A DNA stretch of 64,000 nucleotides from Methanobacteriota archaeon (GTDB lineage Archaea; Thermoplasmatota; Thermoplasmata; SG8-5; DAIRED01). The notes beneath the pieces were generated by a model, which did no database searches, was not told the origin of the DNA, and saw nothing but the letters and a program-made list of their open reading frames with translations. Numbering within the stretch: position 1 is the first letter of the stretch; every line of letters starts with the position of its first letter. The position numbers and the translations under genes are program-made. Below are positions 1-64,000 of the stretch, one piece after another. The stretch lies in NCBI GenBank assembly GCA_043799545.1, contig JAZDNO010000009.1, positions 1 through 64,000 on the forward strand, in the 5' to 3' direction.

Positions 1-19
1 AAAGTGAGAGTCACGAGTC

Positions 20-105
20 CAACGAAGGGACGGGGTAGAGAATTATTTAAGGTACGAGGTATATTCAGAGTTCGTGAAGCGAACGAATAGGAACCGTCAC
101 TTGGG
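20..105 (+). repeat. Conserved upstream element, copy 1 (TATA-like box plus 19-bp motif ATAGGAACCGTCACTTGGG)
   Basis: Aligns with 1086-1170; 87-105 is identical to 1152-1170; both copies precede an AT-rich ORF. Confidence 0.8.
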
Positions 106-231
106 GGACGACCGACTAAAAGTAGAGGCTGTGTGCCCGTCTCGTACGCAGTATTCTCGAAATTTTAGTTGTTTTAAAAATAAAGAAATTCTAGTCAATA
201 ATGGAATCATAGAAATCGATGAGGTAAAATT

Positions 232-777
232 ATGGCATTAGAAAATATTGAGATTATAGCTTTAACTTTATCGATTATCTCTTTAGCTATCTCTTTATTT
301 GTAGCATATCGTGGTTGGAAAATAAATGAGATCGCATTGAGAAGATCTTTTCGACAAGAACATTATAGAATGCTGCTTGAGGTAGATAAGCATTTAATGC
401 AAAACCCAGAACTGTGGAAGACCTATGATAAGTATAAAGATGATGAGGTTAATTTAGACGAAAAAGGTTCCCAGCGTAGACGACGAGCATTTATATATTT
501 ACATCTTAATTTATTTGAAATGATATTTGATTACTATGAGTATTTGTCGAATAAAAACAAATTAGATATAAATTATTGGAATGCCTGGAATAGGTACATT
601 TATCAATTTTTCAGAGAAAGTAGTGAGGCTAGGGCTATTTTTAAAGAAAAAGTTACACAAGAAATATTCTCAGACAGTTATAATAAATATATTTTAATCA
701 TGATTGCACAAATTGAAAATGAAATGGCATTAACATCTAATCGCCCCAAGCAAACGGTGGAAGTATCACAAAAATGA
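232..777 (+). CDS. Hypothetical protein, N-terminal TM helix, low GC
   Basis: 181-aa ORF, GAGGT RBS-like motif, hydrophobic N-terminus, AT-rich codons unlike the rest of the window. Confidence 0.75.
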   Translation: MALENIEIIALTLSIISLAISLFVAYRGWKINEIALRRSFRQEHYRMLLEVDKHLMQNPELWKTYDKYKDDEVNLDEKGSQRRRRAFIYLHLNLFEMIFDYYEYLSNKNKLDINYWNAWNRYIYQFFRESSEARAIFKEKVTQEIFSDSYNKYILIMIAQIENEMALTSNRPKQTVEVSQK

Positions 778-889
778 ATGATTGGAAGGGGATAAAAAGG
801 GAAAGCTATATCGACATGGATAAACTGCGCACGTTTTCATCATTTCAGCGAAGGGCACAAAGCCGTATAGGCGCATAGGTCGGACACCT

Positions 890-935
890 CGGCCATGAAC
901 TCCATCTCATTGACAAGAGGCCGCGTGGATGCCTC
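890..935 (+). repeat. Conserved downstream element, copy 1
   Basis: 35/46 ungapped identity with 1539-1584; GAGGC...GCCTC stem; related pieces at 18835-18850 and 18876-18895. Confidence 0.75.
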
Positions 936-1085
936 GCCGGAGCATCTCCGTCCATGATTTGACGGCGGGACAGGAGTGCGCACGGTTTTCGCGTATAGCA
1001 GCGATGTTGGCTCTTTGTATCCCAACATCTCCTAGGAGCGTATGCGCACACTTAGGAGCGGGTGGAAGAGCAAAAATCCGAGGTA

Positions 1086-1170
1086 CAACCGAAGGACGGG
1101 GCAGATATTTTTATAGGAGTGACTTCCATACAGAGCACATGAAATGGGCGGATAGGAACCGTCACTTGGG
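1086..1170 (+). repeat. Conserved upstream element, copy 2
   Basis: CAACCGAAGGACGGGGCAGATATTTTTATA...ATAGGAACCGTCACTTGGG, homologous to 20-105. Confidence 0.8.
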
Positions 1171-1208
1171 CAAGTGTAGTAAGCTGAATAGAAATAGGAG
1201 TTGAAAAA

Positions 1209-1511
1209 ATGACAATTGTATGGCTGATGGAGTATGACATACCAAAAGATGAAGCAGCTGAAGCAAGATATTCAAAATATATTTTTGAAGACGAGTACAG
1301 CTGCAAGGTTATGGATAAATGTAAAGAGATTGGAGCAAAACTGAATGTTTGGTCAGATGGTCTCCATCACATAGTAATGACGATTGAATTCAAACATATG
1401 GATGATTATGCAAGATTATTCGATGACAAAGATTGGAAGAAGGGACTTTGGCAGTTAGATCAGCTTGTTCTGAATGTCAAGACCAGAATCATGTGGCCTG
1501 CTGGTGAATAG
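1209..1511 (+). CDS. Hypothetical protein (100 aa), low GC
   Basis: ORF with AGGAG RBS; alternating strand/helix pattern suggests a small alpha/beta fold. Confidence 0.7.
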   Translation: MTIVWLMEYDIPKDEAAEARYSKYIFEDEYSCKVMDKCKEIGAKLNVWSDGLHHIVMTIEFKHMDDYARLFDDKDWKKGLWQLDQLVLNVKTRIMWPAGE

Positions 1512-1538
1512 ATTCTAAAGCTCACGAAGCGCAGCCCC

Positions 1539-1584
1539 CGACCGTGCACTTCATCCCTTCGACGAGAGGCGATGTGGATGCCTC
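1539..1584 (+). repeat. Conserved downstream element, copy 2
   Basis: Homologous to 890-935. Confidence 0.75.
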
Positions 1585-1620
1585 ACTTCGAGGTGGCACC
1601 GAAAAAAGAATAATGAGCCC

Positions 1621-1874
1621 TTTGTATAGATGAGGGCGAGAATATGCTTGATTGTTCTTTTCTCGCCCTCACTTCGGTCTTGCTCCGCGCACTCTGCCCA
1701 GCAAGTCCTCGTTCAAATCTCATCTCCATAAAAAAATGAATGGGCCCTTTGTATAAATGAGGGCGAGAATATGCTTGATTGTTCTTTTCTCGCCCTCACT
1801 TCGGTCTTGCTCCGCACACTCTGCCCAGCAAGTCCTCGTTCAAATCTCATCTCCATAAAAAAATGAATGGGCCC
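1621..1874. repeat. Two tandem 127-bp units ending in the tRNA-Ile 3' terminus
   Basis: 1621-1747 vs 1748-1874 have 2 mismatches; each unit has a 12-bp hairpin TGAGGGCGAGAA/TTCTCGCCCTCA and an inverted tRNA T-arm copy GTTCAAATCTCATC. Confidence 0.95.
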
Positions 1875-1942
1875 GATGAGATTTGAACTCATGACCTCCC
1901 GGTTATCAGCCGGGCGCTCCAACCGAGCTAAGCTACGGGCCC
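1868..1942 (-). tRNA. tRNA-Ile (GAT), CCA not encoded
   Basis: Acceptor GGGCCCG/CGGGCCC plus discriminator A; anticodon arm CCCGG-CTGATAA-CCGGG; T-loop TTCAAAT. Confidence 0.97.
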
Positions 1943-2045
1943 TCCTGTCAATGGTTTTCGTTCACGGTCCCTTCGCTTAGCTCTAGCCTCGGTGAGGTTC
2001 GGTTAGTGGCTTTCTCACCTTCGGACCAAGCTAAGCTACGGGCCC
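1943..2045 (-). repeat. Duplicated tRNA-Ile 5' end (21 nt, 1 mismatch) embedded in a long hairpin
   Basis: 2025-2045 matches 1922-1942; GCTTAGCT/AGCTAAGC and GGTGAG/CTCACC pairings. Confidence 0.9.
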
Positions 2046-2209
2046 GCCCTCAAGTTTGCTGGCAATGGCCTGGCATTCGTCAGCATCTCGGGAGTAAGGC
2101 CTCTTTTAATTTAAGGGTTGCTATGTTGGCGCCCCCGAACGGTGCTCCGCGGGGTTTCCTGCGAATGACTTATATATCCATCTGACTTTAACGCGGATGT
2201 GAGGCGCAC

Positions 2210-3961
2210 ATGGACATAACCGCGTTCCTGCTGATATTCATGGTCGCGACCATAGTCGCGGTCATCGCCAAATATATCAACTGGCCGTACACCATAGCGC
2301 TAGTGATATCCGGCCTCGTCGTCGGCATAATCGGAGTGTACGTCGGCTTCAAGGCTCCGGTCACGATAGACAAGAACCTCATCTTCCACATCCTCCTGCC
2401 GCCGCTGCTTTTCGAGGGGGCGCTGCACATGCCCCTGAAGCATCTGAGGGAGAACGCCAAAACTGTCTCGCTCCTCGCCGTCCCGGGGGTCATATTCTCG
2501 ACGATACTCGTCGGCTTCTTGGTGAACTTCTTCATCCCGGACATTCCACTCATCTACGCCATGCTGTTCGCAGCGATAATCATCCCGACCGACCCGGCGT
2601 CCGTCCTTGCCATCTACAAGGTGGCAAAGGTCCCTCAAAAGATGCGCACCATTGTAGAGGCAGAGAGCGTCTTCGATGACGGCATAGCCATCGTGCTTTA
2701 CAACGTAATACTCGTGCTGATTGTCAGCGGCAACCTGGACATAGTCAACGGTGCCTGGGAGTTCACCAAGCTATCGGTCATCGGGGTCGCCATCGGGCTG
2801 GTCTTCGGGTATGTGACCTTCCTCATAATGCGCCAGATAAACGACAAGTTCACAGAGGTCATGATAACCATCATCCTAGCCTTTGGCATCTTCGCTTTCG
2901 CCGAGATGCTAGGCGGGTCGGGGGTGTTCGCCGTGGTGATAGCGGGACTCATCCTGGGCAACTACGGGACCCGCTTCGCCATGGACCCGTCCACGAGGCT
3001 GTCCCTCGTGACCTTTTGGAGCTTCGCCGCCTTCCTAGTCAACTCGTTCCTGTTCATCATCGTGGGAATGAGCATCAACATCGGTTCGATTTGGAACAAC
3101 ATCACAATCGTCATCCTGGGCGTTCTAGCGCTATGGGCTGCCAGGGCGGTCACGATTTCTATAGTGGGAGGAATAGTCAACCGGAAGCGGGAGGAGCTGC
3201 CAGCCAAGTGGCGCTTCCTGCTGTGGTGGGGCGGCCTGCGGGGTGCGATACCGATTGCTCTGGCCCTCTCGATACCTCTCGTTCTGGCAAACGGCGACCC
3301 GTTCCCCCACAGGGACACCATAATAGCCGCCACGTTCGGGGCGGTCCTGTTCACGCTCATGATACAGGGGCTCACCCTGCGCCCGCTTGTCAAGAAGCTC
3401 GGTTTCAGGACGCAGCTCCAGGACGAGACGGACGTGCTGGACGCCGCGATGTCCAGGGACACGGCGGACGAGCTGAAAGAGATGCTGGCCGACGGCGTGC
3501 TGTCCCAGGAGGGTTACGAGTTGCTCGGAAAGAGCTTCGCTGCCGCCAACTCGCAGATGCTGTGCGATATCGGGGAGTGCGTCCAGAACCACGATTTCGT
3601 CCCAAAGGACGAGTATAAGAAGGCGGTTCGCGACGTTCTGGTCATGAAGCGTGCGTCCGTCCGCAAAGCCATCGACGACAATATGATCAGCGAGACAGTC
3701 GGGGGACGGCTCCTGTCTAAGATAGACGCGCAGATAGCATCGTCCAGCGTCGATGGGGTGTCGAATCCCCTTCCTGCTCCACGGGAGATATTCCAGAATA
3801 CCATCCTCAGGCAGAGGAAAGAGCGCATCTGCGGGAAGTGCAACACAGTCATCCAGAACGACGACAAGAGCCTGCGGTGCGCTTGCGGCACCGAGTACCA
3901 CGAGCAGTGCGCGGAAGGAATGAGTTGCTGCATGGCCTGCGACGCAAAGCTCAGGCACTAG
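2210..3961 (+). CDS. CPA1 (NhaP/NhaG-like) Na+/H+ antiporter with C-terminal RING/PHD-like Zn finger
   Basis: TDPASV, ESVFDDG and GGLRGA motifs; many TM helices; terminal CxxC-x12-CxC-x4-HxxC-x6-CxxC. Confidence 0.9.
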   Translation: MDITAFLLIFMVATIVAVIAKYINWPYTIALVISGLVVGIIGVYVGFKAPVTIDKNLIFHILLPPLLFEGALHMPLKHLRENAKTVSLLAVPGVIFSTILVGFLVNFFIPDIPLIYAMLFAAIIIPTDPASVLAIYKVAKVPQKMRTIVEAESVFDDGIAIVLYNVILVLIVSGNLDIVNGAWEFTKLSVIGVAIGLVFGYVTFLIMRQINDKFTEVMITIILAFGIFAFAEMLGGSGVFAVVIAGLILGNYGTRFAMDPSTRLSLVTFWSFAAFLVNSFLFIIVGMSINIGSIWNNITIVILGVLALWAARAVTISIVGGIVNRKREELPAKWRFLLWWGGLRGAIPIALALSIPLVLANGDPFPHRDTIIAATFGAVLFTLMIQGLTLRPLVKKLGFRTQLQDETDVLDAAMSRDTADELKEMLADGVLSQEGYELLGKSFAAANSQMLCDIGECVQNHDFVPKDEYKKAVRDVLVMKRASVRKAIDDNMISETVGGRLLSKIDAQIASSSVDGVSNPLPAPREIFQNTILRQRKERICGKCNTVIQNDDKSLRCACGTEYHEQCAEGMSCCMACDAKLRH

Positions 3962-6900
3962 AGGCTCGAGTAGTCCCTCGGCTTGGACGGTGCGCGCTCC
4001 TCGCTTTCATCCTCATCTGGCTCGTCCGCATCTTCCTCGGGTTCCTGCCTGCGCTCGCGCCTCGGATGCTGCCTAGCCGGGGGCGGGTCGTCCGATTCCC
4101 TCTCGCGCCGCTCGGGGCGTGAACGGTAATAGTTGGACGGCCTCAGCTCCTCGGTCTGCGGCGCCCTGTTCGGCGCGTTCTTCGGGGTCGGCCGTTCCTG
4201 CAGCGGGTTGCCGCACACCACGCAGTATGACATGCCACGCATGCAGCTCGCGCAAAGGTACGCCCCGCAGTAGTGCTTCGCTATCGCCACCTTGCCGTGG
4301 TCCCGGCAGTGCTTGCCGGCCATTTCAGGGTCGCCTGGCCCGTCGTCGTGCCTCCGTTCCCTGGGGTGGTCCCTCTTCTGCCGCCTCGGTGTGCCGGCGG
4401 CCAGGGAGCCTATCTCGACCTGGGGTGCGGTGTAGCCTTCCTGCTTGATGGTCGATAGGGCCGCCTGGACGAGCTTCGCCTTGTACACGCCAACGTTGAG
4501 ATTGACGACTATTCCCAGAACCGTCCTGCGCTCCGGTGGCAGGCCCAACGCCCTCCTAAGCAGCGCGTCCACCTCCGGGTCAAACGGCGCCCCCACGAGG
4601 TTCAGCGCGTCCACAGCTATGACGTAGGCCATCAGCCGCTTCGACTGCTCCATGCCGATTTCAGGGAACCCGGTCACGACATCGCAGAGGCGGAGCTTGC
4701 GCCCCTCCTGCTGCACTACCGGCCCGCCCATCGTCTTGGACAGCACCTTGGCGGAGTTGGCCTCCAGATCCAGGAATTCGGCCGGTTCGAGATGCTGGAG
4801 GTCTATGACCGGATACTCGGAGAGGTAGTCGTAGACAGCGTCCAGATGGGTATACGGCACGCCGCAGCTGCGGAAAGCCTCCTCCCTCGATGGGGCGACG
4901 CCCCGCTGACACTCGTACGCCAGGACCCGGCGGGCGTGCTCCTCTATCTCCTTGTTTGCCTGGCGCTCCTTGCTGACTCGCAGGCCTTCCGAGGCAGACT
5001 GGAACTCCGGATCGATAGTGAGCGCCTTGTTGAAGCAGCGGTCGGCGTCAGCGAACCTGAGCTGGTGCAGCAGCGCCAACCCCTTGCTGTTCCAGACGAA
5101 CTTGTCTTCGGGGCTGAGCGCAATCGCGCTGTCGTACGAGCGTACCGCCTCCTGATAATCCCCGAGGCCTTCGAGCGCCCCTCCGCGGGCGTACCACAGG
5201 GAGGCGTCCTTCTGGTCGAGCGAGAGCGCCTGGTCCAGCGCGGCAATGGCCTCGCCGAACCTCTTCAGCCTCTGCAGCGCCATCGCCTTCATGTGCAGCG
5301 CCTTCTTGTCGGGACCGAGCGCCAGAACCCTGTCGAGCCAGTATATCGCGTCGTCGAGCTTCTCCATGCCGTCGAGGGCCGTGGCCTTCCCCATCAATGC
5401 GACGCGCTCGTCGCCCGTGATGCGCAGCGCGGTGTCGAAGTTCCTCAGCGCCTCCTCGTGGCGCTTCAGCTCCAGCAGGGCCTTTCCCTTCGAGCGGTAC
5501 GCCAGAGCGCTGTTGGGGTCAATGGTTATCGCCTTGTCGAAGGCGGCGAGCGACTCCTCGGTCCGCCCCAGCCTCAGCAGGGCGTGCGCCCGGTTCGCGT
5601 GCGCCTCTATGAAATTCACGTCGGACTCTATCGCCTGCTCGTAGCTCAGCATCGCCTCGGGGTACTCGCCGAGAGCGGCGTGGGCCAGGCCGAGGCTGTT
5701 GAGCGACTGCTTGTCGCCCGGGACTTCCTCCAGCGCCCTGCGGAACGCGACGACGGCGTCGCGGTACCTGCCCATCCTTCCGAGGAGGAGCCCCATCCCG
5801 CGCCAGAGCAGCGCATCGTGCGGGTCGAACGCCAGGGCCTTGTTGTACGAATCCAGAGCCTCCGCGTGGTTGTTCAGGCGCTCCTGGGAGAGCGCCATCG
5901 TCTTCAGCGCGCGCTTGCTCTTGGGTTCGAGCTCGAGGATTCGCGTGCAGGTCTGTACTATCACGCCGTCCGCGCGAAGGGCTTCCAGCACCTCCACTTT
6001 TTCATAGAGTAGATCGAGGTTCGCCCCGTCTATATCGAGCGCCCGGTCCACGGTCTTCAGGGCTTCCCCGGGGTTGTTGAGCCCCAGAAGAGCCTTCGCC
6101 TTGGCCCTCATCGCAAGCACGTGCTTCGGGTCCACGCGCAGTATCCTGTCAGCGGTCTTCACGACCTCGTCATGGCGGCCGAGCTGGATGACTGCCTCCA
6201 GCCGACCCTGCAGCCCGAGGAGGTCCATGTGGTCTATCGCGAGCAGGCGCTCGAAGGAGGCCAGCGCCTCCTCGAACCTTCCGAGCTTCAGCAGGAGCTC
6301 GCCCTTCTTCATGTACGGGAACCTGTCCGCCGGGTCGAGCATGCTGGCCTTGTCGAAGCAAGTCACTGCCTCGTCGAAGTGCTCGAGCCAAGTGAGCGAA
6401 ACGCCCTTGTCGAGCCAGACGAGCTTGTCCCCCGCATTGAGTGCCAGGGAGCTGTCGAATGCGCCGACGGCCTCCTCGTAGCGCGTCATGGCCTGGAGCG
6501 CGATGCCCTTGCCGTGCCACATCCGCGCGTCGTTCGGGTCCGCCTCGATGCCCTTCGCGTAGGCAGCGTGCGCCTCTTCGAGCTTTGATAGCCGTATCAG
6601 CGAATCTGCCCGGCCGCGCCAGCCCTCCTTCTCCTTGGAGTTCAGCTTTATGGCGGAGTCGAAGGCGGACAGCGCTTCCTGGTGTTTGCCGGCGAGCGAC
6701 AGCAGGCGGCCCTTGTGAAGCCAGCTGCCAATCGCCTCCGGGTCTATCGAGATGTGGTTCTCGAATGCGGCCAGGGCCTCGTCCCTCCGGTTCATGTTGA
6801 GGAGCGAGACCGCCGCGTCCGACGCCGCCTGGCCGTTCTTCGGCTCCAGCTCGAGGATGCGCCACGAGGTTTCGAGCACGCGGTCGATTCTCTTGAGCGC

Positions 6901-8274
6901 CTTGAGGGAGTCCTTCTTCGCCACCAGCGCGGGGACGTCCTTGGGATTGGCGTTGAGCAGCATGTCGAACGATGCCACAGCCGTCTCGTACTGGGCGAGC
7001 TTCATGAGGGCTATGCCCTTGTCGTAGTACGCGTCACGATTGGCCTTGTCCAGAGATAGAACCATGTCGCACGCGCGCACAACCTCGGCGTCCTTGCCGA
7101 GCGTCTTGAGGCTCTCCTTCTTGAGAACTAGCGACTTGATGTCCGAAGGCGCAATTGCGAGCGCCCTGTCGAAGGCCATCACCGCCTCCTCGTGCCTCGC
7201 GAGGAGAGCCAGAGCGCGCCCCTTGTCCCTCTGGGCGTCGAGGTCGCGCGGGTCCAGCGTCGCGGCCGCGTCCGCCGCCGAGACGACATCCTCCAGCCTA
7301 TTGAGGGCCCACAGCGCCTTCCGCTTCATGGCCAGCGTCTGCCGGCTCTTGGGCTCCAGGGCAAGCGCCGCGTCGCATGCCTCGACGGCCAGCTCCGCCT
7401 TCCCGTCCTCGATGAGCGCATGAGCCCGGCGCATCCAGAGGTCCAGGTTCTTCGGGTCAAGGCGCAGCGCCTCGGCGTATGAATCGGCTGCATCGTGCCA
7501 GTTGTTCGAGCTTTCAAGTGAGTAGCCGCGCCACACCCAGCCGTCCTTGCACTGCCTGTCCAGGGAGAGCGCCTTCTCGAAGGAAGCGATGGCGTCGGCG
7601 TGACGCTTCAGGAGCGCGTGCGCCATGCCTATGCCGACGTGGGTCTCCGGGAGGTCCGGCTTTATCGCCAGCGACTTGTTGAATGCCCGAATTGCGTCCT
7701 CGTGCCTGTTTGCCTTGGCCAGGGCGGCGCCCTTCGCGCTCCAGTAAACGTGGTTCTCCGGCGCGAGCTCGATCAATTTGTCTACCACCTGCAGGTCTGC
7801 GACGTCGAGCCTGTGCGCCGCTTCGAACGACAGTATGGCCGATTCCTTCTGGCCCATGCTGGTCAGGCAAAGGCCGCGGTTGAAGTGGGTCGCTTTGCTG
7901 TTCGGGTCGGCATCGAGCGCCCCGTCGAACCTGGCCATGGCGCCGACGAAATCCCCCAGGTTCATGGCCAGCAAGCCGCGGTTGTTCATCGCCGAGACGT
8001 TCTTCGGATTGAGCGTCAGCGCCCGGTCCAGATTCTTGGCGGCCAGGTCGGCCCGGCCCATGCCTTGCAGGCCCTGGCCTATCGCGTCGTGAATCTCCGA
8101 ATATTTCATGCCCATGGTCTGGACGACCGAGGCGTTCTTCTCCAGGTGGTCGGAAGCCTCAATAAAAAGGTCGGCCGAGTGGTTGGCCTTGGCCTTCTCC
8201 ACCAGCTTTTCCGCCTTGCTGCATACACGAAGCTCCTTGTTGGTCAGATTCTCGAGAAACGACATCCTCATCAC
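3958..8274 (-). CDS. Giant TPR-repeat protein (~1438 aa) with C-terminal Zn finger and charged tail
   Basis: Roughly 30 consecutive TPR-like repeats (W..KG..L..L.R..EA...FD.AL..DP); CRDH..HYC..CASC..CVVC near the end. Confidence 0.9.
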   Translation of the reverse strand: MMRMSFLENLTNKELRVCSKAEKLVEKAKANHSADLFIEASDHLEKNASVVQTMGMKYSEIHDAIGQGLQGMGRADLAAKNLDRALTLNPKNVSAMNNRGLLAMNLGDFVGAMARFDGALDADPNSKATHFNRGLCLTSMGQKESAILSFEAAHRLDVADLQVVDKLIELAPENHVYWSAKGAALAKANRHEDAIRAFNKSLAIKPDLPETHVGIGMAHALLKRHADAIASFEKALSLDRQCKDGWVWRGYSLESSNNWHDAADSYAEALRLDPKNLDLWMRRAHALIEDGKAELAVEACDAALALEPKSRQTLAMKRKALWALNRLEDVVSAADAAATLDPRDLDAQRDKGRALALLARHEEAVMAFDRALAIAPSDIKSLVLKKESLKTLGKDAEVVRACDMVLSLDKANRDAYYDKGIALMKLAQYETAVASFDMLLNANPKDVPALVAKKDSLKALKRIDRVLETSWRILELEPKNGQAASDAAVSLLNMNRRDEALAAFENHISIDPEAIGSWLHKGRLLSLAGKHQEALSAFDSAIKLNSKEKEGWRGRADSLIRLSKLEEAHAAYAKGIEADPNDARMWHGKGIALQAMTRYEEAVGAFDSSLALNAGDKLVWLDKGVSLTWLEHFDEAVTCFDKASMLDPADRFPYMKKGELLLKLGRFEEALASFERLLAIDHMDLLGLQGRLEAVIQLGRHDEVVKTADRILRVDPKHVLAMRAKAKALLGLNNPGEALKTVDRALDIDGANLDLLYEKVEVLEALRADGVIVQTCTRILELEPKSKRALKTMALSQERLNNHAEALDSYNKALAFDPHDALLWRGMGLLLGRMGRYRDAVVAFRRALEEVPGDKQSLNSLGLAHAALGEYPEAMLSYEQAIESDVNFIEAHANRAHALLRLGRTEESLAAFDKAITIDPNSALAYRSKGKALLELKRHEEALRNFDTALRITGDERVALMGKATALDGMEKLDDAIYWLDRVLALGPDKKALHMKAMALQRLKRFGEAIAALDQALSLDQKDASLWYARGGALEGLGDYQEAVRSYDSAIALSPEDKFVWNSKGLALLHQLRFADADRCFNKALTIDPEFQSASEGLRVSKERQANKEIEEHARRVLAYECQRGVAPSREEAFRSCGVPYTHLDAVYDYLSEYPVIDLQHLEPAEFLDLEANSAKVLSKTMGGPVVQQEGRKLRLCDVVTGFPEIGMEQSKRLMAYVIAVDALNLVGAPFDPEVDALLRRALGLPPERRTVLGIVVNLNVGVYKAKLVQAALSTIKQEGYTAPQVEIGSLAAGTPRRQKRDHPRERRHDDGPGDPEMAGKHCRDHGKVAIAKHYCGAYLCASCMRGMSYCVVCGNPLQERPTPKNAPNRAPQTEELRPSNYYRSRPERRERESDDPPPARQHPRRERRQEPEEDADEPDEDESEERAPSKPRDYSSL

Positions 8275-8345
8275 CCGGTGCGGGCTGACAGTGCATCCCG
8301 TTTCCTAGATGGCTTATTATAGATATATAAGCTTCGGTCGCCCGA

Positions 8346-8505
8346 AGTCCGACGATATGTCAGACAATAATAATGACGTTGAATAATTTTATAATATGAT
8401 ATCAATAATTATCTGGCGAACAACAATCGAAAGGTTTATATAGTGGCTCTCGCATATAGGAAATATCCGACAAATGTCCGACAAAATGGGCAATATTGTC
8501 AGAAG
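8346..8505. promoter_or_regulatory. Divergent promoter region with TGTCNGACA-like boxes
   Basis: TGTCAGACA 8358-8366, TGTCCGACA 8475-8483, degenerate copies at 8346, 8464 and 8497; TATA-like TTTATATA near 8436. Confidence 0.5.
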
Positions 8506-8514
8506 GTATGCGAT

Positions 8515-8781
8515 ATGAGACCCGACATCAGAATCCGGAAACTTCGAGGCGTGAGCGCGGAAGACGAAAGCTGGCTGAGGGAACACAGCGTCAAGGACCT
8601 CCGTAACCTCGTGTTCGAGATGTACAATCTCGGCGAGGACGTGTCAGACATGGTTCCGCTGGTCAACTACATGGAAGAGCTGGAGATGAAGCTCATCACC
8701 GAGCAGAAGCTGGTGTCGGGCGAGGAGATGGACATAGACGTCATGGACATGGTCCACGACTTCGACCGCGTCTGCGCCTGA
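8515..8781 (+). CDS. Hypothetical acidic protein (88 aa)
   Basis: Host-like codon usage; ATG downstream of a TATA box. Confidence 0.7.
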   Translation: MRPDIRIRKLRGVSAEDESWLREHSVKDLRNLVFEMYNLGEDVSDMVPLVNYMEELEMKLITEQKLVSGEEMDIDVMDMVHDFDRVCA

Positions 8782-8992
8782 AGGATTCGGAGCGAAGGCC
8801 CGGGCGCGGATGGGCGCCCGGGCCGAGCCCGCAAAACCCTTTCTCACTCTCACAGCCCCCCGTCCCCCCAGGGGGCATCCATATCACCTCCCTCCAACGG
8901 CGGGGCCTGCCCGGCCCCGCCAAACCTTTCTTTCTGACCGTGATTTTCGGAGCGTGGTTAAAAGTTAATACCAGTTTGCCATTCTCCGGGAC

Positions 8993-9670
8993 ATGTCTCG
9001 AAAGGTGCTCATCGCGCCGTCGATCCTCTCGGCGGACTTCGCGAGGCTGGGTGAGGAGCTGCGCGCAATCGAGCGCGGCGGGGCGGACTGGGTCCACATC
9101 GACATCATGGACGGCCATTTCGTGCCCAACGTGACCATCGGTCCTGTCGCGGTGAAGGGGATGCGGCCCCACTCGAAGCTCGTCTTCGACGTCCACCTGA
9201 TGATGTCCAACCCCCGCAAATATTTGAGGGCGTTTGCGGACGCTGGTGCAGATTACATCACCGTGCACGCGGAGTGCGACGACTGCGTCGCCGAAAGCCT
9301 CGCTGAAATTAGGAGGCTCGGGAAGAAGGCAGGGGTTTCGATAAACCCAGGGACGCCTCTGGACACCGTCGAGGACGCGCTTCGCACCGCTGACCTGCTC
9401 CTGGTTATGACCGTCAAGCCAGGCTTCGCGGGGCAGAAGTTCATGGACAGCGAAGTGCACAAGATTGCCGAGGCGCGAAAGATGATTGACGCCGAGCGCC
9501 TGCCAGTGACGATAGTCGTCGACGGCGGGATAACCACCGAGAACGCCGGGATTGCCGCGGGGGCGGGGGCGGACGTGCTCGTTGCTGGCTCGGCGGTATT
9601 CTGCGGAAAGGGGACTGTGGCGGAGAATATCGAGGCGATACGGGAGAGCGCCATGCGACACGTTCATTAA
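8993..9670 (+). CDS. rpe: Ribulose-phosphate 3-epimerase
   Basis: IAPSILSADF, HIDIMDGHFVPN, DVHLM and VDGGI motifs. Confidence 0.97.
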   Translation: MSRKVLIAPSILSADFARLGEELRAIERGGADWVHIDIMDGHFVPNVTIGPVAVKGMRPHSKLVFDVHLMMSNPRKYLRAFADAGADYITVHAECDDCVAESLAEIRRLGKKAGVSINPGTPLDTVEDALRTADLLLVMTVKPGFAGQKFMDSEVHKIAEARKMIDAERLPVTIVVDGGITTENAGIAAGAGADVLVAGSAVFCGKGTVAENIEAIRESAMRHVH

Positions 9671-9698
9671 CCTGTTGCCCCATCAAGGTCACGATAAC

Positions 9699-9869
9699 AT
9701 GGAGCCTGACTACGCCTGGAAGCTTGCATTCTTCGTCCTGGGAGTCCTAGTGCCGTCCGGAATAATCGCCGCGGACATCATGTGGTTCAGCGCGGACGTA
9801 ATAATAATCATAGCCTGCCTCATCTGGTTCGGCTTCTTCTTCTTCATGGTCGAGGGCGTCACGGAGTGA
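9699..9869 (+). CDS. Small two-TM membrane protein (56 aa)
   Basis: MEPDYAWKLAFFVLG...; two hydrophobic segments; follows rpe. Confidence 0.65.
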   Translation: MEPDYAWKLAFFVLGVLVPSGIIAADIMWFSADVIIIIACLIWFGFFFFMVEGVTE

Positions 9870-11253
9870 GTTTTATCTCGACGATGGATGGCGCCTGCGT
9901 TGCGCTTGCGCTGTTCCAGACGAGAGAATTCCCAGAGAGCTCCGGCGGCGAGCCACCGGTCTGGTTGTAGCCCAGCAGCGTCATGTTGCCGGCCCATTCC
10001 ACGGTCAGCATGTCCACGTAGCCGCCGTTCTTCATCCATGGGTCGACGAGCGTGATGGTGTAATTCTGGGAAACGTTGAGCTCGACCCACACCGTGCAAG
10101 TCCGCGCGTTCTGGTAGGTCTGGTTCAAAGCCTGGACCGTTCCCGAGAGCTCGGCGGTTACGTTCAGGAGGGCGGACTCGTTCGCCAACAGGTTCATCAT
10201 GCCGGTCGCGAAGCGCCTGCAAGCGAGCGCCCAGTCGGGCAGGTACGGCCTCGTCTCGAACGTCGCGTGGAGCTTTTTATCCAGGGACGACCCTTTATCA
10301 TTAAGGGGCTTGAACGCGACCTCGACGAGCGCGCTCCCGTTCGGATGTAGCTCTACCCTGGCGTTGCCCACAACGCTGTCGAAGTATGACGATTCGACCT
10401 CGACAGGCGGCTCCTCCAGCATGACGCCCCTCGCCTCGTCCGCAGTCGGGCCGAACACGCCGACCCACGCGTAGCTGGCGATGGCCAGGCATACGAACAC
10501 CGCCATGACCTGCCTGGCCGTTCCAAGCCTGACGGGCGCGGGCTCTCTCGGCGAGCCAGTCGATGCGACGTACGCGCTGCCGATGGCCGCGAACACGTAC
10601 GTTCCTCCGTACAAGCCGGCGTACCTGTTCTCGACGTCCATGGCGAATGCCGAAAGGGCGACGATGCCGAAGACCAAACCGGGCAGCCAGAGCCCGATTA
10701 TCCTCAGGAGAGGCCTCTTCTCACGGAAAACGTCCACCCTCGCGAATTCCCTTGACACCAGGACGCTGAAAATCAGGGCGAGGATTATCCCGAGCGGTGC
10801 CAGCGCGTTGTGGTCCAAACCGAGGTATGCCGCCGCGACGTACGGGTCGCCGTCCGCGCGCAGGCCGCCGAATGCGAGGTAGAGCGCAGAGGACATTAGC
10901 GCGCTCTCGGCGAAGAGCAGCAGTGCGATTTTCACTGCGCCCTTGGCGGACCTGGCAATCGCAAGCGCCGCCAGACCTAAGAGGGTCGTGACGGCTATCC
11001 CCGCGAGAAGCACAGCCGCCAGCGCTTCGCCCCCCACCCCGGGCAGGTGAAGCGATGCGAAACCGCTCATCGGTGTCGCGTAAACTGCGAAGAAGGAACC
11101 ACCCAGCAACCTGGCTGCCGCGCCGTGTCCGAGGATTTCGTGTATCAGGACCTCGGCGTATCTGAGGCTGATGTAGCCCGCGAAAATCGTGACCACAGCC
11201 GCGGCGTAGTTCAGCTGCCAGTCCCTGACCCGCTCCGGAGAACCGCCGTCCAC
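9859..11253 (-). CDS. Membrane metalloprotease-like protein (M50-like) with C-terminal extramembrane domain
   Basis: HEILGH in the first TM region, later GDP motif, several TM helices, Asn-rich beta C-terminus. Confidence 0.65.
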   Translation of the reverse strand: MDGGSPERVRDWQLNYAAAVVTIFAGYISLRYAEVLIHEILGHGAAARLLGGSFFAVYATPMSGFASLHLPGVGGEALAAVLLAGIAVTTLLGLAALAIARSAKGAVKIALLLFAESALMSSALYLAFGGLRADGDPYVAAAYLGLDHNALAPLGIILALIFSVLVSREFARVDVFREKRPLLRIIGLWLPGLVFGIVALSAFAMDVENRYAGLYGGTYVFAAIGSAYVASTGSPREPAPVRLGTARQVMAVFVCLAIASYAWVGVFGPTADEARGVMLEEPPVEVESSYFDSVVGNARVELHPNGSALVEVAFKPLNDKGSSLDKKLHATFETRPYLPDWALACRRFATGMMNLLANESALLNVTAELSGTVQALNQTYQNARTCTVWVELNVSQNYTITLVDPWMKNGGYVDMLTVEWAGNMTLLGYNQTGGSPPELSGNSLVWNSASATQAPSIVEIKLTP

Positions 11254-11283
11254 GCATGCGGATGCGCCTGGGAATATAGATGC

Positions 11284-12102
11284 CTATCGGCTGAATGCCA
11301 ACTCGAATCCGATGCCGCGTTCCATGCAAGCCTTGCGTGCGGTCGCTTCGACCCCCGGCGCCCTTTTCCTCGGAAAGAAATCCTCTCCGAACGTTGCCCT
11401 CATCCTCGCATCGGCCAGCGGCTTCGACCTGTAGAAGTCGAAGATGACTTTGCTCGCGCCGGCGTCCGCTGCGCCGCCGACTACAGCCTTGACAGATTCC
11501 TCCGAATCGTTGACCCCGAAGATGACGGGCCCCAGAAACACCCACGTTTTCACACCGGCGTCTGCGAATGCCATGGCGGCACCCAGGCGCGCAGACGGCT
11601 TTGGAGCGCCTGGCTCCAGCCCGCGCGCAAGGCTTTCGTCCGTTGTCGTAATCGTGAACCCCACCTCGGGGCTCTGATGGCCCGCAATCAATTCCAGGTC
11701 GCGCAGCGCGAGGTCGGATTTTGTCTGGATGCAGACCGGATGGTTGCGCTCGCGCAGGATTTCGAGGCATCCGCGGGTCAGACCGCGCTTGGCTTCCGCG
11801 GGCTGGTACGGGTCCGTGACCGTACCGAGTCCAATCACGCCTGGCTTCGCCCTCCGCAGCTCGGCCGAGAGCCTCGCCTCGAGGTTCCGCTTCGCCTCCG
11901 CCCAGGAGCCCCATTCGCCCCTCTGGCCGAGCCTCAGGACGTCCTGCGCGTAGCAGTACGAGCAAGCGTGCGCGCATCCGACGTACGGATTTAGGGCGTA
12001 GCTGAGCCCGGGCAGCCTGGAAGGGTTCATCGCGCGGGAGCATGCGACCTCTCCGACGCCGTCGTTCCCTTCTCCGGCGAGGGTGCTCTGGACGTACCTC
12101 AT
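11284..12102 (-). CDS. Radical SAM protein, SplB/spore photoproduct lyase-like family
   Basis: LNPYVGCAHACSYCYA (CX3CX2C), TDPYQPAE and IQTKS motifs; ATG overlaps the nreA stop. Confidence 0.9.
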   Translation of the reverse strand: MRYVQSTLAGEGNDGVGEVACSRAMNPSRLPGLSYALNPYVGCAHACSYCYAQDVLRLGQRGEWGSWAEAKRNLEARLSAELRRAKPGVIGLGTVTDPYQPAEAKRGLTRGCLEILRERNHPVCIQTKSDLALRDLELIAGHQSPEVGFTITTTDESLARGLEPGAPKPSARLGAAMAFADAGVKTWVFLGPVIFGVNDSEESVKAVVGGAADAGASKVIFDFYRSKPLADARMRATFGEDFFPRKRAPGVEATARKACMERGIGFELAFSR

Positions 12103-13424
12103 GCCGGCTCCTCCGGCAGGCGCTCCAGCGCGTCGCCGCGTGCAGAGAGAAAGTCCTCTATCCGCCTCTGCTGGATGACGTCCTTCAATATCGCACTGTT
12201 GTTTATCCAGCGCTTCGGGGGTATCTCCATCCGTTTGGAGACGTGGTCGAGCGCCTCGCGCAGTGTGTCGAAGCGCGACGGTGCCTGGCGGAGGGCATTC
12301 CTCACGTTCTCGCGAACGTTCCAGACTCCGACAGGCATGATGTAGCCTGGGTGGGATTCCCTGAGAATCACGGCTCCGGCCTGCCTGCGCTCCGCGTCGA
12401 GGACTTCGTTCACGGCCATCCTGGCGGCGTAGTAGCAGCCTCCGATTTCCGCGTAGGTCTTCCGCCCCTCGTAGAACTCGTGAGAGGAGCATATAGAAAC
12501 GTCGCTGCCGTACGGGTTCCATACGGTCTTCGGGTACCACGCCTCGATGAGCTCGTAGCGCCACGAGGTCGGCATGAATATCACGCACCATCGGTTGTCC
12601 AGCGCGTCGTAGTCGTAGACCCGGAACCCGTTTATCAGGGGGTTGCGCTTCGTTCGACGCAGCATCTCCTTGCCAAGGATGTCGTCCACCGCGGTTATGG
12701 ACCACCTGGTCGGGACGAACTTGCGGTTGCGCCCGAGGCCGAACGCGCCGACGCTGAAAGCTTTCTGGATGCGCGATACCATCGTGCCCGATTTGTAAAG
12801 GTTCACCACCGCCTCCGTCGAGAGCAAATCCGTGTCCGAATAGGCTTTGTCGATTCTCTGGTCTATCTTCAGGTTTCCCACTCGCAAACCCCGCAGGGGT
12901 GCGGACGGCCCGAAGGGCTGGACCTCGTCGTCCAGCGATAGCTTTCCCATCGGACGCCTTTCAAAAACCGCCTCCGCCTCCGATGGATTTCCGGTCATCG
13001 CCATCTCCCTGGTGGCATCGACGATGCGCCCCCCTCCCTCGACGTTCGTGATCTCGACCCTGTGCATCCCCCTGACCAGCCTGGAGCGGAAATCCACTAT
13101 TCCCTCCATCGTGATGTCTCGCCACATCTCCGGCGTGTCCATCACGGTCGTGTCGCCGTGGTCCGGGGGGATGAGCGGGCCGACCATGACCTTCGGGTAG
13201 CCGAAGCGGCCTATGAAAACGCCTGGCGGGGACGTCCCGTCGAGCTCCAGCCCGTCGATCGCGGGTCGGCTGCGCGTTATCGCGTGGTACTTGACCAGCA
13301 CCGGGCACCTGTCCTTTCCGCACATCAGGTATCGGCCTTTGCAGACCGCGCAGCGCGAGCCGCCGCCGGAGCTGGGCGTCACTCCCTGGACCCGCCCAGA
13401 GAAAATGTCCCTTGACCCATCCAT
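12099..13424 (-). CDS. nreA: Nre family DNA repair protein
   Basis: N-terminal CxxC..CG..CP, SPPGVFIGRFGYPKV, FVPTRWSITAVDD, GGCYYAAR; PIP-like QRRIEDFL. Confidence 0.92.
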   Translation of the reverse strand: MDGSRDIFSGRVQGVTPSSGGGSRCAVCKGRYLMCGKDRCPVLVKYHAITRSRPAIDGLELDGTSPPGVFIGRFGYPKVMVGPLIPPDHGDTTVMDTPEMWRDITMEGIVDFRSRLVRGMHRVEITNVEGGGRIVDATREMAMTGNPSEAEAVFERRPMGKLSLDDEVQPFGPSAPLRGLRVGNLKIDQRIDKAYSDTDLLSTEAVVNLYKSGTMVSRIQKAFSVGAFGLGRNRKFVPTRWSITAVDDILGKEMLRRTKRNPLINGFRVYDYDALDNRWCVIFMPTSWRYELIEAWYPKTVWNPYGSDVSICSSHEFYEGRKTYAEIGGCYYAARMAVNEVLDAERRQAGAVILRESHPGYIMPVGVWNVRENVRNALRQAPSRFDTLREALDHVSKRMEIPPKRWINNSAILKDVIQQRRIEDFLSARGDALERLPEEPA

Positions 13425-13583
13425 CGGTGCAATATTGTCGGGCGGGATATATTAAGATGAGGGGCGGGTGGGCGAAACTACGATTTCAACTCGTGCGGGG
13501 GTGGCGAATGGCCACTTCCCGTCCACTTCTTCCCACTCGGGATATAACCCGTGACCGCGCATTGAGGATATGGAGGCAATAAA

Positions 13584-13655
13584 ATGCTAGAATACATAAA
13601 CCCGGCAGTGGAAATGTTGAGGAGCCTGAGGCCGCGAAAGGTCCACGGAGCCTGA
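13584..13655 (+). CDS. Possible 23-aa peptide upstream of ABC transporter
   Basis: GGAGG RBS then MLEYINPAVEMLRSLRPRKVHGA; supported only by the RBS and position. Confidence 0.3.
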   Translation: MLEYINPAVEMLRSLRPRKVHGA

Positions 13656-13677
13656 GAACCGCCGAAGGAGGCATGGC

Positions 13678-14628
13678 ATGGCTCAATCGGAAGGGGTTAA
13701 GTATGACCTGGGGGATTCGCTCCCGATGGATGCGATAGATGTCAGAGGCGTGAGCAAGACGTACCACACGGGAACGGTCGCCCTCACGGACGTCAGCTTC
13801 ACCATAGAGCGCGGCACTGTCTTCTGCCTGCTCGGCAGGAACGGCGCTGGCAAAACTACCCTCCTCAGGATTCTCGCCACCCAGCTAAGGCCGACCGCAG
13901 GCAGCGCTGTCGTGCTCGGTCACGACGTGGTCAATGACGTGGAGGCGCTGAGGCAGAAGATTGCAGTCGTCCCGCAGGAGGCGCGGCCGCTGATGATGCT
14001 CTCAGCCTGGGACCACATCTACTACTGGTGCAAGATACGCGGGATGAACACCGAGCAGGCGAAGGCGCGCGCAAAAGAGATAATGGTCGAGCTGGAGCTC
14101 TGGGAGCACAAGGACAAGCTGACGGCCGACCTGTCAGGCGGGCTGCGCCAGAGGGTGATAATAGGCATAGCTCTCATCCCCGACGCGGAGCTGGTCTTCC
14201 TCGACGAGCCTTCGATAGGGCTGGATCCGCTCGGGCGCAGGGTCGTCTGGAACATCATACGGAAGCTGACGCAGAAGGGAGTGACCGTCGTCCTGACGAC
14301 GCACTACATGGACGAGGCTGAGAACCTGGCCAGCAAGCTCCTCATCATCGAGAAGGGGAAGTCCGTCTTCTTCGGGACTGTCGAAGAGGCGAAGAAGGCC
14401 ACGCACGCGGAGATGAAGATGATACTGCAGAAGCCTGGCACGACGACGCTGGACAGGGAGGTCCTGACGCCGCACTCCGACCAGGAGATAATCGAGACGG
14501 TGCAGCGCGGAATCAGGGAGGGGAAGCTCATCACTTTCAAGCCTCCGACGCTGGAAGAGGCGTTCATACACTTTGCGGGCGGTTCGATTGACGAGTCAGA
14601 CGACTTCCGGGGGGGTACCCATGAATAA
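13678..14628 (+). CDS. ABC transporter ATP-binding subunit (DrrA-like); alternative start 13726
   Basis: GRNGAGKT Walker A, LSGG signature, FLDEP Walker B, TTH switch. Confidence 0.95.
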   Translation: MAQSEGVKYDLGDSLPMDAIDVRGVSKTYHTGTVALTDVSFTIERGTVFCLLGRNGAGKTTLLRILATQLRPTAGSAVVLGHDVVNDVEALRQKIAVVPQEARPLMMLSAWDHIYYWCKIRGMNTEQAKARAKEIMVELELWEHKDKLTADLSGGLRQRVIIGIALIPDAELVFLDEPSIGLDPLGRRVVWNIIRKLTQKGVTVVLTTHYMDEAENLASKLLIIEKGKSVFFGTVEEAKKATHAEMKMILQKPGTTTLDREVLTPHSDQEIIETVQRGIREGKLITFKPPTLEEAFIHFAGGSIDESDDFRGGTHE

Positions 14629-15361
14629 CCGCATACGCCAGGCGTTCTACATCGGGATGCTGGACATCCTGCCCCTGCTGAGGGACCCGATGATACTCCT
14701 CATGATATCGATGATATCCTTCATGCCGGTGATATTCATGGGCTTGCTGGGAAGCGGCGAGATGGCCGTCCAGGCGCTCGTCGGGGCTGTCGTGCTGACC
14801 CTGTTCTTCGGCGGAATCCAGGTCGCCCAGTCCGCCTACTTCAACAAGCACTGGTTCAGGTTCCAGGATATGTACGTCGCCTCGCCAGTCAACTTCACGG
14901 CGTACGCGATGGGCCTCTCGATTTCGACGCTCATCGGGGCGCTGCCGGCGACTGCGGTCGCGACGATAATACTCATATTCAGCCACCACGTCAGCATATT
15001 CGGCGTCCTGATGATGCTGGTCGTCTCGTTCACCCTCTGGGTCTGCACCGTTTTCCTCGGCTTCACCCTCGGCTCCTCGCTGAAGGACACGCGCAAGGCC
15101 AACTCGATTCCCCAGGTTCTGGGGTTCGTACTGGGCTTCCTGCCGCCCGTCTACTACCCGATGAGCCTGCTGAAGAGCCCGATACTCCAGTGGCTGGCGA
15201 TGCTCTCTCCGACTACGCACGCGGCCCAGCTCTCGAAGTTCTACCTCGGCCTCATAGAAATCCCCTGGTGGCAGGAGGTCTTCGGGTGGGTCTACCTGTT
15301 CGGGTTCACGGCCATCATGATTGTCCTGGCAAAGAGATGGGCTAGATGGACGGATTCGTGA
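14621..15361 (+). CDS. ABC-2 type permease
   Basis: Six TM helices, PPVYYP..SPTTH motif, overlaps the ATPase stop. Confidence 0.9.
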   Translation: MNNRIRQAFYIGMLDILPLLRDPMILLMISMISFMPVIFMGLLGSGEMAVQALVGAVVLTLFFGGIQVAQSAYFNKHWFRFQDMYVASPVNFTAYAMGLSISTLIGALPATAVATIILIFSHHVSIFGVLMMLVVSFTLWVCTVFLGFTLGSSLKDTRKANSIPQVLGFVLGFLPPVYYPMSLLKSPILQWLAMLSPTTHAAQLSKFYLGLIEIPWWQEVFGWVYLFGFTAIMIVLAKRWARWTDS

Positions 15362-15422
15362 GCAGGCTGGCGGCAGGAAAGATTAAAATAGCATCCGCCG
15401 GTTAGGCGGGCTGAGGAAAAAG

Positions 15423-16154
15423 ATGCTGACACGTTCCGAGGACGCGATGGGGCTCTCCTTCTGGGACTGCCACAAGGGCAAGAACAGTGACGGACACGTC
15501 ATAGAGCGGGACGACGGCTTCGTCGACGTTGACACTCTGAGGAGCTATTTCCAGGAATACGAGGACTGGTCCAGCGAGGAGAAGAGCGCGATGAGGCTCT
15601 GCAGGGGGCGAGTGCTTGACGTGGGATGCGGCGTAGGAAAGCATTCGATTCACCTCCAGGGAAAGGGTCTGGACGTCCTCGGGATAGACAACTCGCCGCT
15701 GGCGCTGAAGGTTTGCCGGGAGCGGGGGCTGAAGCGCACGAAGTGCATGTCCGCTGACGAGGTCGAGGGCAAGCTGGGGAAGTTCGACACCGTAATAATG
15801 ATGGGGAACAACTTCGGGCTGTTCGAGAACCCGGAAAAGGCAAGGGAGATGCTGGCCACATTCCATCGTGCGACCTCGCCGGGCGCGAGGATAATCGCCC
15901 AGACGATGGACCCCTACGCAACGGAGAAGAAAGGCCACCTGGAGTACCAGGCGCGGAACCGTAGGCTGGGGAGGATGCCGGGCCAGATTAGGCTGCGCAT
16001 CAGGTACGACAGGCTTGCGACGCCGTGGTTCGACTACCTCATCGTCTCGCGAGAGGAGATGAAGGAAATCCTCCGGGGCACCGGCTGGAAGGTCTCCAGG
16101 TTCATCGGGAAAGGGGCGTTGTACATCGCCGTCATTGTGAAGACCGGGCGATGA
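15423..16154 (+). CDS. Class I SAM-dependent methyltransferase
   Basis: VLDVGCGVG motif I, GIDNS, FDTVIMMGNNFG. Confidence 0.9.
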   Translation: MLTRSEDAMGLSFWDCHKGKNSDGHVIERDDGFVDVDTLRSYFQEYEDWSSEEKSAMRLCRGRVLDVGCGVGKHSIHLQGKGLDVLGIDNSPLALKVCRERGLKRTKCMSADEVEGKLGKFDTVIMMGNNFGLFENPEKAREMLATFHRATSPGARIIAQTMDPYATEKKGHLEYQARNRRLGRMPGQIRLRIRYDRLATPWFDYLIVSREEMKEILRGTGWKVSRFIGKGALYIAVIVKTGR

Positions 16155-16212
16155 GCGCACCAGCCAATCCCGCGCATCGCCGCTCCACCGCACGCGCCAG
16201 GAGTAGAAAAAA

Positions 16213-17235
16213 TTAAATCTCGTCCAGGTCCACGCCGCAAAGCTTTCCCAGCTCGGCGTGCAGCACATTTATCCGTTCGGCGGCCTCGTTCAGGCCCTGG
16301 CGGCGGAACTTGGCGACGGTCGTTGCGACCTTAATCTTCCTCCCGCCACCGATCAGGTTGTCGGCGTGCGCCACCACCTTCTCCTCAAGCGTCATCGGGG
16401 TGTAGTCGCGCACCGGAAGGCCGAACCTCGCGGCCTCGTCCGGGGGGATGCCCGCGCCCATGTGGCGCTCGACGATGTGGACGATGGAAGTCGGCAAGCC
16501 CAATCGCTTGGCTATGCACCCGCCCTCCACCGCGTGCATTATTCCGTGCGTCTTCGAACGACCGATGTCGTGCAGTATGGCCCCCGCGCTGACAAGCTCC
16601 AAGTCGGCTCCGCAGAGCCTGCCGATTTGCATTGCCAGCTTCTCGACTGCGGTCACGTGGGCGATGACTTCTTTGGAACAACCCGCGCTCTTCATCAGGG
16701 CGAGCGCCTCCGCCCTCGACGGCACAGGCGCTACGCTGACGACCGTCTTTCCCCTCGGGTTCGGAACGACCCGCGTGCTGCCGGCCAGGTCGCTCCTCAG
16801 CCCTTCGCCGGACAGGAGCCGGTCCAGGAAAACCCCGAGCGCGGCCACCTCCGAGTGGGGCTGGTTGCCCACAGCGACGTTGAAATCGGCCATCTGATAA
16901 ACCTCGGCCGGGACCTTCTCCGCACCGACGATAATAAGGATGTCTGAATCCCTGGGAATCTTCGGCAGGGCGTCGTCCAGATGCTCGCCGTACATCGTCA
17001 GGTGTACTTTGACGCCCCTCCATTTCCTCATCTCGGTTTTCCAGCTGACGCCTGTCTTGATGCGGAAATCGCCGCCCCATCTCGGGACGAGCTTTTCTAT
17101 CGTCGCCTCAAGGCCAGCATCCTGCGTCGAGACCATGACTTCCGAGGCACCGAAAGCTCGCGCGGTGAGCGCAACGTGCGTCGTGACCCTCTTGTCCCTT
17201 GATGGACGGTGGCCTATCCTCAGAACCGATATCAT
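16213..17235 (-). CDS. trm56: tRNA (cytidine-56-2'-O)-methyltransferase with C-terminal HD domain
   Basis: LRIGHRPSRDKRVTTHV, HLTMYG and VGNQPHSEV motifs; HDIG, H and AHAD in the C-terminus. Confidence 0.95.
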   Translation of the reverse strand: MISVLRIGHRPSRDKRVTTHVALTARAFGASEVMVSTQDAGLEATIEKLVPRWGGDFRIKTGVSWKTEMRKWRGVKVHLTMYGEHLDDALPKIPRDSDILIIVGAEKVPAEVYQMADFNVAVGNQPHSEVAALGVFLDRLLSGEGLRSDLAGSTRVVPNPRGKTVVSVAPVPSRAEALALMKSAGCSKEVIAHVTAVEKLAMQIGRLCGADLELVSAGAILHDIGRSKTHGIMHAVEGGCIAKRLGLPTSIVHIVERHMGAGIPPDEAARFGLPVRDYTPMTLEEKVVAHADNLIGGGRKIKVATTVAKFRRQGLNEAAERINVLHAELGKLCGVDLDEI

Positions 17236-17243
17236 GCCCCGGG

Positions 17244-17756
17244 CTACTCCTTGAAACGCTCTATCCTGTGCCCGCGGTACTCGAGCTTCGATGAGCGCTT
17301 GACAAGGCTCTTCATCATCGTCTGGGAGACCTTCAGCTCCTCCGCGATGTCCCCCGCGAATTTTCCTTCAGCGCCGACCGCCTTGTAGACCGCATCCTCA
17401 AGCTTCTTGAACCTGGCGTCCGTCATAACCGCGACTGACAGGACGTCGCAGATTTCGTATATCGGGCATGAGGCGGTTATCTGGAATGACGAATAATAGG
17501 TGTGATACGCCTTCTCGGGACCAGACGTCGCCGTCGTCGCTCCGGGAGGCTGCTGCCAGCGCGTTTCGACCAGCTTCATCTTGTCGAACAGGTTGAGGGC
17601 GCTCTTCCCGGCCTCTCCGTACTTAGCCTTTATCTCCCTTGCGGTACGCCAGTCCAGGGAGACCTCCTTGAGGACTTCCTTCTTCACGTCCGTGTCGACC
17701 GCGCGGAAGATTGACACCAGGTCCGCGGCCTCGTTGACTACCTTAATTCTGTTCAT
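17244..17756 (-). CDS. Winged-helix (ArsR-like) transcriptional regulator
   Basis: Two wHTH-like segments; recognised conserved archaeal family. Confidence 0.65.
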   Translation of the reverse strand: MNRIKVVNEAADLVSIFRAVDTDVKKEVLKEVSLDWRTAREIKAKYGEAGKSALNLFDKMKLVETRWQQPPGATTATSGPEKAYHTYYSSFQITASCPIYEICDVLSVAVMTDARFKKLEDAVYKAVGAEGKFAGDIAEELKVSQTMMKSLVKRSSKLEYRGHRIERFKE

Positions 17757-17810
17757 TGCGCATCCTTTTATAGCTCCTGTATGGCCTTTCGTCGATATAA
17801 ATCTGCGCTC

Positions 17811-18350
17811 TCACCTGCGCCAGTACTTCATTATCGCAAATACGAGCAAAATGGCGGCTATCGCGTGCATCAAAACACTTGATGGCAATTTGCCAAAGGG
17901 CATCAAGTTCAATCCCTCGATGGGGTCCCATGGCCAGAAAAGCGGGTTGTGCGGGTGGCTGAACAGGTCGATGAAAACGTGGCTGACTGTGCCCACCAAC
18001 GCCGAAAAAACGACCGTCGGGTTGGTCATCCGCCGCTGGTTCGTGTCGATGCCTGCAAAAATGTGCGCCCGGTCATTTGGATATTTGATGCTGAGCCAGG
18101 AGATTAGAGGCGCCGCAACGAAGTGCGCGTAGGCAAGGGCGAATATCATGTCGATTGTCAGCGCCCCCAATAACGAGTGCATCGGCCCCCTGGCGGCCTC
18201 CATGCCGCCCATGACGGGCCACATCAGAAGCAGTTCCATGTCGGGTATGAACGAGCCAATCGCCAGCGGGAGGAATTCCAGGCGCATTTTGAAGCGCGAG
18301 AAAACCGGCAGGGTGAAGCCTAGGTGGAGAGGGCCGACGGGCATTGGCAC
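17811..18350 (-). CDS. DUF4184-like membrane-bound metal-dependent hydrolase
   Basis: GSFIPD, HS..G and SHVFIDLFSH motifs. Confidence 0.75.
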   Translation of the reverse strand: MPMPVGPLHLGFTLPVFSRFKMRLEFLPLAIGSFIPDMELLLMWPVMGGMEAARGPMHSLLGALTIDMIFALAYAHFVAAPLISWLSIKYPNDRAHIFAGIDTNQRRMTNPTVVFSALVGTVSHVFIDLFSHPHNPLFWPWDPIEGLNLMPFGKLPSSVLMHAIAAILLVFAIMKYWRR

Positions 18351-18438
18351 ATCAATGGACTATGGGGTTAATACCGTTTGCCTCTTAGCATCCCAGCAAC
18401 GGTTATATAGAATAGTAATCTACCCATGGTCGTAGAAT

Positions 18439-18632
18439 GCCGAGGTAGCTCGGGATGCGACCGGGGTCGCAGACCGCGCGGACGAGCTGGCCAGCGTGCG
18501 AGGAGCTCGTCCAGCGCCGAGGGTTGCAGCAGCAACCCGAGGGCTACCGAATAAAAGCGTTAAGAAGCCGAGGTAGCTTGCGAGGGCGAACGAATTCGCC
18601 GAGCAAAAACCTCGGCTAGCCGATAGCAAAGT
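18439..18632 (+). repeat. Two partial copies of the tRNA-Ser(GGA) 5' end within hairpins
   Basis: GCCGAGGTAGCT at 18439 and 18567 vs tRNA GCCGAGGTGGCT at 18633; REP-like GGACGAGCT..AGCTCGTCC at 18480-18512. Confidence 0.85.
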
Positions 18633-18741
18633 GCCGAGGTGGCTCAGCCCGGTAAGGCGCGAGCCTGGAATCTCCCGCTTCGGCGGGAGGCTGAGAGCTC
18701 GTGGGGGCAACCCCTCGGGAGTTCAAATCTCCCCCTCGGCG
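18633..18741 (+). tRNA. tRNA-Ser (GGA) with 25-nt intron (18671-18695)
   Basis: GCCGAGG/CCTCGGC plus G discriminator, CGAGC/GCTCG anticodon stem, long variable arm, intron at 37/38. Confidence 0.93.
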
Positions 18742-18765
18742 CTCATTTTATATTTATTCTGATAC

Positions 18766-18830
18766 GCGCCGAGGGGAGACTAAATCTTTGGTGGCATTTT
18801 GCGTTCATACGATTTAGTCTTGCCTTCGGT
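18766..18830. repeat. Inverted copy of tRNA-Ser 3' end plus AGACTAAATC/GATTTAGTCT hairpin
   Basis: GCGCCGAGGGGAGA complements TCTCCCCCTCGGCGC with one bulge; near-identical motif at 50595. Confidence 0.85.
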
Positions 18831-18903
18831 GGCTAACTACCATCTCATTGTTCGACACCATCGGTCCCCCCACGCAGGCTCTGGGTGGATGCCTCAACTT
18901 CGC

Positions 18904-19758
18904 TCAAGCGCCAGGCGCGGGCGGCATCCCGTAAGCCCCGCTGACCACGTTCTGCGGCGGCGGGACAGACCCCGCGAAGTCCTCAGCCAGCTTGCCCGTT
19001 ACTGCGTAGCGGTAGAGCGCAGCCAGGAGCACGCTCTCGACGGCGCTCGACAGCACGGCAATGAATATCCAGTAAGCCACGGCGATGAAGACGCAAACGA
19101 CCAGGATGATAAGGCTTTGGGACAATATCCCCAGGGCCAGCGGGACGATGCCGACGATTGCCAGCAGGAAAAATATCAAGCCGGTGCCCATGTTGCCTAT
19201 GAGCGCCTCCCCCCACGCTCCCCGGAGGACAGCGACGCTGCGCTTCACGGCCTTCCAGGGGGTCAAGCCTTCGTATATCAAAATAGGAACGACGAAGTAG
19301 GTTGCGATGGACCAGGCCATGCCAGCGATTCCCGACACGATTTTTCCTATTATACCGCCCTTCTCGGCTATCGCCCGCAATATCAGCGACACAGTCGCGG
19401 CGAAGAGCGCCCACATGAGTATTTCCTTTATCCGGCTCGCCGCAACGCGGATGCCGTCGGATACTGTGGGGTCCCCCCCGTTCAATCGAATCATGGCCGC
19501 GCCCACGACCGCGGCGTTGAAGAATATTATGATGAAGTTCGTCAGCAGGTAGAAGACGAATCCAAGCGCGACCGTCAGATAGAGCGTCACGCCGGTCGAA
19601 TCGAAGATGTTGAAGAACCAAACGTAACCGAAGAACGTCCCCCACAGGACGAGTGTGGTTATCCCGGAAATCAGGGGCAGGACCAGCAGCTCCTTGTCCT
19701 TCCTAATTACCCTGAAGCTCAGCTTCGTCAAGTCCCAGCCGCGACCGAACATCCCCAT
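18904..19758 (-). CDS. DUF6159-like membrane protein
   Basis: GWDLTKLSFRVIRKDKELLVLP; W..ATYFVVP; S..VLRGAWGE; six TM helices. Confidence 0.8.
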   Translation of the reverse strand: MGMFGRGWDLTKLSFRVIRKDKELLVLPLISGITTLVLWGTFFGYVWFFNIFDSTGVTLYLTVALGFVFYLLTNFIIIFFNAAVVGAAMIRLNGGDPTVSDGIRVAASRIKEILMWALFAATVSLILRAIAEKGGIIGKIVSGIAGMAWSIATYFVVPILIYEGLTPWKAVKRSVAVLRGAWGEALIGNMGTGLIFFLLAIVGIVPLALGILSQSLIILVVCVFIAVAYWIFIAVLSSAVESVLLAALYRYAVTGKLAEDFAGSVPPPQNVVSGAYGMPPAPGA

Positions 19759-19828
19759 GTGTTCACCTTACACACCGAAATCGCGTGCTGTTTTAAAAGG
19801 GTATCGTTGGATTCCCCGCCGATTTTCT

Positions 19829-19908
19829 TCAGTATTCTGTCCAACGAGAGGGCAATTGCTCAGCACCTCTCTCGAATGGAGTATCAATCTCTCAGTATTC
19901 TCTCCAAC
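19829..19908 (-). repeat. 17-bp duplication of the TFS 3' end with foldback spacer
   Basis: TCAGTATTCTGTCCAAC 19829-19845 vs TCAGTATTCTCTCCAAC 19892-19908. Confidence 0.8.
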
Positions 19909-20188
19909 TAGCCTTGCACTTGCAGCACCTGAATATCTTCGTCTCGGGCTCGTCGGACTTTCTTGTCTGGCGCAGGGTGTAGAACGCCTCGTTGTGGCCG
20001 CATTTGGGGCACTCGGCGGGCATCCTCGGCAGGACATCCTCCACATCCTCTAGGACAACGATTTCATGCTCCTTGCAGGCGCGGAGCTCCCCCTTCTCCT
20101 CGGGTGGCTTGGCTTCGGTGTTGCACTTCTTGCAGACCCACCTGCCATTTTCCCTCGTCAGGAGGCACTTGCACTTCTCGCAGAACAT
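19892..20188 (-). CDS. tfs: Transcription factor S (TFS/RpoM)
   Basis: MFCEKC..C..C Zn ribbon; CPKCGH..QTRKSDEPET..C..C. Confidence 0.95.
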   Translation of the reverse strand: MFCEKCKCLLTRENGRWVCKKCNTEAKPPEEKGELRACKEHEIVVLEDVEDVLPRMPAECPKCGHNEAFYTLRQTRKSDEPETKIFRCCKCKASWREY

Positions 20189-20278
20189 GCCCCGTCCATC
20201 ATGGGATAGGGATATAACTTTTTCGGGGGCGCGTGCAAACGTTATAATACGACGGCGGTGCTTACTGGTATGAGAAAC

Positions 20279-20518
20279 ATGGAACGAGTTTACGTTCTTA
20301 TGGACGTCGAGCGCACGAAACTGGACCTTGCGATGGCAGCTCTGGGTGAGATACCCGGAGTCGTGAGAGTCGACCCGGTCACCGGCGCGCACGACCTGGT
20401 CGTGATCGTGGACGGAGAAGACCTGCCCAAGCTCCTGGGCAGCGTAATAAGGAGGCTGAGGGACGTTGACGGCGTGAAGGCCACGGAGACCCTGGTCGCG
20501 ATAAAACCGCCCCGCTAA
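20279..20518 (+). CDS. Lrp/AsnC ligand-binding (RAM) domain protein
   Basis: IPGV....VTGAHDLVV and GVKATETL motifs. Confidence 0.85.
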   Translation: MERVYVLMDVERTKLDLAMAALGEIPGVVRVDPVTGAHDLVVIVDGEDLPKLLGSVIRRLRDVDGVKATETLVAIKPPR

Positions 20519-20625
20519 GCTGCAAAAGGTTGAAATACCAGAAGCCACTACGCCTTTTCGCCCGAGGCGCGAAAGCGAGTAATCGGTTTTGCATCTAGGG
20601 CAGTAAATAGAACGGAGGAATATAA

Positions 20626-21927
20626 ATGGCTGAGAAGCCCCATATGAATCTGGTGTTCATAGGACACGTCGACCACGGAAAGTCAACCACAGTAGGCCGA
20701 GTCTTATTGGACACTGGTCACATCGACCAGCACACGATCGAGGAACTGAAGAAGGAAGCTGCCAAGGTCGGAAAGGCGACGTTCGAGTTCGCCTTCGTCA
20801 TGGACAGGCTGAAGGAAGAGCGCGAGCGCGGAATAACCATCGATGTCGCCCACAAGGAGTTCAAGAGCGACAAGTATTACTTCACAATCATAGACGCGCC
20901 CGGCCACAGGGACTTCGTCAAGAACATGATCACTGGCACGAGCCAGGCCGATGCTGCGGTCCTTATCGTATCCGCTCCGGACGGAATCATGGAGCAGACG
21001 AAGGAACACATGTACCTCGCCAAGGTGCTCGGCGTCGGGCAGATGATTGTCGCGCTGAACAAGATGGACGCGACGAAGCCCGTCTACGACGAGAAGATAT
21101 ACAACCAGCGCAAGGACGAGGTCACAAAGATGATGAAGAACGTTGGCTGGAAGGATGACCAGTTCTCCGTCTTGCCGATATCCGCTTACAAGGGCGACAA
21201 CGTCTTCAAGGGCGTTGGCGAAATGACCTGGTACAAAGGCGACTCGCTCGTAGGGGCTCTCAACAAGCTCAAGGAGCCGGCCAAGAACACGGACAAGGCC
21301 GTGCGCGTGCCGATACAGGATGTTTACACAATCACGGGCATCGGAACGGTCCCTGTCGGCCGCGTCGAATGCGGAATCCTGAAGCCGGAAACGAAGGTCA
21401 TCTTCATGCCGTCCAACAAGGTCGGCGAGGTCAAGAGCATCGAGATGCACCACCAGCAGCTCCCCGAGGCCAGGCCCGGAGACAACGTCGGCTTGAACGT
21501 GAGGGGAATCGGAAAGACAGACATCCACAGGGGAGACGTCCTAGGTCCGGTCGAAAGCCCGCCGATGGTCGCCAAGAGCTTCACGGCGCAGCTGATGGTC
21601 CTTAACCACCCGTCGGTGGTCACCGTCGGTTACACCCCAGTCTTCCACTGCCACACCGCGCAGGTCGCATGCACCTTCATCGAACTCGTGAGCCTGCTCG
21701 ACCCGAAGACCGGCCAGCCTTACAAGGAGAAGGAGGGCCAGATAAAGGACGGAGTCGTCCAGTTCCTCAAGACCGGAGACGCTGCAGTCGTCAAGATACA
21801 GCCGTCGAGGCCGATGGTCATCGAGACGAAGGAAGCCTTCCCGCAGCTCTCGAGGTTCGCGGTCAGGGACATGGGCGCGACGGTCGCGGCAGGAATATGC
21901 ATCGCTGTTGAAAAGAAGGAGATGTAA
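20626..21927 (+). CDS. tuf: Elongation factor 1-alpha
   Basis: GHVDHGKST, RERGITID, DAPGH and NKMD motifs. Confidence 0.99.
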   Translation: MAEKPHMNLVFIGHVDHGKSTTVGRVLLDTGHIDQHTIEELKKEAAKVGKATFEFAFVMDRLKEERERGITIDVAHKEFKSDKYYFTIIDAPGHRDFVKNMITGTSQADAAVLIVSAPDGIMEQTKEHMYLAKVLGVGQMIVALNKMDATKPVYDEKIYNQRKDEVTKMMKNVGWKDDQFSVLPISAYKGDNVFKGVGEMTWYKGDSLVGALNKLKEPAKNTDKAVRVPIQDVYTITGIGTVPVGRVECGILKPETKVIFMPSNKVGEVKSIEMHHQQLPEARPGDNVGLNVRGIGKTDIHRGDVLGPVESPPMVAKSFTAQLMVLNHPSVVTVGYTPVFHCHTAQVACTFIELVSLLDPKTGQPYKEKEGQIKDGVVQFLKTGDAAVVKIQPSRPMVIETKEAFPQLSRFAVRDMGATVAAGICIAVEKKEM

Positions 21928-21951
21928 GCGAGTTATCTCGCCGGGTGTGAC

Positions 21952-22263
21952 ATGGCACAAAGGGCACGCATCTCGCTCAGCGGAACCGACCCCAAGAAGG
22001 TGGACGGCGTCTGCATGCAGATAAAAACGATATCGGAACGCACGGGCGTGTGCATGAGCGGCCCGATACCCCTGCCTACCAAGAAGCTCCTCGTTCCTGT
22101 ACGGAAGAGCCCGGACGGAGAGGGGAGCGAGACCTGGGAGCGCTGGGAGATGCGCATACACAAGCGGCTAATCGACTTAGACGCGGACGAGCGCGCCCTC
22201 AGGCAGCTCATGCGCATACAGGTGCCCGACGGCGTCAACATCGAAATCATACTGAGGTCCTGA
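21952..22263 (+). CDS. rps10: 30S ribosomal protein S10
   Basis: [30 protein letters not shown]. Confidence 0.99.
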
Positions 22264-22267
22264 GCGG

Positions 22268-24475
22268 CTACTTGCCCAGAGCCTCGACAAAAGCCTTCCC
22301 GATTTTCCCTTTCTTCTCTTCTTTCTTCTCTTTCGACTGCTCCCTGAGCTTGGCAGCCACTTCCGTGTCGCCGGCTGCCTCGAGCGCATCTGCCAGAACC
22401 CCCGAGGCATCGTTGGAATCGGGCTCCATTTTAAGGGCTTCCCTCGCGCAGACGACCCCCATCTTCGGCTTTCCCAATCGGATGTGAACCTTCGCCCTGG
22501 CGGTCCAGGCGTTCGAGCCTGCTCCCGTGCCTATCGCAGCGTCCAGCGCCTTCGCGGAGCCTTTCAGGTCGCCCGACGCCAGCCGAGCCTCGCCAAGCCC
22601 GAGCCAAGCGTCGCCGAAAGAGTCGTTTGATTTGAGAGCTGACTCGAACGCCGCAACCGCGTCGGTGTTGGCGCCGGCAGCCAACAGCACGTTGCCCTTT
22701 GCCACAAGCTCGGACGGCGTCTTGGCATCGAAAGCCAGCGCGGCCTTTGCTGCCCCATGTATTTTGCCGAGGGAAATAAGCGCCCTCGCGAGAGACAAAC
22801 TGGCCCCGCGGTCCCCGGCGTCGGCCGCCGCTTCCAGCTTCTGCGCAGCCTCGGCGTCCCGGCCCAACTCCAGTAGCGCCTCGCCTTCCGCGACGCCTAT
22901 AGACGGGTGGATAATGGACAGGCTCCTGGCCTCCTCGCAGGCCTTCAGAGCCTCCTGCGCGTCGCCCATGCCGAGGAGCAGGCGCGCCTTGGTCGCCCAC
23001 GGCTTCGGGTCATCCGGGGCGAACGGAACCCGCGCATCGACGCAGACCAGCGCGTCCCTGTATCTCTTCAGCGTCGTCGTGAGCTCCTCCTTCTCCTGGA
23101 GAAGCTTGGGGTCGGGGGAGCCGCCCATCAGGTAGTCTATCGCGCGCAATGCTTCGTTCCTGCAGAGAGCAGCCTCGGCGTGGTTGCCGACGAGCACCAT
23201 CATCTTCGCCCTCATCTCCCAGGCCTCCACGAACGCGGGATTGAGGGATATTGCGTTGTTCAGCGCGTCTATGGCTTCGTCCGGCCTGCCGAGCCATTCT
23301 AGGACCTCCGCCTTTGCGAACCACGAGTGGTCGTAGTTCGGGTTCAGCTCCAGCGATTGGATGATGAGCTCCAGCCCCTCGTCCAGCTCCCCGAGCCTGG
23401 CCACGTCGTGGCCTTTGGCGTAGAGCGCGTAGTCGAAGTCGGGCCGAATCTCCAGCGAGCGCGAGTGGTACGGTATCGCCTCGGAGTATTTCACCATCTT
23501 GTCAAGAGCGTTCCCTATGTTGTTCCAGGCTATCTCGTAGTCCGGCATGACATCTATGGCCTTCTCGAAATACGGGATGCTCTCCTCCCATCGGTCCAGG
23601 TTGTAGAGGGCGTTGCCGAGGTTGTTCCACACGACCTCGTCGCCGGCGTCCAGCTCGACGACCTTTCTGTAGCATTCCACAGCCCGTTCCAGCTGGCCAG
23701 ATGCATGGTAGGTGTAGCCCTTGTTGTACCACGCGTGCTTGTAGGCCGGGTCTATCTCTATGGCCTGGTCGTAGCTGTCCACTGCCTCGGAGTAGAGCCC
23801 GAGCATGAAATATGTGAAGCCCTTGTTGTTCCACGCCTCGGCGTTGCCTGGGTCGAGGCGGATGACCTGCTCGAACGCCCGTATCGCGTCGTCCCACCGC
23901 TCCATGGCGTAGTAGGCGTTGCCGAGAAGGTTCCAGGCGTCCAAGTTTTCCGGGTCTATCTCGAGGGCGATGTCGTACGCCTCTATCGCGCCCTCCGAGT
24001 CTCCCGTCTGTTCCAGCAGCTGGCCCTTGCGCATCCAGTGCGCCTGGTCGTCCGGCTCCGTCTCCAGGAGGTCTTCGAAGATGTCCAGCGCCTCGTCGGC
24101 CTGGCCCATCTGCACGAGCGCAGACGCCTTGTCGTGCCAGGCGGCCACGTTGTTCGGGTTCAGCTCTATGGCGGTGTCGTACGCATCCAGGGACTCGTCT
24201 TGCTTGCCGAGGTAGCACAGGGTGTTCCCCTTGTTGTGCCAGGCGGTGTCATACGCCGGGTCGATGGCGATCGCGCGCTCGTACCAGGAAAGCGCCTCGT
24301 CGTGGCGCCCCACGGCATCCAGCGCGACGCCGAGATTGTTGTTCAGTACCGCGTCCTCGGGGAAGCGGGTCAGCGCGGCCTCGAAGCGCTCGATGGCCTC
24401 CGGGTACATCCCGTGGTCGCACAGGGTCGTCCCGCGCAGGTAGTCATCGTCCTCCTCCAGTTCCTCCTGCGTCAG
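22268..24475 (-). CDS. TPR-repeat protein (start uncertain: CTG 24475 or ATG 24409)
   Basis: Consecutive TPRs (AW.NKG..L..LG...EA...YD.AIEIDP); the tracked extension to 24853 lies inside the DHH gene. Confidence 0.85.
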   Translation of the reverse strand: MTQEELEEDDDYLRGTTLCDHGMYPEAIERFEAALTRFPEDAVLNNNLGVALDAVGRHDEALSWYERAIAIDPAYDTAWHNKGNTLCYLGKQDESLDAYDTAIELNPNNVAAWHDKASALVQMGQADEALDIFEDLLETEPDDQAHWMRKGQLLEQTGDSEGAIEAYDIALEIDPENLDAWNLLGNAYYAMERWDDAIRAFEQVIRLDPGNAEAWNNKGFTYFMLGLYSEAVDSYDQAIEIDPAYKHAWYNKGYTYHASGQLERAVECYRKVVELDAGDEVVWNNLGNALYNLDRWEESIPYFEKAIDVMPDYEIAWNNIGNALDKMVKYSEAIPYHSRSLEIRPDFDYALYAKGHDVARLGELDEGLELIIQSLELNPNYDHSWFAKAEVLEWLGRPDEAIDALNNAISLNPAFVEAWEMRAKMMVLVGNHAEAALCRNEALRAIDYLMGGSPDPKLLQEKEELTTTLKRYRDALVCVDARVPFAPDDPKPWATKARLLLGMGDAQEALKACEEARSLSIIHPSIGVAEGEALLELGRDAEAAQKLEAAADAGDRGASLSLARALISLGKIHGAAKAALAFDAKTPSELVAKGNVLLAAGANTDAVAAFESALKSNDSFGDAWLGLGEARLASGDLKGSAKALDAAIGTGAGSNAWTARAKVHIRLGKPKMGVVCAREALKMEPDSNDASGVLADALEAAGDTEVAAKLREQSKEKKEEKKGKIGKAFVEALGK

Positions 24476-25905
24476 CTCCCCGCCCCCAGCTGCTTTCTGA
24501 CGAGTTCCGACGCTATGCCCAAAAACTCCATCTCCCTGCCGGCTGGCACCGTCGCCCCGGCCGCTATGTTGTGGCCGCCGCCGAACCCGCCGACGCGCTC
24601 CGAGGCCGCCTTCATTATCGCGGAGAGGTCCAGCCCCCTGGCCACCATCTCCCTGGTGCCCCGTGCGGAGACCTTGACTCCGTCGTCGGCCCGCGCCAGT
24701 CCGAAAATCGGCACGTCGCGCCGCGCCCCGTCCGAATTGAGGGCCATGCCCGCCACCGTCCCGACGACGCTGTCCATGATTCTGTCGCCAGCATCGAAAT
24801 ACTGCAGGCCGTCCATCCCGTTGATGCCCACGTCGCGCACGACCTGAAGGCAATCGACCAGGTTGCGCCTGTGCCCCTGCTGGAGTCCGTAGGCCTCCTG
24901 GAGGATTTTTCCCCTGTCGCCCATCGCCACGCCGAGGCCGATATCGCCCTTCTCATAACGGCCACATGAATTGAGCAGGGTCGCAAACTCCTTCGCGTCG
25001 TGGAGGGGCGTACCTGGCTCCTCCTCGGTAAGGATGTAAACCTCCGAGGTGAGCTTCGAAGGTTGGTCGTGCTTGGCCAGCAGGGCTTCGAGGCGCTGGA
25101 TAATCCGCATCCTCTCCCCCCGGTTGAGGTCTATCCACCTGCGCCAGTTCTCCCCGTCGCGGAGCTTTATCTTGGCGTCTATCATGAACCTGATGCAGGC
25201 CTCCTCGTCGTTTGCCAGTCCGGGAAGCTTCGGGTCGGACTGGTACTGAAGCATCTTGTATGCCGGGCGCGTCTCCCTGCCGAAGAACGAGATGTCCTCC
25301 ATCGCCTCGACGAGGCCTGTCTTCCTGGCATCTTCGAGTATGCCTGCGTTGAGCCCGCCCAGCTTCCCGGTGCTCCGGTCCTGGAGGTCTCCGACCGCGC
25401 CGATGATGGCTATCGGCGAAAGCATGACGTTTCGCGGGTCGATTGACTTGGCCACCAGATATGCCGCTCCGGCTCCGCTGAGCTCCCTGCCCCCGTCGAG
25501 CCCGATGAGGTGGGGGTTGACTTGCGGAATCGTGGAATCTATAACGTCGAGGGCTTCGGCCAGCCTCGTGAGGTCCATCCTCTGCGCCGCGGTCGGCTCG
25601 CCTCCGGCCGATGGGACGTGGTGGTCGGTGATTATCGCATCCAACCCCTTCAGCATGGGAAGCTGGCCGCTGCCGAGGTCAGTGAGCCAAATCAGCCGCT
25701 TCTCGGCGCGGAGCGCCGCTGCGGCTGGCTCGTCGAGCTTCTTGAGAAATCGAATCTCATATGGAACAGATAGGGCTTCCAGCGTCCTGGATGCTATGGC
25801 TCCCGCGCATATCCCGTCTGCGTCGATATGGGTTACGACGATGGCGGACTTCGCAGTGCGGACGGCTTCGGCGGCGCGCGCTATCTCGTTGTCGAGTATG
25901 CTCAT
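24472..25905 (-). CDS. RecJ-like DHH/DHHA1 exonuclease
   Basis: THIDADG, TDLGSG, DHH, GDLQ and GGGHNIAAGA motifs. Confidence 0.93.
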   Translation of the reverse strand: MSILDNEIARAAEAVRTAKSAIVVTHIDADGICAGAIASRTLEALSVPYEIRFLKKLDEPAAAALRAEKRLIWLTDLGSGQLPMLKGLDAIITDHHVPSAGGEPTAAQRMDLTRLAEALDVIDSTIPQVNPHLIGLDGGRELSGAGAAYLVAKSIDPRNVMLSPIAIIGAVGDLQDRSTGKLGGLNAGILEDARKTGLVEAMEDISFFGRETRPAYKMLQYQSDPKLPGLANDEEACIRFMIDAKIKLRDGENWRRWIDLNRGERMRIIQRLEALLAKHDQPSKLTSEVYILTEEEPGTPLHDAKEFATLLNSCGRYEKGDIGLGVAMGDRGKILQEAYGLQQGHRRNLVDCLQVVRDVGINGMDGLQYFDAGDRIMDSVVGTVAGMALNSDGARRDVPIFGLARADDGVKVSARGTREMVARGLDLSAIMKAASERVGGFGGGHNIAAGATVPAGREMEFLGIASELVRKQLGAGS

Positions 25906-25974
25906 CGAGCGACCATATTGGCACGGGGTAGAATAAAATTACCGCTGGAAAAAGAGGTTTCAGGCTCGGCACGG

Positions 25975-26358
25975 CTACTTCTGTTCGCCCTCGAGCTTGT
26001 GCTCTATGCTCCTTAGCCTGTCGGCCAGCTTCTTCTCCGCGGATACTAGCTTCTCCTCGGCGTGGTGCGCCGCGCCGCTGAGCTTCTGCATCGCCGTCTC
26101 GTCCTGCGGGGCTCCGGATGTCGGGACCCACTTCGGGAAGTACTTCAGGAGCACGATGTCGCCTACGTGCGCAACCCACCTGAACGGCACTGCCACGGAG
26201 TAAGAGTTCTCCACGACCAGCGGGTTCGGGTTGCTGATGTAGAGGCTCTCGATGGCGCACCTGTCCGTCTCGAGTATGACGTCGTCGATGTTGCCCAGGG
26301 AGATGCCCTTGTCCGTGTACACTTCCATTCCGACCACGTCGCTGAGTTCAGTTAGCAT
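25975..26358 (-). CDS. PRC-barrel domain protein
   Basis: LSDVVGMEVYTDKG..LG.IDDV; VPFRWV..VGDIVLL. Confidence 0.88.
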   Translation of the reverse strand: MLTELSDVVGMEVYTDKGISLGNIDDVILETDRCAIESLYISNPNPLVVENSYSVAVPFRWVAHVGDIVLLKYFPKWVPTSGAPQDETAMQKLSGAAHHAEEKLVSAEKKLADRLRSIEHKLEGEQK

Positions 26359-26572
26359 AGCTATCACCGAGGGTATTACGGAACACTTTAATATACGTTA
26401 GGGTAGAAACACTTTAGGTAATGTGTGGGCGGGCGGGAGGGGGGCGGGTGCATAGCGTGGACCAGGGCGGGAGCCGCCGGGTGGATGGGTATGGGGGGAG
26501 CGAGAAGGCGCTGCCATTCGTTGGCACAACCTTTTTACCGGAGCAGCCCGTTAGCCATATCAGGTAGACAAA

Positions 26573-28027
26573 ATGTCCTGGAACGGCCAAGTGAACAAGC
26601 TCGATGCGTTTCGCTACGAGATTCCCCAGAGCTACAAATCAGCGATGCGCACGTCTGGCCTCATCTTCTCAGACGAGAAAATGATGCAGCAGATTCGCGG
26701 CGACAACGCCGCGGAGCAGGTCGCCAACGTGGCTACCATTCCAGGAATCGTGGGCAGGTCTATGGCGATGCCAGACATCCACTGGGGCTACGGTTTCCCA
26801 ATAGGCGGGGTCGCGGCGACTGACGCGGACGATGGAGTCCTCTCGCCTGGCGGCGTGGGCTTCGACATCAACTGCGGCGTTCGCCTGGTCAGAACGGACT
26901 TGACGGTGGCTGAGGTGCGCCCGAAAATCCGCGAGCTTGTCGATTCGATGTTCTCGAACGTCCCTTCCGGCCTCGGCTCGAAGGGCAAGGTGCGTTTGAC
27001 TGGCCAGCAGCTCGACGAAGTCTTCGAAACGGGTTCCGAGTGGGCCGTGGAGAACGGCTACGGTTGGGCTGGCGATATCCCGCACACGGAGGAGAACGGC
27101 CGGATGAAGAACGCCGACCCGTCAGCGGTCAGCCAGAGAGCGAAGCAGCGCGGGATGCCCCAGTTGGGCTCGCTCGGCGCGGGCAACCACTTCCTGGAGG
27201 TCCAGAGGGTTGCGGAGATATTCGACCCAATCGCGGCCAAGGCATACGGAATCGAGTCAACAGACCAGGTCATGGTCATGATCCACACAGGCTCTCGCGG
27301 CGCAGGACACCAGATAGCGACCGACTACCTCCAGCAGATGGAAGGAGCTGTCCGCAAGTACAAAATCGAATTGCCGGACAGGCAGCTGGCCTGCGCTCCA
27401 GTCTCGTCGAAGGAGTCTCAGGACTACTTCAAGGCGATGGCATGCGGGGCGAACTACGCCTGGGCCAACAGGCAGATGATTCTACACTGGGTGCGCGAGT
27501 CGTTCGAGCGCACTTTCAACCGCAAGGCGGGCGAGATGGGCATGCGCCTCGTCTACGACGTCTGCCACAACATCGCCAAGCTGGAGGAGCACGAGGTCGG
27601 GGGCCGCCGCCGCAAGGTCTACGTCCACCGCAAGGGCGCCACGCGCGCTTTCGCAGCGGGCAGGGACGAGGTTCCACCGGACTACAGGGATGTGGGGCAG
27701 CCGGTCCTGATACCCGGAGACATGGGGACTTCGAGCTACGTCCTTGTTGGCACGGAGCTGGCGATGCGCGAGACTTTCGGCTCGACGTGCCACGGGGCGG
27801 GACGCATGATGTCCCGTTCGGCAGCCATAAGGCAATTCCGCCCGGACCAGATAAAGGCGCAGATGGCCGCCAACGGCATCTACGTCAGGGCCGCGAGCGC
27901 GGAAGTTTTGACAGAGGAGGCGCCTGGCGCCTACAAGCGCGTCGACGACGTCGTCGGCGTGGCCAGCGGAGCTGGAATTTCAAAGCTGGTGGCGAAGATG
28001 GTGCCGATGGGCGTCATGAAAGGCTGA
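26573..28027 (+). CDS. rtcB: tRNA-splicing ligase RtcB
   Basis: [40 protein letters not shown] and EEAPGAYK motifs. Confidence 0.99.
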
Positions 28028-28056
28028 GGCTCTGGCCCGCAAGAGCACCGGGGTCG

Positions 28057-28500
28057 TCAAGCATCCTTGTCCTTTCTCTTTGAGAAGTACGTAATGTCGT
28101 TGTGGCGGACGTATCCCATCGATTCCATGAAGGCGAGCGACGGGGTGTTTTCGTCCTCGACCAGTGCGGTCACCAGGAGGAGCCCCATCTCGTCCGCAAG
28201 TCGCTCCAGTTCGCGGACCAGCGCGGCGGCCACCCCCTTCCTCCGGCTCCCGGGATGGACTGCCAGGCGGTTGACGTACATCTTGCGCCCGTCCTGGGTT
28301 CCGAATATGACCCCGATAATTTTTCCGCCCTCCTCCGCGACGAGGAAAACCGCCATAGGCATCCCGAGTTCGCGCCCGACGCGCTCAGGGCTGTCGCGAC
28401 CATCCGGTCGGTAAGACAGGCCAGCCTTCTTCCAGAGCTCCACGACAGCGTCGTAGTCGGCGATTGTCATTCTTCTTATCTTCAATGAACTCAATACCAA
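28057..28500 (-). CDS. GNAT acetyltransferase (YpeA-like)
   Basis: LAVHPGSRRKGVA acetyl-CoA motif. Confidence 0.9.
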   Translation of the reverse strand: MVLSSLKIRRMTIADYDAVVELWKKAGLSYRPDGRDSPERVGRELGMPMAVFLVAEEGGKIIGVIFGTQDGRKMYVNRLAVHPGSRRKGVAAALVRELERLADEMGLLLVTALVEDENTPSLAFMESMGYVRHNDITYFSKRKDKDA

Positions 28501-29486
28501 ACCTCCTTCCAGGCTTCCCAGGCGGGTCTAGCCTCGCCATCATGTGTCCACAGCCCCATTGAGGAGAACGGCACGGGTGTCCCCGGCTGGTCGAACATGA
28601 ATGCCCATATCACCATCTCGGCGTGGTCGTAATCCACGAGGTCGAAGAACGTTTCCACGAACTGTGCCTGCGCTCCTTCGCTGCTCTCCCATCCCATTGG
28701 TTCCACGCCAGCGTGCCAGCCGACTTCGGTGAATGCGGGTCGCTTGTCAGTCTTGTCTCCGATGGAGGAATAATAGTCCTCTGGAATCCCCGATGGATCC
28801 TTGTAAACGAGGCATGGATATGTCGTGAATCCCGTCAAATCGGCATCTGGGAAGTCGTCCAGAAGTTCCCACTCGCCTGACCCGTTCATCCCGCCGAAGA
28901 GCCCCCCCTTAAGCCCCTTCATCCTCTCCAGCTGGAACACCGTGAAGACCTTCGTGCCAGGCGACACGGATTTAACAGCATCGTACGCGTCCGCGAAGAG
29001 GCCGACGAAAGCGACGTAGTCCGCCGGGCTCTTCTCCTGCAGGATGTTGACTTCGATGCCAAGCGCCAGGTACTGCGGCTTGTGCTCCCGGCAAAAATCC
29101 TCAGCCCACTGGATGTACAGCGCCTTGTTGGCGGCGTTCAGCGGCCTGAGCAGTTCTCCAGATGAGGCGTCGAAGAACTGCGCCTCCACAACCGGGATGT
29201 AATAGTTGGCTTTCGCGAGCCCGACCAGCGTGGCGGGCGCACCATCGTCCTCGCCCAACTCTGCCCAGTCCCCCGCCCACGATACGACCTCGCCGGCGTC
29301 GTTCTGTAAATCTAGGAAGGTTTCGAAATCGCCGCCCTGGAAGCTTTTTGGCGTGAGCGTCACGCCCTTCAAAGCGCCAGGTATCCCGCCAGTCGGGTGA
29401 CGCTGGTTGAGCGCCACCAACGCCGCAGCCGCTATTAATGTGAATGCCACGAGCGATGCTATAGCCGCCTTCAGCAGAACGTCCAT
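28491..29486 (-). CDS. Membrane-anchored TIM-barrel glycoside-hydrolase-like protein
   Basis: N-terminal TM helix; GIEVN and FTEVGW acid/nucleophile-like motifs; ends WEAWK. Confidence 0.6.
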   Translation of the reverse strand: MDVLLKAAIASLVAFTLIAAAALVALNQRHPTGGIPGALKGVTLTPKSFQGGDFETFLDLQNDAGEVVSWAGDWAELGEDDGAPATLVGLAKANYYIPVVEAQFFDASSGELLRPLNAANKALYIQWAEDFCREHKPQYLALGIEVNILQEKSPADYVAFVGLFADAYDAVKSVSPGTKVFTVFQLERMKGLKGGLFGGMNGSGEWELLDDFPDADLTGFTTYPCLVYKDPSGIPEDYYSSIGDKTDKRPAFTEVGWHAGVEPMGWESSEGAQAQFVETFFDLVDYDHAEMVIWAFMFDQPGTPVPFSSMGLWTHDGEARPAWEAWKEVWY

Positions 29487-29600
29487 GCCAACTCCGCGCA
29501 GGGCATCGGTGAGGCGGCATTAATTATTATCGCCCCGAGTAGAACCTCACCCGGAGGACGCACCAATACCTTTTTTACCGTCCTCCCCATTGCCAACCAC

Positions 29601-30215
29601 ATGCAGGACTACAATGCGCTGCTCCTGAGGGCGCGCTCAAAGATACCGCAGTCGATGGCGAGCGGCGAGAGAGTCATCCTTCCAGAGCCGGACATCATGG
29701 TCGAGGGGAAGAACACCGTCCTGAAGAACTTCATGGACATCGTGGAAGCAGTGCGCCGCGAGCCGGACCACCTGCTCCATTACCTGCTGAGGGAGCTGGG
29801 CACCGCCGGGAATGTGGAGGGGCGAAGGGCGATACTCAAGCGCAAGCTCTCCGACGTCCAGGTGCGCGAGCGCCTCCAGACTTACTACCAGATGTACGTC
29901 ATATGCACCGAGTGCAACCGCCCGGACAGCCACCTCGTCAAAGAGGACAGGGTTCTGATGCTCGAGTGCGAGGCGTGCGGCGCCAGGCGCCCCGTCAAGG
30001 CCATCAAGGCTGCGACCGAGGAGAAGGTCGCGGTGCTCGAAGAGGGCAAGGTCTACGAGGTCATGATTGAAGACGTGGGCAAGAGGGGCGACGGGATAGC
30101 CAGGGTCGACAAGTACATCATCTACGTCCCAGGAGCCTCGCGCGGCGACAAGGTGAAGGTCAAGATTGAGAAGATAACTGGCACGACCGCATTCTGCCAC
30201 ATCTCGAACGAGTGA
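29601..30215 (+). CDS. eif2b: Translation initiation factor aIF-2 beta with TRAM domain
   Basis: RELGTAG, CTECNRPDS..CEACGA; C-terminal GKRGDGIARV..YVPG. Confidence 0.95.
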   Translation: MQDYNALLLRARSKIPQSMASGERVILPEPDIMVEGKNTVLKNFMDIVEAVRREPDHLLHYLLRELGTAGNVEGRRAILKRKLSDVQVRERLQTYYQMYVICTECNRPDSHLVKEDRVLMLECEACGARRPVKAIKAATEEKVAVLEEGKVYEVMIEDVGKRGDGIARVDKYIIYVPGASRGDKVKVKIEKITGTTAFCHISNE

Positions 30216-30221
30216 GCCAAG

Positions 30222-31181
30222 ATGCCCGCCGGCTCCAAGGAGTTCCGCACAGTCGCGACGATGGGCGCGGTGATGGTGGCGACGCAGCTTCTGGCGCTGG
30301 TCGTGGCCACGCCGTTCAAGGACGCGGGGTTCCAGGCCTTCGAGGACCCGAGCGACCCGATGAACCCGTTGCTGTACCTGGTGGCCATAATCCTGTTCTC
30401 CGCGCTCATACTCGCCATTGTGAAGCTGGGCAAGAAGAACATCATCAAGGCCATCATCCTCTTCGCCACGTGGGCCGTGATTCTGGATGTCTTCCTCATA
30501 GTTTTCGCGAACGCGCTCTACTACGGCCTGTCCGTCGATTCGTGGCTCTGGGAAATCTCGCTCGCTCTCGCCGCGGTCGTCGCCAGCGCGATAACATACG
30601 TGCTCGTCGTGAACCCCGAATGGTACGTCGTCAACGCTGTGGGCATCCTGGTCGGGGCAGGGGTCGCGTCCATCCTCGGCATCTCGCTCTGGATACTCCC
30701 GATGCTCATCCTGCTCGTCGCGCTGGCAATCTACGATGCCATCTCCGTCTACAAGACGAAGCACATGATTTCCCTGGCCGACGCGGTCACGGAGCAGCAC
30801 CTCCCGGTCCTGATGGTCTTCCCGAAGGATGAAGGATACTCGTTCAAGGAGCAGAAGGGAATCAAGGAGGAAATCGACCAGGGCAAGGAGCGGGAGGCGA
30901 TGTTCATAGGGCTCGGGGACATAGTCATCCCCGGGGCGCTCGTCGTCTCCGCTTTCATCAACCTCCCGCCGGAGTACATTGGCGAGATGTTCAAGCCCCT
31001 TCTGGTCGCAGCGGGGACGATGGTCGGAATCGTCGCTGGCTTTTCCGTCCTCATGCGCTACGTCCTCAAGGGGAATCCGCAGGCGGGGCTGCCGCTGCTC
31101 AACGGAGGGGCAATCATCGGATACGCCTTTTCATATGTTCTGCTCTACCAGAATCTGACGTTCGGAATAAGCCTGGGGTGA
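30222..31181 (+). CDS. Presenilin/SPP-like intramembrane aspartyl protease
   Basis: YDAISV, GLGD and AGLP motifs; about nine TM helices. Confidence 0.93.
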   Translation: MPAGSKEFRTVATMGAVMVATQLLALVVATPFKDAGFQAFEDPSDPMNPLLYLVAIILFSALILAIVKLGKKNIIKAIILFATWAVILDVFLIVFANALYYGLSVDSWLWEISLALAAVVASAITYVLVVNPEWYVVNAVGILVGAGVASILGISLWILPMLILLVALAIYDAISVYKTKHMISLADAVTEQHLPVLMVFPKDEGYSFKEQKGIKEEIDQGKEREAMFIGLGDIVIPGALVVSAFINLPPEYIGEMFKPLLVAAGTMVGIVAGFSVLMRYVLKGNPQAGLPLLNGGAIIGYAFSYVLLYQNLTFGISLG

Positions 31182-31185
31182 GCGT

Positions 31186-31809
31186 TTGAGGCTCGTGCTG
31201 GTTTCGGACCTGCATTCCTCCGCGCGAGCCCTCGATAGGATTTCCAATCTCGCCCGCGAGGTTGAGCCAGACGCAATCCTCATCGCCGGCGACCTGACGA
31301 CTTTCGGGCCGCCGGGATACGTGGACGAGGTAGCAAAACTCGCTGAGTGCAGGATATTGGCCGTTACCGGCAACTGCGACGTTCCCGAGGTCGCCGTCAA
31401 GATGGATGCCGCGGCCATCAACGTCTCCGACAGCATCGTTCGACTGGGCGGCCTCGACGTTGCTGGCGTCGCATGGGCTGGAGGGAAACGCGTCTTCGAG
31501 GCTATGAACCAAGGCCTTGCAGCGAGGCTCGCGGAGCGCGACGAATCCCGACCGCTCATCGTTCTGTCCCATTGTCCGGCGCTCGGTACTCTCGACGAGA
31601 TAAAGCCCGGGCAGCACATCGGGAGTCTAGCAATATCCGAGCTCGTCGCCTCGGCCAGACCCACCGCGCTCTTTTCCGGCCACGCGCACGAGGCCCGCGG
31701 GCTCTTGCGGTCTGATGGGACGGTCTACGCCAACCCTGGACCGGCGATGGAAGGCCATGCCGCGCTGGCGACCTACGAAAACGGCAGGATGGACGCAGCC
31801 CTTCTGTAA
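31186..31809 (+). CDS. Metallophosphoesterase
   Basis: SDLH, AGDLT, GNCD, SHCP and GHAHE motifs. Confidence 0.9.
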   Translation: MRLVLVSDLHSSARALDRISNLAREVEPDAILIAGDLTTFGPPGYVDEVAKLAECRILAVTGNCDVPEVAVKMDAAAINVSDSIVRLGGLDVAGVAWAGGKRVFEAMNQGLAARLAERDESRPLIVLSHCPALGTLDEIKPGQHIGSLAISELVASARPTALFSGHAHEARGLLRSDGTVYANPGPAMEGHAALATYENGRMDAALL

Positions 31810-31858
31810 ATCGCGACAAACTATTTCTATCGCTAGGTGGTTGCTAGGCGGGGAGCGC

Positions 31859-32554
31859 ATGATAAGAACGTATATTCAGGGGTTCGACGAGGCGCTGGGC
31901 GGCGGGATTCCGGAGGGTCATGTGGTCATGGTATCGGGAACTCCGGGAACCATGAAATCGTCCTTCCTGGCGAGCATCCTCTACCAGAACTCTTGCAGGA
32001 ACGGCATGAAGGGCCTCTACATTTCCCTGGAGGAGAGCAAGGAGAGCCTCCAGAAGATGATGGCGAACCTTGAGATGAAGGAGATTGACGAGGAGAAGAT
32101 GTTCATCGTCGACATCGGCAAGCTGAGGCTGGAGCACAGGAGCGCCGACGACAACCAGGACTGGTTCAAGGTTCTGACGGATTACCTGAAGCGGAGGGTC
32201 GCGGAGGATGGCATGAAGATAGTCGTTCTCGATTCGCTGACCGCCCTGTACAGCCTCGTGGAGTTCAACAACCCGCGCCAGGACCTGTTCCATTTCTTCG
32301 GTTTCCTGAAGCGCCTGGGGGTGACGACGTTCCTCATCTCGGAGATGAACCCGGACTCGAACGCCTTCGGGCCGTTCAGGGAGGACTTCCTCGTGGATGG
32401 GAACATCTACCTCAAGCAGCACGAGGTCGGAGACACCGACGTCCAGCTGAGGATGCGCTGCGTCAAGATGCGCCACGTGAACCACTACAGGGGGTATTAC
32501 GCGCTGATATACCGGGATAACGGGTTTATGGTGACGAGAGTGATATCGGACTGA
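31859..32554 (+). CDS. RAD55/KaiC-like ATPase
   Basis: GFDEALGGGIP, GTPGTMKS, VVLDSL, DG.I.L and KMR motifs. Confidence 0.9.
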   Translation: MIRTYIQGFDEALGGGIPEGHVVMVSGTPGTMKSSFLASILYQNSCRNGMKGLYISLEESKESLQKMMANLEMKEIDEEKMFIVDIGKLRLEHRSADDNQDWFKVLTDYLKRRVAEDGMKIVVLDSLTALYSLVEFNNPRQDLFHFFGFLKRLGVTTFLISEMNPDSNAFGPFREDFLVDGNIYLKQHEVGDTDVQLRMRCVKMRHVNHYRGYYALIYRDNGFMVTRVISD

Positions 32555-32650
32555 GCCCCACAGATGATATCATGATTGTCAGCGATTATAGACTTGTACT
32601 GGCACTACCGCAAATGACAGATACCAAAATATTGAAAGGCTGTTGCTGGC

Positions 32651-33040
32651 TCAGTACGACCCCTTTATCTTGTTCCTGTCGACGACTATGCCGCCAGGGG
32701 TCGCGATGAGCATGTGCTTCCCAATGCCCGCGACGTCTCCGCCCGTGTCCTGAGCCACCGCCTTCAGGTCGGCGATGATGCGCTTGAGCGTCGATTCGTC
32801 GTTGGCTATCGATTCGTAGTCCACGATGAGGATGTTGTTGGCGTAGAGGTTCTCGGTAAGGTTGCCGAGGTCTTCGTACCTGTAAATCTCCGCAACCCGC
32901 ACCGCGGCGCGCCCACCTGCGACGCCGGCCGTCGCTGGCCCCTCGTCGAATTTCATGTCGCCCAGGTCGAGATAGTGGTCCTCGACTCCGCCCTCCTTCG
33001 CGCGCTTGAACGGCTTCCTTTTCATAATACCGGTTGTCAT
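32651..33040 (-). CDS. sepF: Cell division protein SepF
   Basis: NILIVDY, GGDVAGIG..LIATPGGIVVDR. Confidence 0.85.
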   Translation of the reverse strand: MTTGIMKRKPFKRAKEGGVEDHYLDLGDMKFDEGPATAGVAGGRAAVRVAEIYRYEDLGNLTENLYANNILIVDYESIANDESTLKRIIADLKAVAQDTGGDVAGIGKHMLIATPGGIVVDRNKIKGSY

Positions 33041-33239
33041 CCCAACCACTCCGTTGCTTGATGGCATAACTGCTGCTCGACATATTAACCTTTTCGGTAC
33101 TGCCCCTCTAGCGTCCGCCCGAGCCGGCTATGGACCACCAGTGACCTCGCGGGACCACAAACAGACTCACGACAAAGCTATTATACCCCTAGCGATTATG
33201 CCGCCCTACACCACAACCGGCCATGCTGGAGGACATAGA

Positions 33240-33695
33240 ATGACTAATGTGCAGGACGTTCCCGCCGACAAGCTCATCGACATGATGGCGGAAAAGCTGA
33301 AGACGAACGAGAAGATAGTGGCTCCCGAGTGGGCCGGCCACGTGAAAACAGGAATCCACAGGGAGAAGGCGCCGACGGAGAAAGACTGGTGGTACCGCCG
33401 CGTGGCAGCGGTGATGAGGAAGGTCTACATCTACGGACCCATAGGCACGGAGCAGCTCAGCGCCAAGTTCGGGGGACCGAGGGACCGCGGCTCGAAGCCA
33501 AACAGGTCCAGGTCAGGCAGCAGGGCCATAATCCGCCTTTCCCTGAAGCAGTTGGAATCCTGCGGCTACCTCACTCCCTACAAGAAGCTTGGCCGCTCGA
33601 TAGCCCCGCCTGGCCAGAAATTCATGGACGCCGCCGCCCGAGAGGTGATGGCGGAGCTCGTGAAGACCAGGCCGGAGATGAACAAGTACGCCTGA
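33240..33695 (+). CDS. rps19e: 30S ribosomal protein S19e
   Basis: PEWA..VKTG..RE..P...DWWY.R.A; IIR..LKQLE. Confidence 0.97.
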   Translation: MTNVQDVPADKLIDMMAEKLKTNEKIVAPEWAGHVKTGIHREKAPTEKDWWYRRVAAVMRKVYIYGPIGTEQLSAKFGGPRDRGSKPNRSRSGSRAIIRLSLKQLESCGYLTPYKKLGRSIAPPGQKFMDAAAREVMAELVKTRPEMNKYA

Positions 33696-33706
33696 TGTGA
33701 GAGACA

Positions 33707-34036
33707 ATGGATGACGACGAGCTGCAGGCATTGAGAAGGAAGCGCATCGAGGAGATCCAGCGCAACCAGCAGGACGCCGCGGCGCAGCAGAAGCAGCGCG
33801 AGGCAGCCGAGGCCCAGATGCAGTCTGCGATGCGCCAGATACTCACGCCGGAGGCGCGCGAGAGGCTGGCGAGGCTGAAGATAGCCTACCCGGACGTCGT
33901 GGCCTCCGTCGAGCAGCAGCTCATAGGGCTGGCCCAGAGCGGGCGGCTCGACAGGATGATAGACGATAGTACCCTGCAGCAGATTCTGCAGAAGGTGCTT
34001 CCCGAAAGGCGGGACATCAAGATAAAGAGGATGTGA
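33707..34036 (+). CDS. PDCD5-like DNA-binding protein
   Basis: ILTPEARERLARL, VEQQLI.LAQSGR. Confidence 0.93.
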   Translation: MDDDELQALRRKRIEEIQRNQQDAAAQQKQREAAEAQMQSAMRQILTPEARERLARLKIAYPDVVASVEQQLIGLAQSGRLDRMIDDSTLQQILQKVLPERRDIKIKRM

Positions 34037-34050
34037 CGGAGAGTGAACAG

Positions 34051-34206
34051 ATGGCAAGAGTGAAGCAGCCCGCGAAGAAGGCGCGGATGATGGCGGCGAC
34101 GAAGGGCAACAGGCGCGTACCAGCCTGGGTGATGCAGAGGACCAACAGGAGGTTCCTCAGGCACCCGCAGCAGAGGATGTGGCGCAGGAGCCGGCTGCAG
34201 CCGTAA
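34051..34206 (+). CDS. rpl39e: 50S ribosomal protein L39e
   Basis: Translated by hand: NRRVPAWVMQRTNR..HP..RMWRRSRL; 51 aa; conserved operon position. Confidence 0.95.
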   Translation: MARVKQPAKKARMMAATKGNRRVPAWVMQRTNRRFLRHPQQRMWRRSRLQP

Positions 34207-34218
34207 CGGGGTGAAAAA

Positions 34219-34521
34219 ATGTCCGCCGACGATGCAAACGAATTCGAATCCAAGCCAGTCATAGTACCGCTGGGCAACGCGATAAAGGGGATACCCAAGA
34301 CCCAGAGGGCTGCGAGAGCGATAAAGGTGATAAAGCGCGCCGTGGCCAAGGCAATGAACGAGGAAACCACGGCTATCTGGATATTCGACGATGTGAACGA
34401 GGCCATTTGGGCGAGGGGCCGAGAGCGCCCGCCGAACAGGATAGTCGTCATGGCCGAGAGGATAGAGGAAGGCCACGTCGAAGTAAGGCTCCCCACCGAG
34501 GACGAGCTGGGCGACAACTAA
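34219..34521 (+). CDS. rpl31e: 50S ribosomal protein L31e
   Basis: RAARAIKVI, VNEAIWARGRERPP. Confidence 0.93.
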   Translation: MSADDANEFESKPVIVPLGNAIKGIPKTQRAARAIKVIKRAVAKAMNEETTAIWIFDDVNEAIWARGRERPPNRIVVMAERIEEGHVEVRLPTEDELGDN

Positions 34522-34536
34522 GCCTAAAGTGACCAC

Positions 34537-35193
34537 ATGATGAGAAAGGTGAACGTCTTCGGGAATCCGTACATAGGGGTTTTCTGCAGGGCGAACGAGA
34601 CGGTGGCGTGCGTCCCGCCTTCGATGGACGGGGAAACGAAGCATGCCGTCGCCGAGGTCTTGGACGCAGACCTGGTCGAGATGACCATCGACTCGTCGAT
34701 ACTGATTGGAAGCTTCATAGCCATGAACTCGCGCTGCGCTGTTGTAGCGGGCATGACCGCCGACTCTGAGGTCAGGGAGCTTGAGAAGAAGATGAAGGTC
34801 ATCAGGCTCCCGCACAGGCTCAACGCCGCGGGGAACAATGTCCTCGTGAACGACCACGGGGCGCTGCTCAATCCCGGCCTGGACCAGAGGAGCGTTGACC
34901 TCATCGCGCGGGAGATGGACGTGAAGGTCGTGCGCGGGACGATAGCTGGGACGATGACTGTCGGCTCCGCCGGCGTTGTGACGAACAAAGGGATGCTGTG
35001 CCATCCCAGAGCGACGGAGGAGGAGCGCGCGAAGCTCTCGAAGCTCTTCGGGGTGCCGGTGCAGATAGCGACCGCTTGCTATGGTACGGCGCTTGTAGGC
35101 GCGTGCATGGCTGCGAATTCAAAGGGATGCGTGGTCGGGTCGACATCGACGCCTATCGAAATGGGAAGGATAGAAGACGGCTTATTCTTATAA
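34537..35193 (+). CDS. eif6: Translation initiation factor 6
   Basis: GNPYIGVF, AAGNNVLVND.GAL, GTALVGAC..ANSKG, IEDGL. Confidence 0.96.
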   Translation: MMRKVNVFGNPYIGVFCRANETVACVPPSMDGETKHAVAEVLDADLVEMTIDSSILIGSFIAMNSRCAVVAGMTADSEVRELEKKMKVIRLPHRLNAAGNNVLVNDHGALLNPGLDQRSVDLIAREMDVKVVRGTIAGTMTVGSAGVVTNKGMLCHPRATEEERAKLSKLFGVPVQIATACYGTALVGACMAANSKGCVVGSTSTPIEMGRIEDGLFL

Positions 35194-35231
35194 GACGGTT
35201 TTACCATTTGATGTATTATTAATTTCGCTGA

Positions 35232-35870
35232 TTACAGACCGAAGGCCCATATCTCCATACTTGTCGGAAGGTCTTCCGCCTCGAACTCAATCTCGCTCCC
35301 GACCTCGCGCACTTCGACGCTCTCTGGATAGAGCTTCGTGAACTCCTTCAACGGCGCGATTGCCAGCTTCAGTCCGCCGAACTTGAAGTGCATCGGTATC
35401 GCAATCCTAGGACCGATCTTCGCGACAGTTTCCATGGCCCCCTTCGCATCCACTGTATACAATCCGCCGACTGGCACCATCAGGATGTCCACCCTGCCAA
35501 TATGCGCCACCTGCTCGCCCGTCGGGACGTGCCCGAGGTCGCCCATGTGCGCGAACCGGACGCCGTCCAACTCGAAGACGAAAGCGACGTTCTTACCGCG
35601 CTTGCTGCCTCCCATTTCGTCGTGGCAGGTTTCAACTCCGAGGATTCTCACTCCCTTCTCGTGGTGCTCCCCTGCGCCTTTGACGACTGCGGGCGTTCCC
35701 TTGACTGCAGAAACTGCGTTGTGGTCGTAGTGGTCGTGGCTCACTAGCACGACGTCTGGCGCGGTCCTCGGAGGCGTCAGCCCGATGGAATGCCCGTCGT
35801 GCGGGTCCGTTAGCACCTTGACCTTCCCCGAGACTTCGAAACACGAATGCCCGTGCCACTTCATCCTCAT
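35232..35870 (-). CDS. MBL-fold metallo-hydrolase
   Basis: WHGHSCF, SHDHYDH, HMGDLGH and IPMH motifs. Confidence 0.92.
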   Translation of the reverse strand: MRMKWHGHSCFEVSGKVKVLTDPHDGHSIGLTPPRTAPDVVLVSHDHYDHNAVSAVKGTPAVVKGAGEHHEKGVRILGVETCHDEMGGSKRGKNVAFVFELDGVRFAHMGDLGHVPTGEQVAHIGRVDILMVPVGGLYTVDAKGAMETVAKIGPRIAIPMHFKFGGLKLAIAPLKEFTKLYPESVEVREVGSEIEFEAEDLPTSMEIWAFGL

Positions 35871-35945
35871 CGCTTGCTCCCCCGACGGTGAATCGGCTTC
35901 TCCGTATTTAATTTGTGCTGATTAATCGATGACGCTTGGCGGTCG

Positions 35946-36039
35946 CGAGCCAGTCAATCATTCGCTGATGACCCACCGAGTCAATTGCCAGCATTCGGTG
36001 TGGCTCGAAAGGGTCAATCGCCTTATTCGCTGATGACCC
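35946..36039 (-). repeat. 15-bp duplication of the RAD55-like gene 3' end with foldback spacer
   Basis: ATTCGCTGATGACCC at 35960-35974 and 36025-36039; inverted CGAGCCA/TGGCTCG. Confidence 0.85.
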
Positions 36040-36724
36040 TCGTGGCCCTGAACACCCCGTCCTGGAACAACAGCGTGTAGTAGTTCGGGCTGTGCGTGGT
36101 CGAGCGCATCTTCACGCACCTGATTCGCCTGGTGACGTTCACATCGTCGACCTTCTCCATCTTCAAGTGGATTATACCGTCCGCCAGGAAGTCCTCGTCG
36201 TGGTTGGCGTACGTGTCTGAACCGGTCTTCATCTCCGAGATTATGAACGTGGTGACCTTCAATTCCCTCAGCCACTCGAAAAAGTGGAACAGCTCCGTCC
36301 GCGGGTTCTCGAACTCGGCGAGCATCTCCAGTATCGGCAGCGAGTCTATGACCAGAATCTTGTAATCGAGGCTCTCCTTGACGTTCTGAGCGTAGGTCTT
36401 GAATATCTGCATCCACGTCTGCTGGCCGAGCTTCTCCAGGTTCTTGCGGATGAGGGCCAGGTCGACTATGCTCACGCGCGACTCCACGTCCGCGGGGTCC
36501 ATCCCCATCGAGGCCATCTGCTGGCAGAGGCTGTCCCGACCCTGCTCAAGCGTGATGTAGACTCCGATGCGGTTCTCCTCCTTCGCGTTGTGAAAGAGAG
36601 TATAGAAGACTATGGAGGACTTCAGGGTTCCGGGCTCGCCCGCGACCAGGACTATGTTCCCCTCTGGAACGCCACCGGCCATCTTCTCGTCAAATCCCTG
36701 GATGTGAGTCGGGATGCGTATCAT
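36023..36724 (-). CDS. RAD55/KaiC-like ATPase (second paralog)
   Basis: GFDEKMAGGVP, GEPGTLKS, LVIDSL, DGIIHL and KMR motifs. Confidence 0.9.
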   Translation of the reverse strand: MIRIPTHIQGFDEKMAGGVPEGNIVLVAGEPGTLKSSIVFYTLFHNAKEENRIGVYITLEQGRDSLCQQMASMGMDPADVESRVSIVDLALIRKNLEKLGQQTWMQIFKTYAQNVKESLDYKILVIDSLPILEMLAEFENPRTELFHFFEWLRELKVTTFIISEMKTGSDTYANHDEDFLADGIIHLKMEKVDDVNVTRRIRCVKMRSTTHSPNYYTLLFQDGVFRATRVISE

Positions 36725-36773
36725 TTTCAATCGCCGAAGTAAAAGCGGTCTTCGTGGTATATAATTGTTTCCA

Positions 36774-38654
36774 TCAAACGTTGTTACTGCGCTTCGGAGC
36801 GGCTTTCCCGCCATTCTTCCCGCGCACGAGCGGGGCCGCCTTGAGCCAGTCGATGTCGGACATGTATAGCTTGCGCATGTCGTCGACCCCGTATGTCACC
36901 ATCGCCAGGCGCTCCAGCCCGAACCCCCAGGCGATCACTGGATGCTTAATGCCGAACGGCGCCGTGACCTCCGGCCTGAAGATGCCCGACCCTCCGAGCT
37001 CCATCCAGCGCCCGGCGAAGTTGACCTCGCAATCCATGCTCGGCTCCGTATAAGGGTAGTAACTGGGCCTGACGCGCCATTCCTTGCATCCCAGGCGCTC
37101 CAGGAACTCCGCCAGCATCCCCTTCAACATCCCGAGGGATGCCCCCTTCTCCATGACCACCCCCTCCACCTGCGTGAACTCGGAGAGGTGCCGGGCGTCC
37201 GTGGCCTCGCGCCTGAAGACGCGGGAAACCGTGAACGTGCGAACGGGGGGGTCGGGGTGCTCGGCCAGGTAGCGGATGCTGTTGACAGTCGTATGGGTGC
37301 GCAGGATGGCCTTGCGCGCCATCTCCTCGTCCCACTTGCCCCCCCAGCCGCGCGAGCCCGCAATCCCCTTCTCGTGCACGCTGCGGATGACCTCGACAAT
37401 CTTGCGGTCTGGCAGCGGTACCTCCGACGGATTCGAAAGGAAGAAGGTGTCCTGCATGTCCCTTGCTGGATGGTCCTGCGGTATGAAGAGCGCGTCCATG
37501 TCCCAGAAGCACCCCTGAACGTAGTCCATGTCGACCTCCGTGAAGCCCATGTCCAGGAAGATTCTGCGGACTTCGCCGACCAGGCGGGCCATGGGGTGAC
37601 GCTTCCCGTTTTCCCCCACGGGGGCGAAAGTCCCCAGGTCGTAAGGCCGCACGCGGAGCCCGCGCCACCCGCCTGACCGGAGCAGCTCGGGGGTCATCTG
37701 CGAGACCTCCTCGACGTCCTCGATTCCGGCGGCCAGCGCCTTGTCCCCGTCCGGCGTCAGGCTGACCCACCTCATGACCTCCTCCCTTACCTTGAGCAGG
37801 TCCTGCCTGGACGAAAGCTGCTTGAGTGTGAATTCGTCGATGTCGCGCTGGTGAATCTCGCCCTCTGCCAGGCGTAATATCGTCTCCTCGTCCTTCCCCT
37901 TGCGTTCCAGGGCCAGCTTGCCATCCTCCGTCAGCTCTATTATCGTCTCCGCACCGGATTTCTGGATGCTCGCCCAGCCCTTGCGCTTGAGCCAGCCGAC
38001 GGCGATTGGCACCTCCTTTTCCGAGAGGTGGGCAGCCTTACCAAGCTCCGGCATCCGGATGCGACCGCGCTCCTTCTTCAGCGCCTTGATGGCCCTGCGC
38101 TCTGGCAGGTCTTGCTCGCCCGCCTTCTTGCTCGCTAGCGAATAGTACTTCTCGAGTGATTCCGAAAGAATCACCAGTCCCTTCGATTGGAGCCATGAGG
38201 AGGCGTTCATCACGTCGACCTGAGACATCAGGACAGAGGACGCGCGCTTGCCAGCCCCGCTCTTCGAGAGCTTCAGCACCTCCGCGCTGACCTTGGGAAC
38301 TGTGTCGCCCAGCATCTCCGCGAACGCCTTCCTCTGGAGGGGTACCTCGATGTCTATCCAAGTCGGGATTCCCTCCGACGAGACGAGCCTCGCGACTTCG
38401 ACGCGGTAGTCCTCCTTGGGCTCGGCAGCGAGGGCGGCGAGCGACCTGACCAGCTCGTTGACCCTCCGGTCGTCCGACTGCTGGCTTCCCGCGGAGAGCA
38501 CCTTGCGCACCTCGTCCCTTATCGCGCGCACCATCGGCTCTATCTCCGTCGGGACTGAGTTCTCTATGACCTGCCAAGGGGTCCCCGTTCCCTTGAGCTT
38601 TCCGAGCGCCTTTAGGACCTGGCGCTCAGCGCCGCTTAGCTCCTCGACTCTCAT
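36774..38654 (-). CDS. pheS: Phenylalanine-tRNA ligase alpha subunit with N-terminal insertion
   Basis: HPARDMQDTF, LRTHTT, FRRE, YYPYTEPS, WMELGGSG and GFGLER motifs. Confidence 0.97.
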   Translation of the reverse strand: MRVEELSGAERQVLKALGKLKGTGTPWQVIENSVPTEIEPMVRAIRDEVRKVLSAGSQQSDDRRVNELVRSLAALAAEPKEDYRVEVARLVSSEGIPTWIDIEVPLQRKAFAEMLGDTVPKVSAEVLKLSKSGAGKRASSVLMSQVDVMNASSWLQSKGLVILSESLEKYYSLASKKAGEQDLPERRAIKALKKERGRIRMPELGKAAHLSEKEVPIAVGWLKRKGWASIQKSGAETIIELTEDGKLALERKGKDEETILRLAEGEIHQRDIDEFTLKQLSSRQDLLKVREEVMRWVSLTPDGDKALAAGIEDVEEVSQMTPELLRSGGWRGLRVRPYDLGTFAPVGENGKRHPMARLVGEVRRIFLDMGFTEVDMDYVQGCFWDMDALFIPQDHPARDMQDTFFLSNPSEVPLPDRKIVEVIRSVHEKGIAGSRGWGGKWDEEMARKAILRTHTTVNSIRYLAEHPDPPVRTFTVSRVFRREATDARHLSEFTQVEGVVMEKGASLGMLKGMLAEFLERLGCKEWRVRPSYYPYTEPSMDCEVNFAGRWMELGGSGIFRPEVTAPFGIKHPVIAWGFGLERLAMVTYGVDDMRKLYMSDIDWLKAAPLVRGKNGGKAAPKRSNNV

Positions 38655-38780
38655 GTAACCGCCCCTGGGATGTGGAAGGTGAATAAAGCCTTTTCAGTCG
38701 CGGAAGGCAAACATCCACTCGCTGCTGGATTTTTCGAAAAGTTTTATAATGGGTCGTGGCTATCCTCCGGCGGCACTCGG

Positions 38781-39548
38781 ATGAATGACGACGAATACAG
38801 GGTTTTATCGGGAAAGCTCCAGAAGCCGTCCGACATAATGCGTCTGGCCAAGGAGCTCAACCTGGAACCGGAGCTTTTGCTCATAATCCACACCCAGAGG
38901 ATTGTGCGCGACGCCACTAGGCGGTATTACCAGGTCAAGCGAGACATACCGCGGATGACCTGGAACTGGAAGGGCGGGATGCCCCTGGTCAAGATCGCGC
39001 GCAGGTACGACTTCCCGCCCATTCTGGTTTCGCTCATGGTGCTGTCAGACGCGGGAATGTCGCGCAAGGCCATATGGAGCGCAATCCGCGAGCCGGACAA
39101 GATACGCGACCCGAGGCTGAAGCGGGAGATACTGGAGGTCAACGAGGAGGATCTGAACTACTCTCCGAAGGGGATGGACATCCAGAGCCAGCGCGGGAGG
39201 GTGGGCGAGGAGCGCCTGCATTCCTGGCTGGACGCGCAATTGCTGGAGTACCGCACGGAGCCGGAGCTCAAGGGAAAATACCCGAAAACGCCCGATTGCC
39301 TTCTGAAACACCCTGTCAGGATACAGGGGCAGGACATCTTCTGGTTCGAGTCCAAGGCCATCTTCGGAGATTCGGTGGAGATAAGGCGAAACCTGAAGAA
39401 GCAGCTCATACCCTACACCGAACTATTCGGCAACGGCATCGTGGTCTACTGGTTCGGATACGTAGACAACTTCCGCTCGCCCGAAGGGGTGCGGGTCGTG
39501 GATGCCAGTTTCTTCGAGAAATCCCTGGCCGAGTGGCAAAAGCCTTAA
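38781..39548 (+). CDS. CDIN1/C15orf41-like (TPD) PD-(D/E)XK nuclease-fold protein
   Basis: G..GEE.L, KTPD, WFESKAIFG, QL..Y..LFG.G.VVYWFG. Confidence 0.85.
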   Translation: MNDDEYRVLSGKLQKPSDIMRLAKELNLEPELLLIIHTQRIVRDATRRYYQVKRDIPRMTWNWKGGMPLVKIARRYDFPPILVSLMVLSDAGMSRKAIWSAIREPDKIRDPRLKREILEVNEEDLNYSPKGMDIQSQRGRVGEERLHSWLDAQLLEYRTEPELKGKYPKTPDCLLKHPVRIQGQDIFWFESKAIFGDSVEIRRNLKKQLIPYTELFGNGIVVYWFGYVDNFRSPEGVRVVDASFFEKSLAEWQKP

Positions 39549-39574
39549 GTGCGCGCGCCCCCATTTCCCATCGG

Positions 39575-39988
39575 ATGAGGTTTGTAAAGATATCCCGGGA
39601 AGAGTTGGGCCGCTCGGCGAAATTATACGAAGGCGTAATGGCCCAGGCTTGCCAGGGACTGTATTTTCGCGAGGGGCAGATCATAGGCGATGAGCTCGCC
39701 AAGCTCGCCGCACGTGACGGGGACGATTATTTCACAGTCATCGGCAAGCTCGTTGTGGGGCGGGGCTGGGCGGACGAAGCCTCGTTCGACCAGCGGCGCG
39801 CGACCTTCAAGGGAAGCATTGAAGCCATCGCGGGGGTGGCGGACGGGTGCCACAAGCTGAGGGGCATCGTGAAGGCCATCTACGAGGCGAAGCTGAACCG
39901 GGCGCTCACCATCATCGAAATGGAATGCGAGGGCCAGGGAGGCAAGAACTGCATTTTTTCGATTGAGGGTTTCGGGGACGTTCTCTGA
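39575..39988 (+). CDS. V4R-domain-like protein
   Basis: GRGW, CH.LRG and E.EC...G...C.F motifs. Confidence 0.75.
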   Translation: MRFVKISREELGRSAKLYEGVMAQACQGLYFREGQIIGDELAKLAARDGDDYFTVIGKLVVGRGWADEASFDQRRATFKGSIEAIAGVADGCHKLRGIVKAIYEAKLNRALTIIEMECEGQGGKNCIFSIEGFGDVL

Positions 39989-39995
39989 AGGGCCA

Positions 39996-40379
39996 TCAGC
40001 CCTTCCGCTCCCAGACCTCTTCCGCCATGTTCTCGTAAACCGAGTCCGCGCTCTCGCTATCCGGGCCCTTGGCGCATCGGGATTGCTTGGCGAGGGAGAT
40101 GATGTGGTCCGTCTTGAGTATCCAGTAATGGAGGCGCCACACCTTCCCCTTGCGGAGCGTGACCTCCTCCTGCGTGGTGTTGAGCAGGCCCGCCTCCTCC
40201 AGCATGTAAAACACGTCGCGGTCACTGGGGGAGAGCCTGTTGTCCACGATGACCGTTTCGAATCCGAAAAAGGAGAGGATGTAATCTGTGAGGTTGTCCA
40301 GCTCCTCCCCGGACATCCCGTCCTTGCCCACTGTCTGGCTCAGGGCCGCCTTCAAGTCCCTTCGCGTTACGACGGTGAT
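39996..40379 (-). CDS. DUF6015-like small protein (start uncertain: ATC 40379 or TTG 40355)
   Basis: FFGFE...DN.L...DRDVFYMLEE.GLL; WRLHYW. Confidence 0.8.
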   Translation of the reverse strand: MTVVTRRDLKAALSQTVGKDGMSGEELDNLTDYILSFFGFETVIVDNRLSPSDRDVFYMLEEAGLLNTTQEEVTLRKGKVWRLHYWILKTDHIISLAKQSRCAKGPDSESADSVYENMAEEVWERKG

Positions 40380-40515
40380 GGAGCCCCCTCCGGGGGGGTG
40401 ATTGCGGCGGGCGCAAATAAGTCTATCGGAGGCGGAGAGATGACGGATGGTGAAAGGCCAGCTAGGACCGGTTTATGACGGATGCGCAACCAGCATATTT
40501 CCCCGCCACGGCGGC

Positions 40516-41421
40516 TCAGCGGAACTTCGTCCCCGTTATCCGCTCGAAGAGGTCGACGTAAATCCCAGTGACCTTGCCGACTACATCTCCAGGGAGGGGC
40601 GGTATGTCCGGCTCGTGAAGGTGGCTCTTCCTGGCCTCCATCAGGGCGTCGTGGTAGCCCGTCGAGCGGTAATGATGGCGCACGGCCTCCTTGCTGAGCT
40701 CCACGGTCTTGCCTTCCCCGTAGAGCTTGAGGTCCCACCAGCGGTCCTCGTCCGCCGTGCCGAAGGTGTCCACGAGCATCATCTCCCCCTCGGCGTCGAT
40801 TCCGAACTCCTTCTTGCCGTCCACGTGCAGCAGCCCCTGCGATTTAGCCCGGCGGTTCATCTCCTTGTCCACCTTAAGGACCATCTGCTTTATCTCATCC
40901 AGCCTTTCGCGCCCCAAGCCCGATAGCTCGGAAGCCTCGCGGTGCGTCAGCAGCCGGTCTGTCTCCTCCAGCTTGGTCGTGAACTCGACGAACGGCTGGG
41001 GGAGCTCCGCGCCGTATGCCGGCAACGATGAATTGCCGAAGCCGAGCGCGAGCGGCGAGAGTTCGCCTGCCTTGAGACGGTCGTGGAGCGAGCCGGCGAC
41101 GTAATATCTGGCGATGACCTCGAGCGGCACGAGGACGCTGCGGTCGGATTTCTTCAGCGGCACTCCCGGCTTGGGAATCGAGACGCGCTTGACACGCATT
41201 TTGTTTCCGGCGGGCAGCCCGATGAAGTGGGTCCGCATCCCGAGCCTGGCCGCTTCCTGGAACCAGAAGGCCGACGTCCGGCAGAGCGTCTCCCCCTTGT
41301 CCGGGATGAGCGTTGGTATCACTTTGTCGAAAACCGAAATCTGGTCCGTGAAATGGAATTCGAACTCGCTCTCGGACGCCACGTAGACTTCCTTGACCTT
41401 GCCTTTTTTATAGAGTTGCAT
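40516..41421 (-). CDS. purC: SAICAR synthase
   Basis: KGKVKEVY, TDQISVFD, PLEVIARYY..GS, DGKKEFG, DEDRWW and SKE motifs. Confidence 0.95.
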   Translation of the reverse strand: MQLYKKGKVKEVYVASESEFEFHFTDQISVFDKVIPTLIPDKGETLCRTSAFWFQEAARLGMRTHFIGLPAGNKMRVKRVSIPKPGVPLKKSDRSVLVPLEVIARYYVAGSLHDRLKAGELSPLALGFGNSSLPAYGAELPQPFVEFTTKLEETDRLLTHREASELSGLGRERLDEIKQMVLKVDKEMNRRAKSQGLLHVDGKKEFGIDAEGEMMLVDTFGTADEDRWWDLKLYGEGKTVELSKEAVRHHYRSTGYHDALMEARKSHLHEPDIPPLPGDVVGKVTGIYVDLFERITGTKFR

Positions 41422-41530
41422 CTGGGTGACCCCAACACGGGTATGCGGTGCCCATTTAAATCTTTTCATCTCCTACCACGGGGTGGAGCCATAGTTAATA
41501 TTTTATCTCACGTTGGCTTTACCCGCGCCA

Positions 41531-42472
41531 ATGGGAACGTTTGACGGCGCTAAGGTTGCGGTCAACACCTGCATGGGTGTGAGGAAGGGGGAGCGCGTGA
41601 TGGTGCTCGTGGACCCCACGAAGGAGAGCGTGGGCTCGGCCCTTTTCGAGGCGTCGCTGGAGGCCGGGGCCGACGCCGTTGTCGTCATGATACCGACCCA
41701 GACCCACGACAACCAGGAACTGCCCTTGCCGCTCGCGAGGTTGATGCGGGAGATGGATGTCGTCTTCGCCGCGACGGAGCGCTCCATCACGCACACGATT
41801 GCCAGGCGCGCGGCCTCGAGGGAAGGAGTCCGAGTCGCTTCCATGCCGGGAATCACGGAGGAGATGCTCCGCGAGGGTGGCATGACCGCGGATTTCAGGG
41901 AGATTCATAAGGAGGCGAAGAGGCTTGGCAAGCGTTTCAAGTCCGTCAAGCAGATGCGCCTGGCGAACGGGTCCGGGACGGACATGATGATGAGCGTGAA
42001 AGGCCGCCAGTGGTTCTCTGAGGATACGGGGATTTGCCACAGGCGCGGCGAGTTCACGAACCTGCCGGCCGGGGAGCTCTTCGTGTCGCCCGTGGAGGGC
42101 ACGGCCGAAGGGACCATCGTCATCGACGCAAGCTTCAAAGGGCTCGTGTCCGAGCCGGTGGAGATCGAGGTCAGCGAAGGCTTCGCGGTCAAGATAAAAG
42201 GGGCGACCGACGTTGTGCGTGAGCTCAACAAGGGCGGGCGGGAGGCGCGCAACCTCGCAAAGATAGGCATAGGCCTCAACCCAAAGGCGCGAATCATAGG
42301 AAAAGAGCTGGAGGACTCGAAGGTGCTGGGCGCGGTGTCCTTCGGCCTCGGGGACAGCATGAGGTTCGGCGGAAGGCTGAAGGCGACCGTCTACATGGAG
42401 GCCGTCGCGACGGGCATGACGATGGCTCTCGACAACCAGGTGGTATTGAAAACCGGGAAGCTAGTGGTCTAA
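41531..42472 (+). CDS. Aminopeptidase T/M29-like protein with degenerate metal ligands
   Basis: ASMPGIT, NLPAGELF.SP, GTIVID, GIGLNP.A; ELG, DEK and H positions altered. Confidence 0.8.
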   Translation: MGTFDGAKVAVNTCMGVRKGERVMVLVDPTKESVGSALFEASLEAGADAVVVMIPTQTHDNQELPLPLARLMREMDVVFAATERSITHTIARRAASREGVRVASMPGITEEMLREGGMTADFREIHKEAKRLGKRFKSVKQMRLANGSGTDMMMSVKGRQWFSEDTGICHRRGEFTNLPAGELFVSPVEGTAEGTIVIDASFKGLVSEPVEIEVSEGFAVKIKGATDVVRELNKGGREARNLAKIGIGLNPKARIIGKELEDSKVLGAVSFGLGDSMRFGGRLKATVYMEAVATGMTMALDNQVVLKTGKLVV

Positions 42473-43491
42473 TCTTCCATCCATCTCGGTTTTCTGATTA
42501 AGGCTGCCTCGGTTCCGCATTTCGGGCAGGCCGTTTTCCCAGGTATCTTGTCCGCCAGGTTAAAGCCCATCCGGGCCAGGAGGAGAGTTCCGCACTCATG
42601 GCACACGGTGTTCTCCTGCCCGGTTCTCGAAACATTCCCGACATAGACGTACCTCAGCCCCTCCTCCTTTGCGATTGCATGAGCCCTCTGCAGTTTCTCG
42701 ACCGGCGTGTGCCTCAACCCCAGCATCTTGTAGTCGGGATGGAACCTGGAGAAATGCACCGGAACGTCCGGACCCAGCTCCTCGGCAACCCATCTGGCGA
42801 AGAGCCGCAGGTCCTTCTCGTCGTCGTTCTTCGTCGGTATCACCAGGTTTGTCAGTTCTAGCCATATTCCGAGCGCCTTTGTCAGCCTGCAAGTGTCCAG
42901 GACGTTGCCCAGCTTTCCGTTCGTCAGGGTTTGGTAGAACTCGTCCGTGAATGCCTTCACGTCGATGTTCATGGCGTCGAGGCACGGCGCCAGCTCGCGC
43001 AAAGGGGCCTCGGAGATGTAGCCGTTCGTGACGTATATCGTCGGAACGCCGGCCTTTCTGAGGAGGCGCGATGCGTCGAGTGTGAACTCGTACCACATCG
43101 TCGGCTCGTTGTACGTCCAAGAAACGCTCTGGCATCCCTGGCGCGCGACCATCGCCAGTATGGCCTCGGCCGAAACTTCGCGGGTCTGGGCGAGAGTCCA
43201 CTCGTTCGATATCACGTAGTTCTGGCAGAACTGGCATTTCAGGTTGCAGCCGACGCTACCGAACGAGAGGGTGCGCGTCCCGGGCATGAAGTGGTACAGG
43301 GGCTTCTTCTCGATTGGGTCCGGCGAGACGCCCGAATAGCGCCCGTATGTCAGCGCCCACAGCTTGCCGCCGCGGTTCTGGCGCACTCTGCAAAGCCCGT
43401 AGCCCCCGTCGACAATCTTGCATCCGTGGCCGCACAGCGAGCATGCCACCTTCCCCGAACCGAGCGGGCTCCAGTGAAGGGCTTCCCTCAT
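42469..43491 (-). CDS. amrS: AmmeMemoRadiSam radical SAM enzyme
   Basis: DPIEKKPLYHF.PG, GCNLKCQFCQN, TYNEPT and HFSRFHP motifs. Confidence 0.93.
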   Translation of the reverse strand: MREALHWSPLGSGKVACSLCGHGCKIVDGGYGLCRVRQNRGGKLWALTYGRYSGVSPDPIEKKPLYHFMPGTRTLSFGSVGCNLKCQFCQNYVISNEWTLAQTREVSAEAILAMVARQGCQSVSWTYNEPTMWYEFTLDASRLLRKAGVPTIYVTNGYISEAPLRELAPCLDAMNIDVKAFTDEFYQTLTNGKLGNVLDTCRLTKALGIWLELTNLVIPTKNDDEKDLRLFARWVAEELGPDVPVHFSRFHPDYKMLGLRHTPVEKLQRAHAIAKEEGLRYVYVGNVSRTGQENTVCHECGTLLLARMGFNLADKIPGKTACPKCGTEAALIRKPRWMED

Positions 43492-44432
43492 TTCTTTGGC
43501 CTCCTGAAATGCTCGAATCCAGATTTGGGCAAGAACTTGGTTCTTCCTCCCTGGGAGAATCGAACCCCCGTTCCGCACACGCACCCGATTTCCGTGAGCT
43601 GGCCGCCCGCCTTGCGGACCTTTGCGTGCGCAACCGCGAGCTTGCCCCGCGGCACCGTGGCCAGCAATTCGAAATCGCCGCCGTACGACGCCGCTTCGAG
43701 CCTCGCGTCCGACCGGACGCCCGGGTAGAACGGAACATCGTCCATTCGAACCTCCATGCCGACTCCAGAAGCCTCGGACAAGTAGTGCAACGAAAGCGCC
43801 AGGCCGTCCGAGAGGTCTGTGCACGACGTCGCGCCCGCGGAGGCGAGCGCCGCCCCCTCCGCGAGCCTGGCTTCGACGCGAAGCATCCGTCCCAGGCCGG
43901 AGTTACCTCCCTTCAGCATCCATTCGTGCGCCCTTCCGATTCTTCCAGTCAGGACGAGCGCGTCGCCTTCCCCGGCCCCGGAGCGCATGAGAGCGCCACC
44001 TGGAGGCGCCTCGCCCAGAGCCGTGACGCAGATGGTCAACAGGCCCGAGGTCTTGGTATCGCCCCCCAGCACCTTCGTCCCGTGGGCATTGGCACACCTC
44101 TCGACTCCCCCGGATATGCCACCGAATGCTTCGATTGGGGTGTCCGATGGAAAACCGTATGCGACCAGGAGACCCAGCGGCCTGGCGCCCATCGCGGCCA
44201 AGTCGCTCAGGTTGACCGCGGCGGCGTACCAACCCTTCAGGTTCGGGGGTGCGTCGCGGGGATAATGCACGCCGTCGAAGGTGATGTCGGTGGTCGCCAC
44301 CACAGTTTCACTTCCGATTCTCAGGACGGCGCAGTCGTCCCCGATTCCACCCGAGCCGTCGGGGTCGTGGAGCCTCCGCAGCCTTGCGACCAGGGCCCTC
44401 TCGCCGAACCCGGACAGCGCTTTCCCCGCCAT
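43488..44432 (-). CDS. thiL: Thiamine-monophosphate kinase
   Basis: GIGDDCAV, NLSDLAAMGA, GGDT, DLSDGL and GGDFELL motifs. Confidence 0.96.
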   Translation of the reverse strand: MAGKALSGFGERALVARLRRLHDPDGSGGIGDDCAVLRIGSETVVATTDITFDGVHYPRDAPPNLKGWYAAAVNLSDLAAMGARPLGLLVAYGFPSDTPIEAFGGISGGVERCANAHGTKVLGGDTKTSGLLTICVTALGEAPPGGALMRSGAGEGDALVLTGRIGRAHEWMLKGGNSGLGRMLRVEARLAEGAALASAGATSCTDLSDGLALSLHYLSEASGVGMEVRMDDVPFYPGVRSDARLEAASYGGDFELLATVPRGKLAVAHAKVRKAGGQLTEIGCVCGTGVRFSQGGRTKFLPKSGFEHFRRPKK

Positions 44433-44673
44433 ACACCCTCATCGCATCATGCCAATTAAACATTTCCTGGTTTGCCCGGGCATCAAGAGTTTGCCGTGCG
44501 TGGAGCGTTTCGCGGTTCACGCTCGTTGAATTCCCTTGCGATGCGGGACGCTCACAAGTAGCAACTAATATAGATTTCTATGAACTATATTTAAATATTA
44601 CCTAGCAATGACAGAGTCTTGCGCCGAGGTGGGGCGCGGAGAGTAAAATACCAATGTTTAAGGGAGGTGTAAA

Positions 44674-45204
44674 ATGGGTAAGTATAAGTTTATTACAGTT
44701 GCCACAACGATGTTTTGCGTTGCAATGATGATATTGCCAGCAGCGACTCCGGCGAAGGCCTACGTGCTGGAATACGGGCAGGACAAATTCACAATCGACG
44801 GAACCATGAAGTGCAGGAACGCTCAGGTTGCGATTTCGATGGAGTATGTGTTCCAATCCCTTCCGGCTCAGACGTCAGTACTGGTCGGAAACGTGGAGTA
44901 CATCCTCACGCTCGAAAACGTCATCTTCGGCGTGGATGACCCGAGCACGGCGATATACGATCCAGCGAGCATAACCTTCAACTTCGGACGCAACGGACGC
45001 TTACAAGGGCATGTCGAGGGCATTGCATTATACGTCCAGCCATCCCCGGACTATCCGGCTGGATGGGTGCCAGTCATCGGATACGGCCTCGTCGATTTCA
45101 GCGGCATCCTAAAGATTTCAGGAAACAATTATTCGCCGCTTAAGCTCGATGGCTGGTATACGACCATGTCATACTGGCCAGGTTCTGGCCCGGACCCTGC
45201 ATAA
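44674..45204 (+). CDS. Secreted hypothetical protein (176 aa)
   Basis: GGAGGTG RBS; signal peptide ending AKA; beta-rich mature part. Confidence 0.75.
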   Translation: MGKYKFITVATTMFCVAMMILPAATPAKAYVLEYGQDKFTIDGTMKCRNAQVAISMEYVFQSLPAQTSVLVGNVEYILTLENVIFGVDDPSTAIYDPASITFNFGRNGRLQGHVEGIALYVQPSPDYPAGWVPVIGYGLVDFSGILKISGNNYSPLKLDGWYTTMSYWPGSGPDPA

Positions 45205-45261
45205 CCGCAGTGCAATGGCGGGACAAAACCATTTTATCTTCTTTTTATATCCATGCATCCC

Positions 45262-46221
45262 ATGAGCGTGCAGAAATACTCATTCCCCGGCAGCAACCCG
45301 TTCGTGCAAGCCCCTATGAGCGGCATCACAGACAGAGCCTTCCGCACAATAGCCAGACGTTTCCATCGTGGTTTGATTTACACCGAGATGATAAGCGCCG
45401 AAGCGCTCTGCCGAGGAGACCGCAAGACGCTCAGAATGGCCGTCATTGATGAGGAGCATAAACCCTGCGCCCTCCAGCTCATCGGCCCCAGGCCAGACCG
45501 CCTTGCAGAGGCGGCCCGCATCGCCGAGGGGCTGGGGGCCGAAATCATCGATATAAATGCCGCCTGCCCCGAGCCAAAGGTCGTGAAGGCAGGAGCCGGG
45601 GGAGCCCTCATGAAAGACCTGGGCAAGCTGGACAAGGCCGTGCGGGCGGTCGTCGACACGGCAGGCGTTCCAGTGTCCGTCAAGCTTCGCCTCGGATACG
45701 ACAGGGACGTTTCCTCCGATGCGCTGGCCCTCGTTGCGGAAGCTGGCGCGGCCTACTCGACTTTCCACGGAAGGTTGGTCTCTCAGGGGTTCACGGGAAA
45801 ATCTGACTGGAACGCCTTGAAAAGGCTCGCGGGCGAGGCGAGGATGCCGTTCCTGGCGAACGGGGACGCGCGAAACGAGGCGTCGGCCGTCGAGCTGCTG
45901 CGTTTCACCGGAGCGACTGGTGTCATGCTGGGCCGCGCGACGAGGGGCAGGCCGGACCTGCCTGGAGCGGCGTTCGATGTGCTGGAGGGCCGGCCTACCA
46001 AGAGGCTGCTGGGCGACGCACTGGCCTTCACCATCCTAGACCACGCGAAACTCCTGGTTGAGGAGCGGGGCGAGCACAGGGGGATTTGCAGGATGAGAAA
46101 GCACATCCACTGGTACCTGGCATCCGCGGGGGCGAAGTTCGAGAAGGAGAGGGTTCATCGAATCGAGACCGTCGCGGAGCTGGAAAGGTTCCTCGATGAT
46201 GTTGAATGGCGGAATCAATGA
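45262..46221 (+). CDS. dus: tRNA-dihydrouridine synthase (DusB-like)
   Basis: APMSGITD, TEMI, IDINAACP, SVKLRLG, HGR, ANGD and MLGR motifs. Confidence 0.92.
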   Translation: MSVQKYSFPGSNPFVQAPMSGITDRAFRTIARRFHRGLIYTEMISAEALCRGDRKTLRMAVIDEEHKPCALQLIGPRPDRLAEAARIAEGLGAEIIDINAACPEPKVVKAGAGGALMKDLGKLDKAVRAVVDTAGVPVSVKLRLGYDRDVSSDALALVAEAGAAYSTFHGRLVSQGFTGKSDWNALKRLAGEARMPFLANGDARNEASAVELLRFTGATGVMLGRATRGRPDLPGAAFDVLEGRPTKRLLGDALAFTILDHAKLLVEERGEHRGICRMRKHIHWYLASAGAKFEKERVHRIETVAELERFLDDVEWRNQ

Positions 46222-46264
46222 TGGATGCGCAAGGTCTAACTCGGTGCGTTTCTGCCTAGCCACA

Positions 46265-47527
46265 CTAACAATCGCAATCGTCGCTGGGGCTTTCGGACCT
46301 GAGTTTCTCTGGATAATCGCCCAGAATCCCCAGCAACCGCGATGCATCCCGCCAGATGCCGCGGACGAAGGAGCGCTCGCCCAGGCTCCACCTTTCCAAG
46401 TTCTGATTTGTGAGCGAGGCCAGCTTCTCAAGCTCCCCCAGCGCCATATCCGTCCGCAGGTCGTTTTCCAGATGCCCCAGCAGGAGCGCCCATAACTCTC
46501 CCGCTTTGTCCGGTCCCTTGGCACAGGGATGAATCCCGTCGGCCTCCGCCGAGGACGCGAGCGCGCGCCAGGAGTCCCTGATGAGGCCGAAGCGCGACGC
46601 AGCCGCGGCCATCGCATCGTCTGTGAAGTGCGTCTGTTCCCGGTAATGGCTCTGAAGGAGGAAGAACCTCACGGTTTCGCCCCCGAAGCGCCTGAAAAGG
46701 TCGCTCAGCTCGACCCTCACGCCTTTGGATTTCGAGAGCTTCTGCCCTTCGAACGTCACGTGCCCGTTGTGCATCCAGAAGCGGGACATGGGCCGGTCCA
46801 GCACCGCGCGGGCCATCAGCATCTCGGATTCGTGGTGCGGGAAGACCAGGTCCACGCCGCCCGTGTATATGTCGATGGGAGGACCGAGGTGCTTCTCCAC
46901 GAAGGCGAAATCCTGAACGTGCCAGCCAGGCCGCCCTGGCCCCCAGGGACTTTCCCAAGACAGGCGTCCGCTCGGCGCGGGTTCCCAAAGCGCGAAGTCC
47001 AGCGGGCTCTCTTTCGCCCCGGCAAGGTCTGCGTCGTGCGGCACGAGAGAATCTTCCAGAGGATGGCGCAGCAAACATCCGAAATCCTCTTTCCTCGCCC
47101 TGAGGTAGACCGCTTGCCCCCGCACGTAGGCCTTCCCGCTTGCCACTAGCATCTCCGCGACCGAGATAATCTCTTGTATGTGCTCGGAGACCTTGGGCCT
47201 GAGTTCCGGGGGCATTATGTTCAGCAGGGCCATGTCGCGCTCGAAAGCCTTCTCGCAGCGCTCTGCCAGCTGCAACTCAGTCAACCCCTTGGCTGCGGAC
47301 TTTCGAGCCGTCTCGTCTGAAACGTCCGTATAGTTCACGACGTGCTTGACTTCGAATCCCTCGTGGACCAGCATCCTTCGTGTCAGGTCCGCCGCCAGGT
47401 ACGATTTCCCGTGCCCGAGGTGAACCCTGGCGTAGACGGTCGGGCCGCAGGTGAACATCTTCACCAGTCCGTCGGGGACCTCGAAAGGTTCCACCCGGCC
47501 GGTCATCGAGTTGAACAGGCTCAGCAT
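46265..47527 (-). CDS. Divergent cysteinyl-tRNA-synthetase paralog
   Basis: CGPTVY..HLGH, DFALW, WGPGRPGWHVQD, FPHHE and KLSKS motifs; 420 aa. Confidence 0.9.
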   Translation of the reverse strand: MLSLFNSMTGRVEPFEVPDGLVKMFTCGPTVYARVHLGHGKSYLAADLTRRMLVHEGFEVKHVVNYTDVSDETARKSAAKGLTELQLAERCEKAFERDMALLNIMPPELRPKVSEHIQEIISVAEMLVASGKAYVRGQAVYLRARKEDFGCLLRHPLEDSLVPHDADLAGAKESPLDFALWEPAPSGRLSWESPWGPGRPGWHVQDFAFVEKHLGPPIDIYTGGVDLVFPHHESEMLMARAVLDRPMSRFWMHNGHVTFEGQKLSKSKGVRVELSDLFRRFGGETVRFFLLQSHYREQTHFTDDAMAAAASRFGLIRDSWRALASSAEADGIHPCAKGPDKAGELWALLLGHLENDLRTDMALGELEKLASLTNQNLERWSLGERSFVRGIWRDASRLLGILGDYPEKLRSESPSDDCDC

Positions 47528-47528
47528 C

Positions 47529-48368
47529 TCATCCTTTCTCCAGCCCGCACAGGGCCAGCATCCTCTCATCCAGCGGAACGGGTTTCGAGCCGTACGCCAT
47601 CTCCATCGTTTTGAAGAGCGGCCTGAACCCGAGCCGTCCGACCGCGCTGCAGGCCGTGCGGTTCGCCTCCGGAATCGAGACCCAGACCTCCGAGCCGGCC
47701 TCGACCTTCCCCAGGAGCGCGTCCATCAGGACAAGCCCCTGCCCCCCCTTGGATGCCCACGGCCCGGCTTCGTAACCAGTGCGCTCCGAGCCGCGCGCGT
47801 ACAGATAGCCTTCCACGGCGTCCCCGTCGACGCTCGCAAGGGCCAGCTCGGGAAATTCCCCCCGGAGTGATTTCAACATCCTTGTGCGGTCGGCTCGAAA
47901 GAGCCTCGCATCGAGTGAGTGAATTTCCTTGGCCAGCTTGTCGTCGACGTTGACGATCCCATGCCCGCGGCACGTTATGCCGGCCTTGCCGCTCATCGTC
48001 ACGAAGGCATCCCCCTTATGAAATCCGAGCCTCTCGTAGAACGGGACGACGCCCTCGTACGAGTACAAACGGATGTCCGTCGCGCCAGCGCCCTTCAGGT
48101 GCTGGATGCATGCGTTCGTCAGAGCCCGGCCGACACCAACCCTGCGGTGCCTGGAATCCACGACAACGTTGCCTATGATGCCCGTTGCGCCGAAAGCCAT
48201 GGCTGTGGCGAAGCCTTTCGGAACCCCGTCTTCCTCGCTCGCGAAGAATCCCCCGGGAAACAGTCGGAGCAGCCGCTCAGCGTCCGCGGCCTCGTAGCTC
48301 CATCCGGCGGCGTTGGCAAGCGCCACGAAGATGTCTATATCCCCGTCCTCCAGATTGCGCACAGTCAT
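47529..48368 (-). CDS. Two-domain GNAT acetyltransferase (YitH-like)
   Basis: VVVDSRHRRVGVG, FYERLGF; second domain DARLF..DR..GPW. Confidence 0.88.
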   Translation of the reverse strand: MTVRNLEDGDIDIFVALANAAGWSYEAADAERLLRLFPGGFFASEEDGVPKGFATAMAFGATGIIGNVVVDSRHRRVGVGRALTNACIQHLKGAGATDIRLYSYEGVVPFYERLGFHKGDAFVTMSGKAGITCRGHGIVNVDDKLAKEIHSLDARLFRADRTRMLKSLRGEFPELALASVDGDAVEGYLYARGSERTGYEAGPWASKGGQGLVLMDALLGKVEAGSEVWVSIPEANRTACSAVGRLGFRPLFKTMEMAYGSKPVPLDERMLALCGLEKG

Positions 48369-48524
48369 TCAAACACCCTTGACAGTCGGTTCGTCGCAGT
48401 CGTGATGGCCGTGGGTTATGTACGCTTTCTCCCCGCGCTGCATCTTCACCTGGCACGGGCCGAAACCGAAATCTTCCCCGCCGTACCAGAAGGCGCACTC
48501 CTTGCAGCGAAGACCTTTGGCCAT
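48369..48524 (-). CDS. Small Cys/His-rich protein (51 aa)
   Basis: CKECAFW..C..HGHHDC; stop abuts the GNAT start. Confidence 0.6.
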   Translation of the reverse strand: MAKGLRCKECAFWYGGEDFGFGPCQVKMQRGEKAYITHGHHDCDEPTVKGV

Positions 48525-48600
48525 CAGTTGGGATACGAATTGCGGGATACAAATAACTATTCCCCTGCCGCCAGCAATCTCACCGTGCGCGGGGCCTGCG

Positions 48601-50151
48601 TCACAGATGCGAGGCCGGGACAACGTTGCCTGCGTTCAAAATCCGCCGGGGGTCGAGCGCCTTCTTGACCGAAGCGATTTCCTCCATCCCCTTCCGCCCG
48701 TACATCAGCTCGATGTACGGCGTAGGCTTTCCGCGGACATCCAGAACCTTCTTTCCCATCCCGTGCTCCCCCGAAAGCGTGCCCCCGAGGGATACAGCAC
48801 GCTCCGCCAGCCCGACGTAGAGATTCTTCGCCATGGCAAGCTCTTCCGCGTTCTCGCTGATGAAGTTGAAATGGAGGTGGCAGTCTCCCGCATGCCCGAA
48901 GAGGACGAAATGCGCCCCCGGCCTCGGAAACGCCTTGCTGAACGCCGCTCCAGCGCTGCTGTAAGCTTCCATCATCTCCCCGAACCGGCCATCGGGAACG
49001 GCCATGTCCGTGCCCATCTTGTGGCTCCGGCGCTCGCGGAGGTAGGCGTTCACCCTGTCCGGCAGGGAGTGACGGAACTCCTTGAGCCCCCTGACGTCGC
49101 GCTCGTTGTTGGCGCACCAGTCCTCTGTCGAACCCAGCTCGCGCAGCCTCTTTTCGATAGGCGCGAGCGAGCTGGGCTCCCCGCACGCCATCTCGAAGAA
49201 TATCGCTCCCCCGGCGCCTTCCGGGACTTCCGGGTTCTCCTCGCGGATGAAACCGAGCGAATTCTCGTCGAAGTACTCCACCGAGAGAATCCCCTCCGCG
49301 CGCATGGGCCTCAGCCAGTCGGCGAACCTCATTGCCGAGTCACCCGTCCTGAAGAAAGCGATGTCGGAGGCTATGCCACCGGGCTTCGGCGCGAGACGCA
49401 ATTCCACCTGGGATATTGCACCGAGGATGCCCTCGCTTCCCACGAAGAGGTCCACGAGGTCCATCCCCGGTTTGGAGTACAGCCCGGCGTTGTGCTTGAC
49501 CGCTGGCATTTTGTAAGTCGGGATACCGAACCTGTACCGGTTGCCCTGCTCCGAGCGGAAGTCGAAGTATCCGTCGGGGCTGGCGCAGATTTTCCCCCGC
49601 TTGACGCCGAGCGTATCACCGTTGGTCAACACGACCCTCAAACCCTGGACCCATTCCCTCGTCGCGCCATAATTGAAGCATCTGGCCCCCGAAGCGTTCG
49701 TGGCGACCGTGCCCCCGACCTGAGCGGATGTCTCCGTCGGGTCTGGAGGATAAATCGCGGTCTTCGGCAGGGCTCCCGTCAACTCGAGCAGCGGGATGCC
49801 GGGCGGAACAACTGCCCTGAGCCCAGAGCGGTCGAGCAGGAACGACGAAGGCCCGGCCAGCCCAAGATATTCCACGCGCTCGAAGCCGTCCCGAGCTTCG
49901 ATGCGGACCATCTCCGCCATCGAGACGACGAGCCCGCCTGACTTGGGCACGCGCGCCCCGGTCACGCCCGTCCCCGCGCCCGAAACCGTCACCTTCTTCT
50001 TTTGAAGGCTGGCATCGCGCAGGATCTCTGCCAGCTCGCTCTCGCTCGCTGGGAAATAGACCGCTTCCACTGAACCCGGTTCGGCGTAGTGGGCGTTGCT
50101 CTCGTCGGTCAGGAATTCCTCGAACGCTTCGGAAGAGGTCTCGACGCGCAT
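48601..50151 (-). CDS. FAD-linked oxidoreductase (GlcD/D-lactate dehydrogenase family)
   Basis: GAGTG, PPDP, GGTVATNASG, GSEGILG, GHAGDCHLH, GEHGMG and LNAG motifs. Confidence 0.93.
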   Translation of the reverse strand: MRVETSSEAFEEFLTDESNAHYAEPGSVEAVYFPASESELAEILRDASLQKKKVTVSGAGTGVTGARVPKSGGLVVSMAEMVRIEARDGFERVEYLGLAGPSSFLLDRSGLRAVVPPGIPLLELTGALPKTAIYPPDPTETSAQVGGTVATNASGARCFNYGATREWVQGLRVVLTNGDTLGVKRGKICASPDGYFDFRSEQGNRYRFGIPTYKMPAVKHNAGLYSKPGMDLVDLFVGSEGILGAISQVELRLAPKPGGIASDIAFFRTGDSAMRFADWLRPMRAEGILSVEYFDENSLGFIREENPEVPEGAGGAIFFEMACGEPSSLAPIEKRLRELGSTEDWCANNERDVRGLKEFRHSLPDRVNAYLRERRSHKMGTDMAVPDGRFGEMMEAYSSAGAAFSKAFPRPGAHFVLFGHAGDCHLHFNFISENAEELAMAKNLYVGLAERAVSLGGTLSGEHGMGKKVLDVRGKPTPYIELMYGRKGMEEIASVKKALDPRRILNAGNVVPASHL

Positions 50152-50245
50152 CGGTCGGAGGAGAGCCCCCAAAGTAAAAACCTTTTCCGTTGATATGCGT
50201 GGAAATTATTATTATGGCTCAGTAATATGCCATTGTCAGTCATGT

Positions 50246-50454
50246 GCCGAGGTAACTAAGCCCGGTTTACGCCTGACGAGCAAGCTCGTCCGCGCCTCGT
50301 GGCTTCGCCACTTCGGAGGTGCCAGCCTGGCACTAAAACCTTTTATATGCCTAGGTAACTAAGCCCGGTTTACGCTGGACGAGCTGCGCTCGTCCGCGCC
50401 TCGTGGCTTCGCCACTTCGGAGGTGCCAGCTACTGGCACTAAAACCTTTGATAC
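50246..50454 (+). repeat. Two tandem 103/106-bp units made of interrupted tRNA-Ser(TGA) 5' halves
   Basis: tRNA nt 1-24, then a 47/48-nt hairpin insert, then AGGTGCCAGC, then inverted TGGCAC. Confidence 0.95.
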
Positions 50455-50569
50455 GCCGAGGTAACTAAGCCCGGTTTAAGGTGCCAGCCTTGAGTGCGCC
50501 AGAAAAAGAACTGGTGCCTGGCGAGCTGGTGGTGTCATCACCTCGGGAGTTCGAATCTCCCCCTCGGCG
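50455..50569 (+). tRNA. tRNA-Ser (TGA) with 29-nt intron (50495-50523)
   Basis: GCCGAGG/CCTCGGC plus G discriminator, CCAGC/GCTGG anticodon stem, long variable arm, intron at 37/38. Confidence 0.93.
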
Positions 50570-50570
50570 C

Positions 50571-50704
50571 TACACTTTTTTATCGCTTTCAATCGCGCCG
50601 AGGGGAGACTAATCTTTGCTGGTAGTAAGTAATAACCGATTAATCTTACCCTCAGAGACACACCAAATCCACGTTGCTAGTCTCTTCGGTCTCCCCCTCG
50701 GCGC
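50571..50704. repeat. 134-bp segment bounded by a 15-bp direct repeat of the tRNA 3' end, with an internal inverted copy
   Basis: TCTCCCCCTCGGCGC at 50556-50570 and 50690-50704; GCGCCGAGGGGAGAC at 50595-50609. Confidence 0.9.
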
Positions 50705-50763
50705 ATCATGTTGCTTCTCCGTCAGCCGTTAATCTTTTATCCCCTCGCGGCGTAAGGGGAAAC

Positions 50764-51534
50764 ATGACCGATTTGAAGGATTTGGACGTGAGCACGAGCA
50801 TGAAGGAGACCGTCAGGCTCATCAACGTTGCGCTGGATTCGCTCAACGCCAACGCGCTCGCCGGCAAGCCATCGGCGCTCTCGGCGGCTGAGAAGGGGAC
50901 GGTGGACGTGGTGAAAAAGAAGCTCCTGGAAGTAGAGGAGGCGTTCTGGCGCCCGCTCGATTCCCCGGAGACGTTCGAGAGGCTGGCCAAAGTGGCCGCT
51001 TCCATCGGAGACGGTGACCTGATTAAGTACTGCCAGAAGCAGAAGAACATGGTAATCGGCACAGAGATACATTTCAAGGGCTACTGCCAGCTGTTCTACG
51101 GCAACGCCAAGGAGGCCGTCGTGCACCTAAAGAAGGCCGTGGAGCTGGCGCCCGACCTGGACGTGGCCCCGAAGGACTACGAGACCGCGGTGAAGCGCGT
51201 GGCCAAGGCCGAAAAGGACCTGCCCGCCATCAACAGGATGATGTCGACGAAGGGTGAGACTGCGGAGCTATTGCAGAAGAAGGCCGTCGCGCTCATGGCT
51301 TTGGGCAACGTCGACGAGGCGATTCCGCTCTTCGACAAGGTCATCAAGCTCGAACCGACGAACCCGGAGGCGTGGGGGAAGCGCGGGACCGCGCTGGAGA
51401 GCCTGGGCAAGTTCGACGAGGCGGTTCCGTACCTGAGCAAGGCGCTCGCCCTGAAGCCGACGTCGATAACGGCAAAGAGGGGGCTCGGCCTTGCGACCTT
51501 CTGGACCAAGGGCGGGGAGAAGCCGGTAGATTAG
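50764..51534 (+). CDS. TPR-repeat protein (256 aa)
   Basis: C-terminal TPRs (AWGKRGTAL.SLGKFDEA). Confidence 0.85.
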   Translation: MTDLKDLDVSTSMKETVRLINVALDSLNANALAGKPSALSAAEKGTVDVVKKKLLEVEEAFWRPLDSPETFERLAKVAASIGDGDLIKYCQKQKNMVIGTEIHFKGYCQLFYGNAKEAVVHLKKAVELAPDLDVAPKDYETAVKRVAKAEKDLPAINRMMSTKGETAELLQKKAVALMALGNVDEAIPLFDKVIKLEPTNPEAWGKRGTALESLGKFDEAVPYLSKALALKPTSITAKRGLGLATFWTKGGEKPVD

Positions 51535-51568
51535 AACCGTTAGGCCAGATGTTGTCTGAATATTCGAG

Positions 51569-52978
51569 GTGAACGGCGTGGCACTCAAGGTACACAACAC
51601 TATGACCGGCGAGCTGGAAGAGTTCGCTCCAGTGAATCCCGGGCGGGCGGGGATGTACGTCTGCGGCATCAACACGTACGACAACAGCCACATGGGCCAC
51701 GCGAAGTCGGCGGTCATGTTCGACGTCGTGCGCAGGCACATAGAGCGCAGGGGGTTCGCAGTCAAATACGTCGTCAACTTCACGGACGTGGAAGACCACT
51801 GCATACAGCGGGCGAACGAGCTGGGCATCACGATTCACGACCTCGCGAAGACCTACATTGCGGAATATTTCAAGGACATGAGGGCGCTGGGCGTCCGCGA
51901 CGCGGACGTTTATCCAATCGCGACGGAGCACATCCCTGAGATGATTGCGGGAATCCAGAAGCTCATCGAAAACGGCCACGCCTACGAGGCCGCTGGCTCC
52001 GTGTATTTCAGCGTGAGGAGGGCTGAGGAGTACGGCAAGCTCTCGCACCAGACCCTGGAGGACATGCAATCCTCGGGGAGAGTTGAAATCGAGGAGGGGA
52101 AGCGCGACCCCATGGACTTCGCGCTCTGGAAGGCCTGGAAGGAGGGGGAGCCTTCGTGGGATTCGCCTTGGGGGAAGGGACGCCCTGGCTGGCACATCGA
52201 ATGCAGCGTGATGTCCATGAAATATCTCGGCGAGACCCTGGACGTCCACGGCGGCGGAAACGAGCTCATCTTCCCGCACCACGAGAACGAGAGGCTCCAG
52301 TCCGAAGCGCTCACTGGAAAGCCATTCTCCAAGTACTGGCTCCACGGCGGGATGCTGATGATTGATGGCGAGGAGATGCACAAGTCCAAGGGCAACTTCT
52401 TCACTATCAAGGACGTTCTCAAGCTCTACGAGCCAGGCGTGATACGCTTCTTCCTACTGAACACCCACTACCGCAAGCCGATAGACTACAGCGCGAGGGC
52501 GCTGGACGAGGCAAAGCAGTCCCTGGCGAGGCTGCGCTCGGTGGGCGAGAGGCTGGAGGGCGCAAAGACCGCCGCGCATCCGAACCAGGAGCTATGGGAG
52601 CGCGTGAAGAAAGCGCGTGCGGACTTCGAGGCGTCGATGGACGAGGACTTCAACACGCGCGGGGCAATCTCTGCCGTTTTCGAGGTGTCCAGGGAGCTGA
52701 ACAAGGCGCTGGACGAGGGGAAGCTGTGCGTGATGGCCAAGAACGAGGCGCTATCGCTCTTCGGAGAATTCGAGAAACTCTTCGGAGTGCTGGCGCGGGG
52801 TAAAGATGAGGCCGCAGACGACCCGCAGTCGCCGGAGGTACAAAGGCTTGTCGATGAGCGCGAGGCCGCGAGGAAGCGCAGGGACTTCAAGGCCGCAGAC
52901 GCGATACGCGACAGGCTTAAGGCGATGGGAATCATTGTCGAGGACGCTCCAGAGGGCACGAAATGGAAGAGAGCATAG
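51569..52978 (+). CDS. cysS: Cysteine-tRNA ligase (canonical)
   Basis: YVCG, HMGH, WHIECS, DVHGGG, FPHHENE, MHKSKGN; full C-terminal anticodon-binding region. Confidence 0.97.
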   Translation: MNGVALKVHNTMTGELEEFAPVNPGRAGMYVCGINTYDNSHMGHAKSAVMFDVVRRHIERRGFAVKYVVNFTDVEDHCIQRANELGITIHDLAKTYIAEYFKDMRALGVRDADVYPIATEHIPEMIAGIQKLIENGHAYEAAGSVYFSVRRAEEYGKLSHQTLEDMQSSGRVEIEEGKRDPMDFALWKAWKEGEPSWDSPWGKGRPGWHIECSVMSMKYLGETLDVHGGGNELIFPHHENERLQSEALTGKPFSKYWLHGGMLMIDGEEMHKSKGNFFTIKDVLKLYEPGVIRFFLLNTHYRKPIDYSARALDEAKQSLARLRSVGERLEGAKTAAHPNQELWERVKKARADFEASMDEDFNTRGAISAVFEVSRELNKALDEGKLCVMAKNEALSLFGEFEKLFGVLARGKDEAADDPQSPEVQRLVDEREAARKRRDFKAADAIRDRLKAMGIIVEDAPEGTKWKRA

Positions 52979-53988
52979 CATTTCTAAAGGCGCGGATACT
53001 TTCCCTTGGCGAGGTGTTCGTGGAACCAGGATGCGAGCTGCCGAGGACGTTCAGCAGGTCCACCGCCGGACCTGGCGCGGGCGGGCGCTCGCTCGCCTTC
53101 TCGTTCCGCGGCACCAAGGTGAAGCTCTCCATCACGTCTGACGAGAGGTCGCCCCTCCACCTGACCCGCGAGGGCTCGTTCGTGGCTGGCGGCCAGGAGT
53201 TCCCAGGCCGGGTGCGAGTGGTGCCGATTCTCCTGCATTGCCCGGAGCAGGCGTTCGTCAACGTCGAGGCCGGATGTTCGAAGGGCTGCGCGTTCTGCGC
53301 GACGCCCCTGACGCCGCAGGCTGTCGCGTCGAAGCTCACCGAGAACCGCGTCGTCGGTATGGTGCTGGCCGCAGCAAAGGAGCCCAGCTTCAAGGCCGTC
53401 GCAGTGACTGGCGGCGTCACGGAGGACCCGCAGAATTCGCTGGACCGGATGCTGGACGTCGTGAAGCGCGTGAGGGAGGCGCTGCCAACGGTGCCAATCG
53501 GGGTCGAGCCCTACGTCGAGAGCCCGGACGGGGTGGACGAGCTTCGCGAGGCTGGTGCGGACGAGATGAAAATCAACATCGAGGCTGCGACCGGAGCCAT
53601 CTCCGCGAAGGCATGCCCGGGCAGGAACCGCGATGCCGCGCTCGCTGGGCTTGAGAGGGCCGTGAAAACGTTCGGCAGGGGTATGGTGACATCCAACCTC
53701 ATTTTCGGGCTGGGCGAGTCCGAAGCTGAACTTGAGGAATGCGTTGGAATGCTGGCAGCGATGGGAGTCGTCCCCAACCTCAGGGCGCTGCGCGTCGATG
53801 CCGGCAACCGCTGGAGGCTGCGCGAGGCGCTCGGGTTCTCGCCGAGCACGCCGTCGGCGAAGAGGATGATGGAGGTCGCGCGGATGCACAAGGCGGTTCT
53901 GGAGCGGAACGGCCTGACGACGCTCACGTTCAAGACGATGTGCTTCCCTTGCGGCTGCTGCGACATCGTTCCGTTCAGGGACGTTTGA
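52963..53988 (+). CDS. Radical SAM protein (biotin-synthase-related)
   Basis: CSKGCAFC; SNLIFGLGE; C-terminal CFPCGCC; overlaps cysS. Confidence 0.85.
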   Translation: MEESIAFLKARILSLGEVFVEPGCELPRTFSRSTAGPGAGGRSLAFSFRGTKVKLSITSDERSPLHLTREGSFVAGGQEFPGRVRVVPILLHCPEQAFVNVEAGCSKGCAFCATPLTPQAVASKLTENRVVGMVLAAAKEPSFKAVAVTGGVTEDPQNSLDRMLDVVKRVREALPTVPIGVEPYVESPDGVDELREAGADEMKINIEAATGAISAKACPGRNRDAALAGLERAVKTFGRGMVTSNLIFGLGESEAELEECVGMLAAMGVVPNLRALRVDAGNRWRLREALGFSPSTPSAKRMMEVARMHKAVLERNGLTTLTFKTMCFPCGCCDIVPFRDV

Positions 53989-54036
53989 GGGAAAGGGACG
54001 GGCTATCCACGAAGATGAACGACATAACCCTCAGCC

Positions 54037-55563
54037 TTACCAATCCACCGTCCAGACTGTATCAGCAGGAACGTGGACCCAGTACCCTCTCCCAGGTTTC
54101 ATTACGTAACTAGGCCCGACTGTCGTGGTCATGTACGGAGCGCCAGCGTCGAAGACTTCGACTATGTCGGCGCTCGTGCCCCAGAAAGCAGTCGCAACGG
54201 TCACGCCCGCCGCAAGGGTCGGGTAGCCGACGAGGTTCCAGCCAGCTCGAAGTTGTATCTGTGTGGAAGGTGCCATTAATCCAGATACATTTAAGTAGCC
54301 GTCACCGACGAGCCCAATATAAATCCAAAACCCCATATATGGCTCGACGCGCGTCAGGTCATTTAATGACGGATTCCAAAACGGATTATATTGCTTCCAA
54401 TGATCCTGCATGTCAGCAGAGTCGTACCACATTACTCGGTCAAAGTAGGTGTCGCCGTCCATAAGTTGCGTGTAAAGGTTGAAAGTTGGGATTTCCATCG
54501 GGACTGAGATGAGGTTCCAGCCGGTAACAACAGGGATTTTAATATATTGCGGCAGAGGAGCCCCCCACGGTTGCATTATAGGATATCTGTCTCGGGCGCC
54601 AGCACCTCCCAGGATGTTCAAATAGGGCGTATCGCCAATGCCGTCGCAGCCTGGTATGGACTGATCGAATCCTCTGCAATAATCCACCCCGCTGTAATCG
54701 CCCCAGTAATTGCCGCCGGAGGGGTAACCGTTATCCCATTGATTGGTACCATATCCGTATGCTTGATTGCTGGTGAAGTTGTTGTGATAGATTGTATTGC
54801 CAGAACTTGATTCGTAAACGTATATGTCGATATCGTTATTTGAGACATTGTTGTTGAAAACAATATTGCTGGAAGAATCGATTGAGATTCCGACGTTGTT
54901 GTTTGTGACTATGTTATCAGAAATTATATTGCCATTGGAGTAGTATACGGCGATGCCAATCGCCCCGTTCCCAGAAACAGAGTTATATGAGATTGTGTTA
55001 CTGTCAGACCCGGAAAGAGATATGCTCGATGCGACGTTATTATTAATGATGTTGCCGTTGGATTCGTCGATATGGATATCAATATAATTGTTCAGGAATG
55101 TATTGTTAGCGATTTTATTACTATTAGAATAGAGAAAGTGTATGCCGTAGCTATTACTTGAGAGGCTATTATTATCAATTTTACCATTCTGGACACCATA
55201 GAAAGTTAAGCCCACATCAAAAAACCACGGCCAGTTATCGGTCCCATACGCATCGTGCAGATATAAGTTTCTTATAACAAAGTTATTGGTTGTATTACCA
55301 ATATATATACAATAACCATATCCATTCCCATTGATCTCCCAGTTCTCGATAATCCACGGATTAGATGCGTTTCCTGACCCTCCTGAGACGCCGTGCGCCA
55401 CGTCGAAATCCGCATTCGAGTTTATCCGTATTGGCGCATGCGACACATACGATGTCACGTTCCCAATATTTCTCGCCTCCGACTCACCCGATGGCTCTAT
55501 AAAGATTAAAGCACTCGATAGTATCACCAGCAAACTCAACACTAGCGACACACCTTTTCGCAA
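54037..55563 (-). CDS. Secreted NosD/beta-helix surface protein, one module plus GWNL C-terminal domain
   Basis: TTG start with signal peptide; HAPIRINSN; GI.....SN.N repeats; GGNYW; ends DTVWTVDW. Confidence 0.88.
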   Translation of the reverse strand: MRKGVSLVLSLLVILSSALIFIEPSGESEARNIGNVTSYVSHAPIRINSNADFDVAHGVSGGSGNASNPWIIENWEINGNGYGYCIYIGNTTNNFVIRNLYLHDAYGTDNWPWFFDVGLTFYGVQNGKIDNNSLSSNSYGIHFLYSNSNKIANNTFLNNYIDIHIDESNGNIINNNVASSISLSGSDSNTISYNSVSGNGAIGIAVYYSNGNIISDNIVTNNNVGISIDSSSNIVFNNNVSNNDIDIYVYESSSGNTIYHNNFTSNQAYGYGTNQWDNGYPSGGNYWGDYSGVDYCRGFDQSIPGCDGIGDTPYLNILGGAGARDRYPIMQPWGAPLPQYIKIPVVTGWNLISVPMEIPTFNLYTQLMDGDTYFDRVMWYDSADMQDHWKQYNPFWNPSLNDLTRVEPYMGFWIYIGLVGDGYLNVSGLMAPSTQIQLRAGWNLVGYPTLAAGVTVATAFWGTSADIVEVFDAGAPYMTTTVGPSYVMKPGRGYWVHVPADTVWTVDW

Positions 55564-55664
55564 TTCCAACCTCTGATGACTATAGTTTCCGCGCACTAAA
55601 TACCTTTCGCTATAGATATATTGACGAAGATTGAACACTCTCGGAATAATGCGCGTCCGGCAGA

Positions 55665-56861
55665 TCACTCCAGTATCAGCGCCTGCATCTTTTCCTCAAC
55701 CCCGTCGAACCAGCCCAGGTCGCCGTCCCAGTCCTTGAGGGGCTTGGAATATTGCGCCTCCATTTCCGATACCATGGCCTTCAGCTTCGCCTTGAACGCG
55801 TCTGCGACGAAGCCTTCCACGACAGCGACCAGGAAGACCCTGCGCCCCTTCTGGAAGACGATCTTCATGTCCCCGTACTTTAGCTCGTCAAGGATGCCTT
55901 TTTTTGCAGAAAGGAGCGAATCTGCGACGAAGTCCTTGATGGACATCAGCATCGCCGAGACGACCGTCGGGTCGATTTCCGATGCGACGTCGCTCGACTT
56001 GACGTGCTGTATCAGCAGGCCGTTGTCGTATATGAGCATCAATTGGTTGACCTTGTACCGGCCCGCTGGCTCTACGTGCAGCATCGTCGTCCTCGACCAT
56101 ATCATGACCATGAATCCCGCGTTCAGTATCAGGAACGAAAGGATGAAAAGCGAATCCGAGAGCCCTGCGGGGATTCCTAGCCCCAGCATCGATTGGTACG
56201 TGAACAGCAGTATGTCGATGCAGAAGAACAGCAGCCCCGCGGTGATGACGAGCCAGTAATACAGAATCTTGCCGCTTCCGTAGAGGAGAAGAAGCAGCGA
56301 CAGCAATTCAATTGTGAATATCGAGAGGAAGGCGTATGCCAAAAGGGTGGCAACAGCCGCCCTCCCATACCCCGAGCCCTCGATGCCGTATATCAGCGGA
56401 CCCAGCGTCGCCAGCAAGACGAAAATCCATGCCGTGCTCAGGATGAGCACCTTGCGCTGGTCGAGGTATTCGTAGCTCTTGCCGAGTATCGAGACGCATA
56501 TGAATATCAAGGGGACGTATCCCAGCAGCCAGAAGAAATCAGGGACGTCGGGGAGGCTGATTGCAGAGCCCGTCAACGACATCACCGTTGCGGTTATCTG
56601 CGCGAATGAGAACAGCAGAAGGGTCGCCAGCAGGCACGCGCCGACTATCGCGAAGTCATCCTGCCCGAGGTATTTCAGGATATACACGCAGAGCGCTATC
56701 GACAGGAAAGCTGAAGCGAGCGCGACGAAGTTCGAGTATTCCGAAGACGCCCGCGACTCAAGGAAGAAAGGCGGCAGCGAGAGGGCGATGCACGCGAGCG
56801 TCAGACCCAGCCCGAACTTCCTGACCTTCTCCCGGATTGCATTCCCGCCGCTGTCGGTCAC
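55665..56861 (-). CDS. Multi-pass membrane protein with C-terminal longin/roadblock-like domain
   Basis: About nine TM helices, then LIYDNGLLI..VVSAMLMSIKDFV..LDELKYGDMKIVF..FLVAVV. Confidence 0.8.
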   Translation of the reverse strand: MTDSGGNAIREKVRKFGLGLTLACIALSLPPFFLESRASSEYSNFVALASAFLSIALCVYILKYLGQDDFAIVGACLLATLLLFSFAQITATVMSLTGSAISLPDVPDFFWLLGYVPLIFICVSILGKSYEYLDQRKVLILSTAWIFVLLATLGPLIYGIEGSGYGRAAVATLLAYAFLSIFTIELLSLLLLLYGSGKILYYWLVITAGLLFFCIDILLFTYQSMLGLGIPAGLSDSLFILSFLILNAGFMVMIWSRTTMLHVEPAGRYKVNQLMLIYDNGLLIQHVKSSDVASEIDPTVVSAMLMSIKDFVADSLLSAKKGILDELKYGDMKIVFQKGRRVFLVAVVEGFVADAFKAKLKAMVSEMEAQYSKPLKDWDGDLGWFDGVEEKMQALILE

Positions 56862-56936
56862 GCATCCTAATCCAGATTGTGGTATTAAAGCGTCTCGGAG
56901 GCCGCACCTTTATCTACCGATACAACTTCACGAAAA

Positions 56937-58223
56937 ATGATGGACGAATCGCTCGTAGGGATGGAGTGCCACGCCACCAGCCTCCCAGGCATAGGGGGCA
57001 AGCTCAAATCAGCCCCGGAGGATTTCGTGGTAGAAGAGCTGTCCATAGTCCCCGCGCCGGGGGGCTCATTGTACACCGTGGCAACGGTCAAGGTGCGCAA
57101 CTGGGAGATGAACCGGCTCGTGCGCGAGCTGTCCAGGGCGCTGAGGATATCGAGGCGCAAGATTACTTTCGCAGGCACGAAGGACAAGCGCGCCATCACG
57201 ACTCAAATCATACAGTTCCAGGCTCCGCTGGAAGCCGTACAGGCTATAAGGATGCCAGACGTGGAAATCACGAACGCATACGGCACGAACAGGAAGATCG
57301 ACCTGGGCGACCTTGCGGGGAACAAGTTCACGGTCGTGTTAAGGAAACTCGATTGCCCCGACGAGGAGGCAAAGGCCAGGATCGCGGGGATAGCAACGGA
57401 GCTGGAAAAGCTCGGAGGGTTCCCGAATTTCTTCGGCGTCCAGCGCTTCGGCGCGCTCAGGCCCGTAACACACCTCGTGGGCAAGCTCATAGTCCAGGGG
57501 GATTTCGAGAAGGCCGTGATGACTTATCTGGGCAACCCCGCCGAGGGCGAGGAGCCAGAGGCCTTCGCCGCCAGGAAGGCGCTTGAAGAGACTCACGATT
57601 TCGGCGCGGCCCTGCACTCCTACCCGAGGAACATGGCATTCGAGCTGGCGATTCTGAACCATCTGGCGCAGAACCCCGGCGACTACGTCGGGGCGATAAT
57701 GACGCTTCCGAAGAACTTGCAGATGATGTTCGTTCACGCATACCAGTCGTACCTATTCAACAAAATGTTGTGCGAGAGGATGCGGCGCGGGCTGCCGATC
57801 AACGTGCCGGTGGAGGGCGACGTGATTCTCCCGGTGAACAAGGACGGGCTTCCGGACCACGAGCGCTGGATAGAGGCGAAGGCCGACAACCAGGATACGC
57901 TGAGGCTCAGGGCGAAGGAGGGCAGGGCGTTCGTCAGCGCCGTGCTGTTCGGCTGGGAATCGGTCTTTGCGAACGGCGAGCCAGGAGAGATAGAGAGGGG
58001 CGTGGTCGAATCGGAAAACCTGCGCCACGAGATGTTCATGATTCCGCAGATACAGAGGATAGGCTCCAAGGGCTCGCGCCGCGAGCTGGTCGCGCCGGCC
58101 AAGGACTTGAAATGGAGCGTCGCGGACGGGAAGGCGACCTTCGAATTCTCCCTGAACCGCGGGTGCTATGCGACGACCTTGCTAAGGGAATTCATGAAGA
58201 AGCGCGAGATGCGCGACTACTGA
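56937..58223 (+). CDS. truD: tRNA pseudouridine(13) synthase TruD
   Basis: PEDFVVEE, AGTKDKRAIT, GNKF, NFFGVQRFG, FVHAYQSYLFN and GCYATTLLRE motifs. Confidence 0.97.
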   Translation: MMDESLVGMECHATSLPGIGGKLKSAPEDFVVEELSIVPAPGGSLYTVATVKVRNWEMNRLVRELSRALRISRRKITFAGTKDKRAITTQIIQFQAPLEAVQAIRMPDVEITNAYGTNRKIDLGDLAGNKFTVVLRKLDCPDEEAKARIAGIATELEKLGGFPNFFGVQRFGALRPVTHLVGKLIVQGDFEKAVMTYLGNPAEGEEPEAFAARKALEETHDFGAALHSYPRNMAFELAILNHLAQNPGDYVGAIMTLPKNLQMMFVHAYQSYLFNKMLCERMRRGLPINVPVEGDVILPVNKDGLPDHERWIEAKADNQDTLRLRAKEGRAFVSAVLFGWESVFANGEPGEIERGVVESENLRHEMFMIPQIQRIGSKGSRRELVAPAKDLKWSVADGKATFEFSLNRGCYATTLLREFMKKREMRDY

Positions 58224-58226
58224 GGC

Positions 58227-58469
58227 TCAGGCCTTTCCTTGCGCTGGCTGACCCGCATTTGCCTGCGTCTCGCATGCGTCCATGCCGGGGCAGAAGAACT
58301 TGTGGTGCTTCGAGCAGTAGGTGGACTCGTGGAGGTGGCCGCACTGCGCCTTCGGCTTGGGGCTCTGCGCCTCGCGCACCAGGACGCAGCGCTCGCCGAT
58401 GCATCCGAAACCCTTGTAGGTGCCGTTGCATATCCCGTCCTCTCCGAGGTGCTGGCAGTTCGCGCTCAT
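58227..58469 (-). CDS. Cys-rich small protein B (80 aa)
   Basis: C..DGIC.G...G..CIGERC and YCSKHHKFFC; ATG overlaps the upstream paralog stop. Confidence 0.75.
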   Translation of the reverse strand: MSANCQHLGEDGICNGTYKGFGCIGERCVLVREAQSPKPKAQCGHLHESTYCSKHHKFFCPGMDACETQANAGQPAQGKA

Positions 58470-58777
58470 CGCATCTGCCCCGCGAATTTGTCCATGCTCT
58501 CGCGGTGCTCGTCGCGAGAGATACCGCAAGTCGTGCATTCGCCCTCGGCCGCGCAGTAGAAGGCCTTGTGCTTGGGACAGTAGAGCCCGTTCCACTTCAG
58601 GAACTGCTCCGTGATCCCGTCCTCGCCTTCGGTGCTTATTACGCGCGTCGAGCCTCCCGCATTCGGCATCAAATCGGGGTTGTGAACCGGGCACTGGCTC
58701 TCGCCTACGCAAGACATTCCAGTGACATCGCCGCTGGCGCAGCGGCCATCGCGATAGCGATACTTGCACATGTGCAT
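58466..58777 (-). CDS. Cys-rich small protein A (103 aa)
   Basis: C..DGRC..G...G..CVGESQC and YCPKHKAFYC. Confidence 0.75.
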   Translation of the reverse strand: MHMCKYRYRDGRCASGDVTGMSCVGESQCPVHNPDLMPNAGGSTRVISTEGEDGITEQFLKWNGLYCPKHKAFYCAAEGECTTCGISRDEHRESMDKFAGQMR

Positions 58778-58874
58778 CCCTAGTGTCCCTTCGGACGCGA
58801 TGTATATACTCGTATGGGTTGATAAACCTTTCCCCCGAAAGAAGCATGTTGATGGACACCCATCTTGCATCGGT

Positions 58875-61800
58875 TTACCAATCAACGGTCCAAACTGAAT
58901 CCGCAACGACGTGAACCCAGTACCCTTCTCCAGGTCTCATGATGTAACTCGGCCCGACTGTCGTGGTCATATATGGAGCGCCAGCGTCGAAGACTTCGAC
59001 TATGTCGGCGCTCGTGCCCCAGAACGCAGTCGCGATGGTAGTATTCGTCGAAAGGGTCGGGTAGCCCACGAGGTTCCAGCCAGTCCTTAGTTGTATCTGC
59101 GTCGAGATGGGGACGACCCCGGTAAGATTCAGGTAACCGTCGCCTACGTCCGTCACGTTGATCCAAAATCCCATCGATGTCTCCACGCGGGTCAGGTCGT
59201 TCATAACCCAAGGCCACGCTGTATTGAACTGCTTCCAATAGTCTTGCGGGTTCTCGGAATCGTACCACATGACGCGGTCCCACTGAGTGTCGCCATCGAG
59301 GAACTGAGCGGGGAGCGTTAGGCTAGGGATTTCCAGCGGAACAGATATTAGGTTCCAACCCAGGACAACAGGTATTCTGAAGAAAGTTGGCGAAGGCGTC
59401 TGCGAGGTATTCCATGGCAACATCATAGGATAATTGTCCAATGCCCCTGTCCCGCCCCGGATGTCCGAGTAGGGCGTATCGCCGATGCCGTCGGAACCGG
59501 GTTCGTTTTGTTCTGGACCAGAGAACAAGTCGATGCCGGAAAAATCGGTCCAGTAGTTGCCTCCAGAGGGGTAGCTGTTGTCCCAGAGGTTGGTGCCAGT
59601 GTTGTCATAGGCTTGGTTCATATTATCTATAAAGTTGTTGTGATAGATTGTATTGCTGTTTGAGAAGGAGAGGTAGATGCCATACCCATTGTTCGAGGAT
59701 GCGGTGTTGTGGGCGACGGTGTTGCCGACGGAGGTGTAGAGGTAGATGCCATACCAGTTATCCGAGGCGAAGTTGTCGACTAAGGTGTTGCTACTGCAAT
59801 CCCAGTATAGGTATAAGCCGTACGAGTTGTTCGAGACCGTATTGTTTGCGATGGCATTCATATCGCACCATGCGTACAAGTAGATGCCATTCGTGTCATT
59901 TAAGACGGTGTTGTGGGCGACGGTGTTGCCGCTGCTATACCAGTATAAGTAGATGCCAGTTGAGCCGTTCGAGGCCGTGTTGTAGATTATGTCGTTGCTG
60001 GTAGAGGAATAAAGGTAGATGCCACACTCGTTGTTCGAGGCGTCGTTGCTGGCGATGGTGGCGCCAGTCGAGGAGCCGAGGTAGATGCCATACCCGTTAT
60101 TCGATGCGGTGTTGCTGACGATCGTGGCGCTTATTGAGGAGCCGAGGTAGATACCGTAGATATTGTTCGAGGAAACGGTGTTGTGTGTGATGGTGTCGCT
60201 GCTGGATGAATCTAGGTAGATACCGCAGTCGCAGAATTGAACCAGGTTGCCGGAAACCTGCGATAGCGAAGATTGACTCTGATACAATCCGAAGGATGCT
60301 TCCGATACTGAGTTGTCGGAAATGAACGAATTGGTCATATCTGTTCCGTATATGCCGATGAAAAACCCGGTGACGTTGTTTCCGCTGATCGTGAGGTCAC
60401 TGTCCTGCGTGTAGATTCCGTACATGGATAATTCTGTGGCTGTGCATAGCTGGAACTTCCCCGGCGGCCCTTGGCCTTCCACGGAACCTGTCACCACATT
60501 CCATCCATACACCGCTATTATATATTGTCCGTTCGGCGGATTGATGAGCTTTATGGCTTCGTTGCTATCGTCGTCCGCACAGAGTGCGTAACCGCCCATG
60601 GACCATTTTGCATACGATACCGCGCCCATAATTTCCCCATCTCTTATTCTCTCGCCAGGGTCAATTATTCCGTCGAAGTCCAAATCGTAGTATATTGCGA
60701 GGTCAAGGTCATCCATTTGGTCGCCCACAATGTGAACGGTGTAAGATGGATTGTTGATGATGGAGACGACTCTCTGATAGCTCGCAAGACGGTATGAGTA
60801 CACATATTCCTCCCAAGTCGTGGCATTGTTCTGCTCGTCTAGGTCGGACTCGCACTCCTGCCATATTGGCTCGTCGATATACATTTGTTCGTCGTGATCC
60901 GAATTGCCAGCAATCGTATTGTTCCTGATGGAGTTGCCGCTGGAAATGTCAACATAGATGCCATAGTGATTGTTCGAGGAGGCGGCGTTGTTGACGACAG
61001 TGTTGTTGCTAGAGGAGTAGAGAGAGATACCACAGCTGTTGTTTGAGGCAGTGTTGTTTGCGATGACGTTGCTGTCGGAGTTATAGAGGTAGATACCGAA
61101 TTCGTTGTTCGAGGATGCTGTGTTTCCATAAATCGTGCCGTTATGTACATTGTAAAAAGTGATACCGGAATCTGGATTGTACAGTGGAATACCAACTCCA
61201 CTGGCCTCATGAAGGGTGCAATTACTAATCACGAAATGGTTTGTCGTATTTCCGATATAGATGCAATATCCATACCCTGTGCCGTTGATTTCCCATCCTC
61301 CTATCACCCAAGGGTCTGCAATCGTTCCCGCGCCACTTATCACCCCGTGTGCCAGATCGAACTCCGAATCAGAATTTATTCTGATGGGTTGGTGAGGAAG
61401 TGGGCCATTGTTCTTGATAGGATGATACATTGGATAGTTATCTTGAGCTATCCCCCCCTCGACATATGTGTAGGGGATATCCCCAATTCCATCGCTCCCC
61501 AGGATGTCCTGGTTCGGCCCGGAGAAATCATCGTCGCCGATATAATCACTCCAGTAGTTGCCTCCGATCGGATAGCTGGAATTCCAGAGATTCACCCCAT
61601 CGTCTAACGCTTGAATCACATTGTTGATGATGTTGTTGTGGTAGATGACATCGCCATCACATCCCACCAGGGCGATGCCGTAATCATATGATGAAAACAC
61701 AGTATTGTTGTGCAATATATTATCATTGGAACTCTCTAAAATGATTCCCCACATGTTATACGAGGCTGTATTGTTGGCGACCATGATGTCGTTGGACAAA

Positions 61801-63584
61801 GACAGATAAATACCACATCCCTCGTTCCCTCTCATCTCGTTGTCCGTCACAATGCCGTTATTGACGTTAAATAGTATCAACCCTGAATCGGAATGGAAAG
61901 GCCATGTACCGTACCCACTCGCATCGTGCAGACGGCACCCGCGCATTACAAAACAATCTGTGGTGTTCCCAACGTAGATGCAAGCTCCATACCCCGCCCC
62001 ATCGATGTCCCAGTTCTCGATTATCCACGGGTTGGAAGTAGTGCCGTTCCCGGCCGAAACGCCATGCGCTACGTCGAACTCTGCGTTCGAATCTATACGG
62101 ATTGGCGCGTGCGGCACTGGCTCCGAAGGGGATGGGGTCAACATCGACATCAACGGGTAGTTGTCCTGGGCACCGGCCCCGCCCTGGATGTCTGTATTCG
62201 GTGTGTCGCTGATGCCGTCGCTCCCGGAGATGTTCTGCCCCGGACCCGATAAGATGTCCGCCCCCGCGTAGTCGCTCCAGTAGTTGCCTCCAGAGGGGTA
62301 GCCGTTGTCCCAGAGGTTGGTGCCAGTGTTGTCATAGGCTTGGTTCATATTATCTATAAAGTTGTTGTGATAGATTGTATTGCCGTCTGAATAGGAAGCA
62401 TGTACGCCTTCGGGATTGTTCGAGACGATGTTATTTTCAATCGTACCTCCGGTGGAATCGATGACGTAGATGCCGCATCCGTCGTTGGATGAAACGGTGT
62501 TGTTTGCAAGCACGAAGTCCGAGGCAGCGTCGAGGTATATCCCGAAGTAATGGTTTAAGGTGGCTGAGTTTTTGAAGACTTTGTTGCTAGCGCTGGAGTC
62601 AATTTCGATGCCGCATTCTTCGTTCGAGAAGACGACATTACGAATCATTGTATTGTTGTCGGAATTAAAAAATAAGCATATACCAGACCAACCGTTCAAG
62701 GATGCGATGTTATCGGAGATGACGTTTCCTATGGACTCAAATACATAGATGCCGTCCTCATAGTTCGAGTTGGCTGTGTTGTTTTCCAGTATGTTGCCGT
62801 TGGACGAATCAAGGTATATACCATATAGGCTCGAATTGGCGGTGTTGTCGCTGAGCATGTTGCCGCCAGACAACTCGAAGTAGATGCCAATCCCATCGCT
62901 ACTCGACGAGACTGCGTTGCCAGTGATAATGTTGTCGTCAGAGGAAACTATGTGTATGCCATTAAAAGTATTGATTGCTGTATTGTTGATGATGAAGTTG
63001 CCGCTAGCTTCGTATGTGTAGATGCCATCATCGTAGTTCGAAGAGACATTGTTGCCCATCAAGGTTACGCCGCTGGAAGATTCGATGATGATGCCCTCGA
63101 TATTGTAGATTGCGGTGTTGTCAGCGACGACGACACTGTTGCTGGATCCAACGATGTGAAAACCAGCGTTGTCGTTCGATGAAGCCGTATTATTCATAAT
63201 CGTACCGTTCCGAGCGTTGAATAAAATGAGGCCCGAGTCTAGAAAGTAAGGGGTTATGCCAATTCCATATGCATCGTGCAAATGGCATCCCCTTACTGTA
63301 AAGCAATCCGTCGTGTTCCCTATATACATGCAATATCCACTTTCTTCACCGCTAATTTCCCAGTTCTCGATTATCCACGGGTTGGAAGATGTTCCGTTCC
63401 CGGTCGAAACACCGTGCGCCGCATTAAAGTCTGCGTTCGAGTCGATTCGTATCGGCGCGTGCGCGACATACGCCGTCCATTTACCAGCAGGCGTCGCCCC
63501 CGATTCGCCCAATGGTTCTATGACCACTATTGCGCCAGACAATGTCACCAGCAAGCCCACCGCTATTGCCACACATTTTCTCAT
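58875..63584 (-). CDS. Giant NosD/beta-helix surface protein, three modules, inserted PPC-like domain, GWNL C-terminal domain
   Basis: Signal peptide MRKCVAIAV; three H(A/Q)PIRI starts; DLDLAIY..E.I.L.NP..G.Y.IAVYG insert; ends DSVWTVDW. Confidence 0.9.
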   Translation of the reverse strand: MRKCVAIAVGLLVTLSGAIVVIEPLGESGATPAGKWTAYVAHAPIRIDSNADFNAAHGVSTGNGTSSNPWIIENWEISGEESGYCMYIGNTTDCFTVRGCHLHDAYGIGITPYFLDSGLILFNARNGTIMNNTASSNDNAGFHIVGSSNSVVVADNTAIYNIEGIIIESSSGVTLMGNNVSSNYDDGIYTYEASGNFIINNTAINTFNGIHIVSSDDNIITGNAVSSSSDGIGIYFELSGGNMLSDNTANSSLYGIYLDSSNGNILENNTANSNYEDGIYVFESIGNVISDNIASLNGWSGICLFFNSDNNTMIRNVVFSNEECGIEIDSSASNKVFKNSATLNHYFGIYLDAASDFVLANNTVSSNDGCGIYVIDSTGGTIENNIVSNNPEGVHASYSDGNTIYHNNFIDNMNQAYDNTGTNLWDNGYPSGGNYWSDYAGADILSGPGQNISGSDGISDTPNTDIQGGAGAQDNYPLMSMLTPSPSEPVPHAPIRIDSNAEFDVAHGVSAGNGTTSNPWIIENWDIDGAGYGACIYVGNTTDCFVMRGCRLHDASGYGTWPFHSDSGLILFNVNNGIVTDNEMRGNEGCGIYLSLSNDIMVANNTASYNMWGIILESSNDNILHNNTVFSSYDYGIALVGCDGDVIYHNNIINNVIQALDDGVNLWNSSYPIGGNYWSDYIGDDDFSGPNQDILGSDGIGDIPYTYVEGGIAQDNYPMYHPIKNNGPLPHQPIRINSDSEFDLAHGVISGAGTIADPWVIGGWEINGTGYGYCIYIGNTTNHFVISNCTLHEASGVGIPLYNPDSGITFYNVHNGTIYGNTASSNNEFGIYLYNSDSNVIANNTASNNSCGISLYSSSNNTVVNNAASSNNHYGIYVDISSGNSIRNNTIAGNSDHDEQMYIDEPIWQECESDLDEQNNATTWEEYVYSYRLASYQRVVSIINNPSYTVHIVGDQMDDLDLAIYYDLDFDGIIDPGERIRDGEIMGAVSYAKWSMGGYALCADDDSNEAIKLINPPNGQYIIAVYGWNVVTGSVEGQGPPGKFQLCTATELSMYGIYTQDSDLTISGNNVTGFFIGIYGTDMTNSFISDNSVSEASFGLYQSQSSLSQVSGNLVQFCDCGIYLDSSSSDTITHNTVSSNNIYGIYLGSSISATIVSNTASNNGYGIYLGSSTGATIASNDASNNECGIYLYSSTSNDIIYNTASNGSTGIYLYWYSSGNTVAHNTVLNDTNGIYLYAWCDMNAIANNTVSNNSYGLYLYWDCSSNTLVDNFASDNWYGIYLYTSVGNTVAHNTASSNNGYGIYLSFSNSNTIYHNNFIDNMNQAYDNTGTNLWDNSYPSGGNYWTDFSGIDLFSGPEQNEPGSDGIGDTPYSDIRGGTGALDNYPMMLPWNTSQTPSPTFFRIPVVLGWNLISVPLEIPSLTLPAQFLDGDTQWDRVMWYDSENPQDYWKQFNTAWPWVMNDLTRVETSMGFWINVTDVGDGYLNLTGVVPISTQIQLRTGWNLVGYPTLSTNTTIATAFWGTSADIVEVFDAGAPYMTTTVGPSYIMRPGEGYWVHVVADSVWTVDW
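59550..59656. repeat. 107-bp intragenic direct repeat, copy 1
   Basis: One mismatch vs 62277-62383. Confidence 0.95.
62277..62383. repeat. 107-bp intragenic direct repeat, copy 2
   Basis: One mismatch vs 59550-59656. Confidence 0.95.
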
Positions 63585-63718
63585 TCCCAGCCTCAGGCAA
63601 CCATTGTCGCAACACATCAAATACTTTTCTATGTGCCATATATTTAGAATATACGCACATAGGAGACCGATCCATTCACTGCGGCATCTCCAAATACGCG
63701 CGGCGCGTTTCCAATCCG

Positions 63719-64000
63719 ATGAGCGGAGGCGTTTTCAGCGTCGGCGGCGTCGATGTCCAATACGACGTCGAGGTGAGGCGCGTGCGCAACGCCAGGCTCC
63801 AGTTCAAGGGAGACAGGCTCCTCGTCATCATGCCCGCACATGGCGACCCGCGCGAGGCCATTTCGCGCAACTGGCGCTGGGTTTACAAGCATCATGCCAA
63901 GATGAGGAAGGCGCTTGATGACGCCTCAGTCGCGGACCTGGAGAGCAGGAGCGAGGACGACTTCAAAAGGCTGGCGTGCTGGCTAGTTGAACTGTACTCT
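63719..64000 (+). CDS. Partial ORF running off the window, possibly YgjP/M48-like N-terminus
   Basis: Translated by hand: YDVEVRRVRNARLQFKGDRLLVIMP; no stop before 64000; HExxH not visible in window. Confidence 0.55.
   Translation, partial: MSGGVFSVGGVDVQYDVEVRRVRNARLQFKGDRLLVIMPAHGDPREAISRNWRWVYKHHAKMRKALDDASVADLESRSEDDFKRLACWLVELYS

Follow-up and report, generated by a model that had tools for sequence, protein, structure and literature searches.

Hairpin-rich elements carrying copies of neighbouring gene ends border stable-RNA genes in a Thermoplasmata archaeon

Around three-quarters of the tRNA genes of this archaeon, together with the gene for SRP RNA, are bordered by short hairpin-rich elements that carry direct or inverted copies of the ends of the very gene they flank. 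Across the whole genome, 32 of the 43 tRNA genes have exact copies of their own ends, at least 10 nt in length and no more than 300 nt away, whereas the same criterion detects no copy at the other 11. Direct copies of the 5' end were found upstream of 10 of the 43 genes, inverted copies of the 3' end downstream of 21, and direct copies of the 3' end downstream of 18; the respective expectations from a cross-pairing control, in which each tRNA was matched against the flanks of other tRNAs, were 0.6, 2.3 and 1.2. The boundaries of the copies coincide exactly with the mature RNA ends. Behind the SRP RNA gene lies an element of type B, in which the inverted copy is the reverse complement of the 3' end of SRP RNA, and the ends of 5S rRNA are not affected. 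The genes affected are stable-RNA genes, with hardly any protein genes among them.

A first-pass annotation of the 64,000-nt stretch of DNA analysed here (the window) had reported direct and inverted end copies at three of three tRNA loci, all of which are as it described, and the comparison of tRNA flanks against a control that it proposed yielded the genome-wide enrichment above. Its suggestion of a general process copying gene ends holds for stable-RNA genes, but extends neither to 5S rRNA nor, in general, to the ends of protein genes. The host gene does stay intact at the element-flanked loci, as it maintained, and the possibility that the pattern is limited to the loci of the window is excluded by the genome-wide counts and the genomes of relatives.

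Architecture of the elements

The copies belong to hairpin scaffolds of about 100 nt, which fall into several families common to different tRNAs and to SRP RNA, each with a locally matched inverted copy. With the gene end denoted X0, its inverted copy X' and its direct copy X1, the arrangement on the 3' side runs from X0 through a T-rich spacer of 16-36 nt to X' and a conserved hairpin scaffold, and many copies close with X1. The layout on the 5' side is the mirror image of this on the other strand, and many tRNAs have elements on both strands. X' sits 0-3 nt 5' of hairpin 1, is complementary to X0 16-36 nt upstream, and lacks the complement of CCA except where CCA is gene-encoded; the tRNA is separated from X' by a T-run terminator. 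The distance from the segment paired with X' to the insertion point differs between families (0-10 nt). X1 reproduces 7-22 nt from the very end of the gene, with direct duplications overall spanning 7-24 nt, and the elements of types A and B (at least 10 loci) have the inverted copy only, with no direct repeat. All are non-coding and about 45-140 nt in size, and their arms, being copies of the local gene, are different at every locus. The first-pass annotation had inferred a family of miniature elements; several such families were found, and in all of them the variable segments invariably correspond to the end of the gene alongside. A dispersed MITE of the same genome has a flanking duplication of up to 66 nt.

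The shared cores that had been noted between loci divide into two groups. AGACTAA(A)TC occurs seven times, every time near tRNAs, GGACTAGC has eight of its 25 occurrences near tRNAs (0.35 expected) and GGACTAAC five of its 11 (0.15 expected); the last two are strongly tRNA-linked. However, GGACGAGC and CTTCGG are common words, with 354 and 2114 copies in the genome respectively, and alone weigh little.

The stems are strictly Watson-Crick, with no G-U pairs, and show no strand bias. Hence the elements are a DNA-level feature, in the form of palindromes. Folding energies of the sense and antisense strands are equal (-35.7 and -35.4 kcal/mol, n = 78), the stem of hairpin 1 is 98% paired, with two-sided changes in five of its eight pairs and one-sided changes in none, and the fold z-scores of the tRNA-flanking elements range from -3.3 to -6.3. 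A test for a functional RNA hairpin was negative, revealing neither strand-specific stability nor G-U intermediates in the covarying stems, and only the tRNAs matched Rfam, all other hits being far under the gathering scores. No named family with the full pattern was found in Rfam or in the literature searched, and none had been known to the first-pass annotation.

Loci within the window

The features of the window are listed in Table 1. Behind tRNA-Ile(GAU), unit 1 proceeds from a T-rich spacer to a 14-nt inverted copy of T55-68 (1838-1851), and then to the hairpins GGACTTGC..GCAAGACC and TGAGGGCGAGAA..TTCTCGCCCTCA, before closing with the final 7 nt of the tRNA (1741-1747). Unit 2 has its own 14-nt inverted T-arm copy (1711-1724), and finishes with a degenerate tRNA end, GGGCTCA (1614-1620), and a T-run trailer. 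A congener has an orthologous unit 1 element, in which the inverted copy follows a C68-to-T change in tRNA-Ile. The upstream element comprises a direct copy of T1-21 at 2025-2045 (20 of 21 nt, with 17 nt exact at 2029-2045), hairpins and an inverted D-arm copy (1975-1983), and the motif AAAACCATTGACAGGA immediately precedes position +1 of the tRNA.

Table 1. Positions of the tRNA genes, flanking elements and protein-gene ends in the window, with the support for each
Feature	Position	Strand	Support
tRNA-Ile(GAU), intact host gene	1868-1942	-	ARAGORN and Rfam tRNA model, 69.7 bits
Downstream element unit 1 (type A) of tRNA-Ile(GAU)	1730-1867	-	DNA fold -29 kcal/mol, z = -5.8
Downstream element unit 2, tandem copy of unit 1	1603-1729	-	95% identity over 127-nt unit
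Upstream element of tRNA-Ile(GAU)	1943-2045	-	17-nt exact direct copy
Two upstream units of tRNA-Ser(GGA)	18439-18632	+	Fold of 18567-18640: z = -3.7
tRNA-Ser(GGA) with intron, intact	18633-18741	+	Rfam 39.4 bits; ARAGORN, introns allowed
Downstream element (type E) of tRNA-Ser(GGA)	18742-18830	+	DNA fold z = -6.3
Protein-gene end, ORF 19892-20548	19829-19911	-	Weak fold, z = -2.3
Protein-gene end, ORF 36023-36814	35957-36041	-	
Two tandem upstream units of class-II tRNA, ~104 nt, 92% identical	50246-50454	+	
Class-II tRNA with intron, intact	50455-50569	+	Rfam tRNA 40 bits; ARAGORN; sequence
Downstream element (type E) of class-II tRNA	50570-50703	+	DNA fold z = -3.3

Copies of the 5' end of tRNA-Ser(GGA) lie upstream of it at 18439-18455 and 18567-18583, with a hairpin GGACGAGC..GCTCGTCC at 18480-18512, and an inverted 5' copy, ACCTCGGC (18609-18616), pairs with the copy at 18567 to close a hairpin. 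The downstream element begins with a T-rich spacer, followed by the inverted 3' copy CGCCGAGGGG (18767-18776), the hairpin AGACTAAATC..GATTTAGTCT (18777-18820) and CTTCGG; no direct 3' copy is present within it. The class-II tRNA was labelled Thr(GGT) by ARAGORN, although when read by hand its anticodon loop, CU-UGA-GU, and long variable arm suggest Ser(UGA). Its two upstream units contain tRNA positions 1-24 (24 nt, 50246-50269) and 5-24 (20 nt, 50353-50372), and each also holds the GGACGAGC/GCTCGTCC hairpin, two more hairpins, tRNA positions 25-34/36 and AAAACCTTT(T/G)ATA. Downstream, a T-rich spacer, an inverted 3' copy (50596-50605) and the hairpin AGACTAATC..GATTAATCT (50606-50646) are succeeded by a second hairpin, CTCTTCGG and, at 50690-50703, the final 14 nt of the tRNA in direct orientation. 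In the DNA fold this direct copy pairs with the inverted one, and the same element family is found behind tRNA-Cys and tRNA-Gln(CUG).

The two protein-gene ends to which the first-pass annotation extended the pattern are both real, but do not represent a general phenomenon. Each consists of 15-20-nt direct repeats around homologous inserts of 43-49 nt, both of which contain GATTGA..GCAATTG. The last 20 nt of ORF 19892-20548, including its TGA stop (19892-19911), have a second copy at 19829-19848 (18 of 20 nt) on the other side of a 43-nt insert. Similarly, GGGTCATCAGCGAAT at the end of ORF 36023-36814 (36025-36039) recurs at 35960-35974, enclosing an insert of about 49 nt (GATTGAC..TTCGAG..GCAATTGAC), which starts with a short inverted copy of the ORF end. 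Beyond these two stop-codon elements, the family has no further copy in the genome. Among 1578 ORF ends, inverted copies of at least 10 nt were not enriched (12 versus 11), and direct copies of at least 12 nt were marginally so (4 versus 0-1).

Turnover and tracking among relatives

The pattern recurs in a congener, in another family of the order and in another order of the class. Copies accompany 29 of 40 tRNAs in genome G001, 16 of 20 in G002 and 16 of 27 in G029; the pattern is weak in G026, and absent from the class relative G030 (0 of 21). Clear inverted copies are found only within this order, with G029 having direct copies and imperfect inverted copies.

Elements have been gained and lost between close relatives, leaving precise empty sites. 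At tRNA-Met, the filled site differs from the empty one by a 101-nt insert that includes a 16-17-nt duplication, and retains the native trailer after X1. Upstream filled and empty sites occur at Thr(CGU), Gly(GCC), Ala(GGC) and Asp, and the congener has other scaffold families at the same tRNA. New units enter adjacent to the tRNA, with extra units on the tRNA-proximal side at Gln(CUG) and Cys, and the Thr(CGU) array contains a module of the Thr(GGU) type. The arrangement of a hairpin and a pseudo-tRNA before tRNA-Leu is kept across families of the order.

Within orthologous elements, both X' and X1 follow the substitutions of the tRNA. In best-match tRNA pairs of at least 90% identity, mostly orthologues, for which both genomes keep copies, seven tRNA substitutions were tracked by inverted copies and ten by direct copies. 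Among these cases is the orthologous Tyr element, with a body just ~10% diverged. This in-situ tracking favours a templated component.

Origin of the elements and comparison with known systems

There is about an even chance that these sequences are non-autonomous, hairpin-rich insertion elements specialised on the termini of stable-RNA genes, with arms matched by templated copying. Several non-coding element families would colonise the flanks of stable-RNA genes, landing at the outer edge of the mature RNA. X1 would arise on insertion, as a long target duplication or an att-type repeat; its extent (~T58-60 to the discriminator) equals that of the 14-16-nt repeats at integrase islands. X' may then be held complementary to the constrained gene end through templated copying inside the quasi-palindrome, either by replication template switching, a process documented to create and maintain perfect stems (PMC8794818), or by short-tract conversion. 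As in IS200/IS605, the same complementarity may also allow the element to direct its insertion, acting as a DNA "guide". Several observations count against such elements. Boundaries exactly at mature RNA ends are not obviously predicted by purely DNA-level insertion, and the variable offset between X' and the insertion point contrasts with IS608, where the geometry is fixed. The presence within one scaffold family of 10-14-nt complements of more than 10 unrelated gene ends is unexplained, and one of these ends is that of SRP RNA, where no T-loop is available to seed pairing. Arrangements conserved across families of the order could also mean host function.

No enzyme fits the distribution of the elements. 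As the first-pass annotation stated for the window, this contig has no integrase or Y1 transposase hit, an absence that is uninformative because integrases and an IS200-type TnpA occur elsewhere in the genome. Two of the enzymes it had put forward, Cas1-solo and reverse transcriptase, can be set aside, as neither Cas1 (PF01867) nor RVT_1 (PF00078) has a match in this 94% complete genome. The IS200-type TnpA suggests an alternative origin, judged unlikely, through guide-directed single-strand transposition, with REP/MITE-like derivatives mobilised in trans by the IS200/IS605-type Y1 (HUH) transposase of the order. X0 would be the left cleavage or target site, the spacer a linker, X' a long DNA guide, the hairpin a TnpA-bound subterminal palindrome, and X1 the right cleavage site, matching the left end (target, ~15-nt linker, guide, hairpin) and right end (guide, hairpin, cleavage site) of IS608. 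The latter relies on DNA-DNA pairing in a "target, linker, guide, hairpin" geometry, and accepts engineered guide extensions of 12-17 nt in vitro (PMC5934647). Such transposition accommodates the X' of types A and B that lack a direct repeat, inexplicable by att or target-duplication models, and predicts precise excision, matching the empty site at tRNA-Met. The TnpA gene is single-copy and conserved within the order; by NCBIfam its product scores as IS200-type, and below the cut-off of the bacterial RAYT model. Y1_Tnp is present in 15 of the 21 genomes of the order, the absences being several of the least complete genomes plus others comparable to G010, such as G009 (83%). Most genomes of families f1-f4 have a single Y1_Tnp gene, and a few have two or three hits. 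These genes are 55-89% identical between genomes, have a conserved promoter motif, and often neighbour the tRNA-Leu with its hairpin and pseudo-tRNA. The confinement of clear inverted copies to this order also agrees, but the correlation with the order amounts to a single phylogenetic event, and G029 (94% complete) has no Y1_Tnp hit despite its direct and imperfect inverted copies. Furthermore, the hairpins beside the TnpA gene do not resemble those of the elements, the offset from pairing register to insertion varies over 0-10 nt, and the presence of elements on both strands at many tRNAs is contrary to a strict lagging-strand bias.

Rather less probable are att-bounded mini-cassettes moved by tyrosine recombinases, whether CIME-like remnants or folded sites like those of integron attC and CTX phage; their X'/X stem would imitate the double-stranded tRNA end, and integration at the 3' (or 5') end of tRNAs would be followed by tandem accretion. 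Integration of a folded single-stranded site, as by CTX phage or at attC, would leave the order "direct, spacer, inverted, body, direct". Of the four tyrosine integrase genes, three lie directly against the 3' end of a tRNA (tRNA-Glu, -Trp and -Val), and three integrase islands of low GC (44%) are bounded by 14-16-nt repeats starting at T59-60, the same extent as X1. The same X segment bounds these islands, which separate the tRNA from older mini-elements, and the tandem arrays with tRNA-proximal insertion are likewise as expected. Yet some elements have X' without any direct repeat, the ends of the large islands have no X' or scaffold, tyrosine integrases also occur in the pattern-free G030, and a separate cassette specificity would be required for each of ~30 genes. 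Nor, to our knowledge, are 5'-end duplications a described habit of tRNA-targeting integrases. The fragments of tRNAs that integration leaves behind are a general feature, documented in archaea for elements of 9-23 kb (PMC9897764). The improbable remaining explanation is that these are host-functional structures, with hairpins formed by the gene end and its complement acting, for example, as termination or insulation signals, processing signals or acceptor-stem mimics, and selection keeping the match. This would suit the tracking of tRNA substitutions by inverted and direct copies, the exact mature RNA ends, the targeting of highly expressed stable RNAs, SRP RNA included, and the arrangements kept across families. 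It sits poorly with frequent presence/absence differences and family swapping inside one genus, with the 11 tRNAs lacking any copy, and with a T-run terminator that puts X' mostly outside the tRNA transcript, as well as with the lack of strand asymmetry, G-U stem pairs or a matching Rfam family.

Should the preferred insertion elements prove mobile, they would represent an undescribed selfish-DNA strategy, settling at the edges of the cell's most conserved genes, with the gene end rebuilt or spared and one arm kept matched. A bolder and doubtful extension is a natural programmable DNA-guided insertion system, active across Thermoplasmata, whose miniature single-strand elements would bear a 10-16-nt guide re-templated from the neighbouring stable-RNA gene end; this would be a long-guide "peel and paste" relative of IS200/IS605, or a novel enzyme recognising mature RNA-gene termini. 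Long DNA guides for single-strand transposases, a possible technology, have until now only been engineered. For annotation, the elements could account for, and help to avoid, pseudo-tRNA fragments, false tRNA calls and spurious "integration scars". For tRNA gene evolution in archaea, most tRNA genes here have leaders, promoters and terminators that are element-borne or displaced, and dozens of independent loci offer a view of an inverted repeat being homogenised by templating on its constrained partner. The lineage restriction and a clean negative genome make comparative identification of the enzyme feasible.

Each known system shares only part of this pattern. As with att repeats and CIMEs, direct repeats of the tRNA 3' end bound inserted DNA beside an intact gene, tandem arrays form with new DNA entering beside the tRNA, and the same 14-16-nt segment serves the integrase islands of this genome. 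However, the inserts here are ~45-140 nt, non-coding and equipped with an inverted target copy, many have no direct repeat, the 5' edge is occupied too, as a mirror image, and ~74% of tRNAs are affected by scaffolds common to different tRNAs. Like IS200/IS605 and REP/REPIN-RAYT systems, the elements are non-coding hairpin units outside genes without classical terminal inverted repeats, in an order with a conserved single-copy IS200-type TnpA; as in IS200/IS605, the segment 5' of the hairpin is complementary in sequence to the flanking target. Nevertheless, natural IS200/IS605 guides are 4-5 nt rather than 10-16 nt, REPs are not gene-specific, and the Y1 HUH transposase is not everywhere the elements are (G029). 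Whereas IS200/IS605 makes no target-site duplication, many elements here end in a 7-22-nt target copy, although that copy may be the right cleavage site rather than a duplication.

Classical MITEs are similarly small, structured, non-autonomous, multi-copy and intergenic, with presence/absence polymorphism, but the elements here have host-gene copies as arms instead of fixed terminal inverted repeats, and a variable duplication of 7-24 nt instead of a fixed one of 2-10 nt. Casposons use a Cas1 integrase to target tRNA 3' ends, with the T-loop region part of the target and a 14-15-bp duplication (PMC5137440), and therefore resemble the elements in insertion site, T-loop involvement and long target duplication of similar size. 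Yet no Cas1 was found in this genome, and casposons are ~10 kb, with their own terminal repeats and a duplication overlapping the tRNA by 5 bp only. Integron attC and CTX attP sites share the imperfect palindrome, the folded stem imitating its partner and the "direct core, inverse core, direct core" arrays; they differ in that no IntI-type integrase was identified here, the cassettes are empty and the stem is tRNA-specific. Finally, quasi-palindrome template switching is a mutational process rather than an element, and leaves the insertion, shared scaffolds and lineage restriction unexplained, but it accounts for features seen in these elements, namely perfect Watson-Crick stems, clustered two-sided changes without G-U intermediates, and one arm changing in step with the constrained other (PMC8794818).

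Copies of gene ends beside tRNA, SRP RNA and protein genes

The first-pass annotation described direct and inverted copies of tRNA ends, and these are present at all three tRNA genes of the window, which covers contig C15 up to 64 kb in an archaeal genome of 2.06 Mb (31 contigs, roughly 59% GC). The analysis was extended to the 43 tRNAs of this genome (41 Infernal hits and two intron-containing ARAGORN calls), by counting exact copies of at least 10 nt between the first or last 28 nt of each gene and its 300 nt flank, with each tRNA paired with the flanks of all others as a control. Direct copies were found upstream of 10 genes (up to 24 nt; 0.6 expected from cross-pairing) and downstream of 18 (up to 22 nt; 1.2 expected), while inverted copies were found downstream of 21 (up to 16 nt; 2.3 expected), such that 32 of the 43 genes had a copy of some kind. 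Their positions are stereotyped, with inverted copies at +17 to +37, direct 3' copies at +67 to +140, and direct 5' copies at -76 to -139. Position 1 of the tRNA is the exact starting point of direct 5' copies, and the discriminator or encoded CCA is where direct 3' copies stop.

The same test identified copies at 29 of 40 tRNA genes in a congener, 16 of 20 in another family of the order, and 16 of 27 in another order of the class, where the exact copies were mainly direct, and the inverted copies imperfect by inspection. A further genome (G026) gave weak signals only, and a 100% complete class relative had copies at none of 21 tRNA genes. This relative and the cross-pairing control rule out a chance origin, and the same architecture, diverged in sequence, in four independent genomes rules out an assembly artefact. 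The tRNA-flank pattern is thus a genuine one, found across the tRNAs of the genome and limited to certain lineages.

The more general process at gene ends that the annotation proposed is rejected genome-wide for stop codons. When the last 30 nt of 1578 ORF ends were compared with the 250 nt downstream, inverted copies were not enriched, and direct copies of at least 12 nt occurred at four ends, versus 0-1 in the control. These comprised the window locus at 36023, two members of a dispersed 107-nt MITE family, and one spurious ORF over a pseudo-tRNA. The two protein-gene cases in the window hold insofar as the stop codons at 36023 and 19892 do have homologous, weakly folding inserts of 43-49 nt (GATTGA..TTCGAG..GCAATTG), flanked by 15-20-nt duplications ending at the stop codon, the longest exact run at 19892 being 10 nt, below the 12-nt threshold; yet they are the sole two copies of this GATTGA..GCAATTG family in the whole genome. 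The dispersed MITE-like family (~107 nt, core CCTCGCTGCGCTGGC..) is present in at least 18 copies, of which most lie at gene ends and four have flanking duplications of 66, 43, 14 and 13 nt; the longest is on the 5' flank of tRNA-Ala, the next at a protein-gene end. Hence gene-end duplication by small insertions occurs outside tRNAs, but is rare.

Other features of the window and the genome were also recorded (see table). The low-GC stretch at the contig start lies just past two tRNA-Ile trailer units, and may represent one edge of an integrated island that the contig end truncates. Two in-frame tandem repeat arrays probably correspond to the repeat domains of large surface proteins. In the whole genome, which is 94% complete, RF00373 (archaeal RNase P RNA) had no match at E <=0.001.

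Coordinates and composition of the features described in the text
Feature	Position	Strand	Description
tRNA-Ile(GAU)	window 1868-1942	(-)	tRNA gene
tRNA-Ser(GGA)	window 18633-18741	(+)	with intron
Class-II tRNA	window 50455-50569	(+)	with intron; Ser(UGA) by hand reading, Thr(GGT) by ARAGORN
Upstream element, example	window 18567-18632		fold z = -3.7
Low-GC stretch	window 1-1600		~42% GC vs ~59% in genome; small ORFs 232-777 and 1209-1511, without Pfam match save a weak sub-threshold Cas8b_N
Tandem repeats, period 102 nt	window 23500-24300		inside ORF 22268-24853 (-)
Tandem repeats, period 66-69 nt	window 59600-61100		inside 1581-aa ORF 58875-63620 (-)
Type A			X', GA, hairpin GGACNNGC..GCNNGTCC, GAAG, second hairpin, last 7 nt of tRNA; hosts Ile, Arg, Gln; often tandem units of ~126 nt
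Type B			X', A, GGACNNNC, 26-nt conserved loop, GNNNGTCC, second hairpin; behind Leu (three genes), Gly (two), Val (two), Ala, Tyr
Type C			X', hairpin, X1
Type D			motif ..CTATGCTAGAGCATC.. present
Type E			X', hairpin AGACTAA(A)TC, CTTCGG, X1; hosts both window Ser tRNAs, Cys, Gln
SRP RNA gene	C20:16590-16900		followed by type-B element (locus also given as C20:16590-16973)
Dispersed MITE, examples	C8:7717-7823; C12:94105-94211; C11:3430-3536
Thr(GGU)-fitting module	C6:45800-45910		inside array behind tRNA-Thr(CGU)
DMT/EamA-like transporter gene	C6:45933-47003		His-rich tail
Partial module	C6:47250-47310		CAGTGGCT, spacer, GGGATTTGAAC
Trp island	C12:53960-74518		44% GC; tyrosine integrase at tRNA-Trp
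Val island	C28:1-16000 and C25:1-3330		43.7% GC (C28:1-16000); tyrosine integrase at tRNA-Val
Glu island	C10:219012-end and C22:1-699		far end C22:699; tyrosine integrase at tRNA-Glu
TnpA gene	C25:29915-30370 (L123:1416-1871)		relatives L126-L137

Anatomy of the elements

Downstream of a tRNA, the gene end (X0) is followed by a T-rich spacer of 16-36 nt, terminator-like in appearance, then the inverted copy (X'), with a conserved hairpin directly after it, and then a second hairpin or, in its place, a direct copy of the gene's last nucleotides (X1), which pairs with X' to form a single long foldback. X' inverts a segment of the T-arm and acceptor 3' strand or, in some copies, CCA plus the T-run. 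At least five scaffold families (types A-E) could be told apart downstream. Of the shared cores previously highlighted, CTTCGG and GGACGAGC were both too common to serve as markers; AGACTAA(A)TC is the type E hairpin; the GATGCTCTAGCA end motif, with two mismatches allowed, was too noisy. Upstream elements are the mirror image: a direct 5' copy leads into hairpins, in some cases an inverted 5' copy, and then a AAAACcTTTGATA-like motif ahead of the tRNA. The element behind the SRP RNA gene has an X' that reverse-complements the 3' end of SRP RNA, and its hairpin stem (GGCCTAGC/GCTAGGCC) resembles the terminal helix of that RNA. The 5S rRNA gene of the same genome has neither copies nor such an element.

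The elements fold strongly as DNA (z -3.3 to -6.3) and show no strand bias: the mean energies of the two strands were -35.7 vs -35.4 kcal/mol downstream (n=78), and -48.0 vs -47.8 kcal/mol upstream (n=32). Across 19 aligned type-B hairpins, the 8-bp stem was 98% paired, with two-sided changes in five pairs and one-sided (G-U) changes in none. No Rfam family matched the elements, and none of the known RNA families fits them. C/D-box or H/ACA guide RNAs were rejected, as no box motifs were seen on reading the scaffolds, and X', though contiguous, is flanked by strand-neutral palindromes. Split-tRNA, permuted-tRNA or BHB processing was weighed, as an outer acceptor stem might be built from the copies, and was set aside as unlikely, with T-run terminators sitting between the parts. 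The elements are DNA-level palindromes, not typical RNA genes.

Turnover and the matching of copies to their hosts

Matched tRNA loci of the source genome and its congener reveal gain and loss. At tRNA-Met, the source genome contains a 101-nt insert, of which 16-17 nt duplicate the tRNA end and after which the native trailer resumes, and the congener's site is empty. The downstream element of Leu(CAG) is likewise missing from the congener, and at Gln(CUG) and Cys additional units separate the tRNA from an older element. Thr(CGU), Gly(GCC), Ala(GGC) and Asp show both filled and empty sites on their upstream side, with the native promoter kept alongside the displaced outer copy. The scaffold family differs between the two species at Thr-CGU, Thr-GGU, Gly-CCC and Pro-UGG. 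The Thr(GGU)-fitting module behind tRNA-Thr(CGU) looks like cross-insertion between similar targets; the transporter gene beyond this array appears as if enclosed by modules.

The copies follow their host. The body of the orthologous Tyr element is ~10% diverged, and a T to C change in the tRNA T-stem is mirrored in both X' and X1, with similar tracking at Ile, Thr(GGU), Pro(UGG) and Leu(UAA). In the full set of matched tRNA pairs (best match, 90% identity or more) with copies kept in both genomes, seven substitutions were tracked by inverted copies, and ten by direct copies.

Selfish, non-autonomous insertion elements fit these observations better than a host function, given the shared scaffolds, the indel polymorphism with precise empty sites, the tRNA-adjacent insertion, the tandem accretion, the lineage restriction and the strand-neutral palindromes. 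The direct copy is most simply an insertion product. For the inverted copy a templated process or strong selection has to be invoked, since a single scaffold family is matched to more than ten unrelated gene ends, and tracks subsequent substitutions in situ. Template switching during replication has been documented to produce and preserve perfect stems in quasi-palindromes through multi-nucleotide, two-sided changes (PMC8794818). The inverted arm could be kept matched by such switching within the element's quasi-palindrome. The correction would be fixable only in the tRNA-to-element direction, as the tRNA arm is under purifying selection, and the complementarity of X' may additionally guide insertion. 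No published description of these elements was found in the open-access literature.

Candidate enzymes and comparison with known systems

Several routes of insertion were weighed. Casposon-like insertion by Cas1 is ruled out by the absence of Cas1 from the source genome (94% complete) and by the different duplication geometry of casposons. Retro-insertion primed by mature tRNA is also rejected, as this genome contains no reverse transcriptase, and X' includes no complement of a non-encoded CCA. Three of its four tyrosine recombinases lie directly behind tRNA-Glu, -Trp and -Val, each marking a low-GC island at whose far end the 14-16-nt end of that tRNA recurs as an orphan copy; two of the three islands contain extra IS200-type TnpA genes. 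Older mini-elements lie beyond the orphan copy in all three, and hence the islands entered at the tRNA-proximal site. The island repeats share their starting point, T59-60, with X1, which suggests that the direct copies are att-type or target-duplication products. Against this, integrases are also found in the class relative without the pattern, and the island ends have neither X' nor scaffold; on the latter ground the mini-elements are also rejected as fused ends of these islands.

An IS200/IS605-type TnpA (NCBIfam transpos_IS200, 109 bits; nearest structures 2ec2 and 2a6m) is a candidate for mobilising the elements. It was detected in 15 of the order's 21 genomes, most of which have one such gene only, with 55-89% identity between genomes and a conserved promoter motif; the conserved motif upstream of the gene reads ACTTTCGCCCACCCC..TTTAAATAC. 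In four genomes (G000, the source, its congener G001, G004 and G011) it adjoins tRNA-Leu, followed in order by a hairpin (TCCGCATT..AATGCGGA), the 5' part of a pseudo-tRNA-Leu, in which the variable arm co-varies with the real gene, and tRNA-Leu itself. Nevertheless, the representative of another order of the class has elements and no TnpA gene, and therefore mobilisation by this enzyme is treated as a rival rather than the main explanation. What argues for it is the likeness to IS608, for which engineered guide extensions of 12-17 nt work in vitro (PMC5934647), and whose left-end geometry is the layout of the elements: target, linker, complementary segment and hairpin.

Follow-up and report, generated by a model that had tools for sequence, protein, structure and literature searches.

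The window (the whole 64-kb stretch of DNA analyzed here, contig C15) comes from a 2,059,121-base (2.06-Mb) assembly of 31 contigs with 58% G+C. On its minus strand, a gene encoding a KaiC/RAD55-like ATPase is followed by a gene for a metallo-beta-lactamase-fold (MBL) protein, the start of which, at 35870, lies 152 nt past the RAD55 stop (Table 1). The RAD55 gene closes with the codons ...AGG GTC ATC AGC GAA TAA, and the 15-mer that forms its native end, denoted X1, recurs in a second exact copy, X2, on the far side of a 50-nt insert, Y. X1 continues with AA, completing the TAA stop, and X2 continues with GA, giving TGA. The strings quoted in the preliminary description of this DNA were all found on the minus strand, and the duplication of the RAD55 gene end 65 nt downstream, which that description reported, is present as an exact 15-mer. 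The two exact matches in the window compare with 0.19 expected, and at least two matches anywhere in 64 kb were obtained in 2 of 100 shuffles; no third match with up to two mismatches was detected within the 64-kb window.

Minimum-free-energy folding predicts two hairpins at the RAD55 junction, one holding the stop codon in its loop (hairpin A) and one enclosing X2 (hairpin C); the fold of the whole 96-nt RAD55 segment has z = -1.63. Four RATTSAC motifs, separated by 33, 27, and 65 nt, run from the insert into the spacer beyond it. A cluster of this kind (at least three motifs within 150 nt) is unique in the genome, where the density is 0.024 per 150 nt, for a motif that was defined post hoc; it could represent an array of protein-binding sites or a remnant of successive local duplications. 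The AT-rich stretch in the remaining spacer, from its sequence, may be a promoter of the MBL-fold gene.

The same layout is found 16 kb away on the same strand, at the end of the gene for transcription factor S (TFS). Here, the last 16 nt of the gene, including the stop codon, are repeated with one mismatch on the other side of a 47-nt insert, with 63 nt between the starts of the two copies; the duplication of 15-17 bp previously proposed accordingly corresponds to 15 nt, exact, at RAD55 and to 16 nt with one mismatch at TFS. A DUF6159 gene comes next downstream of the TFS module. On the plus strand at 18633-18741, ~160 nt away from where the DUF6159 gene ends, Rfam recognizes a 109-nt tRNA (39.4 bits) that was missed by ARAGORN and presumably carries an intron. 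Two further repeat arrays lie elsewhere in the window. One, at 1617-1875 and right beside tRNA-Ile (1868-1942, minus strand), consists of adjoining direct repeats, 59 and 58 nt long and exact, with the copies of each spaced by 127 nt; it may have been left by integration or may be a simple tandem repeat. In the other, at 50250-50480, three tandem units of ~104-106 nt share stretches of 17-43 nt.

Table 1. Features of the RAD55 and TFS loci and related sites (window positions unless a contig is given)
Feature	Position	Strand	Details
KaiC/RAD55-like ATPase gene, 263 aa	36026..36814	(-)	Pfam PF06745 KaiC, E 2.2e-41; stop TAA at 36025-36023
X1, native RAD55 gene end GGGTCATCAGCGAAT	36025..36039	(-)	Last 14 coding nt + T of TAA; exact 15-mer; same codons in the sister species G001 (...GTCATCAGCGAGTGA)
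Y, 50-nt RAD55 insert AAGGCGATTGACCCTTTCGAGCCACACCGAATGCTGGCAATTGACTCGGT	35975..36024	(-)	Collinear alignment with TFS insert, z 4.95; missing at G001 RAD55
X2, exact second copy of GGGTCATCAGCGAAT	35960..35974	(-)	65 nt from X1; out of frame with the gene
Hairpin A	36009..36041	(-)	GAGGGTCA (36041-36034) pairs with TGACCCTT (36016-36009), stop codon in loop; minimum-free-energy fold; 7 Watson-Crick pairs
Hairpin C	35951..35978	(-)	CGGT.GGTCAT pairs with ATGATT.ACTG, encloses X2; minimum-free-energy fold, prediction only
Four RATTSAC motifs	35888..36019	(-)	GATTGAC 36019, AATTGAC 35986, GATTGAC 35959, GATTCAC 35894
Remaining RAD55 spacer	35871..35959	(-)	Missing in G001; AT-rich TATA-like AAATTAAATA (35914-35905); GGGGGAG ahead of ATG
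MBL-fold gene, 212 aa, next after RAD55	35235..35870	(-)	Pfam PF13483, E 1.1e-48
TFS gene	19895..20206	(-)	Pfam PF01096, E 8e-16; stop TGA at 19894-19892
TFS sister locus	19829..19907	(-)	X1 TTGGAGAGAATACTGA (19907-19892), 47-nt insert (19891-19845), X2 TTGGACAGAATACTGA (19844-19829)
TCCAA, 3' arm of hairpin enclosing TFS X2	19807..19811	(-)	Alignment positions 69-73 pair with 102-106
HUH Y1 (IS200/IS605- or RAYT-type) transposase genes	C12:58590-58937, C25:29957-30301, C28:11566-11895; G001 C138:4651-4995		
~95-nt element sites	C8:7821, C10:209879, C11:3356/3432, C12:19593/94107, C22:103582/127169/129690, C23:31916, C24:4324/15553, C28:16370/57088, C29:41024/66191, C30:68741, C31:7902		

The inserts at the two loci are related in sequence. 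The blocks GATTGA, TTCGAG, TGCTG(A)GCAATTG, and CTCGKTGG occur in both in the same order, as the preliminary description had noted for a core running from GATTGA to CTC, and the three-part core GATTGA..TTCGAG..GCAATTG has two occurrences in the window (0 of 100 shuffles). The last of these blocks, CTCG(G/T)TGG, lies directly 5' of X2 in all three known copies of the insert, that is, the two described here and the orthologous TFS copy of the sister species. Global alignment of the RAD55 and TFS inserts gave z = 4.95, a score reached by 2 of 2,000 shuffles and by 1 of 5,000 random genomic 47-mers. As a look-elsewhere control, the 48 nt following the stop of each of 6,610 long open frames were ranked against each insert: the RAD55 segment came first of the 6,610 against the TFS insert, narrowly (13.5 versus 12.5), and in the reciprocal ranking TFS came second (12.5), below an unrelated segment (14.5). 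Given this narrow ranking, the likeness of the inserts is convincing only jointly with the shared layout.

The likeness is distributed in blocks. The longest stretch common to both inserts is at most 13 nt; the RAD55 and TFS inserts of this genome match in blocks (12 of 13 positions in the loop), and the stems between the blocks are unrelated. The shared loop is the very one that is not conserved between the two species at TFS, and the RAD55 insert aligned to the TFS insert of the sister species gave z = 0.4, against the 4.95 obtained within this genome. A simple recent copy would not show this pattern, since loop and stems alike would be shared, and if the likeness were a matter of structural convergence alone, neither the loop nor GATTGA would be in common.

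For comparison, we used the sole other species of the genus (G001, here the sister species; genome completeness 84%, compared with 94% for this genome) and 20 further genomes of the order. The proposed genome-wide search for the core did recover a second site, namely TFS, and these two sites are the only ones in the 2,059,121 bases. The notion of an element family found little support, as there are only two copies in this genome and one orthologous copy in the sister species, and the order's 20 further genomes yielded none. The pattern GAWTGA..TTCGAG..CTCGKTGG likewise had no match in 22 genomes beyond the three known sites (and none at all for the reversed control), and looser two-part patterns gave only chance matches besides these three sites across this genome, the sister species, and 22 genomes of the order. 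An nhmmer profile of the three inserts recovered the known copies in this genome (E = 1.7e-10 and 4.2e-4), the next best match having E = 3.5. A metagenome scan with the downstream MBL-fold protein yielded 80 loci and no additional RAD55-MBL junction; the best locus, 74% identical, starts inside the MBL gene, and the remainder are at most 50% identical. The two-locus set, as far as these sequences go, is confined to one genus.

A scan of this genome for gene-end duplications identified five ORF ends with the last 14 nt repeated within 140 nt, two of which are RAD55 and TFS. The other three are a 77-nt tandem repeat, an apparent duplicated promoter, and a site of the ~95-nt element described below. 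The tandem duplication (C10:163894-164010) extends over the ORF end; at C2:29396-29490, an AT-rich 18-nt repeat with copies 77 nt apart resembles a duplicated promoter of a gene on the opposite strand. We also considered whether X1 and X2 could be the edges of a longer tandem duplication and rejected this, given that TRF returned no rows at either locus and that the sequence following X1 is not significantly similar to that following X2 (alignment z = 1.0, -0.95, and 1.8; scores reached by 105 of 1,000 and 808 of 1,000 shuffles).

At the RAD55 locus, the sister species lacks both Y and X2. Its junction reads ...GTCATCAGCGAGTGA GGCGTCGG ATG..., with 8 nt between the RAD55 stop and the MBL start codon. 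The empty-site comparison envisaged earlier thus finds an empty site in the sister species, but the locus in this genome is longer by ~144 nt, not by 65; the extra sequence consists of Y, X2, and 79 further nucleotides that include the TATA-like stretch. GGCG, which follows the RAD55 stop in the sister species, matches the sequence following X1, not that following X2. An outgroup cannot settle gain versus loss, because the gene located 3' of RAD55 is another one in the more distant genomes.

At the TFS locus, the whole module (X1, Y, and X2) is present in the sister species with no gaps and, this being an independent assembly, the feature is real and not an artefact. The insert is missing from all 17 TFS orthologues of more distant genomes, and the DNA downstream of them is unrelated. 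Sixteen of these orthologues end in WREY before the stop, as in this genome, and one ends in WREN; orthologues that carry this ending and no insert indicate that X1 is the native gene end and that Y and X2 are a genus-specific addition.

The TFS module has been conserved beyond the neutral level. At four-fold degenerate sites of four flanking genes, the two species agree in 48% of cases (161/335). Across the locus, identity is 76% in the preceding coding sequence, 94% in X1, 70% in Y, and 69% in X2, all with 0 gap columns, and falls to 44% with 12 gap columns in the spacer past X2. With 70% identity and no indel against the neutral 48%, the TFS copy is probably constrained, and the module is probably under selection rather than a decaying scar. 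It includes an invariant 13-nt block, CTCCATTCGAGAG. In a three-hairpin model, with X1 in hairpin A, a central hairpin B, and X2 in hairpin C, the stems of hairpin B are conserved and its loop varies (TGCTGAGCAATTG versus CGTCGCTGACATG). The model pairs in 40 of 42 cells, compared with 36-62% for slid controls, and the two species differ by one double change from U-A to G-C (in the hairpin with the TCCAA arm) and by two one-sided compatible changes. This support is suggestive only, as it comes from two sequences and a model derived from the same two. Fold energies at the loci are unexceptional (z from -0.6 to -2.1).

The insert had been proposed to carry an arm complementary to its target. At RAD55, GATTGACCC does fold onto the gene end with 7 Watson-Crick pairs (AGGGTCA/TGACCCT), the TGA being part of the constant core; at TFS, the corresponding 5 bp are at chance level. 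Among 1,431 gene ends, 3.6% reach a stop-enclosing stem of 7 bp, compared with 3.2% of swapped controls; for a 5-bp stem, the share is 41% in both sets. Given that observed and control values agree, stop-enclosing hairpins were rejected as a general gene-end feature of this genome. The claim that the element targets stop codons fared similarly: both sites are indeed at gene ends, but there are only two independent ones, and this position could equally reflect survivorship, an insertion directly behind a stop codon doing no harm.

The same genome contains an unrelated ~95-nt structured multi-copy element (GGYCGAGCGAGCAGG ... CAGCGAGRC ... GGGKTTG), which provides a precedent. Its 5' motif occurs at 19 sites, ~17 of which are apparently real copies, and a DNA search gave 12 matches in this genome and 22 in the sister species, with a sporadic distribution (hits in 13 of the 26 genomes searched). 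Between the two species, identity of the copies reaches 94%, suggesting that the element is mobile now or was so recently. In 6 of the ~17 copies, a stop codon (TAA, TAG, or TGA) is located directly at the 5' edge. Flanking duplications are clean in three cases (66, 43, and 38 nt) and ambiguous and non-adjacent in two (19 and 15 nt). One copy, in contig C31, lies between two 38-nt copies of the closing codons of a 444-codon frame: the first copy is followed by TGA and the element, and the second retains the original downstream context. At the equivalent site, the sister species has a single gene end (...KVG, TAA) and no element, a clean empty site. A tiny element that inserts with duplication of a gene end demonstrably occurs in this lineage. 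Like Y, the ~95-nt element is gene-less, forms hairpins, resides at or just past stops, and is flanked by a duplicated gene end; unlike Y, with which it shows no sequence likeness, it has 12 and 22 matches in the two species, compared with two copies and one, and its duplications span 38-66 rather than 15-16 nt.

This filled and empty pair is the main reason for reading Y as an insertion too. Our leading, still tentative, interpretation is a small non-autonomous insertion with a 15-16-nt target duplication, the TFS copy of which has been retained as a gene-end hairpin module. Under this interpretation, Y would be a gene-less insert of ~47-50 nt that was integrated, in two genes, immediately after the final sense codon; it would arrive with duplication of 15-16 nt of target, so that X1 remains as the intact end of the gene and X2 follows as a surplus copy that is not translated. 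Of the two insertions, the one at TFS would be older, because it is common to both species of the genus, and the module would since have been kept by selection, most likely as RNA, in the form of a 3' flank with three hairpins that separates the stop codon from the next gene's promoter. Such a flank could set the 3' end, protect it, or insulate the upstream from the downstream gene. The RAD55 copy would be specific to the lineage of this species, separating genes that are still spaced by 8 nt in the sister species. Against insertion are the small number of copies, the lack of visible terminal inverted repeats and of a linked enzyme, an empty site that is not clean, the blockwise likeness of the inserts, the repetitive RAD55 spacer, and ordinary fold energies.

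Some of these points would fit a patchwork generated by template switching or slippage, in which error-prone repair or replication copied short nearby stretches in both orientations and the RAD55 event used TFS as one of the templates. We regard this as possible, if rather unlikely. It is in keeping with the repetitive nature of the RAD55 spacer, the four RATTSAC motifs of which form the only such cluster in the genome, with the non-uniform resemblance between RAD55 and TFS, and with local 7-mer sharing: 7-mers shared between the RAD55 insert and its flanks (±300 nt) cover 34 nt compared with 18.8 ± 8.5, which 32 of 1,000 shuffles reach. Synthesis-dependent microhomology-mediated end joining (PMC2943611, PMC5728401) leaves direct and inverted copies of flanking DNA, and Y is similar in having neighbouring sequence repeated directly at its edge and an inverted copy that forms a hairpin; the pathway is documented in eukaryotes, which counts against it here. 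Templated end joining would also leave unexplained the blocks common to the two loci and the conservation at TFS. Local templating is not seen in the TFS insert (its value is reached by 620 of 1,000 shuffles), no stretch longer than 13 nt is common to the two inserts, and the patchwork does not account for the last 15-16 nt of a gene being duplicated twice, at spacings of 63 and 65 nt. When both spacers were searched for a donor (blastn-short against the genome), the first 60 of 100 matches listed, all of them for the RAD55 spacer, were only 12-16-mers with E of at least 0.07. The constraint on the TFS module, together with the placement of each gene-end copy in its own predicted hairpin, is compatible with a purpose-built cis-regulatory RNA that needs X2, which we consider unlikely. 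In an attenuator version of this scheme, the arm following GATTGA would pair with X1, or with X2 when a ribosome occupies the stop, and the choice would set the fate of the downstream hairpin and gene; indeed, the RAD55 arm TGACCC could pair equally with X1 and X2 (6 bp). At TFS, however, X2 has changed at the pairing positions (UGGAC in this genome and UGGCG in the sister species, versus the arm CUCCA), leaving 3-4 bp. Stop-enclosing hairpins are not general in this genome, no Rfam family matches (best E 1.6-7), and an exact 15-nt copy would still require a mechanism of duplication.

That two independent small duplications acquired inserts that are alike by chance seems improbable to us. The narrowness of the ranking among the 6,610 segments (13.5 versus 12.5, and 12.5 beaten by 14.5 in the reciprocal) would suit such a coincidence, and the whole window was available for finding a look-alike. 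Yet with ~5 duplicated ORF ends genome-wide, few pairs are available, the shared blocks are equally placed relative to the stop and to X2, and neither the two occurrences of the three-part core against none in 100 shuffles nor the restriction of the degenerate pattern to the three known sites would be expected. Translation of the module is the least credible reading and very unlikely: either read-through of the TFS UGA, producing a 21-residue extension that again ends in W-x-E-Y, or a small ORF starting at the TTG of GATTGA (ATG in the sister species). What speaks for it is that TFS X2 is in frame (63 nt) and that the frame is open between stops over 20 codons and free of indels in both species (EIDTPFERGAEQLPSRWTEY and GNESPFESGVADMLSRWREY), ending again in SRW(T/R)EY and a stop. 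Moreover, X2 differs from X1 in the sister species only by changes that are synonymous in this frame (TGG AGA GAA TAC versus TGG CGG GAG TAC), and GATTGA corresponds to GAATGA there, TTG and ATG both being start codons. The synonymous-looking pattern can also arise if the functional copy drifted synonymously while hairpin C held X2. Against translation, the frame at RAD55 closes at once (TAA GGC GAT TGA), and X2 lies in another frame. Among the 40 tRNAs, neither tRNA-Sec or tRNA-Pyl nor a suppressor was found, more of the long open frames end in TGA than in any other stop (1100 of 2023), the differences by codon position in the TFS frame (4/6/9) are not significant, and the frame of the small ORF has the fewest differences at codon position 3.

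Translational bypass was considered separately. Bypass signals, such as that of phage T4 gene 60 and the mitochondrial "byp" elements, consist of a ~50-nt gap bounded by matching sequences. The RAD55 and TFS loci share with them the gap size, the matching ends, the stop right after the first match, and a hairpin holding the stop. We rejected this possibility because the second match is itself directly followed by a stop, so that hopping would change nothing, and the RAD55 copies are out of frame. Among RNA families, Rfam at the gathering threshold identified only two tRNAs in the window. Archaeal box C/D sRNAs are recognized by their C (RUGAUGA) and D (CUGA) boxes and ~12-nt guides. The spacing between GATTGA and CUGA is 20-22 nt at the two loci, and this candidate was discarded, the best Rfam scores being 12-16 bits against gathering thresholds of 39-64 (E 1.6-7), on different strands at the two loci. 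Integron attC sites, dif-like sites, K-turns, and H/ACA boxes, assessed by eye, were also dismissed, as their motifs are not common to all three copies.

The cognate enzyme sought from the start did not emerge. Cas1 (PF01867) was found in neither this genome nor the sister species, the same search having matched 7 of 14 control genomes, and reverse transcriptase was likewise found in neither of the two. HUH Y1 transposase genes are present in both but unlinked to the insert, and the flanks of the two Y1 genes inspected contain neither Y nor the ~95-nt element. Downstream of the Y1 gene in contig C25, a 29-nt repeat occurs twice, at a spacing of 104 nt. By eye, no terminal inverted repeats were seen at the ends of either insert; ATTGAC recurs in direct, not inverted, orientation.

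Casposons, archaeal transposons that employ a Cas1 casposase, generate target duplications of 14-15 bp and insert at the 3' ends of tRNA or EF-2 genes. Y is similar to them in the size of the duplication and in its position at gene 3' ends, and differs in that no Cas1 was found in either genome, in the lack of visible inverted repeats, and in length, 50 nt compared with kilobases. For MITEs and REP-type repeats, the usual target duplication is 2-10 bp. Prokaryotic MITEs and REP/BIME repeats are, like Y, small, non-coding, hairpin-forming, and located in intergenic regions after genes, and Y1 genes occur in this genome; unlike them, Y has two copies, no inverted repeats seen, and a longer duplication. 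Measured against what defines a MITE (prokaryotic MITEs are the subject of a review, PMC10969869), Y has the duplication but few copies (two in this genome and one in the sister species), and the empty RAD55 site of the sister species comes with the ~144-nt difference. REP/RAYT repeats accompany a Y1 gene, an arrangement absent from the flanks of the two inspected. The literature listings returned no description of target duplications of this length for elements so small, and no enzyme is known for them.

More broadly, Y and the ~95-nt element could belong to an undescribed class of archaeal mini-insertions, with long and variable gene-end duplications (15-16 and 38-66 nt), arms re-templated on host codons, and the stop held in a hairpin, which could be co-opted as gene-end or insulator signals, as at TFS, the copy conserved between species. 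We consider such a class doubtful, distinctly more so than the insertion of Y itself. On present evidence, the finding is modest: it is real and rests on two genomes. If the insertion reading is true, the two copies, one old and constrained and one young, would offer a small and tractable case. The RAD55 locus would then illustrate how a pair of genes spaced by 8 nt, as in the sister species, can be split by ~150 nt of new spacer with hairpins and a promoter-like stretch.

Follow-up and report, generated by a model that had tools for sequence, protein, structure and literature searches.

Interrupted tRNA self-copies with a conserved two-hairpin module upstream of an archaeal tRNA-Ser(UGA) gene

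A serine tRNA gene behind two interrupted copies of its own 5′ part

The window, that is, the whole stretch of 64,000 nucleotides analysed here, is contig C15 of a 2.06-Mb MAG (G000; 31 contigs, ~58% GC, 94% complete) from the archaeal order SG8-5 / Ca. Proteinoplasmatales (Thermoplasmatota), referred to below as the source genome. At 50455-50569 of its forward strand lies an intact, intron-bearing tRNA-Ser(UGA) gene, which is recognised by the Rfam tRNA model (40 bits, E 2.6e-6) and for which ARAGORN returned no call. Its 29-nt anticodon intron (50495-50523) has a canonical 7-4-7 bulge-helix-bulge (BHB) motif, as recovered by a BHB scan, and a run of six Ts just 3′ of the gene (50576-50581) likely represents, from its sequence and position, the terminator of the tRNA transcript. 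Housekeeping genes, encoding an FAD oxidase and a TPR protein, are the neighbours of the locus. The organism is an uncultured archaeon, and the serine tRNA gene behind the leader described in the following is essential.

Directly upstream of this gene, at 50246-50454 on the same strand, are two tandem leader units of 103 and 106 nt, whose tRNA copies stem from the gene itself. Tandem Repeats Finder reports the array at 50245-50478 (period 104, 2.2 copies, 91% matches, score 394) and a separate repeat search places it in equal register, bearing out the tandem of interrupted tRNA-Ser 5′ copies described in the original prediction; the idea that the units form a leader is supported, and the source of the copies, which the prediction had left unnamed, is the intact tRNA adjoining unit 2. 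Each unit begins with a copy of tRNA nt 1-24, at 50246-50269 in unit 1 (from sequence reading and repeat search) and, with one substitution, at 50349-50372 in unit 2. Since an exact match of 24 nt is not expected within 64 kb, this copy is not a product of chance. Both copies are split after nt 24, where the D-loop ends on its 3′ side, by an insert, as had been predicted for a single D-loop position. This insert, here called module M, measures 47 nt in unit 1 (50270-50316) and 48 nt in unit 2 (50373-50420) and comprises hairpin 1 (50270-50294 and 50373-50398, respectively) and hairpin 2 (50295-50316 and 50399-50420); the differences in stems and loops between the two units had been quoted correctly. 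The tRNA copy then resumes with nt 25-34 (50317-50326 and 50421-50430) and is followed by its own antisense, a 7-nt fold-back at 50327-50333 in unit 1 and a loop plus fold-back at 50431-50439 in unit 2 (a perfect 7-nt antisense of the nt 25-34 copy), so that a hairpin closes each unit. The last 15 nt are an AT-rich, BRE/TATA-like spacer, termed L (50334-50348 and 50440-50454). Scored with covariance model R1, introduced below, unit 1 (50246-50348) reaches 85.9 bits and unit 2 (50349-50454) 88.9 bits.

A BRE/TATA-type promoter block (50198-50219, forward strand) is located ~40 nt upstream of unit 1, and its motif and spacing match those of leaderless tRNA genes in the source genome. The TATA-like tract that had been proposed to fit a start at the first unit (50206-50215) lies inside this 22-nt block, which is 96% identical in a relative of the same genus (G001), where the surroundings are 56-61% identical. 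Given a spacing as in leaderless tRNA genes, the transcript is predicted to start ~10 nt before unit 1 and to run through both units into the tRNA. Spacer L carries a BRE/TATA motif identical to genuine tRNA promoters of the source genome, and it is found only ~8 nt before unit 2 and before tRNA-Ser(UGA), respectively, too near the tRNA for a full-length tRNA transcript to arise from there. By its position, a start directed by spacer L would fall at the 5′ edge of module M in unit 2 or inside the tRNA, and spacer L may instead be the start of separate module M transcripts. At about 15 other tRNAs with leader units in the source genome, a BRE/TATA-like motif is likewise found just 1-20 nt before the mature 5′ end.

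For archaeal RNase P RNA there is no match in the source assembly (94% complete), which is probably due to an assembly gap. A loss of this RNA in the lineage was considered and discarded, because 12 of the order's 22 genomes, G001 among them, contain it.

Self-copies around tRNA genes and the hosts of module M

With the first and last 14 nt of 41 tRNA matches in the source genome as probes, 5′-end copies were found upstream of nine tRNAs and downstream of none, and 3′-end copies downstream of 16 and upstream of none. Strong copies detected with 22-nt probes all lay 85-264 nt upstream or 67-206 nt downstream, and these probes found no kilobase-scale pair of tRNA and copy in the genome. Several tRNAs have, in addition, an antisense 3′ copy 17-24 nt downstream, and inspection of the flanks added Glu, Asp and Gln-type tRNAs to those preceded by leader units, here containing shorter copies. 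Of the four tyrosine integrase genes of the source genome, three adjoin tRNA genes (G000:C10:219117-219668, C12:73938-74411 and C25:2690-3220), indicating that ordinary tRNA-targeting integrative elements occur in this genome as well.

tRNA-Ser(UGA) is also followed by a trailer unit (50594-50708, forward strand), in which the 3′ end of the tRNA is repeated twice, first inverted and then, after a hairpin cassette, as a direct copy of 15 nt (50690-50704). This design recurs after tRNA-Ser(GGA) (18765-18830), where, as at tRNA-Ser(UGA), the trailer comes after a T-run, and at no fewer than 13 other tRNAs of the source genome, often as two tandem copies. Within the tRNA-Ser(GGA) locus (18439-18741, forward strand), the intron-bearing tRNA at 18633-18741 (Rfam tRNA, 39.4 bits) is preceded by two other leader units, each beginning with the first 12 nt of the tRNA; the first of these unit types reappears in the tRNA-Ser(UGA) leaders of G001 and of G002, a genome of another family. 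The tRNA-Ile locus (1711-2045, minus strand; tRNA at 1868-1942) has a 17-nt copy of the 5′ end upstream (2029-2045) and is followed by two trailer units in tandem. That the tRNA 3′ ends at 18713 and 50541 delimit a 32-kb element was considered and rejected, as 18633-18741 is a second Ser tRNA.

We searched 40 relatives for the insert at the DNA level and recovered it in G001, both at the syntenic locus and in front of tRNA-Ser(CGA), and in G002, both in front of tRNA-Ser(UGA) and at non-tRNA sites; covariance model R1 was then built from eight copies. A covariance search, as proposed in the original prediction, yielded 36 copies of module M, which are spread over 14 of 22 genomes from the order SG8-5 / Ca. 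Proteinoplasmatales at 2-5 copies per genome; 133 genomes from the same class but other orders contained none at E ≤ 1e-5. Of the 36 copies, some 19 reside inside a copy of a tRNA 5′ part, invariably where the D-loop ends on its 3′ side, and the intact cognate tRNA follows 26-174 nt downstream on the same strand. Their hosts are Ser, Thr, Ile and Lys tRNAs; longer variants, recognised by eye, precede Thr(CGU), Thr(UGU), Asn and Arg tRNAs in the source genome. Self-copy leaders with module M are thus found at Ser, Thr, Ile, Lys, Asn and Arg tRNAs, and the insert is not confined to tRNA-Ser, as had been assumed, being shared by the leaders of six or more tRNA families and by a further non-coding RNA. 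Among the genomes of one genus, several have module M 1-2 nt before the mature 5′ end of tRNA-Thr, and the remaining copies occur in the second non-coding RNA and in a repeated element of genome G014. The orientation of module M is that of the host transcript in at least ten independent host genes and in all cases but one, a reversed copy in G002 (G002:C64; L045:1576-1649, minus strand) that lies 8 nt after a forward copy.

The second non-coding RNA repeats the arrangement seen at tRNAs, in that a truncated, module-bearing copy of its 5′ part is followed by a complete copy. It belongs to an unannotated family of ~80 nt (G000:C17, about 270-560, L057; other loci L055, L054, L045, L190, L137, L152 and L138) for which Rfam gave no match. 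Its members contain a pair of pyrimidine tracts with identical sequence and a single purine tract that is mirror-symmetric; by their sequence, these tracts could form an ENE-like U.A-U triple helix. A linkage to a gene for an Sm-like (LSM) protein located 3′ in the source genome was dropped, since it is not conserved in seven other loci.

A further arrangement is found in genome G015 (G015:C164, L033). There, a complete tRNA-Ser(UGA) on the minus strand (834-715) contains a different insert, of 33 nt, at the equal D-loop position; two more leader units lie upstream of it, and a second partial copy downstream (552-426) has module M between a degenerate 5′ end and tRNA nt 22-76. A pattern scan of IMG/VR viral contigs gave five matches, none of which is module M, and the same holds for bacterial pattern matches in genome contigs, all of them below 29 bits.

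The feature at the tRNA-Ser(UGA) locus is real, non-random and conserved, and the locus is one of an order-wide set of structured self-copies around tRNA genes, for which we found no counterpart in the literature searched.

Structure and conservation of module M

The anatomy of module M is defined by the 36 aligned copies. Two hairpins abut without a linker at a fixed junction. Hairpin 1 has a 3-bp foot (CRC/GYG), a bulged U and a stem of 7-19 bp that is free in sequence, while hairpin 2 consists of a 2-bp foot (YC/GR), a 2-by-3 pyrimidine internal loop and a stem of 5-8 bp, with UUC as the usual apex loop. Where the two stacked helices join, the module's 5′ and 3′ ends come together, and its shape is therefore that of a dumbbell. 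In the alignment, which was fitted to the model, 97.1% of the cells are paired, compared to 76.8% in shuffles, and all 19 modelled pairs have changed on both sides, with 131 such cells; none of 500 shuffles reached the observed values for pairing or covariation, and structures slid by 1-3 columns gave only 23-41%. The two pairs closing hairpin 2 covary as CC/GG, UC/GA and UU/AA. By the evidence of these substitutions, selection keeps two perfect helices and the fixed junction of module M and leaves the helix sequences free. Module M thereby displays, in a model-fitted alignment, what is looked for in a structured RNA, namely a conserved secondary structure with covariation in several lineages.

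Some structural candidates did not survive this analysis. An outer helix between CCG of the D-loop and CGG at the 3′ end of the insert, used in model R1, was abandoned, because the 3′ GR of module M covaries with the YC following hairpin 1. A K-turn in the internal loop of the reverse strand is contradicted by two required positions that covary as Watson-Crick pairs, and a hammerhead composed of CUGA and a hairpin in unit 1 by the absence of CUGA from unit 2 and from the relatives. An Rfam search of 3 kb around the locus and of the relatives' loci (E ≤ 1) gave no credible match besides tRNA; two matches, neither overlapping module M, were far below threshold (22-23 bits, compared to gathering scores of 68-82).

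Alignment of the leader with its orthologue in G001 allows drifting segments to be told apart from conserved ones. Identity amounts to 68% in the upstream coding region, 56-61% in the spacers and 96% (23 of 24 positions) in the promoter block (50197-50220). In the units, the copy of tRNA nt 1-15 is only 60% identical, whereas the D-loop part adjoining module M is identical throughout (100%), as is the fold-back hairpin (100%); module M itself shows 91% identity, with two of its four changes forming one compensatory pair, and the AT-rich spacer L 81%. The values of 91-100% for the module block, as opposed to 56-61% for the spacers and 60% for the nt 1-15 copy, indicate selection on the block from the D-loop to the spacer, and not on a mimic of the acceptor. 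On this comparison, the acceptor-end copy drifts at a neutral rate and the module block is under purifying selection. The copy of nt 25-34 and its antisense partner track the substitutions of their own tRNA in the source genome, in G001 and in G002, and both the syntenic locus in G001 and the locus in G002 retain module M with compensatory changes in the stems. The number and order of leader units vary among the three genomes. The suggestion that the stems are kept by compensatory change hence holds for the two units and, above all, for the relatives, which is the opposite of the neutral decay that the prediction had named as an outcome speaking against it.

Evidence on the strand, and on the molecule, in which this structure is formed points both ways. 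The stems of the 36 copies contain 23 A.C and 25 G.U mismatches, while the tRNA stems of the source genome, for comparison, contain 18 G.U and no A.C in 480 pairs. With A.C as common as G.U, the stems of module M are unlike ordinary sense-strand RNA helices, which counts against a sense-RNA reading. One A.C is conserved throughout one sub-family of the module, and the reverse strand folds better in 31 of the 36 copies (by 2.2 kcal/mol on average); on that strand, the apex loops read GNA and are closed by C-G, and the internal loop is rich in purines. The orientation tied to the host argues for RNA, or at least for a transcription-coupled role, while the parity of A.C and G.U, the conserved A.C and the better fold of the reverse strand point the other way, or to DNA.

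Possible origin and function of the leader units, and comparison with known systems

The explanation to which we give most credence, at just short of an even chance, is that the units form a selected, co-transcribed leader domain, which would be removed by RNase P and would have been doubled by unequal recombination. The whole leader would be transcribed together with the tRNA from the conserved promoter at 50198-50219, module M would be cis-acting at the RNA level and offer a protein or nuclease a point of attachment in processing or turnover of the leader, and RNase P would free the tRNA at 50455. The two units would have arisen from unequal recombination between the 24-nt repeats. In a wider and more doubtful proposal, which we put forward as a possibility, module M may be a new archaeal signal for RNA processing or recognition, a dumbbell junction comparable in role to the bulge-helix-bulge that would mark the primary transcripts of tRNAs and of the second non-coding RNA; leaders and trailers might then not be debris but a system maintained throughout the order, serving to control the maturation of tRNAs or to protect their genes.

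Among the alternatives, an origin from mobile elements with an integration site in the 5′ part of tRNA genes, the units being scars or miniature cassettes of these elements and the 24-nt copy the att core, appears unlikely to us, even though much in the layout invites it. Module, fold-back and spacer would be remains of the element, and the tandem would result from two integrations or from one followed by duplication. The order copy, cargo, copy and rest of the tRNA is the product expected of a single crossover within nt 1-24, the variable number and order of units would fit, and so would the tRNA-adjoining integrase genes noted above. A tRNA-end copy beside an intact gene is also what archaeal integrative elements leave behind as att scars (attL/attR duplications; SSV-type, pNOB8-type; Thermococcaceae tRNA fragments, bioRxiv 10.1101/2022.07.05.498093). 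The closest published model, that of Sugahara et al. 2012 (PMC3293823), has the geometry seen here, with a 5′ tRNA fragment upstream of a reconstituted tRNA and an insert at position 24/25 of the D-arm that stems from a mobile element; in that model, however, the insert is borne by the working gene, while here it is borne by the fragment.

Further differences from att scars concern content, distance, number and decay. Recombinase genes and cargo are absent from the stretches that separate the copies from their tRNAs, and the direct repeats enclose only 79-82 nt of non-coding hairpin DNA in place of element genes or their remains; nor is there a module M near the integrase genes of the source genome, which are located elsewhere, or among the five viral matches. 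All tRNA-end copies of this genome are within 300 nt of their own tRNA, with strong upstream copies 85-264 nt away and not kilobases. More than 20 different tRNAs, and more than half of the genome's complement, are affected, at both ends and with strict polarity, which would call for equally many att specificities. Orthologous loci in different families retain module M with compensatory changes, while the first 15 nt of the supposed att core decay in G001, and the nt 25-34 copy, which lies beyond the module, follows the substitutions of each tRNA. The proposal in the original prediction that the units are footprints of repeated targeted insertion therefore fits poorly with the missing recombinases and cargo, with the short distances and with purifying selection on the module block.

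Module M might also be a palindrome acting at the DNA level, either a selfish hairpin or cruciform cassette or a mini-transposon related to IS200/IS605 or REP elements, which resides in highly transcribed RNA genes and whose RNA is a by-product; we consider this quite unlikely. It would account for a near-perfect Watson-Crick complementarity in which G.U and A.C are equally rare, for the conserved extrahelical T of hairpin 1 and for the GNA apex loops and purine-rich internal loop of the reverse strand. GNA loops closed by C-G are a very stable type of DNA mini-hairpin. As in bacterial REP/BIME systems with their RAYT (Y1) transposases, the palindromes are short, imperfect and subject to compensatory change, an inverted pair occurs in G002, and three Y1 transposase genes are present in the source genome. 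Yet the insert, labelled REP-like in the original prediction, is represented by only 2-5 copies per genome instead of hundreds, and these are so diverged within a genome that nothing points to recent transposition. No module M was found near Y1 transposase or integrase genes, and around the two Y1_Tnp genes tested, nothing scored above 6.4 bits with the module M model. A conserved 5′ target tetranucleotide is absent, as is the fixed target of IS200/IS605 elements, the 5′ flanks differing except for a loose GG 2-5 nt upstream; the feet of the hairpins coincide with the ends of the element, unlike the set-back, sub-terminal hairpins of IS200/IS605. Instead, module M is embedded in RNA genes at a point that is homologous in tRNA structure and not in sequence, and its orientation follows the host transcript. 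A casposon-like origin finds no better support, with a leader repeat of 24 nt and not 14-15 bp, no terminal inverted repeats seen in the trailer unit and no match to Cas1 in the source genome (94% complete).

We deem it improbable that each unit is a small-RNA gene of its own, with spacer L as promoter, the 24-nt copy as spacer between promoter and start, and a start at the 5′ edge of module M. The product could be a mimic or decoy of the tRNA, while transcription of the opposite strand could give a guide-like RNA whose arms are complementary to the tRNA. The BRE/TATA motif that spacer L shares with bona fide tRNA promoters of the source genome speaks for such genes, as does the distance of spacer L in unit 2, from which a start 2-3 nt before module M is predicted, and the fold-back hairpin, together with a run of four Ts, could terminate the transcript; in G001, moreover, spacer L is 81% conserved and lies at normal promoter distance from the next unit. 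This spacing, however, fits at the tRNA-Ser(UGA) locus only: in leaders of Thr, Asn and Ile tRNAs, 10-20 nt separate the motif from the gene that follows. The first units and the module M of the second RNA are at least 60 nt away from any promoter, and the spacer L of G002 is not TATA-like.

A derivation of the units, as pseudogene relics, from an ancestor of the tRNA gene with an intron, module M being the fossil of that non-canonical intron in the D-loop, is suggested by the complete tRNA-Ser(UGA) of G015 with its different 33-nt insert and by the likeness to Thermoproteales, where intron families place related inserts at one position in many tRNAs, but must be regarded as highly improbable, as no BHB can be drawn at the module boundaries by a scan that recovers the canonical intron of the same gene, no complete tRNA with module M was found among 36 genomic and nine metagenomic copies, and the module is under selection in truncated copies that cannot become tRNAs. 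The resemblance to non-canonical introns and to split or permuted genes of archaea extends to a foreign segment at a fixed position of the tRNA structure, to related segments common to different tRNAs and to the introns borne by tRNAs of this lineage. Unlike in BHB introns, though, neither a BHB nor a relaxed BHB is formed at the boundaries of module M, whose ends abut at the base of stacked hairpins, and the host copy is truncated, with the intact gene 3′ of it. Scanning at 50269/50270 and 50316/50317 returned no motif supported by covariation, the sole weak candidate conflicting with the covariation-supported hairpin 2, and candidates elsewhere in the leader were weak (3-5 bp) and at chance level. 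A complete, module-bearing RNA gene that would require splicing was not found, all tRNA-associated copies of module M being located in truncated 5′ copies.

tRNA genes are usually viewed as compact units, and to our knowledge, mobile-element integration is the one cause so far recognised when part of a tRNA is duplicated next to a gene. In the source genome, more than half of all tRNA genes have polar, structured copies of themselves, and one insert module is selected across an archaeal order. Should module M be an RNA signal, it would be a new element in archaeal tRNA processing; should it be a DNA element, it would represent a new kind of palindromic cassette, which targets RNA genes at a site defined by structure. 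Either way, these loci, which are missed or mislabelled by standard tRNA finders, provide a testable system for the interruption, duplication and splitting of archaeal tRNA genes.

For the leader domain that we favour, close known counterparts are the ordinary 5′ leaders of pre-tRNAs, which are removed by RNase P and typically comprise a few to a few tens of nucleotides. Like these, the units lie between a promoter and the mature 5′ end of the tRNA, in an order of archaea that has RNase P RNA; unlike these, they extend over 209 nt and are built of copies of the tRNA itself and of a module that is conserved across families.
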